From positions 106,483-138,482 of the forward strand of contig CAVUHH010000007.1 in NCBI GenBank assembly GCA_963741285.1: DNA of 32,000 nt. Reading direction: 5' to 3'. Positions 1-32,000 of the stretch are shown here, piece after piece (positions within the stretch are counted from its first letter, which is position 1; every line of letters begins with the position of its first letter). The position numbers and the translations under genes were made by a program. A model generated the notes under the pieces. That model was given only the letters and a program-made list of their open reading frames with translations. It did not search any database and was not told the DNA's origin. This stretch comes from an uncultured Actinomycetota bacterium (GTDB taxonomy: Bacteria > Actinomycetota > Actinomycetes > Actinomycetales > Micrococcaceae).

Positions 1-1
1 G

Positions 2-1942
2 GGCGACCCGGACCCGGTGGCTGAGCCTGCCGAAACCCCGCACGCCGATACCGCCCTGGCCACAGCCCACCTGGCCGCACTGCAGCGGGCCAACCGTGCC
101 ATCAAAGTAAACATCGGCGGGGCCGAGCGGTTCGCCGCTGTCGAGGACGCCGCACGCCTGCGCGACGCCATCGGTGTGCCGCTGCCCATGGGCGTGCCGC
201 TGGCCTTCATCGAACCGGTGGCGGATCCCCTCGGCGACCTCGTGTCCCGCTACGCCCGCACGCACGGACCGTTCACCGCGATGGAAGCCGCGGCGCGGCT
301 GGGCCTCGGCGTCGCCGTAGTCGGCACAGCGCTGAAGCGGCTCGCGGCGGACGGCCGCGTGGTGGAAGGCGAGTTCCGGCCCCACGCCGCGCCGCCGGAA
401 GGCGCCGCAGCCGTGCGGCGGACCACGACGAACAGCAGCCGGCAGCCGGTACGCCCCACGGAACCAGCAAGCAGCTCCACCACCAGCGAATGGTGCGACG
501 CCGAAGTGCTCCGCAAGCTCCGCCGTCGTTCGCTGGCAGCACTGCGCGCCGAAGTGGAACCGGTGGACGCCGCCGCCTACGGCCGCTTCCTTCCTGCCTG
601 GCAGCACGTCCGGACCCCGGGCGCCGGCCGCGGGCAGCCGTCCCTGCGAGGGCTGGACGGAATTGTCACGGCCATCGACCAGCTGTCCGGTGTGCCGGTG
701 CCGGCCTCGGCCTGGGAGCCGCTGGTTCTGGCCAGCCGGGTCTCCAACTACCAGCCCGCCATGCTGGACGAGCTCATGGCCGCCGGCGAAGTCCTCTGGT
801 CCGGGGCCGGCGCGCTCCCCGGCAACGACGGCTGGGTCAGCATGCACCTGGCCGATTCCGCCGACCTGACCCTGAATCCGGCCATCGATTACGAACCGGG
901 AGATGCTCAGCAACGGCTCCTTGATCACCTCCGGAACAACGGCGGTGGATACTTCTTCCGGCAACTGACCGATGTTGCCGGCGGCATGGACTCGGTGCTG
1001 AGCGACCAGGATGTGGTCTCAGCTCTGTGGGATCTGGCCTGGGCGGGCCGGATTACCGGGGATACGTTTGCACCGGTCCGCGCCCTCATCGCCGGCGGCC
1101 ACACCGCCCACCGCCAGGTGGCGCGCGCGCCCCGGGCCCGTGCACCCAGGCTGAGCCGGCTGGGCCGCTCCCACGGTACCGGGCTGCTGGGCGCTTCGGG
1201 AGTGGGCTCACCCGGCCTCAGCGGCGGGAGGTACGGCTCGTCGTCCGGTGCGGCGGCCACGCCGCCGATGGCTGCCGGACGGTGGTCTGCGCTTCCCTTG
1301 CCCGAGCTGGACGCCACCATCCACGCCCGCGCCACCGCGGAATTGCTGCTGGACCGCTATGGCGTGGTGACCCGCGGATCGGTGATGGCGGAACAGATCC
1401 TGGGCGGTTTCGGCCTGATGTACAAAGTCCTGGCCCGGCTGGAGGAAGCCGGCCGGTGCCGCCGCGGGTATTTCATCGAACACCTCGGCGCGGCCCAGTT
1501 CGCGGTCCCGGCTACCGTGGACCGGCTGCGGTCCTATTCCGAGGACAGCCAGCTGGCGAAGTCCGAACCAGTTGCCCTGGCGCTCGCGGCCACCGATCCG
1601 GCGAACCCGTACGGGGCGGCGCTTCCGTGGCCTGCCCTCAACGAGGAAGCCGGCACGGGGCACCGGCCCGGCCGGAAAGCCGGCGCCCTGGTGGTGCTCG
1701 TGGACGGTGCCCTGATCCTCTATGTGGAGCGGGGCGGAAAGACGCTGCTGGCCTTCAGCGGGGACGAAGCCATCCTGTCTGCTGCCGGCGCCGCACTGGT
1801 GGGTGTGGTCACCCGCGGTGCCGTGGACAAGCTGATCATGGAAAAGGTCAACGGCCACGACATCCTGGACACCGCCGTCGCCAAAGCCCTGGCAGCTGCC
1901 GGCGCCTACTCCACCCCGAAGGGGCTGAGGATCCGTGCCTGA
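2..1942 (+). CDS. lhr: Lhr-type ATP-dependent DNA helicase, C-terminal portion (5' end lies upstream of the window)
   Basis: The frame is open from the window edge to TGA 1940-1942. Segments such as VSRYARTHGPFT, RCRRGYFIEHLGAAQFA and LVVLVDGALILYVERGGKTLL match my memory of the conserved Lhr C-terminal domain. Its stop overlaps the start of a nei-type gene (GTGCCTGA), as in the mycobacterial lhr-nei2 operon. Confidence 0.7.
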   Translation, partial: GDPDPVAEPAETPHADTALATAHLAALQRANRAIKVNIGGAERFAAVEDAARLRDAIGVPLPMGVPLAFIEPVADPLGDLVSRYARTHGPFTAMEAAARLGLGVAVVGTALKRLAADGRVVEGEFRPHAAPPEGAAAVRRTTTNSSRQPVRPTEPASSSTTSEWCDAEVLRKLRRRSLAALRAEVEPVDAAAYGRFLPAWQHVRTPGAGRGQPSLRGLDGIVTAIDQLSGVPVPASAWEPLVLASRVSNYQPAMLDELMAAGEVLWSGAGALPGNDGWVSMHLADSADLTLNPAIDYEPGDAQQRLLDHLRNNGGGYFFRQLTDVAGGMDSVLSDQDVVSALWDLAWAGRITGDTFAPVRALIAGGHTAHRQVARAPRARAPRLSRLGRSHGTGLLGASGVGSPGLSGGRYGSSSGAAATPPMAAGRWSALPLPELDATIHARATAELLLDRYGVVTRGSVMAEQILGGFGLMYKVLARLEEAGRCRRGYFIEHLGAAQFAVPATVDRLRSYSEDSQLAKSEPVALALAATDPANPYGAALPWPALNEEAGTGHRPGRKAGALVVLVDGALILYVERGGKTLLAFSGDEAILSAAGAALVGVVTRGAVDKLIMEKVNGHDILDTAVAKALAAAGAYSTPKGLRIRA

Positions 1943-2767
1943 AGGGGATTCCGTCTGGCGGGCCGCCGCCCAACTGCACCAGGCGCTGGCGGGGCAGACG
2001 CTCACGGCCTCCGATTTCAGGGTTCCCCGGTTTGCCACGCTGAACCTGGCCGGCTGGACCGTGACCGAGGTTGTGCCTCGCGGCAAACACCTGCTCATGC
2101 GTGTGGCGGGACCGGCCGAGCGAAAGCTCACCATCCATTCGCATCTGAAGATGGAAGGTGCCTGGCAGGTCTACCCGCCCGGTGGACGCTGGCGGAAGCC
2201 GGGATTCACCGCAAGGTGCGTGCTGCGCACCGCGGTGGCGGACGCCGTCGGCTTCTCCTTGGGGATTGTGGAGGTGGTCCGCACCGATGAGGAGGACAAG
2301 ATCGTGGGTCATCTGGGACCGGACCTGCTGGGCCCGACTGGGATCCGGCCGAGGCCGAGCGAACGGATCCGCTGCGGCCCCTGATGTCCCCATCGGCGTG
2401 GCGCTGCTGGACCAGCGCAACCTCGCGGGCATCGGCAACATCTACCGCTGCGAGACCTGCTTCCTGTCCGGCGTCCATCCTGCGTCGCCCAGTTCTGCCG
2501 TCGGCGATCTCCAGACCATGATGACCGACGCGAAGCAATTGCTGGAAGCCAACCTCGGACCGGGACGGCGGGTCACCATCCTGAATCCGCGCGGCATGCC
2601 CGTGGGAAGGATGGCAGGGCGGCCCGGTTACTGGGTTTACCGCCGCGAACACCAGCCGTGCCTGAAATGCGGCACTCCCATCCGCCGCGGCGTGCTGGGG
2701 AAGCTCAATGGCGAGGAGGAGCGGGACATCTATTTCTGCCCGCAGTGCCAGCCGTCTGCTGGACTAG
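1935..2767 (+). pseudogene. nei: Fpg/Nei-family DNA glycosylase (endonuclease VIII, Nei2-like), frame-disrupted as read
   Basis: The N-terminus MPEGDSVWRAA carries catalytic Pro2/Glu3. The ORF 1935-2384 stops after GHLGPDLLGP. The rest of the protein (PDVPIGVALLDQRNLAGIGNIYRCE ... zinc finger CLKCG...CPQCQ) continues in the frame of ORF 2158-3459. The conserved DWDPAEAE is readable only in the third frame at 2336-2359. There is no in-frame stop after CPQCQ; TAG 2765-2767 is one frame off, so the 3' end is uncertain. Confidence 0.8.
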
Positions 2768-2802
2768 GACCGCAGGGCGCCTGGTTCCAGTGGCTCGGAA
2801 GT

Positions 2803-3438
2803 TCACCAACTCCGCCGTGCCCGGCCGGGCCTCGTCCTGAGCGGCGGCCGGCGACCACGGCGGCCGGGACCATGAACCAGCGGCAGCAGCAGCTGGACCA
2901 GCGGCCCGATGGCCACGGCATAGACCACCGTTCCCACCCCGACCGATCCGCCCAGCAGCCAGCCGACGCCCAGCACCACCACTTCGATCAGCGTGCGGGA
3001 CAGCCGGACGGACCAGCCGGTGCGGCGCGCCAGGCCCGTCATCAGTCCGTCGCGGGCGCCGGGGCCAAAGCGGGCGCCGATGTAGCAGGCCGAGGCGATG
3101 CCGTTCAGCACCACGGCGCCGGCGAGCATCGCGATCTGCCCGCCGAGGTGGGCGAACGCGGGGATCAGCGCCAGCCCGACGTCGGCGAACACCCCCACCA
3201 GGACGGCATTGGCCAGCGTTCCGAAGCCGGGCTTCTGCCGCAGCGGGATCCACAGCAGCAGCACCAGGAAGCTCACGGCCACCACCACGGTGCCGATGCT
3301 GAACCCGCTCAGTCCGGCGAGTCCCTGATGGAAAACGTCCCAGGGGTCCAGTCCGAGTCCGGCGCGGATGAACATGGCCAGCGAAATGCCATACATGGCG
3401 AGGCCGATCAGGAGCTGGGGGATTCTGCGGGTCATCAT
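2803..3438 (-). CDS. YczE-like integral membrane protein (COG2364-type)
   Basis: The ORF is hydrophobic and multi-TM, with LGLDPWDVFHQGL near the N-terminus, typical of YczE-family proteins. It is divergent from a MocR-type regulator, a known pairing. The start is probably ATG 3438 or 3435 (MMTRRIPQLL). The basic C-terminal tail is unverified. Confidence 0.6.
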   Translation of the reverse strand: MMTRRIPQLLIGLAMYGISLAMFIRAGLGLDPWDVFHQGLAGLSGFSIGTVVVAVSFLVLLLWIPLRQKPGFGTLANAVLVGVFADVGLALIPAFAHLGGQIAMLAGAVVLNGIASACYIGARFGPGARDGLMTGLARRTGWSVRLSRTLIEVVVLGVGWLLGGSVGVGTVVYAVAIGPLVQLLLPLVHGPGRRGRRPPLRTRPGRARRSW

Positions 3439-3455
3439 GAAACACATAGTCACCG

Positions 3456-3495
3456 ATAACTGGCCTTGCATTCCATAGCCAGTTTGGAATACTGG
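3456..3495. promoter_or_regulatory. Candidate MocR operator in the 61-bp divergent intergenic region
   Basis: Direct repeats ATAACTGG (3456-3463) and AATACTGG (3488-3495) lie 32 bp apart, with an inverted CCAGTT (3479-3484) between them. MocR/GabR/PdxR regulators are known to bind spaced direct or inverted short repeats in such intergenic regions. Confidence 0.3.
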
Positions 3496-3499
3496 TCTT

Positions 3500-4966
3500 A
3501 TGTCCCCGTCACTGAACCCCTCCGCACTGGCGCGCCTCCTGGGCGCGTGGAACCTCGGTGCGGCGCCCGCCTACCGCGAGCTGGCCGACGTCGTGCGCCT
3601 GTTGATCATGGACGGCCGCATCCCGCTGGACGTCGCGCTGCCCAGCGAGCGCGCACTGGCCCAGACCCTTGGCCTGAGCCGGACCACCGTCACGGCCGCG
3701 TATGCGGGGCTGCGGGAGCAGGGCTTCCTCAGCGCGGGCCAGGGCAGCCGCGGCCGGACCGGCATTCCGCACCGGACCGTGCCGGTGAGCGCACCCGGCG
3801 TCGCCCTCCCTGACGGAATCCTGGACCTGGCCTACGCCTCGCTCCCGGCCACGGGCGAGGTGGTGCACCGGGCCTTCGCGGATGCGCTGACGGACCTGCC
3901 CGCGCTCCTGCCCGGCTTCGGCTACGACGCGGTGGGTATTCCCGCTCTCCGGGAAGCCATCGCCGAGCGGTACACCGCCGCGGGCGTCCCCACCACGGCC
4001 AGCCAGATCCTGGTGACCTCCGGCGCGCAGCACGCGCTGAACATTGTGTTGCGGACCCTCGCCGGCAGGCAGCAAAAGGTCCTGGTGGACCATCCCACCT
4101 ACCCAAACGCCCTCGATGCCATCCGCGCCTCCGGCTCAAGGATCATCCCGGTGCCGCTGCCGCCGCCCACCGCTGCGGGGGCTGCAGGCAGGCCGGGATG
4201 GGACATGGACGCCATGGTGGCCGCGCTGCAGCAGCAGCGCCCCGCCATGGCGTACATGGTTCCGGACTTCCACAACCCCACGGGCCGGCTGATGTCCGAT
4301 CTGCAGCGCCGCCGCCTGGTGCGGGCCGCCGCGGCATCAGGGACGGTGCTGGTGGTGGACGAGACACTGCGGGCGCTGAACCTCGACGGCGGAACCACCT
4401 CGCCGCTCGCAGCATTCAGTCCCGCCGTGGTCTCCATTGGATCGCTCAGCAAGTCGCACTGGGCGGGACTGCGGACGGGCTGGATCCGTGCGGACGAGGA
4501 CCTGCTGGGCCGCTTCATCGCCACGCGGACCACGATGGACCTGGGCGGGCCCGTCGTCGAACAGTTGGCTGCAACGGGGCTGGTGCGCTCGCTCGAAGAG
4601 CCGCTCGGCGCCCGGCTTGAAACGCTGCGCGAGAACCGGGCCGTTCTTCTTGAACTGCTGGCCGGGCACCTGCCGGACTGGCAGCCGGAGCGGCCCGCAG
4701 GCGGCCTGACGGTGTGGTGCCGGTTGCCGGCGGCGTCGAGCACTGCCCTGACCGTGATCGCGCCCGAGTTCGGCATCCGGCTGGCCGCCGGCCCGCGTTT
4801 CGGCGCCGGCGGGGCCTTTGAGCAGTATCTGCGGGTGCCGTTTACGCTCCCGCCGGACCAGCTCGAGACGGCAGTCCGGGCATTGCGCTCGGCCCAGGAA
4901 AGGCTCGACGCCGCCCCGCAGCTCCGCCGGACCCTGAAACCGGCCCCGGCCGTGGCCATCGCATGA
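3500..4966 (+). CDS. MocR/PdxR-subfamily GntR transcriptional regulator with fold-type I aminotransferase-like domain
   Basis: 488-aa intact ORF. It has an N-terminal wHTH (LPSERALAQTLGLSRTTVTAAYAGLREQGFL) and a C-terminal aminotransferase-like domain with the PLP-lysine context SIGSLSKSHWAGLRTGW. Confidence 0.85.
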   Translation: MSPSLNPSALARLLGAWNLGAAPAYRELADVVRLLIMDGRIPLDVALPSERALAQTLGLSRTTVTAAYAGLREQGFLSAGQGSRGRTGIPHRTVPVSAPGVALPDGILDLAYASLPATGEVVHRAFADALTDLPALLPGFGYDAVGIPALREAIAERYTAAGVPTTASQILVTSGAQHALNIVLRTLAGRQQKVLVDHPTYPNALDAIRASGSRIIPVPLPPPTAAGAAGRPGWDMDAMVAALQQQRPAMAYMVPDFHNPTGRLMSDLQRRRLVRAAAASGTVLVVDETLRALNLDGGTTSPLAAFSPAVVSIGSLSKSHWAGLRTGWIRADEDLLGRFIATRTTMDLGGPVVEQLAATGLVRSLEEPLGARLETLRENRAVLLELLAGHLPDWQPERPAGGLTVWCRLPAASSTALTVIAPEFGIRLAAGPRFGAGGAFEQYLRVPFTLPPDQLETAVRALRSAQERLDAAPQLRRTLKPAPAVAIA

Positions 4967-4983
4967 CCCGCGAATTCGCACCC

Positions 4984-5040
4984 GACGCGCAAAATACCTG
5001 GCGCACCCGGCATATGGCCGCGTCAGGTATTTTGCGAGTC
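4984..5040. terminator. Long hairpin between convergent genes (candidate bidirectional terminator)
   Basis: GACGCGCAAAATACCTG (4984-5000) pairs with CAGGTATTTTGCGAGTC (5024-5040). This gives 17-bp arms with one mismatch and a 23-nt loop. It sits between the stop of the MocR gene (4966) and the stop of the SRPBCC gene (5070). Confidence 0.45.
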
Positions 5041-5069
5041 GAAATGCACTTTCCGGGTCGACAGATCCG

Positions 5070-5762
5070 TTAGGCGTAGACCTTCTCCAGGAACCCGCTC
5101 CAGGCCTTGGCGGTGGCTTCCGGGTCGCCGCTGCCGCTGAAGTCGTGCACCGTCATGCCCACCACGGCACCGAAGGCGTTGCGGCCGAAGAACCGGTACA
5201 TCGTGTCCGCGGTCCGCAGCCCGAGGAAGTGCTCATTGGCGAAGTCCACTTCCCCGGCAAGCCGCCCCACGCCGTCGAGCGTCACATCCACGGCGGAACC
5301 CTGCGCCGCAGCTTCCACGCCCAGCGCCTTCTTCAGCCGCTCAAACCCGTCCGGGGTCTGCGATGCTGCGGGCGCCTGGATGTCCGTGAAGACCACAGGC
5401 TTGCCGTCGAAATGCGCCAGGTACTGGCCGAGGGTGTGGAGGTAGAACTCGGTGTGCTTGCTGGCGCCGTCGTACTGCTCGTCCCAGTTGTCCGCGAAGA
5501 TCCCGCTGTGCACGTAGTGGAGCTTGGCGCGGCCGCCGTCGAGCGGTTCCAGGACGTGCTCCAGCTGGTTGAACCAGCCATCCGGGCCGTCCATCCGGGA
5601 GACCAGGTGCGTGGGGTACTCCTGCACGGTCTTGACGTCCGGCCACTGGTCCGTGGGGAACATCCACGCCGGGGTGCCGTTGGTCACGGCCTCCCAGACG
5701 CGCTCGGGAGTGCCCGGCAGTTCGGTGTCGTAGACGATCTCAAATTCACGCTTGTCAGTCAT
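5070..5762 (-). CDS. SRPBCC/AHSA1-like domain protein
   Basis: 230-aa intact ORF with non-biased composition. Its start overlaps the stop of the upstream ArsR-family gene (ATGACTGA-type 8-nt overlap). ArsR plus SRPBCC pairs are a common actinobacterial operon. Confidence 0.65.
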   Translation of the reverse strand: MTDKREFEIVYDTELPGTPERVWEAVTNGTPAWMFPTDQWPDVKTVQEYPTHLVSRMDGPDGWFNQLEHVLEPLDGGRAKLHYVHSGIFADNWDEQYDGASKHTEFYLHTLGQYLAHFDGKPVVFTDIQAPAASQTPDGFERLKKALGVEAAAQGSAVDVTLDGVGRLAGEVDFANEHFLGLRTADTMYRFFGRNAFGAVVGMTVHDFSGSGDPEATAKAWSGFLEKVYA

Positions 5763-6402
5763 TGTCCTGCTCCTTCGCTGAAAGGGTCTTGTTAGGGGTC
5801 TTGAGTGCGGGGTGAAGCGCGACGACGAGCCGGTGCTTCCGTCCGCCGCCCGCCGAGGTGCCGCCAGGGGTGGAGGCGCTGCCGCCGTCGTGATACTTGT
5901 CCACCAGCCGGGTCACCGCAACGCCGAGCTCCTCGGCAAAAGCGGCCCGGTCCGCGGCGGTGCGGAAAGTGATCTCGCCGTCGATCGCGAACGTGGCGAG
6001 CTTCTGCCGGGCCGCTGCGGCACCGGCGATCAGCTTGCCCACCTCCTGGACCATCCGGCCGGCGAGCGCCAGCAGCCAGAAGGCGGAAAAGCGGTCCGAG
6101 AACCGGTGCGGGTCAGGCGCCACCGACGCGAGGGCCACCGGTGAGATCAGGTAGGAGGCCGCCGTCGCCTGGAGGACGCGTTCGGTGACGTTGCCTTTGC
6201 GCCGCTCCTCCACCAGCTCCACCAGCCCGTGCCGTTCGAGGGCCTTGAGATGGTAGTTGACCTTCTGCCGCGGCAGGCCCACCTTGGCGGCAAGCTGCGT
6301 GGCCGATCCCGGCTCCGCCAGCTCCCGGAGGATGCGCGTTCGGATCGGGTCCAGCGACGCTTCCGCCGCGGCCGGGTCCTCGATCACTTCGATGTCCAAC
6401 AT
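5755..6402 (-). CDS. ArsR-family winged-helix transcriptional regulator
   Basis: Starting from ATG 6402: MLDIEVIEDPAAAEASLDPIRTRILRELAEPGSATQLAAKVGLPRQKVNYHLKALERHGLV, an ArsR/SmtB-type HTH. The longer tracked ORF (to 6621) has an implausible R/G-rich leader. Confidence 0.8.
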   Translation of the reverse strand: MLDIEVIEDPAAAEASLDPIRTRILRELAEPGSATQLAAKVGLPRQKVNYHLKALERHGLVELVEERRKGNVTERVLQATAASYLISPVALASVAPDPHRFSDRFSAFWLLALAGRMVQEVGKLIAGAAAARQKLATFAIDGEITFRTAADRAAFAEELGVAVTRLVDKYHDGGSASTPGGTSAGGGRKHRLVVALHPALKTPNKTLSAKEQDND

Positions 6403-6414
6403 GCTTCCATCCTG

Positions 6415-6441
6415 CCAACCGACAACTTTTATTGTCAAGAA
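6415..6441 (-). promoter_or_regulatory. Putative promoter/operator of the arsR-like gene
   Basis: On the minus strand, TTGACA (6438-6433) is followed after 18 nt by CAGGAT, ending 6 nt before the ATG, which implies a near-leaderless transcript. The short palindrome GACAA-N6-TTGTC (6421-6436) overlaps the -35. Confidence 0.3.
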
Positions 6442-6529
6442 CTTTTTTTCCGTCGGATGGGATCTCGTTTGTTGGGCCCGCTGTGCGCCCCTGGACCGGC
6501 CCGAGGCACGCACGGCAGGCCCCGCAAAG

Positions 6530-6535
6530 TAGAAT
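6530..6535 (+). promoter_or_regulatory. -10-like TAGAAT positioned for a leaderless transcript of the rluA-family gene
   Basis: TAGAAT ends 6 nt before the GTG at 6542 (ATG at 6545). It fits the actinobacterial TANNNT -10 and leaderless spacing. Confidence 0.35.
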
Positions 6536-6541
6536 GGACCG

Positions 6542-7528
6542 GTGATGCAATCCCCCCTCCCCGTGCGCGACGGCGTCAACGCCACCCGCCTGCGCCTCCC
6601 GGACGAGGGGCCGTGGACCACCGCGATGGACTACATGATGCACCGCTGGGGCCACATCGATCCGCAGGGCATCGAGGACAGGTTCGACGCCGGCGAGATC
6701 GTCGGCGAGGGCGGCATCCCCCTGGACCGGGCCACGAAGCTCGATGACCACACCTTCATCTGGTACTACCGCACACTGCCGCCGGAGACCCGCATCCCGG
6801 TGGACATCAGCATCCTGCACCAGGACGAACACCTGCTGGTGGTGGACAAGCCGCACTTCCTGCCCACCACCCCCGGCGGCACCTACATCCAGGAATCGGC
6901 CCTGGTCCGGCTGCGGAACCAGCTGGACCTGCCGGACCTCATCCCCATGCACCGCCTGGACCGGATGACCGCCGGCGTGCTGCTGCTGTCCACGAATCCC
7001 GAGACCCGCGGCAAGTACCAGGTGCTCTTCGAGAAGCGCCAGGTGCAGAAGGAATACGAGTGCGTCTCCGCCGCGGAGCCCGCTGCCGGGTACCCCGCCG
7101 TCGACTTCCCCGTGGTGGTCCGCAACCGGATGACCAAGTCCCGCAGCTACCTGCTGGCCGAAGTGATCGACGGCGAGCCGAACGCGGAGACCCGGATCGA
7201 ACGGCTGGAAACGTTCGACGGCGGCGCATCTGCGCGTGCGGCAGGCACCGCGGCCGCGGGCATTCAGGGCCCGCCCCGCCTCGCGCGCTACCGGCTGGAG
7301 CCGCACTCCGGAAAAACGCACCAGCTGAGGGTGCACATGGCCTCATTGGGCCTCGGCATCGTCAACGACGCCTTTTATCCCGACCTGCTGGACAAGGCTC
7401 CGGACGACTACACCAAACCGCTGCAGCTCCTCGCCCGCGGCATCCGGTTCGTGGACCCCATCAGCAAGCAGCCCGTGGAATACCGCAGCCGGCTGGAGCT
7501 CAGCGAGGCAGTTCAGGCACCGCGCTGA
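6542..7528 (+). CDS. RluA-family pseudouridine synthase
   Basis: Contains the catalytic-Asp motif HRLDRMTAGVLLLS and KTHQLRVH. The ORF is intact at 328 aa. Confidence 0.85.
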   Translation: MMQSPLPVRDGVNATRLRLPDEGPWTTAMDYMMHRWGHIDPQGIEDRFDAGEIVGEGGIPLDRATKLDDHTFIWYYRTLPPETRIPVDISILHQDEHLLVVDKPHFLPTTPGGTYIQESALVRLRNQLDLPDLIPMHRLDRMTAGVLLLSTNPETRGKYQVLFEKRQVQKEYECVSAAEPAAGYPAVDFPVVVRNRMTKSRSYLLAEVIDGEPNAETRIERLETFDGGASARAAGTAAAGIQGPPRLARYRLEPHSGKTHQLRVHMASLGLGIVNDAFYPDLLDKAPDDYTKPLQLLARGIRFVDPISKQPVEYRSRLELSEAVQAPR

Positions 7529-8059
7529 TCAAGGCCAGCAGGCCAACACGGCGCTGAAGGCGTCCTCCATCTCGGAGCTGAACAGCACAAACTCCACCGC
7601 CTCAAGTGCGCTGGCCGGATGCGAGGCACCAAACCCTGTGACGGCGTCGTACGCGGCCTCTGCCACCTGCCGGCCCGTCCAGCCGTAGACGCCGCCGCCC
7701 ACCGCCGGAAACGCGACGGAGGCGGCACTCAGCGAATCGGCCAGCCGCAGGCTTTCGCTGAAGCACGAGACCAGCAGCGCCCGGTTGGTTTGCCCGGCAT
7801 GGCGGTTTGGCCCCACGGTGTGGATGACCCAGCGGGCCGGGAGCCGGAACCCGGGAGTGGCGACGGCGGCACCCACGGCGAGCCCGTGCGGCAGCTCAGT
7901 GGCGCGGAGTTCGCGGCAGGCGGCCAGGAGCTCAGGCCCGGCGGCGCGATGGATGGCGCCGTCCACACCGCCGCCGCCCAGCAGCGAGGAATTGGCAGCG
8001 TTCACGATCGCGTCCACGGCCCGGGTGGTGATATCGGCCTGGAGAATACTGATCCGCAT
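7529..8059 (-). CDS. Macro-domain protein (O-acetyl-ADP-ribose deacetylase / YmdB-like)
   Basis: MRISILQADITTRAVDAIVNAANSSLLGGGGVDGAIHRAAG is the canonical macro-domain N-terminus. The stop abuts the rluA stop with no spacer. Confidence 0.85.
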   Translation of the reverse strand: MRISILQADITTRAVDAIVNAANSSLLGGGGVDGAIHRAAGPELLAACRELRATELPHGLAVGAAVATPGFRLPARWVIHTVGPNRHAGQTNRALLVSCFSESLRLADSLSAASVAFPAVGGGVYGWTGRQVAEAAYDAVTGFGASHPASALEAVEFVLFSSEMEDAFSAVLACWP

Positions 8060-8363
8060 GCGGCCAGTTTGGCACGTGCGGCTTTGCTGATAAATGGTTC
8101 AGCCGGTCACGGCACTGGACGGCTCACAGGCCCTGCATCACAGGCAGCCGCTTCGCCAGATCGAGGAGCGCATGTTGTTTCCGGTGTCCAGCATGATGAT
8201 CCGGTAGAAACGGCGCATCGCGGAGTTCAGCCGGTCGAACTCACGGCTGCCGATGGTGGCGGCGAGGAGCAGCGTCGCCGTTCAGCCCCGAGGCTTCAAC
8301 AGGGCCCAGGAAAACAATCCCGGCGCACGGGTCCAGCGATGTGCAAGCACTGCATCAGGTGCT

Positions 8364-8392
8364 GTTGTCACTTTCCCCACCAAGTTGTCACT
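8364..8392. repeat. Perfect 9-bp direct repeat GTTGTCACT x2, 20-bp period
   Basis: GTTGTCACT occurs at 8364-8372 and 8384-8392, in non-coding, lower-GC sequence. Confidence 0.6.
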
Positions 8393-8577
8393 ATTCCCTC
8401 CCCAAGGGTTATGCCATTTGTTGTGCCACTAAATGCGGTGGACATACCCCGACATTGGAGCATGCCCACCATTTTTTAGAGATCCTGCCGACCTACCGTT
8501 GGACAACCAGCAGGTTCTGCCAGGCCTCCGAGTTCGCCACGGGACTATCGAGGCCGCACTGATGGCCATCGACAGAT

Positions 8578-8847
8578 TTAGGCGGCTATGGGAGAGACGT
8601 TGATGTTGAAGAACAGCGTTTCCCGCACGGGCAACGTTCCAAAACCTCCTCGTCGAGTGGCGTTCAGTGCGAGAGAGGTGTCGGTCGCGTAAACGTTTGC
8701 CCAGTTGGTCTCCAGGAACAAGGTCTCCGCGATTGCAACAACTCCACCGGGCGGCCTTCCAGTTCCTGAATTGTGAGTTCCTTCATGTAAATCACCCCCT
8801 TTCGAAGTCTCCCGCTCAGTCAACGCGGCACCCCGTCGCATCTTCAT
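8578..8847 (-). CDS. Hypothetical small protein; 5' end ambiguous (possible leader-peptide-like N-terminus in another frame)
   Basis: The 89-codon ORF ends at TAA 8578. A much better start signal (GGGGGTGA-N6-ATG at 8790, MKELTIQELEGRP) lies one frame off and would join the ORF (GGVVAIAETLFLETNW...) only through a 1-nt shift near 8750. No homolog is recognised. Confidence 0.3.
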   Translation of the reverse strand: MKMRRGAALTERETSKGGDLHEGTHNSGTGRPPGGVVAIAETLFLETNWANVYATDTSLALNATRRGGFGTLPVRETLFFNINVSPIAA

Positions 8848-9000
8848 AACTGCCGAGTTATTTTGCGTTGTTTTGGGAAACTATGGCGTGACAGTCTTTG
8901 ACTTGGGCGCCGAATAATCTATGCCTAGGATGGTTATACCGGGCAGTAATGTTCGTGGATTATTTGCGAATTGCAGACAAGGAAAGCAGGGCGCCCGCTC

Positions 9001-9204
9001 ATGGCGGACATTGAAGGCACGATGGTTATCCGCGCGTGGGCTGAGCCTGCACCAAACAACCGGATCCGCGCACGTCTCATTTCCAGCCGGCCCGGCCAGA
9101 GCGGGGAATTCGTGGAGGCTGCCGGCGATGCAGCGGAAGTCCTCCAGGCTGTCCAGCGCTGGCTCGATTCACTGCAACCGGAAGACACCACAGCCAACGC
9201 CTAG
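9001..9204 (+). CDS. Hypothetical small protein (67 aa)
   Basis: MADIEGTMVIRAWAEPAPNNRIRARLISSRPGQSGEFVEAAGDAAEVLQAVQRWLDSL has non-biased composition and sits upstream of the SARP gene on the same strand. Weak RBS. Confidence 0.4.
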   Translation: MADIEGTMVIRAWAEPAPNNRIRARLISSRPGQSGEFVEAAGDAAEVLQAVQRWLDSLQPEDTTANA

Positions 9205-9238
9205 TCCGGCGCACCGAAAAGCCCCACCATATATGCGG

Positions 9239-9281
9239 CCCTACCCCACTTGATCCCTCGCCCTACCCCAGTTACTAAAAT
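9239..9281 (+). promoter_or_regulatory. SARP-style direct repeats plus -10-like element upstream of the SARP gene
   Basis: The perfect 10-mer CCCTACCCCA occurs at 9239-9248 and 9261-9270 (22-bp period), followed 5 nt later by TAAAAT (9276-9281). SARP activators classically bind direct repeats with 11/22-bp periodicity just upstream of the -10. Confidence 0.4.
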
Positions 9282-9351
9282 GACTTGACATGATTGGGCC
9301 AAGTGCCACGATGGTAGCTGGAGGACGCGTGGATCCGGCCGCTTGAGAGGG

Positions 9352-10095
9352 ATGAGCATGACGGTTGCTCTCGCACAGGATTGGCACTTGAGTCTGCTGG
9401 GGGCTTGGCGGTTACGCTGCGGCAGCAACACAGTGACGGTGGCCAGCCGTGAGCAGCGGCTGATAGCCTGCGTGGGACTTCTAGGCTGCCGCCACCGGAG
9501 TTTTTTGGCCGGCCTCCTGTGGCCGAAAAGCAGCGAAACGCAGGCAGCGGGAAACCTCCGTACCACCGTCTGGTGCATCTCCCACGCTTTCCCTCACCTT
9601 CTCCATGCGGGGCCAGACACCCTGGAGCTGGACGAATCCGTCCGCGTCGACGTCGCAGCCCTGCAGCAGCACGTCGCCAGAATGCACGCGCAGCCTGAAG
9701 CACAGGTCCCGGACAGCTACCTGGACCACCTGAGCCGGGCCGAGCTGCTGCCCGGCTGGTATGACGACTGGGTGGTCTTCGAACAGGAGCGGCTCCGGCA
9801 AATGCGGCTCAGCGCCCTTGAGCTGATGGCACGGCAGCATCTGGTGGCCGGTGAACCGGGCAATGCCGTCATCGCGGCACTGTCGGCGGCAAGCATCGAA
9901 CCGCTCAGGGAATCGGCGCACCTCCTGCTGGTGCAGGCCCACCTTGCAGCCGGCAACAGGGCAGCTGCGGTCCGGGCCTACACGATGTTTGCCAGCAGGC
10001 TGGAAAATGAACTGGGCGTCCAGCCCTCAAGCCAGCTGAGCGGGCTTGTCTCGGCGTTCCGGCCGCAAGTCGGCCTGGTACCTGGCGGCATGTAG
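9352..10095 (+). CDS. SARP/AfsR-DnrI-RedD-type regulator (OmpR-like winged helix + BTAD domain)
   Basis: LSLLGAWRLRCGSNTVTVASREQRLIACVGLLG ... LLWPKSSETQAAGNLRTTVW (wHTH), then LLPGWYDDWVVFEQERLRQMRLSALE ... EPLRESAHLLLVQAHLAAGNRAAAVRAYTMFASRLENELGVQPS (BTAD). The start is ATG 9352 or 9358, after GAGAGGG. Confidence 0.75.
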   Translation: MSMTVALAQDWHLSLLGAWRLRCGSNTVTVASREQRLIACVGLLGCRHRSFLAGLLWPKSSETQAAGNLRTTVWCISHAFPHLLHAGPDTLELDESVRVDVAALQQHVARMHAQPEAQVPDSYLDHLSRAELLPGWYDDWVVFEQERLRQMRLSALELMARQHLVAGEPGNAVIAALSAASIEPLRESAHLLLVQAHLAAGNRAAAVRAYTMFASRLENELGVQPSSQLSGLVSAFRPQVGLVPGGM

Positions 10096-10152
10096 GGACA
10101 AGCCACGCCGGGCACGGACAACGACACCCCCCGGCCGGCCGACCCACCCAAA

Positions 10153-10806
10153 GTGCGGTACTTTGTGGCCATGGACTTTGGCAACGCGGACAGCTGGGGG
10201 GCGGCGATCTACTTTTGGATCATCCCCGTGGTGCTCGGCGACGCCATCTTTCCGCCCATCCCGTCCGAGATGGTGGTGATTACCGGCGGAGCCCTTTCGG
10301 CGGAGGGACGGGCCAATTTTTTCCTCGTCGCAGCCCTGTCCGCGGCGGCGTCCTGGATCGGCGACATGGTGGTTTTCCAACTCTTCAAGCGCCGGCTCAG
10401 CCATATTCTTGACCGGTGGCGCTGGGGCAGGAAAGTCCACCACGGCATCCATGATGCGATCGCCAAGGCTGGCCGTTCCTCCACGTACGGGACCATCATC
10501 GGCGCCCGCTTCATCCCCGGCGGCCGGCTTGCGACGTCGGCCGCCGCAGGGATTGCCGACGTCTCCGTCCGCGGTTTCAGCCTCTGCGCCGGCCTCGGCG
10601 CCGTCTTATGGGCCAGCTGGCTGGTGGGCCTGGGCTACTTCACGGGATCGGCAACCAGGCTGCCGTTTTGGGCCAGTTCCCTCATCGGGGTGGGAGTGGG
10701 GCTGGTGATCGGTGCCGTCGTCGGAGTCATCGTCACCCGCCGCCGCGGTACCCGGTCCCCGGTTGACGAACCCCCGCCGGTGATTGAGCCCGCGCCCGGC
10801 GACTGA
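10153..10806 (+). CDS. DedA/SNARE-associated (VTT-domain) membrane protein
   Basis: FPPIPSEMVVITGGAL and ARFIPGGRLATS are typical of DedA-family proteins, and the ORF is multi-TM. An alternative start is ATG 10171. Confidence 0.75.
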   Translation: MRYFVAMDFGNADSWGAAIYFWIIPVVLGDAIFPPIPSEMVVITGGALSAEGRANFFLVAALSAAASWIGDMVVFQLFKRRLSHILDRWRWGRKVHHGIHDAIAKAGRSSTYGTIIGARFIPGGRLATSAAAGIADVSVRGFSLCAGLGAVLWASWLVGLGYFTGSATRLPFWASSLIGVGVGLVIGAVVGVIVTRRRGTRSPVDEPPPVIEPAPGD

Positions 10807-10825
10807 AGCGTCAAAGGCGGCGGGG

Positions 10826-11131
10826 CTACACCGGTGCCCAGCGGCCGCGGTTGCGGCGCAGCACCATCAGTGAACCGGTCAGCGCAACGCGTTCGACGGC
10901 GTCGCGCATCATCGCTGCCGATTCGCGCGCCTGCTGGTTCTCGCCGTGGTATTCGGTAGCCTCCACCAGGAACCGAAGGTTCAGCTGGGGGACGCCGCCG
11001 GCGAGCTCCAGCTGGTTGGCCTCCACATGGTGACGCGTCTCCAGGGCCTCCACGGCGGCCGCCATCACCGCCTCGGGCGGGTTGCCCGGCTTCAGGCCGG
11101 TGATTTTCAGGCGGGTCTGGAACGAAGGCAT
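10826..11131 (-). CDS. Hypothetical protein (101 aa) downstream of the nickel permease
   Basis: Starting from ATG 11131 (MPSFQTRLKITGLKPG...) the composition is balanced. It lies 35 nt downstream of hoxN on the same strand. The N-terminal part of the tracked 244-aa ORF overlaps hoxN and is rejected. Confidence 0.45.
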   Translation of the reverse strand: MPSFQTRLKITGLKPGNPPEAVMAAAVEALETRHHVEANQLELAGGVPQLNLRFLVEATEYHGENQQARESAAMMRDAVERVALTGSLMVLRRNRGRWAPV

Positions 11132-11166
11132 GCCCTCAACCCTATCCCGGCCGGCTTCTTGCCCGG

Positions 11167-12327
11167 CTAGCCCCGCTGCTCGGGGCCGCCCTTCGGAACG
11201 GGCACTGACCAGCGCTCCTCGATGTGGCCGAAACGCCACACGCCCAGGGCAAGGAGCCAGGTGAAGATGAACAGCGCAACCGTGGTGTATCCGACGGCCG
11301 CGAGGTCCAGTCCGCCAATCACAGCCAGGGGCCCTGAGCGGATCCCGGCGCTGTCCACCAGGAGGGAAATCAGCTGCACAGAGCCGATGCCCAACGCTAC
11401 TGCCACGGACAAGCCAGTCACCACCACGTTGTAATAGATCCTGCGGATGGGCCGGGAAAGCGCCCACCGGTAGGCGAATGTCATGAAGCAGCCGTCGAGC
11501 GAGTCGAGCAGGCTCATGCCCGCCGCGAAGAGGACCGGCAGCGTGAGGATCGCGTACCACGGCAGCGCCGACGCAGCGGCTCCCGCGGCCAGGATGAGCA
11601 GGCTTACCTCCGTGGCAGTGTCAAACCCCAGGCCGAACAGCAGCCCCACCCCATACATCTGCCAAGGCTTGGTGATCAGGCGTGTGAACCTGCCGAAGAG
11701 CCGCGTCATCAGTCCGCCGGAGAACGGCTGGGTCTCCAAACCGGCGTCCTTGTTTTGGCTGGACCGCAGCCGCCGCGCCGATCGGAGTACTTCCAGGAGC
11801 ATCACCAGGTTCAGGGCACCAATGAGGTAGAGAAAGAGGCCCGAGACTGCCGTTCCGAAGACCTGCAGGCCAGCCTCGGTTTCGCCCGAAACCACTCCAC
11901 CCTGGTCCGACAGGCTTCGGATTCCGGCGGCCAGCAAAGCACACAGGCCAAAGACGATGCTCGAGTGGCCCAGGGAGAACCAGAAACCCACTGTCATGGG
12001 CCGGGCTCCCAACCGGGAGTGCCCGTCACCCGAAAGTTTCCGCGTGGTGTTATCGATGGCGGCGATGTGATCGGCGTCGAACGCGTGGCGGAGCCCCAAG
12101 GTATACGCGGCGACGCCCAGGCCAACACCGAAAACGCCGGACGAGCCCGCGGGAAGGTTTCCGGGTGCCACGACTGCCAGGAGCACACCCCAGCCCACTA
12201 CATGGAGCAGCAACACCACGGCTGCCATTCCTGCGATCGAGGACCGCTCCCGCCTGGTCAAAACGATTGCGGACCGACCTGTCGAGGCCTCGGGCTGCGT
12301 GCTGTTTTCAGCTTCCGGTTGCTTCAC
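11167..12327 (-). CDS. hoxN: NiCoT-family high-affinity nickel/cobalt permease (HoxN/HupN/NixA type)
   Basis: Carries the signature RHAFDADHIAAIDNTTRK (HX4DH), plus FSLGHSS and LGFDTATE. The GTG start at 12327 is preceded by GGAGG 7 nt upstream. It is divergent from hypA. Confidence 0.9.
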   Translation of the reverse strand: MKQPEAENSTQPEASTGRSAIVLTRRERSSIAGMAAVVLLLHVVGWGVLLAVVAPGNLPAGSSGVFGVGLGVAAYTLGLRHAFDADHIAAIDNTTRKLSGDGHSRLGARPMTVGFWFSLGHSSIVFGLCALLAAGIRSLSDQGGVVSGETEAGLQVFGTAVSGLFLYLIGALNLVMLLEVLRSARRLRSSQNKDAGLETQPFSGGLMTRLFGRFTRLITKPWQMYGVGLLFGLGFDTATEVSLLILAAGAAASALPWYAILTLPVLFAAGMSLLDSLDGCFMTFAYRWALSRPIRRIYYNVVVTGLSVAVALGIGSVQLISLLVDSAGIRSGPLAVIGGLDLAAVGYTTVALFIFTWLLALGVWRFGHIEERWSVPVPKGGPEQRG

Positions 12328-12466
12328 TTCCGAGCCTCCGGCTTCCGCGTCATTGCAGAATAATGAGACGACTATACGCCCATACTCGATGAACGTGCAG
12401 CTGTCAAATTTTTGGGTTGCGTTATGGCCGGGACGAGCCTATCTTGACAGAGAGGGGGCACAGCCG
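12328..12466. promoter_or_regulatory. Divergent hoxN / hypA-hydrogenase control region (sites not resolved)
   Basis: 139-bp AT-richer spacer between divergent starts. It must contain both promoters. I could not assign a regulator site. Confidence 0.3.
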
Positions 12467-12796
12467 ATGCACGAACTCTCGATCGTACAAAGCCTCATAG
12501 ACGCGGTTCTGGACCAAACCGGCAACCGTGCGGTTACCGGCGTCAACCTTCGGATCGGGCCGTTGTCAGGTGTGCTCCCGGATGCCCTCCGTTTCTGTTT
12601 TGACGTTGCCTCGGCGGGAACCACCCTGGCAGGGGCGCGGCTGCGGATCGACGAGCCGCAGGGACGGGGGCTGTGCCGCACGTGCGGCAACGACTTCGCT
12701 CTCACTGATATGTTCCTCCTCTGTCCCTGCGGCAGTGCCGACGTCCACGTGGTGACCGGACGCGAACTCCAGCTCGTTTCGGTGGAGGTGGCATAA
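12467..12796 (+). CDS. hypA: Hydrogenase nickel-insertion metallochaperone HypA
   Basis: MHELSIVQSLIDAVL is the N-terminal Ni-binding MHE motif, with zinc motifs CRTCG...CPCG. RBS is GAGGGGG. Confidence 0.9.
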   Translation: MHELSIVQSLIDAVLDQTGNRAVTGVNLRIGPLSGVLPDALRFCFDVASAGTTLAGARLRIDEPQGRGLCRTCGNDFALTDMFLLCPCGSADVHVVTGRELQLVSVEVA

Positions 12797-12799
12797 GCA

Positions 12800-13692
12800 A
12801 TGTGCGCAACATGCGGCTGCGGCGAGGACGCCACTCCCCGGGTCTATGCCCTCGATGTCCCCAGCGCGCAGGGGCATGGTCACCCCCACAATCACGGGCA
12901 CGACCACACGCACACCCACGATCACGGGCACGACCGGGCCACGCCCACGACCGGGCACGACCACGGCGCACCTGCCACGCGCCGGAGCTCATCCCGCTGG
13001 AGCAGAACCTGCTGGCCAAGAACGACCTCCTCGCCGAACGGAACCGCGGCTGGCTGGCGGGACGGAAAGTGCGGGCGCTGAACATGATGAGCTCGCCCGG
13101 CGCCGGGAAGACCACGCTCCTGGTGCGGACGCTCACGGAACTGGGAGACAGGCTGCAGGCCGGGGTCATCGAAGGGGACCAGGAAACCTCTCTCGACGCC
13201 GACCGGATCCAGGCCGCCGGGCGGCCCGTGGTGCAGATCAACACCGGAGCGGGCTGCCACCTCGACGCCGACATGCTCCGCCGCGGACTCGACGCGCTCG
13301 ATCCTCCGATGGGTTCAACCGTGTTCATCGAGAACGTGGGAAATCTCGTCTGCCCCGCCCTCTTCGACCTGGGCGAAGCAGCCAAAGTAGTAGTCGTCTC
13401 AGTGACGGAAGGTGATGACAAACCGCAGAAATACCCGCACATGTTCATCGCAGCTGACCTGGTGATCATCAACAAGTCGGACCTGCTCCCCTACGTCGAG
13501 TTCGACGTCGACGAATGCGTTCGCCGTATCCGTCACCTCAACGCCCACGCAGAATTCCTGGTCCTCTCAGCCACTACCGGCGACGGCGTTGCCGCCTGGT
13601 ATGACTGGCTGGACGGCGTTCCCTCCCGGACAGAGACCCGCGTAGGGTCTTCGACAGGGCCTCTGGAAGAGTCCCTGACAGACGCACACTGA
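12800..13692 (+). pseudogene. hypB: Hydrogenase nickel-incorporation GTPase HypB, frame-disrupted inside/after the His-rich tract as read
   Basis: The N-terminus MCATCGCGEDA plus HGHPHNHGHDHTHTHDHGHD is in the frame of ORF 12800-13081. The G-domain (ELIPLEQNLLAKNDLLAERNRGWL, P-loop SSPGAGKTTLL, ENVGNLVCPA, NKSDLL) is in the frame of ORF 12802-13692. The switch lies between about 12935 and 12990. Confidence 0.85.
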
Positions 13693-13723
13693 GCCCCCTC
13701 ACGGGCCGCGGAAAGAGGCAACG

Positions 13724-14782
13724 ATGCCTACCGAAACTTCCCTCAAGGCCGAAGAAACCCTGATTCACGTGCTCTGGATCAACGCAGGGCTGAGCTGCGA
13801 CGGCGATTCCGTCGCCCTGACAGCAGCCACCCAGCCCAGCGTGGAGGAAATCGCCCTCGGCGCCCTGCCTGGCCTGCCCCGCATCGCCATGCACTGGCCC
13901 CTGATCGATTTCGAGTGCGGCCCCCAGGAAGGGGCGGACGACTTCCTGGAGTGGTTCCGCAAAGCGGACCGCGGCGAGCTGGAGCCGTTCGTCCTGGTGG
14001 TGGAAGGGTCCATCCCGAATGAGAAACTGCACGACGCCGGGGGCTACTGGTGCGGGTTCGGCAACGACCTGGCCACGGGACAGCCGATAACCACCAGTGA
14101 ATGGCTGGACCGCCTGGCACCTAAGGCCACGGCCATCATCGCTGCCGGCACCTGTGCAACATACGGCGGCATCCATGCCATGGCGGGAAACCCCACCGGC
14201 GCCATGGGCGTTCCCGACTACCTGGGCTACGACTGGAAATCCAAGGCCGGCATCCCCATCGTCTGTGTTCCGGGCTGCCCCATCCAGCCGGACAATCTCT
14301 CCGAAACCATGACCTACCTCCTGTACCAGGCCACCGGACAGGCCCCGATGATTCCGCTGGATGATGCGCTGCGGCCCACGTGGCTGTTCGGGAAGACCGT
14401 CCATGAAGGCTGTGACCGCGCGGGCTACTACGAACAGGGCGACTTCGCCACGGAGTACGGCTCCCCCAAGTGCATCGTCAAGCTCGGATGCTGGGGCCCG
14501 GTGGTCAAGTGCAACGTGCCCAAGCGTGGCTGGATGAACGGGATCGGCGGCTGCCCCAACGTTGGCGGCATCTGCATCGGCTGCACCATGCCGGGCTTCC
14601 CGGACAAGTTCATGCCCTTTATGGACGAGCCACCCGGCGGCAAGCTCTCCACCAGCACCATCCGCCCCTACGGCGCCGCAATCAGGGCACTGCGCGGCAT
14701 CACCACCCACACGCTGGACCAGGAGCCCAAGTGGCGCCGGCCCGGACGCGAACTGCTGACCGGCGCACAGCGGACCTGGTAG
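13724..14782 (+). CDS. hhyS: [NiFe]-hydrogenase small subunit, group 1h (Hhy/Hof type)
   Basis: LIHVLWINAGLSCDGDS, AAGTCATYGGI, CVPGCP and the distal cluster motifs GCWGPVVKCNVPKRGW...CIGCTMPGFPDKF are present. There is no twin-arginine signal at the N-terminus, as expected for group 1h. RBS is GAAAGAGG. Confidence 0.92.
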   Translation: MPTETSLKAEETLIHVLWINAGLSCDGDSVALTAATQPSVEEIALGALPGLPRIAMHWPLIDFECGPQEGADDFLEWFRKADRGELEPFVLVVEGSIPNEKLHDAGGYWCGFGNDLATGQPITTSEWLDRLAPKATAIIAAGTCATYGGIHAMAGNPTGAMGVPDYLGYDWKSKAGIPIVCVPGCPIQPDNLSETMTYLLYQATGQAPMIPLDDALRPTWLFGKTVHEGCDRAGYYEQGDFATEYGSPKCIVKLGCWGPVVKCNVPKRGWMNGIGGCPNVGGICIGCTMPGFPDKFMPFMDEPPGGKLSTSTIRPYGAAIRALRGITTHTLDQEPKWRRPGRELLTGAQRTW

Positions 14783-14809
14783 TCCCCCCTTTCCAGACAG
14801 GTGAAGAAC

Positions 14810-16603
14810 ATGACCTCAACGATTCCTATGCCGTCCGGAAGCGGGACGGATAACAGCAACCTCGTGGAGATGGCCTGGGATCCCATCACCCGGATTGTGG
14901 GCAGCCTGGGCATCTACACCAAGATTGATTTCGCGAACAACCAGGTAGTGGAGTGCAAGAGCACGTCCTCGATCTTCCGCGGCTATTCCATTTTCATGAA
15001 GGGCAAGGACCCGCGGGACGCCCACTTCATCACCAGCCGCATCTGCGGGATCTGCGGCGACAACCACGCCACCTGTTCCTGCTACGCGCAAAACATGGCC
15101 TACGGCGTGAAGCCACCGAACCTGGGTGAATGGATCGTGAACCTGGGCGAGGCCGCGGAGTACATGTTCGACCACAACATCTTCCAGGAGAACCTGGTGG
15201 GCGTGGACTACTGCGAAAAGATGGTCTCCGAAACCAACCCCGGCGTCCTGGCCAAGGCTGAGAACACCCGGGCACCGCACGAGGGCGACCACGGCTACCG
15301 GACCATCGCCGACATCATGCGCTCACTGAACCCGTTCACCGGCGAGTTCTACCGCGAGGCGCTGCAGGTCAGCCGCGCCACCCGCGAGATGTTCTGCCTC
15401 ATGGAAGGCCGCCATGTGCATCCGTCCACGCTCTACCCCGGCGGGGTGGGGACCGTGGCCACCATCCAGCTCATGACCGACTACATCACCCGGCTGATGC
15501 GCTACGTGGAATTCATGAAGAAAGTCGTGCCCATGCATGACGACCTCTTCGACTTCTTCTACGAGGCGCTGCCCGGCTACGAGCAGGTGGGCCTGCGCCG
15601 GACGCTGCTGGGCTGCTGGGGCTCCCTCCAGGACCCTGACTACTGCAATTTCGAGTACAAGGACATGACCGAGTGGGGCCGCAAGATGTTCGTCACCCCG
15701 GGCGTGGTGGTGGACGGCAAGCTGGTCACCACGGACCTGGTCCGGATCAACCTGGGCCTGCGGATCATGCTGGGGTCCTCCTACTACGAGGACTGGGAAG
15801 ACCAGGAGATGTTTGTGACCCGCGATCCGCTGGGCAACCCGGTGGACCGCCGCCATCCCTGGAACCAGCACACCAATCCGCGGCCGCAGAAGAGGGACCT
15901 GAAGGAGAAGTACAGCTGGGTCATGTCACCGCGCTGGTTCGACGGCGAGAACAACCTTGCCCTGGACACCGGAGGCGGCCCGCTGGCGCGGCTCTGGGCC
16001 ACGGCCCTGGCCGGGCTGGTGGACATCGGCTACCTCAAGGCCACCGGCAGCAGCGTGCAGATCAACCTTCCCAAGACAGCGCTCAAAGGCCCCGTCACCT
16101 TTGAATGGAACATCCCGCAGTGGAGCAACACCCTGGAACGCAACCGGGCCCGCACCTACTTCCAGGCCTACGCGGCCGCAGCGGCCCTCCATTTCGCGGA
16201 GAAGGCGCTGGAGGAAATCCGGGCCGGCCGGACCAAGACCTGGGAGACGTTCACGGTTCCGGACGAAGCCATCAGCTGCGGCTTCACCGAAGCGGTCCGC
16301 GGCGTCCTGTCCCACCACATGGTGATCCGGGACGGCAAGATCGCGAACTACCACCCCTACCCGCCCACCCCCTGGAACGCCAGCCCCACTGACTCCTCCG
16401 GCACACCCGGCCCGTATGAGGACGCGGTTCAGGGCCAGCCGATCTTCGAGGAGAACGACCGCGAGCACTTCAAGGGGATCGACATCATGCGCACGGTCCG
16501 GAGCTTCGACCCGTGCCTGCCGTGCGGTGTCCATATGTACCTGGGCAACGGCCAGACCCTGGAACAGCTGCACTCGCCCACCCAGACCCTCACCGGAGAG
16601 TAA
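14810..16603 (+). CDS. hhyL: [NiFe]-hydrogenase large subunit, group 1h (Hhy/Hof type)
   Basis: The L1 motif TSRICGICGDNH and the L2 motif SFDPCLPCGVH are the group 1h (formerly group 5) signatures. The C-terminal extension MYLGNGQTLEQL... after the His is the expected protease substrate. An alternative start is GTG 14801. Confidence 0.95.
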   Translation: MTSTIPMPSGSGTDNSNLVEMAWDPITRIVGSLGIYTKIDFANNQVVECKSTSSIFRGYSIFMKGKDPRDAHFITSRICGICGDNHATCSCYAQNMAYGVKPPNLGEWIVNLGEAAEYMFDHNIFQENLVGVDYCEKMVSETNPGVLAKAENTRAPHEGDHGYRTIADIMRSLNPFTGEFYREALQVSRATREMFCLMEGRHVHPSTLYPGGVGTVATIQLMTDYITRLMRYVEFMKKVVPMHDDLFDFFYEALPGYEQVGLRRTLLGCWGSLQDPDYCNFEYKDMTEWGRKMFVTPGVVVDGKLVTTDLVRINLGLRIMLGSSYYEDWEDQEMFVTRDPLGNPVDRRHPWNQHTNPRPQKRDLKEKYSWVMSPRWFDGENNLALDTGGGPLARLWATALAGLVDIGYLKATGSSVQINLPKTALKGPVTFEWNIPQWSNTLERNRARTYFQAYAAAAALHFAEKALEEIRAGRTKTWETFTVPDEAISCGFTEAVRGVLSHHMVIRDGKIANYHPYPPTPWNASPTDSSGTPGPYEDAVQGQPIFEENDREHFKGIDIMRTVRSFDPCLPCGVHMYLGNGQTLEQLHSPTQTLTGE

Positions 16604-16609
16604 GCCGCC

Positions 16610-17527
16610 ATGCCCGGCGGGGAACGGCCGCTGCAGACCGGCGAGCGCATCAGTACGCTCCTCGACGCGCTCGGGGCCGGCGGCGCGGTTGCCCGCGGCC
16701 GTGCCGAAGACCTGGTCCGCCAGGTCACCGACATGTACGGCTCCGGGCTGGAACGGATCCTGGAAATCCTGGATGAGCGGGGAAAGCTCGACGACGGCAC
16801 GCTGGCGGCGCTGGCCGCCGACGAGCTCGTGTCCGGGCTGCTCATCATCCACGGCCTGCACCCCGAGTCGATGGCGACGAGGGTGGCGGGCGCCCTGGAC
16901 AGCGTCCGGCCATACCTTGGGTCCCATGGCGGAGACGTTGAACTGCTGGACATCAGCCCGGAGGGCGTGGTGCGGCTGAAGCTGCTCGGCACCTGCCAGG
17001 GCTGCCCGTCGTCGTCCGTTACGTTGAAATTTGCCGTCGAAGAGGCGATCGAAACGGCTGCCCCGGAGGTCACCGCCATCGAAGTGGTGGAAGCCGAAAA
17101 GCACGCCGCCACCCCCGCGTTCATCCCCGTGGACTCCCTGCTGGTCAGGATGAACCACACAGACCAGCAGGAGGGGTCCTGGGAGCCGGTACCGGGCGTC
17201 GCCGATCTGGAACCGGGCGACGTGGCCGGGTTCCAGGTGGGCGGCTATTCGCTCCTGGCCTGCCGGACCGGGCAGGACGTCTATGCGTACCGGGATTTCT
17301 GCCCGCGCTGCGAAGGCTCCATGGCGGGCGCCGTGCTGCAGCGCGCCCTGGCTGCCCCTGCCGGCGGCGGCCTGCTGCGCTGTCCCACCTGCCGCGCACA
17401 CTTCGACGTCCGCCAGGCCGGCTCCTGCTTGGAGGACCGAAGCCTGCATCTGGATCCGCTCCCACTGCTCGTACGCGGTGGCGTGATGTCCGTTGCCGTG
17501 CCGGTTGCCGCAGGCAAGGGCGGCTGA
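16610..17527 (+). CDS. NifU-like domain fused to a Rieske-fold-like Cys4 domain (HhyE-type putative Fe-S protein)
   Basis: The central VRPYLGSHGGDVELLDI...LLGTCQGCPSSSVTLKFAVEEAI is a NifU C-terminal domain. The C-terminal YAYRDFCPRCEGS...LRCPTCRAHFDV has CxxC...CxxC where a Rieske domain has CxH...CxxH. It starts 6 nt after the hhyL stop. Confidence 0.75.
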   Translation: MPGGERPLQTGERISTLLDALGAGGAVARGRAEDLVRQVTDMYGSGLERILEILDERGKLDDGTLAALAADELVSGLLIIHGLHPESMATRVAGALDSVRPYLGSHGGDVELLDISPEGVVRLKLLGTCQGCPSSSVTLKFAVEEAIETAAPEVTAIEVVEAEKHAATPAFIPVDSLLVRMNHTDQQEGSWEPVPGVADLEPGDVAGFQVGGYSLLACRTGQDVYAYRDFCPRCEGSMAGAVLQRALAAPAGGGLLRCPTCRAHFDVRQAGSCLEDRSLHLDPLPLLVRGGVMSVAVPVAAGKGG

Positions 17528-17528
17528 G

Positions 17529-18200
17529 ATGGAATCGCCCGGCCTGCCCGTAGCGCTGCTGCGACGGATCGCCGCCGCCCCGCCGGCCGCTCCCGCCGGC
17601 GAGCGCTGCGAAATGTGCGGGGAGCCCATCGCCTCCGAACACCAGCACGTCGTGGACCTGGACAGCCATGCCATGATGTGCACCTGCCGGCCCTGCTACC
17701 TCCTCTTTACGGACAGCAATGCCCACCTGAGGTACCGGTCCGTGCCGGACCGGTACCTGTCCTTCCCCGATTTTGAGCTGGGCCCGGGCCAGTGGGACGA
17801 GCTGGAGATTCCCGTGGGACTGGCGTTCTTCTTCCGCAGTTCCAGGATGGAGCGGACGGTGGCGTTCTATCCCGGCCCTGCCGGTGCCACCGAATCCGAA
17901 CTGCCGCTGGACGCCTGGGATGCCGTGATGGCGCGGAATCCGGCCCTGTCCATAGCGGCCCCGGACACCGAGGCCCTCCTGATCCGGGGGCCCGGCCAGG
18001 AACGCCCCCAGGCCGACTGCCACCTTGTCCCCGTGGACGCCTGTTATGAACTGGTGGGACACCTGCGGCGCCTGTGGCGGGGTTTCGACGGCGGCCAGGA
18101 GGCCCGCGACCAGCTCACCTCCTTCTTCGCAAAGATCAGCAGCCGCAGCACCCCGGTCCACGAAACCACCCGGCAATCAACGTCCGGAGGCCTGCCGTGA
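17529..18200 (+). CDS. Conserved hydrogenase-cluster protein of unknown function (DUF5947-like, Cys-rich N-terminus)
   Basis: The ATG lies 1 nt after the preceding TGA. It carries the motif CEMCGEPIASEHQHVVDLDSHAMMCTCRPCYLLF. The family name is from memory and unverified. Confidence 0.65.
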   Translation: MESPGLPVALLRRIAAAPPAAPAGERCEMCGEPIASEHQHVVDLDSHAMMCTCRPCYLLFTDSNAHLRYRSVPDRYLSFPDFELGPGQWDELEIPVGLAFFFRSSRMERTVAFYPGPAGATESELPLDAWDAVMARNPALSIAAPDTEALLIRGPGQERPQADCHLVPVDACYELVGHLRRLWRGFDGGQEARDQLTSFFAKISSRSTPVHETTRQSTSGGLP

Positions 18201-18879
18201 TCGCCCTGGCCTTCGACGTCCTGGACATCCAACCGGAACCGTATGCGGCAGCGCCCCAGCTCACCGCGACGCTGCGGGTGACCGAGTCCACCGGGGCCGC
18301 AGTACACGCCATCGCCCTGCGCTGCCAGGTCCGGATCCTGCCCCAGCGCCGCGGCTACACACCCGAGGAAGAGTCCGGTTTGCTGGACCTCTTCGGCGAG
18401 CGCGGCCGCTGGCCCACCACCCTGAAGTCCTTCCTCTGGCTGCAATGCAGCACCATGGTCCAGGGCTTCACCGGCCAAACCGAGGTTCGGCTCCCGCTGC
18501 CCTGCACTTTTGACTTCGACGTTTCCGCCGCCAAGTACCTGCAGTCCCTGCGTGACGGTTTGGTCCCGCTGGAACTGCTGTTCTCCGGCACGGTTTTCAC
18601 CAGGGGTGAGGCAGGCTTCGGCGTGGAGCAGGTGCCTTGGGACCTCGAAGCCTCCTACCGGCTGCCGGTCGACGCATGGCGCCGGCTGATGGACCAGTAC
18701 TTCCCCCACACCGGCTGGCTGCGCCTGGACCGGGACGTGCTCGCAGCCCTGCTGCATTACAAGGCGGCCCGGGGCCTGACCTCCTGGGATGCCACCGTGG
18801 AGAGCCTGCTGGCCACGCCGCGGCGGTGGCCCCTGCGGCCCTGTCAGGAAGTTCGCTGTCAGGAGACCCGCTGCCATGA
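18197..18879 (+). CDS. Conserved hydrogenase-cluster protein of unknown function (DUF6084-like); 3' end probably frame-shifted
   Basis: The GTG at 18197 overlaps the upstream TGA (GTGA). As read, the frame runs on to 19132, 257 nt into the next gene. A 1-nt shift near 18811-18825 would end it at TGA 18877-18879, forming an ATGA overlap with the next start. Confidence 0.55.
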
Positions 18880-20282
18880 GCATGAGCCTGAGCCTCGCCC
18901 GCGCCGTGGCGGATGCCGTCCTGTACGAGGGCTACCTGCTCTACCCGTACCGCGCGTCCTCGCAGAAGAACCAGGCCCGGTGGCAGTTTGGCATCCTTGG
19001 CCCGCCAGGCGCCGCCGCTTCCGGCTCCGGCGAGGAAGCGGACATGTTCGCCGACTGCCTGCTCACCCCCGGCCCGAAGGCTGCCGTCGAAATTCATCTG
19101 CGTTTCCTGCAGCTCCAGGGGCGGTCGGCTGAGAAAGCGGACGACGACGGAGGGTTCACGGCGGTGGATGAGCTCACGGTCGGTGCCGCCCGCTGGCTGA
19201 GCTGGGACGAGGCGGTGGAGCGGGAAGTCACGCTGGGGCCGATCGCTGTGGCCGGGCTCAGCGGGCAGCCGACGGTTCTGCCGGTGGAGGTTCCCGGCGG
19301 CGAGGACACCGAGGAACTGCGCGACGCATCGGGGCGGCTGGCTGGGAGGCTGGTCCGCCGTCGTCGGCCGCTTCATGCTGAGGTGGGGCTGGCAGCGGCG
19401 TCAGCCGCAGGTGCCTTGGTGAGACTGCGGGTCGGCGTAGAAAATGTCGGGGTTGTTGAGACGGCCGCGAACGCAGGGGCGGGCGGTGCGGCTGGCTGGA
19501 GCAGGCAGGATGCGATCGCCGAATCCTTTATCGGCACGCACCTGCTCCTGAGCGTTCAGGACGCAGATTTCCTCTCCCTGTTGGAGCCACCACCCAACGC
19601 GGCCGCCGCGGCGGCCGCCTGCGGGCAGCACCGGTGCTGGCCCGTTTTGGCCGGTCCGGAGGGGCAGTCGGATGTGCTGCTGGTTTCCCCGATCATTTTG
19701 TACGACCACCCCGCCGTTGCCCCCGAAAGCTCGGTGGCACTGTACGACTCCACCGAAATCGACGAGATCCTGACGCTGCGCGTGCTGACCCTTACCGACG
19801 AGGAAAAGGCCGAAGCCCGCGCCACCGATCCACGGGCGGCTGCCATTATCGACCGGTGCGAGGCCATGTCCCCCGAAGAGCTGCAGCAACTGCATGGCAT
19901 CCTGCGCAATCCCCATGCCATGGACATTCCAGAACTCCATGAAGGACGCGGCGACCCGCAAGATGCGTGGTGGACGCCCGAAGCCGAAGCCCTGGTCCAG
20001 CCCCACCTGGATGCCGTGCTGATCAACGGGGTTCCGGTGGCCCGGGGCAGCCGCGTCAGGGTCAATCCGAGCCGGCGCGCCGATGCCCAGGACCTGTTCT
20101 TCGCCGGGCAGACGGGCCGCGTTACCAACGTCCACTTCGACGTTGACGGCAGCACCCATGTTGGCCTCGTCCTCGAGCAGGACCCGGCCGCAGACCTCCA
20201 CGAGGGCTACGGCAGGTCCTTCTATTACTCACCCGAAGAGCTCGAACCCCTGGGTCCGGATGGAAAGGAAGGCCCGCCATGA
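18876..20282 (+). CDS. Conserved hydrogenase-cluster protein of unknown function (468 aa)
   Basis: Starting from ATG 18876 (MSMSLSLARAVADAVLYEGYLLYPYRASSQKNQARWQFGILGP). The composition is balanced and the ORF is intact. No domain is recognised. Confidence 0.65.
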   Translation: MSMSLSLARAVADAVLYEGYLLYPYRASSQKNQARWQFGILGPPGAAASGSGEEADMFADCLLTPGPKAAVEIHLRFLQLQGRSAEKADDDGGFTAVDELTVGAARWLSWDEAVEREVTLGPIAVAGLSGQPTVLPVEVPGGEDTEELRDASGRLAGRLVRRRRPLHAEVGLAAASAAGALVRLRVGVENVGVVETAANAGAGGAAGWSRQDAIAESFIGTHLLLSVQDADFLSLLEPPPNAAAAAAACGQHRCWPVLAGPEGQSDVLLVSPIILYDHPAVAPESSVALYDSTEIDEILTLRVLTLTDEEKAEARATDPRAAAIIDRCEAMSPEELQQLHGILRNPHAMDIPELHEGRGDPQDAWWTPEAEALVQPHLDAVLINGVPVARGSRVRVNPSRRADAQDLFFAGQTGRVTNVHFDVDGSTHVGLVLEQDPAADLHEGYGRSFYYSPEELEPLGPDGKEGPP

Positions 20283-20398
20283 GAATCATAGGAATGGCCA
20301 CCGTAGCGTTGCTGGCAGGGTTGGCACTCGGCGCCATCTACGTTGGGATCCGGTCAGTTCCGGACATCCAGCGTTATCTGAAGGCACGGCGGATGTGA
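20279..20398 (+). CDS. 39-aa single-pass membrane micro-protein (not in the ORF track)
   Basis: ATG 20279 overlaps the TGA of the preceding gene (ATGA). It translates by hand to MRIIGMATVALLAGLALGAIYVGIRSVPDIQRYLKARRM, one hydrophobic helix plus a basic tail. It ends 7 nt before the protease gene. Confidence 0.5.
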   Translation: MRIIGMATVALLAGLALGAIYVGIRSVPDIQRYLKARRM

Positions 20399-20405
20399 CC
20401 CCGGG

Positions 20406-20906
20406 ATGACTGTTCTGGTTGCAGGCGTAGGCAACATGTTCCTGCGCGATGACGGTTTTGGGCCGGAGGTGGCCCGCCGGCTGGCTTCGGACGGACGGCT
20501 TCCGGCCGGCGTGGACGTAGTGGATTACGGCATCCGCGGGATGCACCTCGCGTACGACCTCCTTGCCGGTGTGGACGTGCTGGTGCTGGTGGACGCCGTG
20601 CCGCCGGGCCCCGGGACAGAACGCGATGAGTCCCGGCCGTCAGCTCCAGGCACCCTCCGGGTGCTCCGGATACACAACGAGGATCTCGACGGCGGCGCCT
20701 CCCTGGACCCCCACGGCATGGACCCTGCCGCCGTCCTGGGCAGGCTCCGGACACTGGGCGGCGAGGTTCCCGTGACGTACGTGGTGGGCTGCGTTCCGGC
20801 TGACCTCACCGAGGGCGTGGGCCTGACTCCCCCGGTGGCCGCAGCTTTGCCCGGGGCGGTTGCCGCCGTCGTCGATCTCCTCAGCCAGCACACCTCCAGA
20901 ACCTAA
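20406..20906 (+). CDS. hupD: Hydrogenase maturation endopeptidase (HupD/HyaD/HybD family)
   Basis: MTVLVAGVGNMFLRDDGFGPEVARRL ... VVDYGIRGMHLAYDL ... LDPHGMDP are the conserved metal-ligand Asp/Asp/His contexts of this protease family. Confidence 0.85.
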   Translation: MTVLVAGVGNMFLRDDGFGPEVARRLASDGRLPAGVDVVDYGIRGMHLAYDLLAGVDVLVLVDAVPPGPGTERDESRPSAPGTLRVLRIHNEDLDGGASLDPHGMDPAAVLGRLRTLGGEVPVTYVVGCVPADLTEGVGLTPPVAAALPGAVAAVVDLLSQHTSRT

Positions 20907-20916
20907 GGCGGACCAC

Positions 20917-21183
20917 ATGTGCCTCGGAATCCCCGGCCGGGTCATCGGCCCCATTGATGGCTACGGCGATCAGCTCGCCCTGGTGGACGTGGCCGGCGTA
21001 CAGCGGAAGATCAACATCGGGCTCCTGGACGAGGGACCGCTGCCGCCGGGCAGCTGGGTCCTGATCCATATGGGCTTCGCCCTCGAGCGCGTGGATCCGG
21101 CGGGTGCGGAACGGGCGATGAGCGGCCTGGAACTGATGGGCCAGCCGCGGCAATCCGACGACCCCCACGCCGGCGCCGGCTGA
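20917..21183 (+). CDS. hypC: Hydrogenase assembly chaperone HypC/HupF family
   Basis: Starts MCLGIPGRVI with the essential N-terminal Cys2. 88 aa. Confidence 0.9.
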   Translation: MCLGIPGRVIGPIDGYGDQLALVDVAGVQRKINIGLLDEGPLPPGSWVLIHMGFALERVDPAGAERAMSGLELMGQPRQSDDPHAGAG

Positions 21184-21221
21184 CCACCACCATCAAGCAT
21201 TACCGGAGCAAGGAGAACGCC

Positions 21222-21605
21222 ATGACACCGATGAATCCGTCCGAGCCGACCGGCTCTGAACCACGCGACACTGGGCCCCGCGATCCCGAACCAAACGGCG
21301 GGGAGCAGGGAACCTCGCCGGGCACCGCCCGCGCGTGGGGCAGCGAACCGCCGCTGAAAGAGCCCGCGCAGCCGGGTGCTGATGAGACACCCGAGGACGC
21401 GGCCATGGCTCCGGACGGCGTCGGCGAGAGCACCACCAGGCGTGGCGAGGACGTCGTCAAGGAGGAAGGCAAAGAGGCCGGCCGCGAAGACACCGGCACC
21501 GACGCAGGCCCGGTGGAGCGTCCCACCGGTGAATCCTCTCCCCGCGATGCGACTGGCGTCGAGACTCCGGAGGACCCCGATTCCGCGGCTCCACAGTCAC
21601 CGTAG
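21222..21605 (+). CDS. Acidic, Pro/Gly/Glu/Thr-rich, probably intrinsically disordered protein (127 aa)
   Basis: A strong RBS (AAGGAG) lies 7 nt before ATG 21222. The sequence is low-complexity (PEDPDSAAPQSP-type). No fold or family is recognised. Confidence 0.45.
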   Translation: MTPMNPSEPTGSEPRDTGPRDPEPNGGEQGTSPGTARAWGSEPPLKEPAQPGADETPEDAAMAPDGVGESTTRRGEDVVKEEGKEAGREDTGTDAGPVERPTGESSPRDATGVETPEDPDSAAPQSP

Positions 21606-21683
21606 GCCCAGGTTCCACGGTGGTGAGGGACCCAGCGCTTCAGGGCTTGGCGGACCAGCCCTTGTTGTTCGAGGACTTATCGC

Positions 21684-22451
21684 TCAAGGGCGATGGCTGC
21701 GCCGCGATGTTCCACGCCGCATGTTGGCGATCCTGAGGTGCCTGCCGGTAAAGAGTTTCAACTGCTGCAACTGGTGGGGTGTCAGCCGGTCACAGACCCA
21801 GTCCCAGTGCAGCGACACCACGTCACCCGCTGCGAGCCCGGCAATGAAGCCGGTTCCGTTGACTGCATACTTGGCGGTTTCCACCACGGGTTCGCCCACG
21901 GCCAGGGAAGTCCCGTCCCATGTCAGGGGACGGGACTTGACCACGGCTTCATCGCCCGTAATGGCCAGGACTTCGCCCCACCGGATCCGGCAGCGGTCCA
22001 GGACGTTCAGCGCCGTGGCGTAGCGGCGGTCATCACGCAGCAGCCCCAGCCAGGGATAGATTTCGAAGACGTGGAAGCTGTGGTGCGGGACGCCGCCCGC
22101 CAGGACGCCTTCCACGAGGTGCGGAAACTGCCGGCCGGTGCGGGCACGGAACCGGTCTTCCATCGAGTTGCCCATCATGCTGATGCCTACGGTGTCCAGG
22201 AGGCTGTTTCCCACCCAGTAGGCCTCCACCACGCGGGCGTCCAGCGGGTCGTGGATGCCGTGGGAACCGGCAATGAGTTCCAGGTAGGGCCAGGCTCCGG
22301 CAAAGCCCTTCGCGAGTTCGCGCAGGCCCTGGTCGGTGACGCCGGACTGGCCGTAGTGCAGCAGCGCGTCACTGTCGGGAGGGCCGCAGCTGCCTCGGGA
22401 ATTGGGCGGGTACGCGTACCGGACAAACAACTGGGCACCATCGACAACCAT
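21684..22451 (-). CDS. Conserved hypothetical protein (DUF6390-like)
   Basis: 255-aa intact ORF with balanced composition. The N-terminal FVRYAYPPNSRGSCGP resembles what I recall of DUF6390 (unverified). It is convergent with the hydrogenase operon. Confidence 0.55.
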   Translation of the reverse strand: MVVDGAQLFVRYAYPPNSRGSCGPPDSDALLHYGQSGVTDQGLRELAKGFAGAWPYLELIAGSHGIHDPLDARVVEAYWVGNSLLDTVGISMMGNSMEDRFRARTGRQFPHLVEGVLAGGVPHHSFHVFEIYPWLGLLRDDRRYATALNVLDRCRIRWGEVLAITGDEAVVKSRPLTWDGTSLAVGEPVVETAKYAVNGTGFIAGLAAGDVVSLHWDWVCDRLTPHQLQQLKLFTGRHLRIANMRRGTSRRSHRP

Positions 22452-22603
22452 GGCGTGGCCACCTTCTCCGAGGGTCTTTCGAACGTAGCACCGCTGCCTG
22501 CCCCGGACAAGGGCCGGTTGGCCGCCGCCGCACCACTAAATCCGTTGACAGCGTCCGCGCAGGTGCGGGCGCACAAGCAGACCGAAAGCAGGGCTCACAC
22601 ACC

Positions 22604-23758
22604 ATGGCATCCACTGATCTGAACCGCCGCGCCGCCCTACAACTTCTGGTGGCGGGAGGCTCCGCAGCCCTGCTGGCAGGATGCGCCGGCACCCCTGGTT
22701 CGCCGCCGTCGTCGGGCCTTGCCACGAACGGCGCGAACGGCGGCAGCGGCGCGATCAGCGTCACCGATCAGCGTGGCAAAACCCTGACCTTTGCCCGGCC
22801 GGTGACGCGGGTGGTGACCATCCCCATGCCGGCGGCGTCGTTGCTGGTGGCCGTGGACCGGACCGCGGACCACCTCGCGGCCATGCACAACGCCTCCTGG
22901 GTGGCCATGCGCGACGGGATTATGGGCACCATCTTCCCCAAGGCCCTGGAGCTGCCGCACGAGATCGCCACCCAGGACTTCACGGCCAATGTGGAGAGCG
23001 TCCGTGCCCTGGACCCGGACGTGGTGATCCAGTGGTCCGACGCGCAGCTCATCGACCCGCTGGAAAAGGCCGGCCTGAACGTCATCGGGCTGACCAACAG
23101 GGGCAAGCAGGAGGATGTGGACGCGTGGGTGGCCATGTTCGCCGCCATGCTGGGAAAGCCCGAACGTGCCGTGGATATCAGGACCCGGAGCGATATGGAA
23201 CTGGCCGTGGTCAAGGATCTGGCAGCCGGCAGGGCCTCAACCGGGCCCAGCATCCTGTACTTCAACCGCTTCACCGGTGGCCTGAAGGTGGCCGCGGCCA
23301 ACAGCTACAACGACTTCTACATCAAGCTGGTGGGTGGCACGAATCCCGCCACCGGGGACGATCCGCTGAAGGGGTCGGGGATGGTGGGCCTGGACGTGGA
23401 GCAGGTGCTCCGCTGGGATCCGGAGATCATCCTGCTGGGGAATTTCGACAACGCCATGCCGCAGGACCTCTACTCAGACCCTGTCTGGCAGACCGTGTCC
23501 GCGGTCAGGAACCGGCGTGTCTACAAGGTGCCGCTGGGTGGGTACCGGTGGGATCCTCCCGGGCAGGAATCACCGCTGATGTGGCACTGGCTGAGCGATA
23601 TCGCGTTCCCCCAGCAGCAGTCCCTCCTCAGGAACAAGGTGGTGGAGTACTTCGATTTCCTGTACAGCCACAAACCCTCCGCGGCCGAACTGGACAAAAT
23701 CCTGTGGACCACCGCCAACGCCGACTCTGACCACTACCGGCAGTTCAATGCTGCATGA
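22604..23758 (+). CDS. ABC transporter substrate-binding lipoprotein, FecB/FhuD/BtuF (cluster A-2) type
   Basis: Has a Tat-like RRAALQLL and the lipobox LLAGC. The body resembles iron-siderophore/cobalamin-type binding proteins (VVTIPMPAASLLVAVD..., WDPEIILLGN, RRVYKVP). Confidence 0.8.
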   Translation: MASTDLNRRAALQLLVAGGSAALLAGCAGTPGSPPSSGLATNGANGGSGAISVTDQRGKTLTFARPVTRVVTIPMPAASLLVAVDRTADHLAAMHNASWVAMRDGIMGTIFPKALELPHEIATQDFTANVESVRALDPDVVIQWSDAQLIDPLEKAGLNVIGLTNRGKQEDVDAWVAMFAAMLGKPERAVDIRTRSDMELAVVKDLAAGRASTGPSILYFNRFTGGLKVAAANSYNDFYIKLVGGTNPATGDDPLKGSGMVGLDVEQVLRWDPEIILLGNFDNAMPQDLYSDPVWQTVSAVRNRRVYKVPLGGYRWDPPGQESPLMWHWLSDIAFPQQQSLLRNKVVEYFDFLYSHKPSAAELDKILWTTANADSDHYRQFNAA

Positions 23759-23819
23759 CGCCAGCGACGAACGGCTTGACGCCGGCCGCGGTCCGGGCAT
23801 CCCGGTGGCCCGGACCCGG

Positions 23820-24907
23820 ATGCAGGCGCGGCCGGGAACGTTGACGACGGCGTCCGGCCGCGTGGGGAGCCCGTCGGCGGCGGGCGGCGGGGACCGTCAG
23901 CCCTCAAGCCGATCGCCATCAGCGCAGTCTTCCTGGTCACCGTGACCCTGGTGGCCCTGGCCGTGGGCCGGTACAACGTTCCGCTCTGGCACGTGGTGCA
24001 GATCCTCGTGGGGCAGGTCGTCCCGGTCCCTGTCGAGGCAACCGCCACGGAGGAAAATGTGGTGCTGCTGGTCAGGCTGCCCCGTGTGCTGCTGGCACTG
24101 CTGGTGGGCGGCGGCCTGGCCATCGGCGGCGCGGCGCTGCAGGCCATCTTCCACAATCCGCTGGTCAGTCCGGACATCATCGGCGTGTCTGCGGGTGCGT
24201 CCTTCGGCGGGGCGCTGGCGCTCCTTCTGGGCCTGGGGACGTTCGCGCTCATCACGAGTTCCTTCGCGTTCGGCCTGGTTGCCCTGGCCACGCTGTTCCT
24301 GATCACATCCGGGCGCGGCGGGACTCCCCTGCTGATGATTGTGCTGGGCGGCGTGGTCACGGGCTCGTTCTTCTCCGCGCTGGTTGCCCTGGTCACCTAC
24401 ATCGCGGATCCGAACACCACGTTGCCGGCCATCGTGTTCTGGCTCCTGGGCAGCGTGGCCACTGCCACGTTCGGCAAGGTGGTGGTGGCACTGATTCCCG
24501 TTGTGGGCGGCGCACTGGTGCTCCTGGCGCTGCGCTGGCGCATCAACGTGCTCTCCCTGGGCGACGACGACGCTGCCGCCCTCGGGGTCCGGCCCCGGCC
24601 GCTGCGCTGGGTGGTGCTGGTTTCGGTGGCCCTGATCGTGGCCGGGGCCGTCGCGGTCAGCGGCGCGGTCAGCTGGGTGGGGCTGGTGATCCCCCACCTG
24701 GCGAGGATGTGGGTGGGTCCGGACCACCGCGTGCTGCTGCCGGTCTCCTTCCTCCTGGGGGGCGCCTACATCATGCTGGTGGACACTGTGGCACGGACAG
24801 CGACGGCGGGCGAGATCCCGCTCGGCGTGCTGACGGCGCTCATCGGGGCGCCTGTCTTTTTTGTCCTGCTGCGCCGGAACCGGGACAGGATCTGGGAAAG
24901 TGCTTGA
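23820..24907 (+). CDS. FecCD-family ABC permease; 5' end unresolved (probable frameshift near 23865-23895)
   Basis: The intact ORF 23942-24907 has FecCD hallmarks (LLVGGGLAIGGAALQAIFHNPLVSPDIIGVS, IPLGVLTALIGAPVFFVLL). However, TM1 (LKPIAISAVFLVTVTLVALAVG) extends upstream of the GTG at 23942, and there is no in-frame start back to the stop at 23777. ATG 23820 (MQARPGTL...) in another frame could join it through a G-run indel. Confidence 0.8.
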
Positions 24908-25643
24908 GCTGGAGGGCGTTGGCTTCGGCTACGGCAGGACGGATTGGGTGTTCCGGAATGTCAGCTTCCAGGTGCTGCCTGGGACCGCCACCGCCGTCCT
25001 GGGACCCAATGGCAGCGGCAAAACCACGCTGGTGCGCTGCGCCGCCGGGCTGCTCGCCCCAGTGGAGGGAAGCGTCACCCGGGCGGCCAGGGCCGGCTAC
25101 GTCCCGCAGGCCCATGGCAGTACGTTCGCTTACCGTGCCCTGGACATGGTGCTGATGGGACGGGCACGGCAGATCGGCCTCTTCCGTTCGCCGGGTGCGG
25201 CGGACCGGGCTGCCTCACTGGAGGCAATGGAACGGGTGGGCATCGCCGGCCTCCGCAGCAGGTTTTTCCCCACGCTCAGCGGGGGCGAGCAGCAGCTGGT
25301 CCTGATCGCCCGGGCCATCGCGGCCGGCTGCCCCGTCCTGGTGCTGGACGAGCCCGCCACCGGCCTGGACCTGAAAAACCAGGTCCGCGTCCTGCGGCTC
25401 CTGCGCGAACTGATGACGGACGGCATGGCCGTGCTCCTCAGCACCCACCACCCGGACCACGCCCTGTACGTCGCGGACCGCGCAGTCCTGCTCTCCCCCA
25501 CTGGTCCCCGGACCGGCGACGCCCGGGAACTCCTGAGCGAGAAGGAACTCACGGCGCTGTATGGCGTCGGCGTCAGCACCGTGCCGTATGTCGATGGACC
25601 AAGCACCCGCCGGACCGTGGTGGTGCACTACGGCGACCAGTGA
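24900..25643 (+). CDS. ABC transporter ATP-binding protein (FepC/FecE type)
   Basis: Walker A GPNGSGKTT, signature LSGGEQQ, Walker B VLVLDEP. The GTG at 24900 overlaps the permease stop by 8 nt. Confidence 0.9.
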   Translation: MLELEGVGFGYGRTDWVFRNVSFQVLPGTATAVLGPNGSGKTTLVRCAAGLLAPVEGSVTRAARAGYVPQAHGSTFAYRALDMVLMGRARQIGLFRSPGAADRAASLEAMERVGIAGLRSRFFPTLSGGEQQLVLIARAIAAGCPVLVLDEPATGLDLKNQVRVLRLLRELMTDGMAVLLSTHHPDHALYVADRAVLLSPTGPRTGDARELLSEKELTALYGVGVSTVPYVDGPSTRRTVVVHYGDQ

Positions 25644-25798
25644 GAGAGCGTCCCGGGAAAACCCACATTAAGTGATAGACGGTCTGTTCCGGGTAGACGC
25701 TCTCTCACTTAATGCAGGAAATCCACAAGCGCTCTCTCACTTTCTTTAGGAAAGTGAGAGAGCGATTGGGAAAAACCCGCATTAAGTGAGAGAGCGTC
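25640..25798. repeat. Cluster of five GTGAGAGAGCG-core repeats in both orientations forming nested or alternative hairpins
   Basis: Forward copies are at 25640-50, 25754-64 and 25786-96; reverse copies are at 25698-708 and 25730-40. There is a perfect 15-bp hairpin (25730-44 / 25750-64, loop TTTAG). An 18-bp perfect inverted repeat (20 bp with flanks) joins 25696-25715 to 25779-25798 and encloses that hairpin. 25640-52 is also complementary to 25696-708. A direct ~114-bp periodicity is visible (GGGAAAACCCACATTAAGTGA vs GGGAAAAACCCGCATTAAGTGA). Confidence 0.8.
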
Positions 25799-25814
25799 CG
25801 GGGGGGTGGAGGGG

Positions 25815-28640
25815 TTAGCCGGTGTTGCGCAGGCCGGCGGCCACCCCGTTGACGGTGATCAGCATGGCCCGCTGGAGGCGTTCGTCGATCTCGGCGTTGC
25901 TGATGCTTTCGTCTTCTGAGGCCTGGGCCGCCCGGATCGCGCCGGAGGAGCTCCACCTGCAGGTAGCTGATGGGGTCCAGGTACTGGTCGCGGATCTCCA
26001 GGGAACGCTTGAGCGTGGGCTGGGCGTCCAGGAGCGTGTTCTCGCCGGTAAGGCTCTGGATCTCCCTGACCGTGAGCTCGTACTCCTCGCGGATGGTGCG
26101 GAAGATGCGGTGCAGCTCCTCAGGAACCAGCGTGGCCACGTAGTACCCGGCGATGTCCAGGTCCGTCTTGGCCAGGGTCATCTCCACGTTGGAAAGGACA
26201 GAGCGGAAGAAGTGCCAGTGCTCCATCATCTCCACCAGCTGGCCCGAGTGGCCGGCCTCGCGGGCCGCCTTCAGGCCCGAGCCCACACCGAACCAGCCAG
26301 GCACGATCTGCCGGGACTGGGTCCAGCCGAACACCCACGGGATGGCGCGGAGGCCACCGAGGCCGGCCCCGGAATCGGGCCGCTTGGACGGACGGGAGCC
26401 GATGTTCAGCGAGCCCAGCTGCTCCACCGGGGTGGAGGCCAGGAAATATGCGGGCAGGTCAGGATCGTCGATGAGCTTCCGGTACCGGTCAAAGGCGCCG
26501 TCGGAGATGGTCTCCATGACGTGGCCGTACCGCTCGCGCTGGTCATCGGAGGTGCGCGGGGTCACGGTGCAGCGCCGAGCCCTGGAGCACCGCGGCGAGC
26601 GAGAGCTCCAGGTTCTCCCGGGCCAGCTCCGGCAGGGAGTACTTGTCCGAGATGACCTCGCCCTGTTCGGTGAACTTGATCTCGCCTTCCAGGACTCCGT
26701 TGGGCTGGGCCATGATGGCGTCATAGGTGGGTCCGCCGCCACGGCCCACGGAACCGCCGCGGCCGTGGAACAGGCGGACCCGGACGCCGTGCTTGGCCGC
26801 CACGTCGCGCAGGTTGCGCTGGGTCTTGTGGATCTCCCACTGGCTGGTCATCACACCGGATTCCTTGTTGGAGTCCGAGTAGCCGAGCATGATTTCCTGG
26901 ACGTCGCCGCGCAGCCGGACCAGGTCGCGGTAGGACGGGACGGACAGCAACTGGTCCACGATCTCAGCCGAGGCCCGCAGTTCCTCCACGGTTTCCAGCA
27001 GCGGCGCGAAGCCGATCTTCGCGTACGGCGACGCGCCAAAGAGGTTGATCAGGCCGGCTTCGCGCGCCAGGACCGCTGCGGCCAGGACGTCGTCCGCGCC
27101 GCGGGTCATGGAAATGATGTAGGTTTCGACGACGTCCGGACCGTACGTGCGCAGGGCGCGGCGGATCTCACGGAAGACGTCGTACGTTCCGTCAGCGACG
27201 CCGTCGAGCTTGATCGGGTGGCCGGAGAGCGGGCGGCGGGAGGCCAGTTCCGATCCCAGCACCTCGAAGCGTTCGTCCCGGCTCAGTTCCGCGTAGCGGA
27301 TGCCCGGGCCGCCGAGCCGGTCCATCAGCTGGCCGACGGCGTCGTGGTGGTGGTCGGCGTGCTCGCGGATGTCCAGGGTGGCCAGGTGCAGGCCAAACGA
27401 CGCAACGGCGCGGCGGACGCGGGCCAGCGCACCGTCGGCTGCGAGCGACGCCGAGTGGTTTCGGAGCGACAGCTCCAGCAGTTCAAGGTCGGTCAGCAGT
27501 TCGCTGGTGGAGCTGTAGTCCCGGCCGTGTTCATGGTTGGAGTCCGCGGCCACGCGCTTGCCGGTGTTGATGAGCTTGGCCTTGATGCACGTGAGCTTAA
27601 GGCGGTAGGGCTCCTGGGCGTTGAGTTCCAGGACGCGGCGGTCCAGGCCCGGGAGCTTTTTCAGGTCCGCCTCGATGGAGTCCAGCAGGCCCTTGTCCGC
27701 ACCGGCCAGCGAGGTGGAGTTGGACAGGATGGAGATCAGTTCGTCCATCATCGCGATGCTGATGCGGACGGCGTGCTGGTTCTGGATCTGCAGGATTTCC
27801 CTGGTGACCGCCGCCGTGACGTTGGGGTTGCCGTCCCGGTCGCCGCCGATCCAGGAGCCAAACCGGATGGGGGCGTCCTGGGACGAGAGGCTGACGCCGT
27901 GCTCGCCGAGCAGTTCCGAGAAATCCGACAGCATCTCAGGCATGGCGTCGGTCAGGATGCCGCCGAGGTAGTAGATGGCGTTGCGGGCCTCGTCCACCGG
28001 GGTGGGGCGCACCTGGCGCAGCTCGTCCGTCTGCCACATCTGGTCGATGACCTCGGACAGCTGGCGGTCCTGCCGGCGGCGGGCGGTGGTGCCTTCCTTC
28101 GTGGATTCGGACAGCACATCGGAGAGCTTGCGGATCTTGTCCAGCACGGAACGGCGCGAGGCCTCGGTGGGGTGGGCGGTGAAGATGGGGCGGACGTCCA
28201 GCCCGTTGACCACTTCCTGCAGCCGTCCGGGTCCCGCCTGGGCGGCGATGTCGGCGACGGCCTTGGCCAGCCAGCCGTCCTTTTCCTGCCGGGTCCGCAG
28301 GCGTGCGGACGCGGTGGACCTGTTCGGCCGCGTTGGCGAGGTGGAAGTAGAACGCGAACGCGCGCACCAGGTCGGTGGCCTGCTCAATCGGCAGGGAGCC
28401 GAGCAGTTCGCGGACCTGCTCGACGACGTCGTGCGCGCTCCAGGGCCCGGTGGCGTCAGCTCCGCCGCGGGCCGCTTCCTTGGATTCCTTGGTGAGGAGG
28501 CGGACCTGCTCCACCAGGTCCAGGAGCTCAGGGCCGTGCTGGCGCACCAGGGATTCGCCCAGCAAGGAGGTGACGCGCCGGACGTCGGCCCTCAGTTCAG
28601 AGGCAAGGTCGGTTGTGGGATTCACTGCAGTGTTAGCCAT
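25815..28640 (-). pseudogene. ppc: Phosphoenolpyruvate carboxylase, split over four frame segments as read (three frameshifts)
   Basis: The N-terminus [28 protein letters not shown] starts at ATG 28640. It contains [31 protein letters not shown] and [13 protein letters not shown], and the canonical C-terminus [15 protein letters not shown]-stop (TAA, 25815-25817 on the plus strand). Frame changes lie near 28298-28310, 26560-26570 and 25935-25945. Confidence 0.92.
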
Positions 28641-28866
28641 GGAAACTGTCTTTCGAGGGTTCGGACTTGGCTCGTACACTGCGCTGGATACTGTGAGCCG
28701 CGTTACTACCTATCGATGCTACCCGTCCGGCGCGGCGAAGGTGGAATCCGTCTCAGATCATGTCCGTGCCCTTGACGTATGCCGCAGGCGGACGCTCAGC
28801 GTGGAATGAAGGCCGCGTGCTCCGCGCTGGTTGTAGCCGGCGAATCAGAGACGCCCGGAGGAAACC

Positions 28867-29700
28867 ATGAGCACCACCGCAGCCGCCCAGCTGGAACGCT
28901 GGCAGCGCTTCCGCACCAACCGGAACAAGGCCCTCGCCACCCGCCACGGCTGGCTGACCCTCACCTCCTTCCAGTGGCTGGAATCCGAGCCCTCCGCCGT
29001 CGACCTCGTCCCCGGCCTCTGGTCAACGGACGGTACGACGGCGGCACTCACCGCAGCGGCGCAGGACGGCCTGACGCTGGTGGCCACCGGGGAGCCCGTG
29101 GACGGCACCGTCACGCCGCCCTCGCCGACGAGGAGTCCCTGATGTGGGTGCAGTTCGGCGGCGCGGACGGCCAGCAGGTGGTGGTTGAACTGGCCATGCG
29201 CGCGGACCGGTACGCCATCCGCACGCGGGATTCGCGGCTCACCCGTCTTGACGGAGTTCGACGGCGTTCCCACCTTCGGCTACAACCCGGACCTGGTGAT
29301 TGAGGCGGCTTACGAGCCGTACCCGAGCCGGAGGCCGTCCCGATCGCGCACGGCCAATCCGCTGGTGGACGGCGTGCACTATTCGGTGGGCGAGGTGGTG
29401 TTCCGGCTCCCGGGGATTGACCATGAATACCGCCTGCATGCCGAGGAGGAAAAGCTGGGCGCGCTGACCATCACGTTCCATGACGGAACCAACGGCGAGT
29501 CAACGGACGAGTGGCGGAAGGTGTCCACACCCAGGCCCCGAGTGGACGCCGCCGGCAACGCCACGGTGGTCCTGGACTTCAACCGCGCCATCAACTACCC
29601 CAGCGCGTTCACGCCCTTCGGCACCTGCCCCATGCCGGTGAAGAACAACAGCCTGGACGCGAGGATCGAGGCCGGCGAAAAGCAGCCCGCCTTCGGCTGA
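28867..29700 (+). pseudogene. DUF1684-family protein, two compensating frameshifts as read
   Basis: A GGAGG RBS precedes ATG 28867. The N-terminal part (ERWQRFRTNRNKALATRHGWLTLTSFQWL) and the C-terminal part (DFNRAINYPSAFTPFGTCPMPVKNNSLDARIEAGE) are in the same frame. The middle (AALADEESLMWVQFGGADGQQVVVELAMRADRYAIRTRDS) reads only in another frame, between about 29112 and 29240. Confidence 0.75.
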
Positions 29701-29773
29701 CTTGAGCCGCCTGCCGAGTAATGCCCCGCCGGTTTTGAGGCTCACCCAACCTAGCCAGGCTCAACCACCGGGC

Positions 29774-30970
29774 CTAGACGATCGCCGAGACTCCGGTGAC
29801 GGCCCGGCCCACGATGAGCGTGTTGATTTCAAACGAGCCCTCGTAGGTGTAGATGGCCTCGGCGTCGGCGAAGATCTTGGCCATCCGGTAGTCGGTCACG
29901 ATGCCGTTGCCGCCCAGGATGGACCGGCCCAGCGCCACGGTTTCGCGCATCCGGGCGCTGGTGTAGGACTTGGCGAGGGCCACCTGCGGCATGTCGGCGG
30001 CGCCGTCGTCCTGCAGCTGCGCGAGCCGCGCCATCATGCCCATGCTCGCCACGGTGTTGCCCAGCATGGTCACCAGCTGCTGCTGGATGAGCTGGAACTT
30101 GGCCAGCGGCCGGCCGAACTGCTGGCGTTCGACGGCGTACTGCCGGGCGACGTCGAACGCCGCCAGCTGCTGCCCCACGGCCTGCCAGGCCACCATGAAC
30201 CGCGAGCCGCGCAGGAGCTGGTTGGTGTCCTCGAAGCTGTTGATCCCGGCAAACCGGTCAGCCTCGGCAACCCGGACATCCTCGAAGACAATGTCCGCGT
30301 TCTGCACGGTCCGCAGCGCGATCTTGTTCTCGATCCGGCTCCGGCTGACCCCCGGCAGGGAAGCATCAACGATGAACCCGCGGACCGCGCCGGGCCCGCC
30401 GGCGCCGCGGATTCGTCCCTGGCCCACACCAGCATGTAGTCGCAGAACGTCCCGTTGCCGATCCAGCGTTTGGCGCCGTTGAGCACCCAGGCGTCGCCGT
30501 CGTCGTCGGGCTCTCCGGTCGCTGCTGGAGATCCGCCGGGCCCGCGTTTCCATCCCGCCGGCCACATCGGAGCCGTGCCCGGGCTCGGTGAGGGCGAACG
30601 CGCCGGTGATGCGGAGGCTTGAGGCGTCCGCGAGCAGCCGGTCCTTCTGGCTGGCCGAGCCAAAGCCGTACAGCGACTCCACAAACAGGTCGTGGTGGAC
30701 CAGGAAGAACGTGGCGATGGAGGTGTCCACGCGGGTCATTTCGGCAATGACCAGTCCCGCGAACAGGTTGCTGTAGCCGCGCTGGGCCGGGGTGCTCAGT
30801 TCCAGGGCGGCGAGTTTGGGCAGGATGTGCGCCGGAAACTCGGCCTTGTTCCACCAGTCCGAGGCATAGGGGGCGATCTCCGCGGCGAGGAATTCGCGCA
30901 GCTCGGCCAGCTTTGCCTGCTCCTTCGGACTGAGGAGGGACTCGAAGGCGAAGAAGTCGGCCGTGGGCAA
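29774..30970 (-). CDS. Acyl-CoA dehydrogenase (glutaryl-CoA dehydrogenase-like) with an internal out-of-frame segment
   Basis: ACAD motifs include [12 protein letters not shown] and the C-terminal [18 protein letters not shown]. Residues encoded by about 30400-30540 read as Arg-rich nonsense, while the conserved [29 protein letters not shown] is in another frame. The start is TTG 30970, 6 nt after the SDR stop. Confidence 0.85.
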
Positions 30971-30976
30971 GCCCGT

Positions 30977-31776
30977 TCACTTCGGGCCCATCCGGATGGC
31001 GCCGTCGAGCCGGATGGTTTCGCCGTTGAGCATGGCGTTCTCCACGATGTGGGCCACCAGGCTGGCGTACTCTGCCGGTTTTCCCAGGCGTGAGGGGTGC
31101 GGAACCTGCCGGCCCAGCGACTCCTGCGCTTCCTGCGGGAGCGTCGCCATCATGGGGGTTTCGAAGATGCCGGGGGCGATGGTCACCACACGCACCAGCG
31201 AGCGCGCCAGTTCCCGTGCCAGCGGCAGCGTCATGGCGGCGACGGCGCCCTTGGAGGCGGCGTAGGCAGGCTGCCCGATCTGCCCGTCGAAGGCCGCCAC
31301 GGATGCGGTGTTCACGATGACGCCGCGCTCGGGGCCGCCCAGCTCCGTGCTGACCGGCTCGGTGGCCACCATGGCCGCGGCCGCCAGGCGCAGCACGTTG
31401 AACGTCCCGACGAGGTTCACCTGGATGACCCGGTTGAACGTCTCCAGCGGGAGGACGCCGTCCCGGCCCAGCACCTTGCCGGGCGTGGCGATGCCGGCGC
31501 AGTTCACCACGATCCGCAGCGGCCCCAGGGTCACAGCGGTGTCGACGGCGGCCTGCACCTGCGCTTCGTTGGTGACGTCTGCGGGGACGAAGACTGGCCC
31601 GCGGGCCGGAGCCGGCGCCGCGCGCCGTTCAGCTCCGCCGCGAAAGCCGCGCCGGCAGAGGACGGCAGGTCGATCAGCACCACCGAGGCGCCGGCGTCGA
31701 ACAGGCGCTTAGCCGTAGCAGCGCCCAAACCGGATGCCCCGCCCGTAATCAGCGCGACCGTACCCATGACGTCCAT
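30977..31776 (-). pseudogene. Short-chain dehydrogenase/reductase (3-hydroxyacyl-CoA dehydrogenase type-2-like), one frameshift as read
   Basis: An AAGGAGG RBS lies 5 nt before ATG 31776. The N-terminus [25 protein letters not shown] is in the frame of ORF 31531-31821. The remainder ([18 protein letters not shown]...[24 protein letters not shown]) is in the frame of ORF 30977-31558. The switch is near 31600-31640, and the total length of 800 nt is not a multiple of 3. Confidence 0.85.
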
Positions 31777-31816
31777 ACATCCTCCTTGATGCGGCCCCGC
31801 ACACCTGCCAGCGCAG

Positions 31817-31836
31817 AACATTAGTTAGTGAATGTT
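31817..31836. promoter_or_regulatory. AT-rich palindrome AACATT-N8-AATGTT in a divergent intergenic region (candidate operator)
   Basis: Seen at 31817-31822 / 31831-31836, in the only AT-rich patch between the SDR-ACAD operon start (31776) and a divergent ATG at 31931. Confidence 0.3.
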
Positions 31837-31930
31837 AACTGAAATTCGGTCGGCCCGCACGCGTCCACACTCACCCCGAACGCGCCCGCAGCCGCCGGAC
31901 ACCCGCCGCGGCCCCGGTTAGGCTGGACGC

Positions 31931-32000
31931 ATGACTCCGCCGGACACCAGCCCTGAACCCAGCACCCGGGAGCCCGCCGACTGGCAGGCCCGGGCCAACG
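31931..32000 (+). CDS. 5' end of an unidentified divergent gene (possibly the operon's regulator)
   Basis: ATG 31931 opens a frame (MTPPDTSPEPSTREPADWQARAN) that runs to the window end. It is too short to classify. Confidence 0.2.
   Translation, partial: MTPPDTSPEPSTREPADWQARAN

Follow-up and report, generated by a model that had tools for sequence, protein, structure and literature searches.

Frame disruptions throughout a draft Pseudarthrobacter genome probably reflect uncorrected consensus errors

Conserved genes in a 32,000-nt stretch of a Pseudarthrobacter genome (the window, meaning the whole stretch of DNA analysed) repeatedly change reading frame, which raises the question of whether the organism has lost these genes or whether its deposited sequence is faulty. 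A sequence-only reading had put the excess at about 14-16 sites, favoured uncorrected assembly indels with a long-read or homopolymer-error signature, and named gene decay across unrelated pathways as the alternative. Alignment with up to nine congeners bears out the excess and enlarges it: of the ~27 genes in the window, 11 together carry ~19 small indels that change the frame (Table 1). Essentially all of the sites named earlier carry a frame-changing indel specific to this assembly, including a shift proposed with some doubt near position 2750 of nei. Every window indel that can be pinned is private to the deposited assembly; at these positions the aligned congeners all agree with one another and their orthologs are uninterrupted.

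The alignments also amend the inventory. In the DUF1684 gene, the upstream pair of indels had been listed and stands, whereas the downstream pair had been missed; the site in the DUF6390 gene was likewise absent from the list. The orientation of three genes required correction, as ppc and the genes for the acyl-CoA dehydrogenase (ACAD) and the short-chain dehydrogenase (SDR) are encoded on the minus strand. The indels in ppc and nei, the two genes cited earlier as housekeeping functions, are confirmed by the congener alignments. Further candidates from automatic clustering (3439, 20915, 22596, 28864 and 29697/29701) were intergenic, start-proximal or alignment artefacts and were excluded from the count. 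An Rfam scan of the window returned no matches.

Table 1. Genes of the window with frame-changing indels. Positions are window coordinates; compared with every congener in the alignment, -1 denotes a missing base and +1 an additional one.
Gene	Position	Strand	Frame-changing indels	Alignment and domain evidence
nei (Fpg/Nei DNA glycosylase)	1935..2766	+	-1 at 2335; +1 at 2362, 2374, 2754	Read in three frames; five congeners against the window at each site (alignment); Pfam Fapy_DNA_glyco and H2TH in different frames; normal stop codon thrown out of frame by 2754
Unnamed gene	about 2860-3438	-	+1 at 2879	Within the last ~10 codons; window only, against 5 congeners
hypB (nickel-binding GTPase, hydrogenase maturation)	12800..13692	+	Frame switch in His-codon tract, 12935-12985	N-terminal MCATCGCG... 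in frame 2, conserved APELIPLEQNLLAKN... in frame 1 (translations, window and six relatives); downstream frame matches Pfam cobW/HypB
DUF6084 gene	18074..18880	+	-1 at 18814 in the tail, then a 15-nt tandem duplication	Pfam DUF6084 match stops at this site; conserved overlapping stop (CCATGA) out of frame (alignment, six relatives)
DUF6390 gene	21687..22451	-	+1 at 21720	Last ~14 codons altered; window only, against 6 relatives; Pfam DUF6390
FecCD-family ABC permease	23748..24907	+	One net change somewhere in 23780-23895, not localisable because linker length varies among relatives	Conserved start ATG (in CAATGCTGCATGA, ~23748) and TM1 (~23885)/membrane domain in different frames (three-frame translation, window and five relatives); Pfam FecCD
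ppc (phosphoenolpyruvate carboxylase)	25818..28640	-	+1 at 25937, 26558, 28303	Four frame segments; five to nine congeners gapless at each site; split shown by tblastn with intact congener ppc; Pfam PEPcase
DUF1684 gene	28867..29700	+	-1/+1 pairs at 29114/29234 and 29321/29347	Five congeners agree and the window alone deviates at all four sites; Pfam DUF1684
Acyl-CoA dehydrogenase (ACAD)	29774..30970	-	-1 at ~30404; +1 at ~30522	ORF still open, ~39 codons misread (alignment, five congeners); Pfam Acyl-CoA_dh_1
Short-chain dehydrogenase (SDR)	30980..31791	-	+1 at 31595, beside a length-variable loop	N-terminal part not in the frame of the main part (tblastn frames -3 and -2; alignment); Pfam adh_short

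The density of these indels sets the window apart from its relatives. In particular, the window contains 14 lineage-unique indels of 1-2 nt with clean flanks in 28.6 kb, compared to 1 in 28.7 kb for Pseudarthrobacter sp. Y6, the closest complete genome and our reference; all ten comparators pooled have 10 in 126 kb (0-2 per comparator). Similarly, tblastn finds 6 frame junctions in 8368 aa of the window, versus 2 in ~36,000 aa of the eight good congeners (Poisson P ~9e-6). The rest of the assembly, however, does not differ from the window. With tblastn queries consisting of uninterrupted Y6 ORFs, drawn from 40 samples of 20 kb at even spacing, 117 frame junctions were found in 137,280 aa, and 88 of the 381 sampled genes (23%) have a frame change with respect to Y6. 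The resulting rates are 0.72 junctions per 1000 aa in the window, 0.85 in the genome and 0.06 in the eight good congeners. Junction rates are alike on all large contigs and broadly alike across conservation classes, although genes with at least 95% aa identity have 0.51 junctions per 1000 aa versus ~0.95 in the others. The window is therefore unexceptional, and samples a genome-wide rate of frame disruption.

Two other measures were set aside. A nucleotide-level count of out-of-frame episodes against Y6 genes gave 0.3-0.85 per kb in good congeners, the same as in the window, because it is dominated by BLAST gap placement in divergent stretches and by the non-coding 5′ parts of stop-to-stop ORFs; it was superseded by the tblastn junctions and the clean-flank indels. 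A reverse tblastn polarity control, comparing this genome's ORFs to Y6 DNA, returned 0.34 junctions per 1000 aa, which is uninformative because alternative frames stay open in 66% GC DNA and the same indel is visible from both sides. Polarity was settled with third genomes instead, and a GC3 frame plot served only as a rough guide.

The spectrum of the indels is narrow. A count over 362 kb of CDS gives 148 insertions and 64 deletions of one nucleotide, but only 24 two-nt events; single nucleotides thus account for 212 of the 236 small events, with insertions outnumbering deletions 2.3:1. Mutations caused by slippage are found mainly in runs, and deletions tend to prevail among bacterial indels. 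Here, association with homopolymers is weak, and 26 of 52 one-nt insertions match neither neighbouring base, where ~53% is expected for random insertion from the base composition; the homopolymer signature proposed earlier is accordingly unsupported. The indels are clustered, with 34 pairs within 30 nt versus 4.5 expected. The apparent compensating pairs reflect this clustering and not the restoration of frame, as opposite-sign pairs (28 of 56) are in no excess over the 43% expected by chance.

Overall, we estimate a probability of about 90% that the frame disruptions are uncorrected consensus errors of a draft assembly, with no counterpart mutations in the organism. This was also the preference of the sequence-only reading, and it fits the private indels, their genome-wide density, the breaks in essential genes, the absence of nonsense substitutions and the lowered completeness (see below). 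The consensus would retain extra single bases, and less often lack one, at a density of ~0.65 per kb of coding sequence throughout a genome of 4.45 Mb. Roughly one gene in four would then appear frameshifted, and some ORFs would stay open yet be misread for a few dozen codons. A minority of events could be genuine, most notably those in the length-variable hypB His tract, FecCD linker and SDR loop, because the most conserved genes have fewer junctions and rpoB, rpoC, gyrA and dnaE1 are intact in this genome. The assembly is probably a long-read draft or MAG that was poorly polished, from a culture or a metagenome bin. Its platform is less certain because the errors usually left in Nanopore, 454 or Ion Torrent data are linked to homopolymers more strongly than the indels here; an insertion-dominated, homopolymer-independent spectrum is closer to that of the errors remaining in a low-coverage PacBio CLR-type consensus.

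The assembly shows other signs of poor quality. Its marker completeness is 87.4%, versus 99-100% in congeners of similar size, and several of its small contigs duplicate parts of large contigs at 94-96% identity with 4-6 gaps per kb. Three complete rRNA operons are located inside contigs. Comparison of their copies shows 8-11 mismatches with 0-4 gap columns in the 16S and 18-36 mismatches with 4-16 gap columns in the 23S, compared to 0-3 mismatches and 0-4 gap columns between the copies within relatives. Some of these signs could be read as the collapse of a strain mixture, where the consensus of a metagenome bin combines two or more co-occurring Pseudarthrobacter strains and indels arise at haplotype switches or through averaging; the disruptions would still be artefacts. 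The duplicated contigs, the preponderance of substitutions between rRNA copies, the local clustering of indels and a contamination of 1.8% are all consistent with such a mixture. We nevertheless consider it an improbable source of the frame disruptions. Real strains carry in-frame genes, and switching between them should rarely yield single-nucleotide indels in a gene such as secY, where two 1-nt insertions unique to this assembly lie 12 nt apart and nine congeners are gapless. Moreover, junction rates vary little from contig to contig, and the gaps between duplicated pieces point to errors at the read level in addition to any mixture.

Genuine, recent pseudogenisation of the whole genome, through early reductive evolution or in a frameshift-prone mutator lineage, is more doubtful still, and we regard it as very unlikely. 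In its favour, the deposited sequence does contain the indels, the junction density of the most conserved genes is about half that of other genes, and several large essential genes are intact. Genuine pseudogenes, however, are expected to spare essential genes, and here secY, secA, ileS, sufD, aroC and ctaB are frameshifted. Of these, secY occupies a single locus in the genome, and the single-copy secA and ileS are each split by a frame change; the breaks lie near 26,260 of contig 8 in secY, near 210,005 of contig 25 in secA and at 10,256-10,348 of contig 9 in ileS. Such lesions would be intolerable for a living cell. The NAD kinase gene, nadA, metX, ahcY, glnE and gnd are affected as well. 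The broken essential genes thus contradict the decay across pathways that had been offered as the alternative.

The lesions themselves argue in the same direction. No credible premature stop from a substitution was found among ~69,600 aligned codons; judged by inspection, all 37 in-frame stops inside HSPs fell in upstream non-coding parts of stop-to-stop ORFs, out-of-frame patches, an extreme C-terminal end or non-coding-looking frames. At least 117 frameshifts are therefore unaccompanied by nonsense substitutions. Pseudogenes would be expected to have a mixed spectrum of lesions and relaxed constraint; instead, nearly all events are single-nucleotide ones, biased towards insertion and not associated with homopolymers, and protein identity to orthologs is 92-98% on both flanks of the breaks. 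The size of the genome is also normal for the genus. In the very unlikely case that the indels are real, they would describe a Pseudarthrobacter population under very recent frameshift-driven gene inactivation, with core-gene lesions still unpurged by selection; a mutator with a strong +1 bias, or DNA largely from non-viable cells, could be the cause. Programmed recoding, where ribosomal frameshifting or transcriptional slippage would restore the proteins, has nothing in its favour except the presence of the frame changes and appears effectively refuted by the missing conservation, as the shifts are missing from every congener ortholog, each uninterrupted at its site, and as the changes occupy hundreds of unrelated sites that share no slippery motif, are both +1 and -1, and often occur several times per gene.

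If the disruptions are consensus errors, the organism itself almost certainly carries these genes intact, and the frame breaks have no biological meaning. The deposited assembly appears to be the representative of its species in the searched collection, which holds one genome per species, and annotation of this assembly will report about one gene in four as a pseudogene, a split gene or a truncated protein. Genes with an open frame and ~40 wrong residues will escape annotators, as exemplified by the ACAD gene of the window and, outside it, by a class-I aminoacyl-tRNA synthetase paralogue. Polishing is needed before this assembly is used to infer protein sequences, the loss of genes or metabolic capacities such as those of ppc, hydrogenase maturation and iron uptake. 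Correspondingly less weight should be given to other findings from this genome that depend on a reading frame or on a short ORF.

Comparison with known systems is in line with consensus errors. Like the genomes of Mycobacterium leprae and Sodalis glossinidius, this assembly has interruptions in a large fraction of its genes, in pathways unrelated to one another. In those reductive genomes, essential genes are intact, frameshifts are accompanied by nonsense mutations and larger deletions, and pseudogenes diverge; here, in contrast, breaks occur in secY, secA and ileS, nonsense mutations are absent and the broken genes have kept their high identity. Within the same genus set, another congener assembly (G083) resembles it as a draft of 20 long contigs in which completeness is low (79%), 1-nt indels are numerous and an essential-gene frame is broken, here that of rpoB. 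It differs in having a junction rate about six times higher (5.4 per 1000 aa) and about equal numbers of deletions and insertions (13 versus 10). The closest likeness is to uncorrected long-read bacterial assemblies, whose gene-fragmenting indel errors are described by Watson & Warr 2019, cited in PMC12007338, and in the Kastor paper itself (PMC12007338). In one such Nanopore assembly, errors at <0.05% of bases resulted in 23.3% pseudogenes and a BUSCO completeness of 92.2%; once corrected, the same assembly had 5.6% pseudogenes and a completeness of 99.7% (PMC12007338). The published Nanopore errors were mostly homopolymer-associated deletions (PMC12007338), unlike the insertion-dominated errors without homopolymer preference found here. 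In both cases, completeness is lowered, frameshifts outnumber other lesions, rRNA operons lie inside contigs, and an error density below 0.1% makes ~23% of genes appear frameshifted.

Mapping of an intact 940-aa congener protein onto ppc in the window yields four pieces in reading frames -1, -2, -3 and -1. Multi-genome alignments pin each of the three junctions to a single extra base present in the window only, with five to nine congeners being gapless there. In such alignments, nei carries one missing and three extra bases, the DUF1684 gene two pairs of one missing and one extra base, and the short-chain dehydrogenase (SDR) gene one extra base, all of them window-specific; the C-terminal tails of the DUF6084 gene, the DUF6390 gene and one unnamed gene also carry window-specific indels. 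In the acyl-CoA dehydrogenase (ACAD) gene, a missing and an extra base lie ~118 nt apart and the ORF is still open. The MCATCGCG N-terminal motif of hypB and part of its His tract share a frame that differs from that of the conserved GTPase part, and the conserved start codon and first transmembrane helix of FecCD occupy separate frames; because tract length differs among relatives, these two shifts are not assignable to one base. Overall, the window contains ~19 events in 11 genes. The frame disruptions claimed by a sequence-only reading are therefore borne out by both protein mapping and alignment; the genes that it listed are affected, although its count of ~14-16 sites was slightly short. 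Five more sites from automatic clustering were dropped as intergenic or as alignment artefacts.

Coordinates of the source contig region and of features in the window, the source genome and a congener
Feature	Sequence	Position (nt)	Description
Window	source contig 7	106,483-138,482
Variable region	window	8100-10100	between Macro-domain and DedA genes; lower GC (0.61 vs 0.68); BTAD-domain regulator and small ORFs; not in Y6, partial match only in congeners G012 and G023
Hydrogenase and importer block	window	11150-25650
Tandem duplication	window	18845-18874	15 nt (CTGTCAGGAAGTTCG / CTGTCAGGAGACCCG), directly before DUF6084 stop and next gene's start; absent from 6 relatives
Nested palindrome	window	25696-25797
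ppc frame junctions	window	~28,303, ~26,558, ~25,937
rRNA operon	source contig 7	1-5843	complete
rRNA operon	source contig 13	21-5820	complete
rRNA operon	source contig 14	346080-351909	complete
Class-I aminoacyl-tRNA synthetase paralogue	source contig 25	564377-566431	947-aa frame open throughout
Middle of same paralogue	source contig 25	565384-565665	matches family in a different frame
rpoB of congener G083	G083 contig 10	48934-52261	broken into 590- and 634-aa frames

The source genome belongs to Pseudarthrobacter and comprises 4.45 Mb in 25 contigs (66% GC); its marker-gene completeness is 87.4%, compared to 99-100% in most similar-sized congeners. The closest complete relative found, Pseudarthrobacter sp. 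Y6 (NZ_CP189574; G021 and G072), is syntenic over the full window with a nucleotide identity of 79-91%. According to Pfam, the left flank encodes an Lhr helicase C-terminal part, nei, a GntR-aminotransferase regulator, an ArsR-type regulator, an RluA-type pseudouridine synthase, a Macro-domain protein, a BTAD regulator and a DedA/VTT protein, and the right flank contains ppc (minus strand), the DUF1684 gene, and the ACAD and SDR genes (both minus strand). A block of ~14.5 kb encodes a nickel transporter (NicO), HypB, the small and large [NiFe]-hydrogenase subunits with DUF5947, DUF6084 and DUF6390 partners, a NifU-like protein, a HycI-type protease, and an iron-type ABC importer (binding protein, FecCD permease and ATPase). 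The block is present in 16 of the 80 congeners searched and absent at the syntenic site in four (G008, G005, G001 and G012); its hydrogenase small subunit shares 99% identity with the Y6 protein, with flanking genes at ~84-97%. Further, the ABC-ATPase and ppc genes, which are convergent, are separated by a nested palindrome of ~100 nt, with GACGCTCTCTCACTTAATGC... as its outer arms and GCGCTCTCTCACTTTC... as its inner hairpin; as RNA, the palindrome folds at -76 kcal/mol (z = -10.6). Related copies number ~25-30 in the source genome and are also present in some congeners (G005, G012 and G008). The element has no Rfam match and resembles either a bidirectional terminator or a REP- or MITE-like repeat.

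The indel load of the window exceeds chance. Indels of 1-2 nt that are unique to one lineage and have gap-free flanks, counted in identical alignments for all genomes, number 14 in 28.6 kb of the window, compared to 1 in 28.7 kb of Y6 and 10 in 126 kb of ten pooled comparators. Similarly, tblastn finds 6 frame junctions in 8,368 aa of the window versus 2 in ~36,000 aa of eight good congeners (Poisson P ~9e-6). Within its own genome, the window is an ordinary sample and not special. In particular, each intact Y6 ORF from 40 samples of 20 kb, evenly spaced on the Y6 chromosome, was tested for a single-frame match in the source genome; frame changes appear in 88 of 381 orthologous genes (23%), with 117 junctions over 137,280 aa (0.85 per 1000 aa), versus 0.72 in the window by the same measure. 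The rate is similar on each large contig (0.3-1.15 per 1000 aa) and also between conservation classes, at 0.51 in genes with at least 95% identity and 0.9-1.0 in others. At the nucleotide level, 236 small indels with well-aligned flanks occur in 329 genes (362 kb; 0.65 per kb), with at least one in 129 genes (39%).

The disrupted genes include essential single-copy ones. In secY, two extra bases lie 12 nt apart mid-gene and nine congeners are gapless over 1,301 nt; the genome has no second secY copy. Likewise, secA is broken into 197- and 782-aa frames and ileS into 602- and 568-aa frames, and the disruptions extend to sufD, aroC, ctaB, the NAD kinase gene, nadA, metX, ahcY, glnE and gnd. The intact state of rpoB, rpoC, gyrA and dnaE1 is within expectation for genes of this total length at the rate observed. 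The aminoacyl-tRNA synthetase paralogue on contig 25 harbors a hidden double frameshift, resembling the ACAD gene of the window.

The lesion spectrum is unfit for natural decay: 212 of the 236 small events are 1 nt long (148 insertions and 64 deletions), and ~69,600 aligned codons hold no credible premature stop by substitution. The 37 in-frame stops seen are confined to non-coding upstream stretches of stop-to-stop ORFs, out-of-frame patches, extreme C-terminal ORF ends or non-coding-looking frames. The homopolymer signature proposed from sequence alone is not supported, as 26 of 52 1-nt insertions match neither neighbouring base, in line with the ~53% that random insertion would give, calculated from base composition. 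Indels occur in local bursts, with 34 pairs within 30 nt versus 4.5 expected, but the compensating share of nearby pairs (28 of 56) shows no excess over the 43% expected by chance; the compensating pairs noted earlier therefore reflect clustering, not frame-restoring selection.

The assembly is also internally inconsistent. Its three complete rRNA operons are internal to contigs, which suggests long reads, and differences among their copies amount to 8-11 mismatches plus 0-4 gap columns in 16S and 18-36 mismatches plus 4-16 gap columns in 23S; within each of four relatives, the ranges are 0-3 mismatches and 0-4 gap columns. The divergence reaches ~1% in both genes and is chiefly substitutions. 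Some small contigs (C19, C22, C12 and C15) carry second copies of stretches of large ones (94-96% identity, 4-6 gaps per kb); together with the rRNA differences, they suggest a mixed population or metagenome bin.

Overall, four independent lines (essential genes, spectrum, bursts and assembly inconsistency) point to error, not biology, and support the assembly-indel explanation, homopolymers excepted. Judged from sequence, the indels are very probably plain consensus errors (probability roughly 0.9), and an assembly artefact of some kind, either plain error or strain mixture, would almost certainly account for them. The errors may stem from a single-molecule consensus of low coverage, perhaps for a mixed population; that strain mixture replaces plain error as their source is improbable. 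Genuine gene decay is more doubtful still, with essential single-copy genes broken and 1-nt indels, not stops, dominating, although the slight drop in density among the most conserved genes may reflect a small genuine component, or else an effect of detection in divergent genes. Where tracts vary in length (hypB His tract, FecCD linker and SDR loop), a few events could be genuine. The frame disruptions are not a biological feature, and the finding serves as a quality warning for the source genome.

In a published bacterial assembly from uncorrected Nanopore data, errors at <0.05% of positions went along with 23.3% of genes being annotated as pseudogenes and a BUSCO completeness of 92.2%, changing to 5.6% and 99.7% after correction (PMC12007338); these values are a close numerical match to the source genome. 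However, the errors in that assembly were mostly homopolymer-associated deletions, whereas insertions dominate here and homopolymers play no visible part. Among congeners, G083 (79% complete, 20 contigs) is frame-broken like the source genome, at a ~6x density of 5.4 junctions per 1000 aa.

Follow-up and report, generated by a model that had tools for sequence, protein, structure and literature searches.

A conserved group 1h [NiFe]-hydrogenase island without detectable hypD, hypE or hypF in a soil Pseudarthrobacter

HypF and HypE produce the cyanide ligands of [NiFe]-hydrogenases from carbamoyl phosphate, and HypD serves as the scaffold on which the Fe(CN)2CO unit is assembled. Every characterised [NiFe]-hydrogenase depends on the full set of six Hyp proteins (PMC10657181). 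The locus described here raises the question of how this unit is supplied where a hydrogenase cluster is kept and hypD, hypE and hypF are not. It lies in a 32-kb window, the whole stretch of DNA analysed, situated mid-contig on a 179-kb contig of a 4.45 Mb assembly (G000) from a soil Pseudarthrobacter (Micrococcaceae). The assembly is 87.4% complete and prone to indels; the 32-kb window contains four frame breaks, and homopolymer indels occur in it besides the break in hypB.

The hydrogenase island and its enzyme

The hydrogenase genes form an island of ~14.9 kb (10.8–25.7 kb of the window), defined by comparison with an empty site in three closed hydrogenase-negative congeners, where DedA abuts ppc. 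An earlier note on this DNA had placed the locus at 11167–22451. Its gene content stands but its right boundary does not, as the functional unit reaches 25.7 kb because an ABC importer belongs to the island. Profiles from Pfam and NCBIfam, with the coordinates, bear out the gene order it gave, with hoxN divergent from hypA-hypB-hhyS-hhyL and the protease and hypC downstream. The island is vertically maintained under strong purifying selection, with ω values for the subunits, hypA, hypB, hypC and protease computed at dS 0.6–1.9.

The small subunit gene hhyS (13724–14782, forward strand; Pfam Oxidored_q6 and NiFe_hyd_SSU_C) shares 93–98% amino acid identity with its orthologues at ω 0.011–0.054. 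Its N-terminus, MPTETSLKAEETLIHVLWINAG, carries no RR; the twin-arginine motif is absent and the small subunit is without a Tat signal, as had been claimed. The large subunit gene hhyL (14801–16603, forward strand; Pfam NiFeSe_Hases; ω 0.036–0.059) encodes both noted group 1h motifs, L1 FITSRICGICGDNH (core RICGICGDNH) and L2 SFDPCLPCGVH, the latter followed by a protease-cleaved C-terminal tail. Group 1h comprises the enzymes formerly called group 5. This assignment holds, as the large subunit has its best solved relative in the actinobacterial-type hydrogenase of Ralstonia eutropha (5AA5; chain 5aa5_C at 1065 bits, the next chain scoring 158 bits) and branches within the 1h large subunits of the phylum, in keeping with L1/L2, the Tat-less small subunit and the HhyE-type partner. 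It is the sole [NiFe] large subunit found in the assembly (one match genome-wide).

HhyE (16610–17527, forward strand) has a NifU-like domain (Pfam NifU 5e-22) and a C-terminal CxxC...CxxC domain, with weak Rieske-like Pfam matches and CPRC and CPTC motifs in its translation. It is a putative iron-sulfur partner of the hydrogenase, and Hhy of M. smegmatis depends on an HhyE-type protein for its activity (PMC6883350). Downstream lie genes for a Cys-rich DUF5947 protein with a CxxC...CxC...C pattern (17529–18200, forward strand; Pfam 2.2e-73; start uncertain, the ORF opening at 17493), a DUF6084 protein (18197–18879, forward strand; Pfam 1.9e-92), and a 468-aa conserved protein of unassigned function that has no Pfam or NCBIfam family (18876–20282, forward strand). 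In the assembly the expected DUF6084 stop (TGA at 18877–18879, which overlaps the ATG of the following gene) does not lie in the frame of the start codon, while orthologues end at 210–220 aa; an indel error near the 3' end is probable. A 39-aa DUF6893 membrane micro-protein (20279–20398, forward strand; 39.8 bits, cut-off 24.6; ω 0.19–0.33) is ATGA-coupled to the 468-aa gene and is annotated in loci L017 and L018. The clusters of M. smegmatis Hhy (MSMEG_2718–2722 plus hyp genes) and R. eutropha HofKG (5AA5) resemble this one in the subunits, L1/L2, the Tat-less small subunit and the HhyE partner, and share the block of DUF5947, DUF6084, 468-aa protein, DUF6893, protease and hypC.

Compared with the canonical Hyp system (HypA–F plus endopeptidase), the island keeps HypA, HypB, HypC and the endopeptidase with canonical sequence under purifying selection. 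The nickel metallochaperone gene hypA (12467–12796, forward strand; Pfam HypA 3.3e-29) has ω 0.11–0.22 against four orthologues, and hypA and hypB together span 0.09–0.22. The nickel GTPase gene hypB (12800–13692, forward strand; Pfam cobW/HypB domain) is frame-broken within His-codon repeats at ~12930–12990, the N-terminal MCATCGCG and His-rich tract being read from 12800 and the GTPase domain in another frame to 13692. Three-frame translation comparison found hypB intact in three relatives (L014–L016), and the break is probably an indel error; both hypB and DUF6084 read as broken because the assembly is indel-prone. The HupD/HycI-family maturation endopeptidase (20406–20906, forward strand; Pfam HycI; TIGR00072 110 bits, above cut-off) has ω 0.16–0.29. 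It is followed by the iron chaperone gene hypC (20917–21183, forward strand; Pfam HupF_HypC 4e-20; TIGR00074 above cut-off; ω 0.11–0.18), with its canonical MCLGIPG N-terminus. To our knowledge, HypA, HypB, HypC and the endopeptidase have no role besides metal-centre insertion. The NiCoT-family nickel/cobalt permease gene hoxN (11167–12327, reverse strand; Pfam NicO 2.7e-77, 260 bits) encodes the RHAFDADH (HX4DH) signature. The dedicated permease of the earlier note is thus real, yet its presence varies between loci, as tblastn found no match in the orthologous loci L015 and L016 of two congeners (G002 and G003).

Absence of HypD, HypE and HypF

No Pfam or NCBIfam match to HypD, HypE or HypF occurs in the 32-kb window, as the note had observed between narrower limits, and none above family cut-offs occurs in the whole assembly. 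Searching the assembly by tblastn with HypF, HypD and HypE from a 1h locus gave best E-values of 0.001, 0.64 and 0.70, respectively, whereas the same queries reach E ≤ 1e-76 against five HypDEF-positive 1h loci. Across the family, a pre-filtered search whose positive controls passed found HypD in 0/301 sampled Micrococcaceae genomes from 38 genera, closed genomes among them, and HypE and HypF each in 0/151. The closed genomes G018 and G102 (single-contig, 99–100% complete) are also negative for all three. Of the 301 genomes, 18 encode the 1h large subunit, and these belong to six genera. As a control, HypD accompanies it in 33 of 36 1h-positive genomes of a sample from elsewhere in the phylum.

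Of the two explanations first offered, these results refute hyp genes elsewhere in the genome and do not support a cluster that is merely rearranged. Nor do hypDEF lie just outside the window, since it sits mid-contig; the organisation is therefore not ordinary. HydG is also absent, and no gene able to make cyanide or CO was identified.

The HypDEF-less state is not confined to this family. Such 1h loci recur in five or more further lineages of actinobacteria, and HypD is absent genome-wide from Actinocrinis, G453, G355, Lentzea tibetensis, a Lapillicoccus MAG and three further MAGs. G459, one of the genomes sampled across the phylum that seem to lack HypD, carries hypE at the edge of a contig. 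The large-subunit tree indicates at least two independent origins; within the Micrococcaceae the state spans dS ~1 and six genera. The nearest HypDEF-positive locus examined, L035, has the same genes in the same order from hypA through DUF6390, and its large subunit is 85% identical. Beside hypA, L035 has the beginning of a divergent hypF-hypC'-hypD-hypE operon, whereas the window has hoxN there and hypF, hypD and hypE nowhere in the genome; the window also has DUF6390 inverted and a FecCD-type importer appended.

Between HypDEF-less and HypDEF-positive large subunits, only 1 of 573 ungapped alignment columns separates the two sets, and both motifs, all four metal-binding cysteines and the cleavable tail are the same. 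The active site is indistinguishable from that of HypDEF-positive relatives. From this likeness of columns, motifs and cleaved tail, the same cofactor would be expected in the HypDEF-less enzyme.

DUF6390 and the neighbouring metal importer

The 1h accessory proteins were considered as substitutes for HypDEF. DUF5947 is found in every 1h locus examined, HypDEF present or not, DUF6084 is universal in 1h loci, and both are 1h-specific accessories. The 468-aa protein is likewise a universal 1h accessory of HypDEF-positive and HypDEF-less loci. It has at least 8000 homologues, which among the matches listed are named only 'hypothetical protein' where named. Its AF2 model (pLDDT 73.5) shows a core rich in beta strands, with a small barrel at the C-terminus, and a Foldseek search with it returned no Hyp-like fold, making it unlike HypD, HypE or HypF. 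All three candidates were rejected because they occur alongside HypDEF elsewhere.

The position after hypC, where the earlier note saw a disordered acidic protein gene, holds an acidic low-complexity 127-aa protein (21222–21605, forward strand) that matches no family in profile searches. The gene is real (ω 0.12–0.20 against L014 and L015) but does not belong to the conserved cluster, as it is limited to the closest relatives; L016 and L034 lack it, and their hypC–DUF6390 gap is 57–148 nt. The conserved occupant is instead DUF6390 (21684–22451, reverse strand; Pfam 2e-90). In other lineages it follows hypC co-directionally, in the slot normally held by hypD; in Actinocrinis, L018 and Lentzea its first codons lie directly against hypC or overlap it.

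DUF6390 begins with a helical domain containing an invariant Cys22 (YAYPPNxxGxCGP) and a PHHxFH motif in which His124 is invariant and His123 and His127 nearly so. In its AF2 model (pLDDT 88) a C-terminal OB domain follows, with an invariant Cys154 just before strand 1. The top Foldseek match is HypC of Thermococcus kodakarensis (2z1c; E 0.016, probability 1.0, TMt 0.60), and hhalign gives 65% to HypC and 0.04% to HypD. By its predicted structure, the C-terminal domain is HypC-like, with the OB fold, a GDxVxxH-type segment and, immediately ahead of strand 1, a cysteine in a position comparable to Cys2 of HypC. In HypC/HupF chaperones, however, the cysteine must be N-terminal, whereas that of DUF6390 is internal, behind a 154-residue helical domain without a solved relative. 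The similarity is weak by both measures, and the Pfam HupF_HypC model misses DUF6390.

The adjacent FecCD-type (type II) ABC importer (22604–25643, forward strand; Pfam Peripla_BP_2, FecCD, ABC_tran) comprises a lipoprotein binding protein (22604–23758), a permease (23942–24907) and an ATPase (24861–25643). It is absent at the empty site of the hydrogenase-negative congeners, and was thus inherited with the island. Its domain set and lipoprotein signal are those of other type II importers (H. pylori CeuE/FecDE 4INO/4INP, FhuD, MolA), from which it differs in this inheritance and in its pairing with DUF6390. PDB relatives of the binding protein include 4ovk (best, 158 bits, an unnamed binding protein) and the H. 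pylori Ni-binding CeuE 4ino, and the substrate is likely to be a chelated metal, for example Ni or Fe. This adjacency is repeated in the distant locus L018 and in 56 of 80 DUF6390 loci, so that DUF6390 mostly has a metal importer next to it.

Supply of the iron-cyanide-carbonyl unit

We favour, with some confidence, the reading that the island encodes the sole [NiFe]-hydrogenase, a cytosolic, Tat-less 1h enzyme whose Fe(CN)2CO is supplied by a route without HypD, HypE or HypF. The enzyme would be made and active, and late maturation would proceed as usual, with HypC delivering the iron unit, HypA and HypB inserting nickel and the protease cleaving the tail. DUF6390 and the neighbouring importer would be the best positional candidate for a scaffold or iron-supply step.

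A more specific proposal, which we consider doubtful, is that DUF6390 and the importer form a module that specifically takes over the scaffold step of HypD, and possibly further steps. An iron species would enter through the importer, and DUF6390 would hold it between the cysteine of its HypC-like domain and the Cys/His residues of its novel domain before passing it to HypC and HhyL. The conserved residues, the hypD slot and the co-inheritance of the importer agree with this, and none of the HypDEF-less 1h loci examined lacks DUF6390. It also adjoins importers of three unrelated families (FecCD, FbpABC and ZnuABC), which points to a functional link rather than to common descent alone, and its branches are short in most HypD-less genomes and long in HypD-positive genomes lacking the importer. 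However, at least seven of the sampled genomes have both DUF6390 and HypD, with DUF6390 abutting hypD itself in G515, and DUF6390 is therefore not proven as a HypD substitute; its pairing with an Fbp importer also occurs in HypD-positive G527 and G445. Moreover, in 15 of the 80 DUF6390 loci a search of the surrounding 3 kb shows no importer, similarity to HypD is nil, and the module provides no cyanide or CO chemistry. Plain nickel or iron supply is a simpler reading, because the binding protein resembles Ni- and Fe-chelate binders.

It is unlikely that the proteins are kept for a role without the Fe(CN)2CO centre, or that the enzyme is catalytically dead as a hydrogenase, making the loss of HypDEF inconsequential. 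The need of all characterised [NiFe]-hydrogenases for the six Hyp proteins is in line with this, no report of H2 oxidation by Micrococcaceae was found in the literature searched, and the island is dispensable, as it occurs in so few family genomes. Against it, purifying selection acts on the structural genes as well as on hypA, hypB, hypC and the endopeptidase, the metal-binding cysteines, motifs and cleavable tail are unchanged, and the state has lasted across genera. That hypD, hypE and hypF were missed in unassembled regions, on unsequenced plasmids or through divergence is highly improbable: the incomplete and indel-prone assembly and the case of G459 would allow it, but closed genomes, including hydrogenase-negative congeners, and the family-wide counts are negative, these proteins are among the best conserved of the pathway (~1e-150 across the phylum; ~50% identity between distant 1h loci), and canonical 1h loci hold them within the cluster, whose assembly is complete in the present case.

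The preferred reading thus remains a route independent of HypD, HypE and HypF. Genes thought indispensable for the centre are missing beside a conserved, oxygen-insensitive, hydrogen-oxidising enzyme, yet the island is well conserved. As this genome and every related genome sampled lack them, these bacteria probably build the iron-cyanide-carbonyl centre in an undescribed way.

The hydrogenase island and its enzyme

The window has a G+C content of about 67% and lies mid-contig in G000, an assembly of 4.45 Mb in 25 contigs with an estimated completeness of 87.4%. Homologues of its proteins carry the names Pseudarthrobacter or Arthrobacter, with Pseudarthrobacter sulfonivorans as the nearest named record. 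Gene order was assigned from Pfam and NCBIfam matches. The permease gene hoxN (11167–12327) is read from the reverse strand and is followed on the forward strand by hypA (12467–12796, Pfam HypA), hypB (12800–13692), the small and large subunit genes hhyS (13724–14782) and hhyL (14801–16603), and the gene for the NifU-plus-CxxC partner protein HhyE (16610–17527). The same strand continues with the Pfam families DUF5947 (17529–18200) and DUF6084 (18197–18879), a 468-aa protein with no family match in Pfam or NCBIfam (18876–20282), DUF6893 (20279–20398, 39 aa, Pfam), an endopeptidase (20406–20906), hypC (20917–21183) and an acidic protein of 127 aa (21222–21605). DUF6390 (21684–22451, Pfam) lies on the reverse strand, before a forward-strand ABC importer with Peripla_BP_2, FecCD and ABC_tran domains (22604–25643). 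Three closed genomes of the genus that lack the hydrogenase have DedA directly adjoining ppc. This empty site thus defines an island of about 14.9 kb from hoxN through the ABC ATPase, importer included.

The window enzyme is assigned by its sequence to group 1h of the [NiFe]-hydrogenases. HhyL carries L1 (xxRICGICxxxH type, TSRICGICGDNH) as FITSRICGICGDNH at residues 76–89 and L2 (SFDPCLPCGVH) as VRSFDPCLPCGVH at residues 567–579, the latter followed by a 21-residue cleavable C-terminal tail. L2 and the tail are identical in the 1h sequences of the phylum Actinomycetota. The N-terminus of HhyS (MPTETSLKAEETLIHVLW) lacks the RRxF motif and hence a Tat signal peptide. These motifs, the Tat-less N-terminus and the NiCoT signature of the permease are all legible directly in the translations, and the observation made in the earlier note is therefore confirmed. 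Its group 1h assignment also holds in the tree and PDB comparisons. The best PDB chain for HhyL is 5aa5_C, the actinobacterial-type hydrogenase of Ralstonia eutropha, at 1065 bits versus 158 bits for the next chain. Large subunits 64–86% identical to HhyL occur in 36 of 300 other phylum genomes, and HhyL branches among them, far from a 43% identical outgroup. It is the sole [NiFe] large subunit found in G000. HhyE has a NifU-like domain (Pfam) and two C-terminal CxxC motifs, CPRC and CPTC, the combination that defines this protein (PMC6883350), and Hhy activity in M. smegmatis requires a partner of this type (PMC6883350).

The nickel-side and late-maturation genes are readily recognised. HypB has a CxxCGC site, a His tract and a cobW/HypB domain (Pfam). 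HypC begins with MCLGIPG, placing a Cys at the N-terminus, and exceeds the cut-offs of both Pfam and TIGR00074, while the C-terminal endopeptidase scores 110 bits with TIGR00072 against a cut-off of 47. NiCoT permeases (HoxN/NixA) are recognised by a NicO domain with an HX4DH signature in TM2; HoxN matches Pfam NicO at 260 bits and carries RHAFDADH. Two congeners, G002 and G003, lack hoxN in hydrogenase loci that are syntenic in other respects. The permease is an optional extra, and the role of constant nickel route may belong to the ABC importer.

Four window genes, hypB, DUF6084, ppc and nei, are frame-broken in G000 and have intact copies in relatives. In hypB, which is intact in three relatives, the frame changes within His-codon repeats (12800–13000), so that the GTPase domain is not encoded in the MCATCGCG/His frame, which begins at 12800. 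The expected DUF6084 stop, TGA at 18877–18879, overlaps the next ATG as in relatives and is out of frame with the start at 18197, the open frame continuing to 19132 (affected stretch 18800–18879). In the PEP carboxylase gene ppc (25705–28500, reverse strand), one G too many in the GGGG run at 26561 divides the coding sequence between two frames; the frames of five congeners are intact (934–963 aa). The nei/fpg-like glycosylase gene (1929–3456) is missing a G after GGGCCC at 2335 compared with two congeners. This pattern fits indel-type sequencing error, and the breaks in hypB and DUF6084 are probably assembly indels. Separately, a lower-GC stretch (57% at 8–9 kb) and a SARP/BTAD regulator gene lie at 8060–10095. 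Three congeners have Macro or RluA adjoining DedA at this site, and tblastn with the BTAD protein finds no counterpart there; the hydrogenase island is thus flanked by another variable segment.

Absence of HypD, HypE and HypF

A requirement for HypCDEF in forming the Fe(CN)2CO unit is generally taken to hold for all [NiFe]-hydrogenases. None of HypD, HypE and HypF was found by Pfam or NCBIfam among the remaining ORFs of the window. Downstream, the ORFs at 22604, 23942 and 26153 are of fitting size and are the ABC binding protein, the permease and ppc antisense, respectively. Upstream, the region encodes Lhr helicase, Nei, a GntR-aminotransferase, ArsR, RluA, Macro, SARP and DedA.

The earlier note had suggested that the enzyme might depend on hyp genes elsewhere in the genome, which whole-genome profile and tblastn searches of G000 contradict. 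For the Fe-S scaffold protein HypD, the models PF01924 and TIGR00075 have no match in G000 or its relatives. For HypE, a PurM-like dehydratase with a C-terminal Cys, TIGR02124 reaches at best ~24 bits in G000 against a cut-off of 252. For the carbamoyltransferase HypF, TIGR00143 gives ~24 bits against a cut-off of 466 and covers the N-terminal acylphosphatase domain only. An independent check without pre-filter, using tblastn with HypF, HypD and HypE queries from a HypDEF-positive 1h locus against the whole of G000, returned best E values of 0.001 for HypF (51 aa, acylphosphatase domain), 0.64 for HypD and 0.70 for HypE. Against five HypDEF-positive 1h loci, the identical three queries give matches with E ≤ 1e-76 and ~50% identity, always inside the cluster.

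Incompleteness of G000 is not the explanation, as hydrogenase-bearing congeners also lack HypD. Six other genomes of the genus, including the closed genome G018, have the hydrogenase with a large subunit 93–96% identical; searches of all six gave no HypD, and those of the five tested for HypE and HypF (G018, G002, G003, G011 and G024) gave neither. Across the family Micrococcaceae the large subunit occurs in 18 of 301 sampled genomes and 6 of 38 genera, and HypD was detected in 0/301, HypE in 0/151 and HypF in 0/151. The HypD searches are sensitive, since they recover the protein, typically near 1e-150, in 152 of 301 genomes searched for the 300-genome phylum sample; of the 36 phylum-sample genomes with a 1h large subunit, 33 have it. 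On the profile and tblastn evidence, HypDEF are truly absent throughout the sampled Micrococcaceae, and the absence recurs in other lineages. The literature searched yielded no paper on 1h-bearing Actinobacteria without hypDEF, none that treats DUF6390, DUF5947 or DUF6893 in a hydrogenase context, and none on oxidation of H2 by Arthrobacter, Pseudarthrobacter or the family Micrococcaceae.

Selection and candidate substitutes

Omega was computed against four orthologous loci at dS 0.6–1.9. Values are 0.011–0.054 for hhyS, 0.036–0.059 for hhyL, 0.11–0.18 for hypC, 0.16–0.29 for the protease, 0.09–0.22 for hypA and hypB, and 0.06–0.31 for the accessory genes. Large subunits from HypDEF-less and HypDEF-positive genomes are separated by one column among 573 ungapped, with the metal-binding motifs and cleavable tail unchanged. 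The cluster is thus not a relic, and the enzyme is under selection. With its unchanged motifs and tail it looks made for the standard NiFe(CN)2CO site, and the late-maturation genes are being maintained. The separating column is HhyL residue 281 (window about 15641–15643), F/Y in HypDEF-less and H/V in HypDEF-positive sequences in a 7-versus-7 comparison, and may be due to chance.

Of the genes that could stand in for HypDEF, DUF6390 is the most suggestive. Identity is 62–95% among its best-scoring 120 homologues, which span several actinobacterial orders, and 56 columns are invariant, including Cys22, His124, Cys154 and Cys220. In the confidently predicted model (pLDDT 88), a helical domain that has no solved relative precedes an OB domain, whose best PDB match is HypC 2z1c (Foldseek E 0.016, TMt 0.60). 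The profile match to HypC is modest, with an hhalign probability of 65% over 31 columns. The HypC/HupF family is marked by an OB fold with an N-terminal Cys; in DUF6390 the Cys is internal (Cys154), and the Pfam HupF_HypC model does not match. In Actinocrinis, Lentzea and the HypD-less locus L018, DUF6390 comes after hypC in the same orientation and occupies the hypD slot, and none of the 80 best DUF6390 loci has hypD, hypE or hypF within 10 kb. A strict replacement of HypD by DUF6390 is rejected in view of their coexistence in at least seven sampled genomes, in one of which hypD adjoins it, and of the lack of profile similarity between the two (hhalign probability 0.04%). The DUF6390 tree also shows no split by HypD status.

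Of the 80 best loci, 65 have a metal-type ABC importer within 3 kb of DUF6390 (56 FecCD-type, 8 FbpABC-type and 1 ZnuABC-type), and two HypD-positive genomes show this pairing as well. In the window, the binding protein of the importer is similar to binders of Ni and Fe chelates. No riboswitch, cobalamin or other, was found in the window, and a B12 system was rejected on this ground. With the chelate-binder likeness, this makes plain nickel or iron supply the economical reading of the association. Scanning the island for promoters and terminators was uninformative, as fewer were counted than expected from shuffled sequence. In Cryobacterium frigoriphilum, whose genome lacks HypD, DUF6390 lies beside a ZnuA/ABC-3-type importer (L019, 7875–13130); no hydrogenase gene is present in the 18.7 kb covered, and the contig ends about 7.9 kb upstream of DUF6390.

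The other candidates fare worse. The block of HhyE, DUF5947, DUF6084, the 468-aa protein, DUF6893, protease and hypC is present in every 1h locus examined, with or without HypDEF, and so cannot be the substitute or a cryptic HypDEF; Foldseek finds no Hyp-like fold in the predicted model of the 468-aa protein. Homologues of this protein in the HypDEF-positive loci L038 (8950–10317) and L041 (15401–16714) each have one in-frame stop within the tblastn match. The acidic ORF is lineage-restricted and is not a conserved filler of the hypD slot, and HydG, the radical-SAM source of CO and CN, is absent in five HypDEF-less genomes.

Recurrence and implications

The nearest HypDEF-positive 1h locus examined, L035, has a large subunit 85% identical and is collinear with the window from hypA to DUF6390. 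It differs in having a divergent hypF-hypC'-hypD-hypE operon where the window carries hoxN. The large-subunit tree joins the Micrococcaceae clade and the L035 clade as sisters, with support of 100/99. HypDEF-less Actinocrinis and G453, a genome of another class, branch elsewhere, so HypDEF has been lost at least twice. Genome-wide, HypD was found in none of Actinocrinis puniceicyclus, G453, G355, Lentzea tibetensis, a Lapillicoccus MAG and three further MAGs, and HypE and HypF are also absent wherever tested. All these genomes carry a hydrogenase, hypC and DUF6390, although the large subunit of G355 is only 43% identical to that of the window and belongs to another group.

The 1h-positive genome G459 is ruled out as a further HypDEF-less lineage by an assembly gap; it has an intact hypE at a contig edge (C177, 681–2128), then, on the other strand, two short fragments resembling HypF, which could be a degrading hypF. 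Single in-frame TGAs occur in the large-subunit matches of G430, G498 and G485 (one at 64% identity, two at 37–38%), and could be selenocysteine, pseudogenes or sequencing errors. Two distant HypD-less loci, L017 (970–1263) and L018 (14302–14577), carry a small MIase-like gene (PF02426) beside the 1h cluster, and an unannotated gene of 141–151 aa likewise recurs there.

The enzyme is thus of a known kind in an unprecedented genetic setting. The family Micrococcaceae and several unrelated lineages have a 1h hydrogenase under strong selection together with HypA, HypB, HypC and the protease, and lack HypD, HypE and HypF. We consider it an evenly balanced proposition that many soil Actinobacteria (Micrococcaceae, Actinocrinis, Lentzea and Lapillicoccus-like) assemble the 1h NiFe(CN)2CO site without HypD, HypE or HypF, by a second, undescribed iron-cyanide-carbonyl route. 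This route would possibly involve the HypC-like DUF6390 and a dedicated metal importer, and may run in parallel in HypDEF-positive 1h clusters that bear DUF6390.

The assumed HypCDEF requirement constrains all heterologous expression of these oxygen-insensitive, high-affinity enzymes, and the assumption is directly testable in strains that are culturable and non-pathogenic, the locus being carried by Arthrobacter globiformis NBRC 12137 and Pseudarthrobacter sulfonivorans. If the enzymes are inactive, metagenomic surveys based on hhyL overcount atmospheric H2 oxidation in these abundant soil genera. If they are active, a new route to metal-bound cyanide and CO exists, and the minimal gene set for an air-stable hydrogenase would be smaller, or at least different.

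Follow-up and report, generated by a model that had tools for sequence, protein, structure and literature searches.

Gene Organization of the Locus

The window, i.e., the whole 32,000-nucleotide stretch of DNA that was analysed, contains a hydrogenase cluster in which five co-directional genes lie between the large-subunit gene and the gene of the maturation protease, all on the + strand. Upstream are hhyS (13724..14782, + strand; Pfam Oxidored_q6 and NiFe_hyd_SSU_C) and hhyL (14801..16603, + strand; group 1h large subunit, Pfam NiFeSe_Hases). The block itself comprises hhyE (gene 1, 16610..17527, 305 aa), a homologue of MSMEG_2718 with Pfam NifU and Rieske matches; the DUF5947 gene (gene 2, 17529..18200, 223 aa, PF19372); the DUF6084 gene (gene 3, 18197..18879, 227 aa after restoring one nucleotide, PF19562); gene 4, here called G4 (18876..20282, 468 aa), from a family without a Pfam or NCBIfam model; and the DUF6893 gene (gene 5, 20279..20398, 39 aa, PF21833). 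It is followed on the same strand by the gene of a hupD/hycI-type hydrogenase maturation endopeptidase (20406..20906; Pfam HycI), to which G4 is fused in other lineages, and by a hypC/hupF-type chaperone gene (20917..21183), whose product begins with MCLGIPGRV... and whose counterparts in the syntenic loci L001 and L082 match HupF_HypC.

The hydrogenase has the features of group 1h (Hhy): the HhyS N-terminus (MPTETSLKAEE...) bears no twin-arginine (Tat) signal, HhyL carries the TSRICGICGDNH and SFDPCLPCGVH motifs, which we take to define group 1h/5 large subunits, and neither gene calls nor Pfam revealed a cytochrome b gene in the hydrogenase cluster. HhyL ends with ...DPCLPCGVH and a further 22-aa C-terminal extension, the expected protease substrate; the large subunits of 71 actinobacterial loci are 83–99% identical to it. 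The cluster also shares synteny with C. necator hofKG.

The tight packing given in the preliminary description was borne out. A 6-nt gap separates the hhyL TAA (ending at 16603) from the hhyE ATG (at 16610), and a 1-nt gap separates the hhyE TGA (ending at 17527) from the DUF5947 ATG (at 17529). Stop and start codons overlap at the DUF5947/DUF6084 (GTGA, 18197–18200), DUF6084/G4 (ATGA, 18876–18879), and G4/DUF6893 (ATGA, 20279–20282) junctions. Shine-Dalgarno-like GGAG/AGGA sequences were read directly 7–9 nt 5' of four of the five starts. The packing exceeds chance, since a 4-nt overlap is kept at three internal junctions in 42/75, 58/79, and 66/80 loci, the hhyE–DUF5947 junction being the least conserved (42/75); the hhyL–hhyE gap is 3–10 nt in most loci. 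No terminator-like site was found on the + strand from hypA to hypC.

Reading Frame of DUF6084 and Assembly Quality

A frameshift ahead of the 18876–18879 overlap, suspected in the preliminary description, was confirmed: one A is missing after 18813 in comparison with P. sulfonivorans (L082) and a Logan locus (L083), 97.5% identical to the window. In the sequence as it stands, the DUF6084 frame continues to 19132 and the last residues of the protein are lost, while restoring the A gives the 227-aa product ending at the ATGA. The GC3 signal moves from frame 2 to frame 0 at ~18820–18860, and all 80 other loci have a normal DUF6084 stop. The missing A is probably an assembly error, because small indels also disrupt ppc and hypB: 1-nt insertions break the housekeeping gene ppc into three ORFs, hypB shows a net change of −19 nt in its His-rich region against the 97.5%-identical genome, and more single-base indels are spread across 15 kb. 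The deletion in DUF6084 and the change in hypB could also reflect decay (pseudogenisation) of the cluster in this strain, leaving the block non-functional here. This is highly improbable, as the broken ppc and the scattered indels form a typical assembly-error pattern, the remaining cluster genes are intact, and the DUF6084 change touches only the last 21 residues, outside the region matched to PF19562 (310.4 bits against a threshold of 25, profile positions 1–208 of 213).

HhyE and DUF5947

HhyE is composed of an N-terminal helical region, a NifU-like domain (PF01106, E = 5e-22, residues 93–158), and a C-terminal Rieske-fold-like domain, and Pfam profiles together with sequence reading upheld its initial description as a NifU domain joined to a Rieske-fold-like domain with four cysteine ligands. 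At least 95% of 74 sequences retain the NifU-domain CxxC (C129/C132). The C-terminal domain scores 21.7 bits with the Rieske HMM (cutoff 20.3) and 23.8 with Rieske_2, below the cutoff of 27, and its fold may be Rieske-like. Its ligands are CPRC (C231/C234) and CPTC (C258/C261), a Cys4 domain found in 73/75 loci; a Rieske [2Fe-2S] protein was rejected, the pattern being CxxC + CxxC and not Cys2His2 (CxH ... CxxH). The gene lies directly downstream of the group 1h large-subunit gene in the window and in the same place in 71 loci. Gene 1 was assigned as hhyE on the NifU-like CxxC domain, the two-CxxC C-terminal domain, and the position after hhyL.

Deletion of MSMEG_2718 (HhyE) lowers H2 oxidation by M. 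smegmatis and, combined with a hucE deletion, abolishes it (PMC6883350). This requirement for HhyE in Hhy-dependent H2 oxidation is genetic and shown only for MSMEG_2718 of M. smegmatis; it contradicts the earlier statement that no product of the block has an experimentally defined role, and a functional assignment has in this respect been published for part of the block (PMC6883350). From its structural-operon position and from its co-migration with HhySL in native gel electrophoresis, Islam et al. argued that HhyE accepts the electrons directly (PMC6883350). In C. necator, the NifU-family homologue PHG066 is a protein of 192 aa with no CxxC, no Cys4 domain, and no cysteine ligands, and two actinomycete HhyE copies are truncated to 177 aa; therefore, a universally conserved role of HhyE cannot be redox.

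DUF5947 matches PF19372 with 246.3 bits (threshold 25, profile positions 1–176 of 177). Its C27-x2-C30, H38-x-H40, C51-x-C53-x2-C56, and C172 residues are invariant, with an alpha/beta domain following, so the CEMCG...CTCRPC motifs seen in the window hold across the DUF5947 homologues. These eight conserved Cys/His residues could bind a redox-active metal centre. Despite the invariant CEMCG, CTCRPC, and HxH, Pfam gave no rubredoxin match, and Pfam, PDB sequence search, and Foldseek linked the protein to neither rubredoxins nor ferredoxins, by family or by fold. The PDB contained no match by sequence and none by fold (Foldseek, E < 0.1; the Cys-rich region is poorly modelled, being of low confidence in an AF2 model with a pLDDT of 77.7). 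C. necator pHG1 has a gene of the same family in the same position, and an electron-acceptor role has previously been put forward for this homologue (PHG067/MSMEG_2717; PMC6883350).

DUF6084, G4, and DUF6893

Two products had been described as lacking a recognisable domain. This does not apply to the 227-aa protein, which is DUF6084 (PF19562) and whose family alignment has no conserved Cys, and it still applies to the 468-aa G4, with only a weak below-cutoff match in Pfam and no match in NCBIfam. G4 relatives include 3869 cluster representatives at E < 1e-3, and the N-terminal motif is AVLYEGYxLYPYRxxxxKNxxRWQFG. The AF2 model (pLDDT 87, pTM 0.74) predicts a large antiparallel beta-sheet and a helical bundle, then a disordered linker that leads to a C-terminal SH3-like barrel. 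For this barrel (~375–460), Foldseek retrieved the SH3-like barrels of PetP (cytochrome b6f) and of the nitrile hydratase beta C-terminus with a probability of 1.0 and a target-normalised TM of 0.63–0.75, a likeness of one small domain at 14–20% identity; a weak DrmA match was also obtained. The modelled barrel is likely a peptide- or protein-docking module, and no further functional inference was drawn from the fold. Neither the G4 nor the DUF6084 alignment contained a conserved set of metal ligands such as electron carriers typically have, and DUF5947, DUF6084, and G4 proved to be mutually unrelated families.

The 39-aa membrane peptide was confirmed as DUF6893 (PF21833, 39.8 bits against a threshold of 24.6), with one transmembrane helix; its C-terminal tail is basic and conserved, reading ...RS(I/V)PDxxRYLKxRxM-stop. 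Peptides of this kind, sharing the tail motif, occupy 67/70 G4–hupD gaps and overlap the G4 stop codon in most loci. A diverged copy occurs in the distant locus L084, whereas DUF6893 is absent from C. necator and several distant loci; any membrane role would therefore be lineage-restricted.

These features allow a reading in which the HhyE Cys4 domain and/or the DUF5947 Cys/His centre would take electrons from HhyS, G4 and DUF6084 would form a HucM-like scaffold, and DUF6893 would anchor the enzyme for menaquinone reduction. The near-universal Cys4 (73/75 HhyE copies), the invariant DUF5947 CxxC/HxH/CxCxxC, the location of hhyE 3–10 nt after hhyL in most loci, and the strongly conserved cytoplasmic tail of the transmembrane peptide agree with it, as does a tether or acceptor missing from a cluster with a Tat-less HhyS and no cytochrome b gene; both HhyE and PHG067/MSMEG_2717 have been argued to be acceptors (PMC6883350). 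Such a relay is nevertheless unlikely, given the cysteine-free PHG066, the lack of DUF6893 in C. necator, and the lack of a rubredoxin or ferredoxin match for DUF5947.

Conservation and Gene Fusions

The order hhyS-hhyL-hhyE-DUF5947-DUF6084-G4-(DUF6893)-hupD-hypC was identical in 80/80 actinobacterial loci, which were chosen by the presence of G4, so that the count runs from G4 to the hhy genes. C. necator pHG1 keeps the order of the four larger genes without DUF6893, the block also co-occurs with group 1h genes on a Methylocystis plasmid, and distant metagenomic loci retain a partial order, always adjoining hycI/hypC/D/E/F. Co-conservation with group 1h structural genes, on which the preliminary description had made its proposal depend, was found in all of these sets.

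Gene fusions with natural linkers and the expected neighbour genes were detected for DUF5947::DUF6084 (locus L076), DUF6084::G4 (one representative, P0244), and G4::HycI protease (7 of the best 150 family representatives). As Rosetta-stone fusions, they link the three mid-size proteins to the maturation protease; they mean a functional link, not a step of action. The repeated fusion of G4 to this protease and never to a redox protein, as well as the company of hyp genes in distant loci, argue against an electron relay. The enzyme that Schafer et al. worked on in 2013 and 2016, that of C. necator, reportedly contained just the small and the large subunit, and none of the block proteins, when purified and crystallised, which points in the same direction.

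The chain spans DUF5947, DUF6084, G4, and HycI and never includes HhyE or DUF6893. This would fit a division in which HhyE is the physiological first electron acceptor, DUF6893 anchors the mature enzyme in the membrane in Actinobacteria, and only DUF5947, DUF6084, and G4 act in maturation with HupD; the association of M. smegmatis hhyE with the structural and not the maturation operon (PMC6883350) and the hhyE–DUF5947 overlap, the least conserved of the three, are in line with it. We regard this division as fairly unlikely, since the sole confident HhyE domain is of the NifU/Nfu cluster-carrier type, cysteine-free or truncated HhyE homologues occur, and DUF6893 sits between G4 and hupD, overlapping the G4 stop in most loci.

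Proposed Function

Conservation, coupling, fusions, and the genetic need for HhyE are observed, and on this basis the block is read, with a probability of about 0.5, as a group-1h-specific maturation and assembly module, part of the assembly line rather than of the working enzyme. Transcription and translation couple it to hhySL and to the maturation genes hupD-hypC. We infer a putative complex, its step of action, and a membrane role as follows. A complex of DUF5947, DUF6084, and G4 would join the endopeptidase HupD in acting on the precursor of the large subunit, perhaps holding or protecting it during NiFe(CN)2CO insertion in air and cleavage of the C-terminal extension. The NifU-type domain of HhyE would deliver or repair the HhyS Fe-S clusters, while cysteine-less homologues may serve as a simple chaperone, and the DUF6893 peptide would tie this machinery or the completed hydrogenase to the membrane on its cytoplasmic side. 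More specifically, but tentatively, the three mid-size proteins may constitute a chaperone docking the endopeptidase on the HhyL precursor and enabling in-air assembly of oxygen-insensitive hydrogenases with high affinity, with DUF6893 as the missing actinobacterial Hhy tether, whose invariant ...PDxxRYLKxRxM tail is possibly bound by the G4 SH3-like domain.

The genes had initially been put forward as candidates for electron acceptance and tethering or for maturation. The G4::HycI/HupD fusions strengthen the latter, and the acceptor reading is weakened for the whole block because the C. necator NifU homologue lacks any Cys ligand; HhyE and DUF6893 may still serve as an electron relay or membrane tether.

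Soil bacteria consume atmospheric H2 by means of group 1h hydrogenases, among other enzymes; these hydrogenases are also wanted as air-stable catalysts, and the block genes are the best candidates for Hhy in-air maturation, membrane access, and electron acceptance. The practical value lies in a sharper hypothesis: the protease-ended fusion chain points the mid-size trio to large-subunit processing and argues for co-expressing it in heterologous Hhy-type production.

Comparison with Known Systems

A functional analogy is proposed between the block and the HoxL/V/O/Q/R/T and HupF/G/H/I/J/K factors of O2-tolerant membrane-bound hydrogenases. These extra factors are hydrogenase-specific, encoded between the structural and hyp genes, and needed for enzyme assembly in air. 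The block has no sequence or profile similarity to them, with Pfam/NCBIfam matches to DUF families only. HucE of the group 2a hydrogenase Huc, like HhyE, combines NifU-like and C-terminal Rieske-fold domains, follows the structural genes, and is needed for H2 oxidation; it retains the true Rieske CxH...CxxC (PMC6883350), in contrast to the two CxxC (Cys4) of HhyE.

The closest counterparts are M. smegmatis (MSMEG_2718 = HhyE, MSMEG_2717, and later genes) and C. necator pHG1 (PHG066–PHG070), with the same families, order, and overlapping junctions from the large subunit to the protease (PMC6883350; PMC13332983). C. necator differs from the window in its short, cysteine-free NifU protein and the absence of DUF6893, and the window copy differs from both in its probable sequencing indels. 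The block is a widely conserved and previously documented accessory set of the oxygen-insensitive group 1h hydrogenase and not a discovery, and its downstream genes have been named as candidates before (MSMEG_2717 ~ PHG067; PMC6883350). The present analysis adds the fusion chain DUF5947::DUF6084, DUF6084::G4, and G4::HycI, and the cysteine-less C. necator NifU homologue.

Organization of the Hhy cluster

The window DNA is from a Pseudarthrobacter genome; its alignment with a P. sulfonivorans contig gave 97.5% identity across 14.8 kb, and the fourth protein of the five-gene block (G4, 468 aa, 18876-20282) and the 39-aa peptide were identical or nearly so to P. sulfonivorans entries. The group 1h (Hhy) [NiFe]-hydrogenase cluster spans 11.1-22.5 kb of the window in the order nicO (minus strand), hypA, hypB (12800-13692, frameshifted in its His-rich repeat), hhyS, hhyL, the five-gene block, hupD/hycI, hypC, and a DUF6390 gene (minus strand). 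Re-reading the sequence bore out all five tight junctions of the preliminary description: a 6-nt gap between the hhyL TAA and gene 1, a 1-nt gap between genes 1 and 2 (17527/17529), a GTGA overlap of genes 2 and 3 (18197-18200), and ATGA overlaps of genes 3 and 4 (18876-18879) and genes 4 and 5 (20279-20282). A GGAG/AGGA-type ribosome-binding motif was located 7-9 nt upstream of four of the five starts, within the preceding gene, and no plus-strand terminator-like site was found between hypA and hypC.

The NicO nickel/cobalt transporter gene (11167-12327, minus strand) lies divergently upstream of hypA, and a periplasmic-binding-protein/FecCD/ATPase ABC importer is encoded just downstream of the cluster (22604-25650, plus strand). 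The synteny of both is kept in relatives, and they could supply metal to the hydrogenase. The DUF6390 gene (21684-22451, minus strand, 303 bits), which adjoins hypC, occurs in most of 80 related loci, usually on the cluster's strand, and encodes another conserved Hhy-cluster protein; the literature search retrieved no paper giving DUF6390 a function. The 127-aa Pro/Glu/Gly/Thr-rich ORF between hypC and DUF6390 (21222-21605, plus strand) was also called in the P. sulfonivorans contig, has no Pfam match, and may be either a genuine gene or a spurious call. A stretch of about 1.3 kb (~8060-9340) with a G+C content of 57% versus ~68%, in which the only ORF of at least 110 aa is one of 110 aa, has a macro-domain-like gene on one side and, on the other, a regulator-like ORF starting at 9343. 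No Rfam or tRNA matches were obtained anywhere in the window.

Frame disruptions

A shift suspected earlier in gene 3 (DUF6084) proved real upon comparison with close relatives. The frame as sequenced stays open to 19132, and three close relatives carry one extra base after window position 18813 (A in loci L082 and L083). With this base restored, the DUF6084 protein ends exactly at the ATGA; according to third-position GC, coding moves from the DUF6084 frame to the gene 4 frame at ~18820-18860. Other genes are affected as well. The hypB gene shows a net loss of 19 nt in its His-rich repeat relative to the 97.5%-identical P. sulfonivorans contig (indels at ~12926-12967), its N-terminal MCATCGCGED... 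part and GTPase part lying in different frames. The housekeeping PEP carboxylase gene ppc (25680-28680, minus strand), whose product has 940 aa in a relative, is split into three ORFs through single-base insertions after 25938, 26556, and 28301, and further 1-nt indels occur at 21718, 23788, 23800, 25641, 25800, and 25813. The ppc and scattered 1-nt indels suggest an error-prone assembly, and assembly error is the simplest explanation for the disruptions in DUF6084, hypB, and ppc. A programmed frameshift in DUF6084 was rejected because the closest genomes possess both the additional A and a normal stop, all 80 other loci show a normal in-frame DUF6084 stop, and ppc carries 1-nt indels too. Seemingly long DUF6084/G4 overlaps in five other loci arose from ORF extension across stop codons and were artefacts. 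Decay of the cluster in the window's strain would account for the broken DUF6084 and hypB frames, but it is highly improbable, since the same comparison shows 1-nt insertions in the housekeeping ppc and assembly error is simpler.

Products and predicted structures

Gene 1 encodes HhyE, whose NifU-type domain (E = 5e-22) carries CxxC at C129/C132 and whose C-terminal domain scores at the Rieske threshold. Because the ligand positions of the latter read CPRC and CPTC, HhyE is Rieske-fold-like and not a Rieske protein. The products of genes 2 and 3 belong to DUF5947 (246 bits; invariant C27, C30, H38, H40, C51, C53, C56, and C172) and DUF6084 (310 bits; no conserved cysteines), and gene 5 encodes a DUF6893 peptide (39.8 bits) that has a single transmembrane helix and ends in a basic tail. 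G4 had no credible Pfam match (just a weak, below-cutoff one) and no NCBIfam or PADLOC match; its family is large, with 3869 representatives at 50% identity (E < 1e-3). Several readings of G4 were discarded: the Phage_TAC_7 match was weak and below threshold, the acyl-carrier-protein-like sequence matches were below threshold with the serine not conserved, and anti-phage defence was dismissed given the lack of PADLOC matches. No remote homology was detected among DUF5947, DUF6084, and G4, the three families being mutually unrelated, and profile searches against all PDB sequences returned nothing for any of them.

The AlphaFold model of G4 was confident (pLDDT 87, pTM 0.74). It comprises an N-terminal helix followed by a nearly invariant YEGYxLYPYR...KN..RWQFG motif and, further on, a large antiparallel beta-sheet, a helical bundle, a disordered linker, and a C-terminal SH3-like barrel. 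In the Foldseek search against PDB, only the small barrel was matched, to PetP and nitrile hydratase beta. A weak, poorly superposed match to DrmA (TM 0.23-0.27, rmsd 21 Å) was given no interpretation. For DUF5947 (pLDDT 78), the alpha/beta core was modelled confidently and the Cys-rich N-terminus with low confidence, and Foldseek found no PDB fold match for the model below E = 0.1.

Conservation across genomes

A scan of the genome collection with the G4 profile yielded at least 600 matched stretches, and 591 of the 600 listed encode a relative. The best 80 loci among the matches listed, thus selected by G4 itself and limited in some cases by contig ends, always retain the order hhyS-hhyL-hhyE-DUF5947-DUF6084-G4-hupD-hypC as far as the contig reaches. 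Nearly all carry an Actinomycetota label, with genera ranging from Arthrobacter to Mycobacterium, Nocardia, Rhodococcus, and Streptomyces, and the large subunits they encode share 83-99% identity with that of the window. The 4-nt overlap is retained at the three internal junctions in 42/75, 58/79, and 66/80 loci. In 67 of 70 loci, the G4-hupD interval encodes a DUF6893-type peptide with the consensus MxxxG-(TM helix)-RS(I/V)PDxxRYLKxRxM-stop, the reading frame of which usually overlaps the G4 stop codon.

Similarly, the Cupriavidus necator megaplasmid pHG1 carries hofK-hofG-NifU-DUF5947-DUF6084-G4-protease with junctions overlapping by 1-8 nt, followed by hypFCDEAB. DUF6084 and G4 are present on a Methylocystis plasmid, and in distant metagenomic homologues (~36-38% identity) DUF5947, DUF6084, and G4 adjoin hycI, hypC, hypD, hypE, and hypF. 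Co-conservation with group 1h genes is therefore evident in all 80 G4-selected loci, on both plasmids, and in the metagenomic loci. Lack of such co-conservation, the objection foreseen in the preliminary description, fails because the gene order is kept in Actinobacteria and found outside them.

Gene fusions and the proposed role of the block

The block and its candidate status have already been described, and the block is known to be conserved in group 1h clusters. In M. smegmatis, deletion of MSMEG_2718 (HhyE) lowered H2 oxidation, which was abolished when hucE was also deleted; the NifU CxxC, the two C-terminal CxxC motifs, and truncated homologues were reported in the same study, where HhyE was proposed as the immediate electron acceptor, a maturation role was admitted as possible, and MSMEG_2717, a homologue of C. 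necator PHG067, was named as another acceptor candidate (PMC6883350). In a 2026 comparative paper, the products of the remaining genes are still listed as hypothetical, the cluster itself being conserved between R. equi, M. smegmatis, and C. necator (PMC13332983). The literature search found no paper giving DUF5947, DUF6084, or DUF6893 a function. The preliminary interpretation is thus partly supported: co-conservation and a maturation lead stand, and the claim that no product has a role established by experiment is incorrect for HhyE, given its published deletion phenotype (PMC6883350).

The maturation lead comes from natural fusions in other lineages, which join DUF5947, DUF6084, and G4 to one another and to the maturation protease. 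DUF5947::DUF6084 is a single 443-aa ORF in one related locus (L076, 8661-9989), DUF6084::G4 is a 765-aa protein (P0244), and among the best 150 family representatives, seven are G4::HycI fusions (P0149, P0164, P0173, P0197, P0201, P0217, and P0224). The sequenced G4::HycI fusions have linkers of 10-60 residues, and two of them are flanked as expected, by DUF6084 on the upstream side and hypC-hypD on the downstream side. This evidence points towards maturation in a concrete and testable way.

Lineages with G4 fused to, or directly overlapping, the protease gene lack the DUF6893 peptide. A metagenomic locus with G4::HycI (L090:4777-8092) contains a second hydrogenase small-subunit-like gene within the hyp cluster, followed by that of a PAS-histidine-kinase-receiver protein; the pair may be H2-sensing regulators.

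An electron relay and membrane tether, for which HhyE as the proposed acceptor would speak, is an unlikely role for the block. The C. necator NifU-family protein has just 192 aa and differs in lacking both the NifU CxxC and the Cys4 domain, and HhyE is truncated to 177 aa in two actinomycete copies; since such ligand-free and truncated homologues exist, the conserved universal role of HhyE is not electron transfer via these centres. Moreover, the C. necator enzyme was reportedly purified and crystallised as small and large subunit only, which argues against the block proteins being stable subunits. A split of functions, in which HhyE and DUF6893 work for the mature enzyme and the other three proteins for maturation, would accommodate the protease fusions and is a possible but doubtful alternative.

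The best explanation, with a probability of about one half, is that the five genes make up an assembly module specific to group 1h. DUF5947, DUF6084, and G4 would form a complex acting together with HupD on the HhyL precursor, which has a 22-residue C-terminal extension after ...CGVH. HhyE would be a NifU-type Fe-S carrier or chaperone for HhyS, and DUF6893 would place the process or its product at the membrane. By analogy, the putative role of DUF5947-DUF6084-G4 may be likened to that of the additional Hox/Hup factors involved in maturing other aerobic hydrogenases.

Follow-up and report, generated by a model that had tools for sequence, protein, structure and literature searches.

The spacer between two convergent genes in the window (the whole stretch of 32,000 nucleotides that was analysed) contains a member of a dispersed, modular family of palindromic repeats, which occupies 57 loci in the source genome (G000, Pseudarthrobacter/Arthrobacter). 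Across 61 related genomes, the sequence type of such repeats tracks a DUF559 gene, which suggests a partnership like that between REPs and RAYT, with a different protein in the partner role. We infer that the DUF559 protein recognises the repeats. The reading that it is the partner of a modular repeat family, recognises the core of its own family, and operates in the manner of REPINs and RAYT but with a different enzyme, has in our estimate about an even chance of being correct.

The locus extends from 24861 to 26742. The upstream gene (24861-25643, plus strand) is an open reading frame for an ABC-transporter ATPase (Pfam ABC_tran, 1.3e-22). Its TGA stop codon (25641-25643) falls within the first repeat core, as the initial annotation had noticed. 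This core is part of a decayed half element ('++', 25640-25690, plus strand), identified from the sequence and from repeat and core searches. The first unit of the half element consists of an intact core (25640-25650) plus spacer, and the second contains the degenerate core GTGATAGACGG at 25672-25682. In one congener (G048), the spacer between the ATPase gene and ppc measures 43 bp and holds nothing but the orthologous degenerate '++' remnant. Downstream of the half element lies a complete palindromic element of 2+2 units ('--++', 25696-25798; nhmmer E about 1e-30), with core spacings of 32, 22 and 32 and no gene inside. Its outer left unit (25696-25715, minus strand) comprises the core plus TTAATG and pairs perfectly with the outer right unit (25779-25798, plus strand). 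The inner unit pair (25730-25764) forms a hairpin, with a stem of 25730-25745 and 25749-25764 and a loop of 3 nt. The left variable spacer with its A-tract (25716-25729) and the segment 25765-25778 make up an internal loop that is mostly unpaired, as are alignment columns 22-30 and 76-84. A G-rich flank (25799-25814, plus strand; C, then GGGGGGGTGGAGGGG) separates the element from the stop codon of the convergent gene. Read on the ppc mRNA, this flank is a C-rich tract, and it represents the usual terminal extension of the repeat family. The convergent gene, ppc according to the initial annotation, is present with its 3' end (25815-26742, minus strand; stop codon TAA at 25815-25817, C-terminus ...LRNTG) and is conserved in 61 of 61 congeners.

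The initial annotation had described five core copies in an AT-rich stretch, and both observations hold. Forward copies were found at 25638 (with one mismatch), 25752 and 25784, and reverse copies at 25698 and 25730. Five matches compare with 0.56 expected, and none of 100 shuffles reached this number. The GC content of the stretch is 51.5%, against 67.4% for the window, and the direct periodicity of about 114 bp corresponds to a 46-nt repeat with 80% identity. On either strand, the complete element is predicted to fold into a single long hairpin (-72.5 kcal/mol for the element alone), and the folds of the region 25630-25815 are very stable, with z-scores of -8.0 on the plus strand and -11.5 on the minus strand. 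The outer stem and the inner hairpin, both proposed before, are perfect over 20 bp and 16 bp, respectively. The alternative pairing is real as well (14 bp, perfect, 25639-25652 with 25696-25709). However, the idea of mutually exclusive pairings does not extend to a designed switch, since the alternative costs about 8 kcal/mol and arises because the decayed half copy adjoins the full copy.

Among the four identities that had been offered, a REP/MITE-like dispersed element was the right one, in the sense of a repeat with 57 loci, although neither REP-RAYT nor a recent MITE is an adequate description. Two of the other proposals, a bidirectional terminator and a protein-binding array, may apply at the level of function. 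The genome-wide search returned 164 core matches, compared to 5 for the control, so that the motif is not unique to the locus. The repeating unit of 32 bp consists of an invariant 11-nt core, GTGAGAGAGCG, and a variable, scrambled spacer with an A/T tract. Within an arm, the units follow one another in direct orientation, and the arms are inverted relative to each other. The complete, hairpin-forming element measures about 105 bp; the canonical '--++' form is found at 16 loci, and the number of units varies between copies, with arrays of up to 9+3 units. The arms co-vary, with a score of 0.134 versus 0.099 in shuffles (reached by 0 of 500) and 0.03-0.07 in slid controls. Despite the invariant cores, copies share a median identity of only 79.5%, with 94% for the best pair.

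The distribution of the family is strongly biased towards gene ends. Of the 57 loci, 55 are intergenic, mostly at the 3' ends of genes, and the element sits 3' of about 55 genes. Where genes were called on both sides (n=55), 20 loci are convergent, 32 tandem and 3 divergent, while the gaps of the genome as a whole are 625 convergent, 2228 tandem and 624 divergent. The flanks of 111 termini (core with at most one mismatch) contain about 50% G at positions 4-16, and a reverse-strand stop codon often follows; for the 86 exact-core termini the value is 48%. Each of two converging mRNAs is read in the order stop codon, C-rich tract, hairpin.

The superfamily is genus-wide. Of 61 congeners, 57 contain a two-unit pattern, with as many as 141 matches versus about 0 for the control, and the related elements carry genome-specific cores; the count of the exact core is patchy among congeners. 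In other Micrococcaceae genera the two-unit pattern is at background level only, and a search of plasmid and phage collections did not find the element. Two orthologous sites hold each genome's own subtype, so that the site stays occupied while the core changes. Four sites were compared among the A-type genomes, and all are occupied wherever the assembly permits a call. The copies are old, mostly at orthologous sites, and change their unit number in place. They also coincide with the ends of indels between genomes. Empty sites exist at ppc (G046, G050, G021, G017, G066, G010) and at a second site (G076, G071, G014, G021, G002, G052), at divergences too great for defining insertion junctions. 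As a side observation, the repeats break genome assemblies.

A DUF559 gene is present in 61 of 61 genomes. The source genome has three paralogs, flanked by three different repeat families: one lies between A-type halves and the other two between other families. In this genome, the p1 protein is encoded at C16:414206-415159 and the p2 protein at C3:91928-92839. Genes of the p1 type are flanked by unit arrays with genome-specific cores in all 30 genomes inspected, and occur in at least four genomic contexts. Genes of the p2 and p2' types have complete hairpins on both sides at 20 of 20 loci. The type of hairpin goes with the protein clade, and sister DUF559 clades reside between sister hairpin families. 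Abundance follows the same trend. A cores number 12-103 in the eight genomes with an ortholog of at least 74% identity, versus at most 23 in the other 52 (Mann-Whitney p = 7e-7, phylogeny ignored). All 18 genomes that have a p2 ortholog contain at least 19 B arms (Mann-Whitney p = 2e-6, phylogeny ignored). The protein clade predicts the abundance of the matching repeat, with p about 1e-6 when phylogeny is ignored. Family B is also abundant (54-79 arms) in four genomes without a p2 ortholog, and element halves or copies bracket some unrelated genes, namely a GNAT gene, a DUF2306 gene and an ABC-transporter operon.

The partner gene matches the Pfam family DUF559 (PF04480) with 24.8 bits, above the cut-off of 20.6 (E = 2e-5), and its close homologs are named 'DUF559 domain-containing protein' in the sources. 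The predicted architecture combines a winged-helix-like N-terminus with a Vsr/EDxHD-like nuclease domain. Profile and fold comparisons gave weak matches to 3hrl and to the catalytic domain of I-Bth0305I (E about 0.2-0.3, TM 0.64-0.68 on a poor model). The AlphaFold model has a pLDDT of 56 and is too poor over the N-terminal two thirds. Residues D239, H255/H256 and D265, which do not vary among 28 sequences, are putative equivalents of the conserved Asp, His and Asp of the Vsr/EDxHD nucleases, which are D51, H69 and D97 in Vsr (PMC3239194). In a weak alignment (E about 0.3), they coincide with D196, H213 and D222 of I-Bth0305I.

These features can be combined into a model. The DUF559 protein would recognise and bind the core of its own repeat family, and would probably nick the hairpin or cruciform form. 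Recognition would keep the cores of a genome constant as its spacers drift, and would let the family persist, homogenise and occasionally spread. The mode of working would be that of REPINs with RAYT, carried out by a different enzyme, and the window copy would be a non-autonomous family member. As a side effect, this copy would be part of the 3' end of both convergent transcripts. Its hairpin of about -72 kcal/mol, preceded by a C-rich tract on each mRNA, would probably act as a barrier at the transcript end. A wider generalisation is that DUF559 proteins are sequence-specific partners of dispersed hairpin repeats, each clade recognising, maintaining and occasionally spreading its own family, in a RAYT-independent REP-like system that co-diversifies within the genus. 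We put this forward tentatively, as somewhat less probable than the partnership itself.

The pattern in which the gene implies the repeats would be equally expected if the DUF559 gene were a passenger that homes into pre-existing hairpins. The hairpins could be cis-elements of the host, such as transcript-end hairpins, stabilisers of mRNA 3' ends, or actinobacterial-type terminators without U-tract, which multiplied by duplication and were retained because of their structure. In this view, the DUF559 genes would be selfish, home in or beside them, and have no role in their maintenance. The marked preference for 3' ends and the scarcity of copies in divergent (promoter) spacers, the order of stop codon, C-rich tract and hairpin on each converging mRNA, the very stable folds on both strands together with stem covariation, and the long-term occupation of orthologous sites all agree with this explanation. 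So do the persistence of family B in genomes without p2 and the resemblance of the nuclease domain to a homing endonuclease. However, structure alone leaves unexplained why cores of 11-13 nt are invariant in each genome, vary from one genome to another, and change together at unrelated loci. Moreover, the hairpins lack a U-tract, and arrays of up to 9+3 units exceed the needs of a terminator. A passenger gene would also not be expected in all 61 genomes, nor amid the genome's own subtype at 30 of 30 inspected loci in at least four contexts. On balance, we regard this explanation as possible but rather unlikely.

Alternatively, the units could form a phased array bound by a chromosomal protein with no relation to DUF559, for example a nucleoid-associated protein, a topoisomerase or a regulator. 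In E. coli, BIMEs bind IHF and gyrase, which provides a parallel. The invariant cores, the period of 32 bp (about three helical turns), the A/T tract in each unit and the variable unit number would all suit such an array. Nevertheless, it appears improbable, since no candidate protein was found, and the three DUF559 clades, each embedded in its own repeat type, would be left unexplained. In addition, the covariation between arms favours a hairpin over independent duplex sites.

Classical MITEs, moved in trans by a DDE-type IS transposase with shared terminal inverted repeats, would resemble the elements in their inverted arms (which extend out to GGACGC...GCGTCC), small size, many copies, intergenic location and patchy exact-core count among congeners. 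Yet inspection of 13 canonical copies detected no target-site duplication; instead, the palindrome runs on into the flanks, or one flank is rich in C and the opposite one in G. Neither near-identical copies nor an unambiguous recent insertion was found among the copies compared, and for these reasons mobility in the strict sense is hypothetical. The absence from the plasmid and phage collections also speaks against a MITE. The genes between split halves are those for DUF559, DUF2306, GNAT and an ABC transporter rather than transposases (the genome-wide search covered the Y1 family), and invariant cores with scrambled spacers are unlike the decay from a master copy. We therefore consider this origin very unlikely.

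The idea of a structured small RNA, or of a regulatory switch that works through the alternative RNA pairings, has even less to recommend it. The alternative 14-bp pairing exists, but it depends on the relic half copy, absent from most loci, and is less stable by about 8 kcal/mol. The element is also symmetrical with respect to strand, and its 57 gene contexts all differ. The small RNA suggested in the initial annotation found no support, as there is no Rfam family and the sigma-70 promoter scan of the locus did not identify a promoter-like site. Finally, a REP/REPIN population kept by a RAYT (Y1 transposase) would fit the inverted doublets, the vertical persistence and the species-specific sequence, but can practically be discounted, because PF01797 was not found in the source genome (87% complete) and is present in only 1 of 61 congeners, whereas control genomes score, and the PF01797-negative congeners include complete, element-rich genomes.

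Several known identities were considered separately. The Rfam search returned only eukaryotic miRNA-hairpin models far below thresholds, and literature searches on the core, on Arthrobacter MITE or REP elements, and on DUF559 linked to repeats found nothing specific; for these sources, the earlier statement that no described element was recognised holds. The scan for intrinsic U-tract terminators found no G+C-rich hairpin followed by a T run on either strand of 25300-26100. A CRISPR array, in which unique spacers of about 26-40 nt would lie between direct repeats, does not match the period of 32 bp, the semi-conserved spacers of 21 nt and the inverted arms. A DnaA-box-like motif was rejected as a family-wide operator, since its other genomic copies are not beside related genes. 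A recent MITE burst was dismissed on the identity of the best pair and the lack of target duplications. BoxC/TMECO triplexes were rejected because none of 86 termini reaches 9 triads (mean 2.7, maximum 7), a score that two TMECO control sequences attain in the same test (PMC4666352); the longest homopurine run of the element is 7 nt.

The genus as a whole carries tens to more than 100 such repeats per genome, with RAYT nearly absent (1 of 61). If the DUF559 protein does recognise the repeats, a very large nuclease-like family of 'unknown function' would gain a role, and the concerted evolution of cores within a genome would be explained. There would also be a testable model of persistence, based on protein-repeat pairs that differ in specificity within a single genus. 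In practical terms, the elements place very stable hairpins at many transcript ends, mark indel boundaries, and interrupt assemblies.

Bacterial genomes commonly contain dispersed palindromic repeats, and to our knowledge REPs, with RAYT, are essentially the only ones that have a known protein partner. The BIMEs of enterobacteria are mosaics of REP/PU units in alternating orientation with defined linkers. The elements described here resemble them as modular mosaics of variable unit number at the 3' ends of genes, with a species-specific unit consensus at shared sites, but their units are direct within an arm and the arms are inverted. BOX elements of Streptococcus pneumoniae, with the structure boxA-boxB(n)-boxC, are likewise modular, hairpin-forming intergenic repeats with a varying number of internal modules. 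We know of no partner gene for them; sequence and host are unrelated, and the modules here are symmetrical on both arms.

The BoxC/TMECO fold consists of a C-rich stem of 9 nt, a loop, a G-rich stem of 9 nt, a 3-nt loop, and a mirror-repeat G-rich third strand, with about 9 purine-motif triads (PMC4666352). The present family shares with BoxC, PIT and TMECO the intergenic location, the hairpin arms rich in pyrimidines (CTCTC) and purines (GAGAG) with a G-rich tract after them, the absence from plasmids and phages, and the link to intergenic rearrangements between strains (PMC4666352). In contrast to them, it lacks the mirror-repeat third strand, and its elements are three times longer, each consisting of several units. 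Homing endonucleases of the EDxHD type, such as I-Bth0305I, are encoded by mobile genes, either free-standing or carried by introns (PMC3239194). The DUF559 protein is similar, by a weak match, in its predicted Vsr-like nuclease domain with putatively equivalent Asp/His/Asp positions and in its predicted N-terminal DNA-binding region, but its gene has no intron or intein and sits between dispersed hairpin repeats.

REPs and REPINs are palindromic intergenic sequences in inverted doublets that flank a usually single-copy RAYT gene (PMC3116915, PMC3337134; bioRxiv 10.1101/2021.07.10.451892). The family described here has the same short palindromic intergenic repeats, arranged as inverted doublets that form a hairpin, in tens to hundreds of copies, with long vertical persistence at orthologous sites, lineage-specific sequence and a gene flanked by repeats. 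It differs in that each arm strings together a variable number of 32-bp units in tandem, while REPs are single, and in that the gene flanked by the repeats encodes a DUF559 protein with a Vsr/EDxHD-like domain, whereas a Y1 transposase was not found in the source genome.

The intergenic stretch between the ABC ATPase gene (24861-25643, Pfam ABC_tran) and the convergent ppc gene, whose stop codon is at 25815-25817, contains one canonical full copy of a repeat element (25696-25798), preceded by a decayed half copy (25640-25690) that immediately follows the ATPase stop codon. With the orientation of the repeat units written as '+' or '-', the canonical form is '--++' and the half copy '++'. The initial annotation described five core copies, and the 13-mer AAGTGAGAGAGCG indeed occurs five times in 25638-25796 with at most one mismatch, three times forward and twice reverse; in the shuffled window, the mean is 0.56 and five copies are never reached. 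The first core contains the TGA of the ATPase gene, as had been noted. A repeat finder recovers the described pairings as an inverted repeat of 49 nt (25696-25744 with 25750-25798, 86% complementarity), within which there are perfect sub-stems of 20 and 16 bp, and the alternative pairing of 25639-25652 with 25696-25709 is a perfect 14 bp. The reported 114-bp periodicity is due to a direct repeat of 46 nt with copies 114 bp apart, and the AT-richness is reflected in a G+C content of 51.5%, versus 67% for the window. The suggestion of mutually exclusive pairings stands only in part: the pairings are real, but the forced alternative fold is about 8 kcal/mol worse (-84.9 versus -92.6), and the alternative pairing exists because the full copy and the decayed half copy adjoin.

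The same spacer varies among the 61 related genomes (congeners). In G048 it measures 43 bp, and contains a degenerate counterpart of the half copy and nothing else of the element. In G075 (locus L161) it holds a 427-bp element with about nine '-' and three '+' units, which illustrates the extent of array expansion. On the side of the ppc stop codon, the terminal 20 nt of ppc, with the stop codon, are tandemly triplicated in G044 (L148), and in G041 (L152) an 18-nt G-rich segment from the end of the element occurs four times in tandem.

In '+' reading, the 32-bp unit consists of the core GTGAGAGAGCG, TC with a few G/C, a tract of A4-5 (sometimes T), and CCCRCRTTAA. On both strands, the fold is far more stable than that of shuffled sequence (z of -8.0 and -11.5). 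Alignment of 24 canonical copies, taken from G000 (the genome that contains the window) and other species, shows invariant cores and a spacer that varies almost freely. Over the full palindrome, 83.7% of the cells are paired, and both-sided changes occur at 21 pairs. The covariation score is 0.134, versus 0.099 for shuffles (none of 500 reaches the score) and 0.03-0.07 for slid controls. Covariation is concentrated beside the inner core (columns 31-36 with 70-75), and an internal loop is made up of the A/T tracts (columns 22-30 with 76-84). The flank outside the outermost core, typically GGGGGTGGGG, is about 50% G, and a reverse-strand stop codon often follows it. Converging mRNAs therefore each read a stop codon, a C-rich tract and a long hairpin. 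No U-tract terminator was found in 25300-26100 on either strand, a scan of the window locus found no sigma-70-like promoter, and there was no Rfam family match for the element.

The motif is not unique to this locus. The genome-wide search proposed earlier returned 164 core matches in G000 (4.45 Mb, 65.9% G+C, 87% complete, 25 contigs), versus 5 for the reversed control, and a profile built from canonical copies detects 57 loci. The '--++' form is the most frequent (16 loci); its cores are spaced by 32, 22 and 32 bp, and its palindrome spans about 105 bp. The other forms are 1+1, 3+2 and 2+3 units, and half elements. Judged by gene calls from a crude GC3-based method, 55 of the 57 loci fall between genes. 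Among the 55 loci with a called gene on both sides (two at contig ends were omitted), 20 are convergent, 32 tandem and 3 divergent, against 625, 2228 and 624 background gaps, and the elements are thus placed at the 3' ends of genes and away from promoter regions. Some loci are clustered, with seven in 17 kb (contig C24:320044-337027) and four in 14 kb (C7:162914-176663). The best pair of copies is at most 94% identical (median 79.5%), and no target-site duplication is visible in 13 canonical copies and their flanks.

The exact two-unit pattern is confined to records of Arthrobacter, Pseudarthrobacter, Paenarthrobacter and Specibacter. Among the congeners, the exact core is unevenly distributed: five genomes have 102, 41, 30, 7 and 7 copies, and the rest 0-4. 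A generalised two-unit pattern with many core subtypes (for example GTGAGCGAGCG, GTGAGCGGGCG, GTGATGGGGCG and GTGAGGGAGCG) is found in 57 of the 61 congeners, with up to 141 matches versus about 0 in the control; it is at background level in other genera of the family, and has zero matches in a plasmid and a phage collection. Two orthologous sites, downstream of ppc and at G000 C7:162914, are occupied in most species, in each case by that species' own subtype; in a few genomes the spacer is short and empty. Within a genome, the subtype is concordant between both sites. The evolution of the element is thus concerted and genome-specific. At the second site, G001, G046, G022 and G024 (L195, L200, L203, L204) carry a different palindromic repeat of the GTTCGCCGGAAAC type.

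In genomes with the subtype of the window (A-type), each of four neighbouring sites carries an element wherever the assembly permits a call, at one of them with 1+1 in place of 2+2 units. Differences between genomes terminate at element edges. In G044 (C4:154150-159400, L262), a 4.8-kb operon for an ABC transporter and a luciferase-like monooxygenase lies between two direct element copies, and the G000 counterpart is a single copy (C7:171481-171585); in G005 a 1.9-kb gene is missing, and the breakpoint coincides with an element edge. Several contigs of G041 and G044 also terminate at elements. Overall, the copies are old and have for the most part been inherited vertically, with constant cores and drifting spacers. 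Hairpin structure alone does not explain this combination, and it is therefore likely that a sequence-specific trans-acting factor acts on the cores.

A candidate is encoded within the repeats. In G000, a DUF559 gene (p1, 318 aa, C16:414206-415159, Pfam DUF559) is bracketed by three '-' and three '+' units, and this 1.2-kb block of arms, gene and arms is the sole part common to G000 and two Arthrobacter genomes with other context. Genes of p1 type are present in 61 of 61 genomes, in at least four genomic contexts, and all 30 inspected loci have flanking unit arrays of the genome's own core, '-' upstream and '+' downstream. Two further DUF559 paralogs of G000 have other palindromic repeats on both sides. 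The first, p2, is flanked by family B, a hairpin of about 65 bp (C3:91859-91923 and 92904-92968) dispersed over about 40 loci genome-wide, with arms ending in AAGTGACCCCGCG / AAGTGACCCCGCGTTGC (75-82 arm matches in G000 versus 0-1 in the control); it is abundant in many congeners, with up to 162 matches. The third paralog is flanked by the rare family C (C12:3822-3851 and 4957-5014), of which a second pair, 1.1 kb apart, lies at C3:45168-45225 and 46342-46371. Complete hairpins are present on both sides of p2-type (8 loci) and sister-clade (12 loci) genes, and the hairpin type tracks the protein clade. In all clades, a perfect DnaA-box-like CTGTGGATAAC is found 45-60 nt upstream of the DUF559 start codon (C16:415197 and C3:92877 in G000; L209-L257); other exact copies in G000 cluster in oriC-like regions (C10:179.6-180.1, 235.4-235.8 and 261.8-262.9 kb).

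The C-terminal domain of the protein, for which alone the structure model is confident, matches DUF559. It weakly matches the DUF559 crystal structure 3hrl and the I-Bth0305I catalytic domain 3r3p (profile E about 0.2-0.3), and fold comparison with both gives TM values of 0.57-0.68 on target. D239, H255/H256 and D265 are invariant in 28 sequences, and align to the catalytic Asp, His and Asp of Vsr/I-Bth0305I (PMC3239194). Public names of close homologs are just 'DUF559 domain-containing protein' or 'endonuclease domain-containing protein'.

Orthologs of p1 with at least 74% identity are found in only eight genomes, which have 12-103 A-type cores each; the remaining 52 genomes have at most 23, and mostly 0 (Mann-Whitney p = 7e-7, Fisher p = 6e-8, both ignoring kinship among genomes). 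Housekeeping-gene identity to G000 is flat over the genus (about 79-90%), and the genomes closest by ppc, G008 and G052, have neither the p1 ortholog nor the abundant repeat (8 and 1 cores). Likewise, a p2 ortholog is present in 18 genomes, every one of which has 19 or more family B arms, kinship again being ignored; of the 42 without one, half have at most 4, and a few up to 79. DUF559 genes and repeats are thus associated both physically and phyletically.

Several known partners and elements can be dismissed: the search for a Y1 transposase, as in REP-RAYT systems, gave no match in G000 and a match in only 1 of 61 congeners, the genes between split element halves are not transposases, and the definition of BoxC/TMECO (PMC4666352) does not describe the element, with 9 triads at 0 of 86 termini. 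The main rival explanation treats the hairpins as transcript-end elements, into which the DUF559 genes home as passengers. The association runs one way (genomes with the gene have the repeats), which fits passengers and cognate proteins alike. In the best-supported reading, the window copy lacks a gene of its own but belongs to a repeat family in which the embedded DUF559 gene encodes the cognate protein. This protein would recognise the repeats, and may have a part in their spread. A literature search found no paper on this Arthrobacter repeat, nor on any partnership between DUF559 proteins and repeats. The proposed system would operate in the manner of REPIN/RAYT, with another enzyme taking the place of the RAYT.
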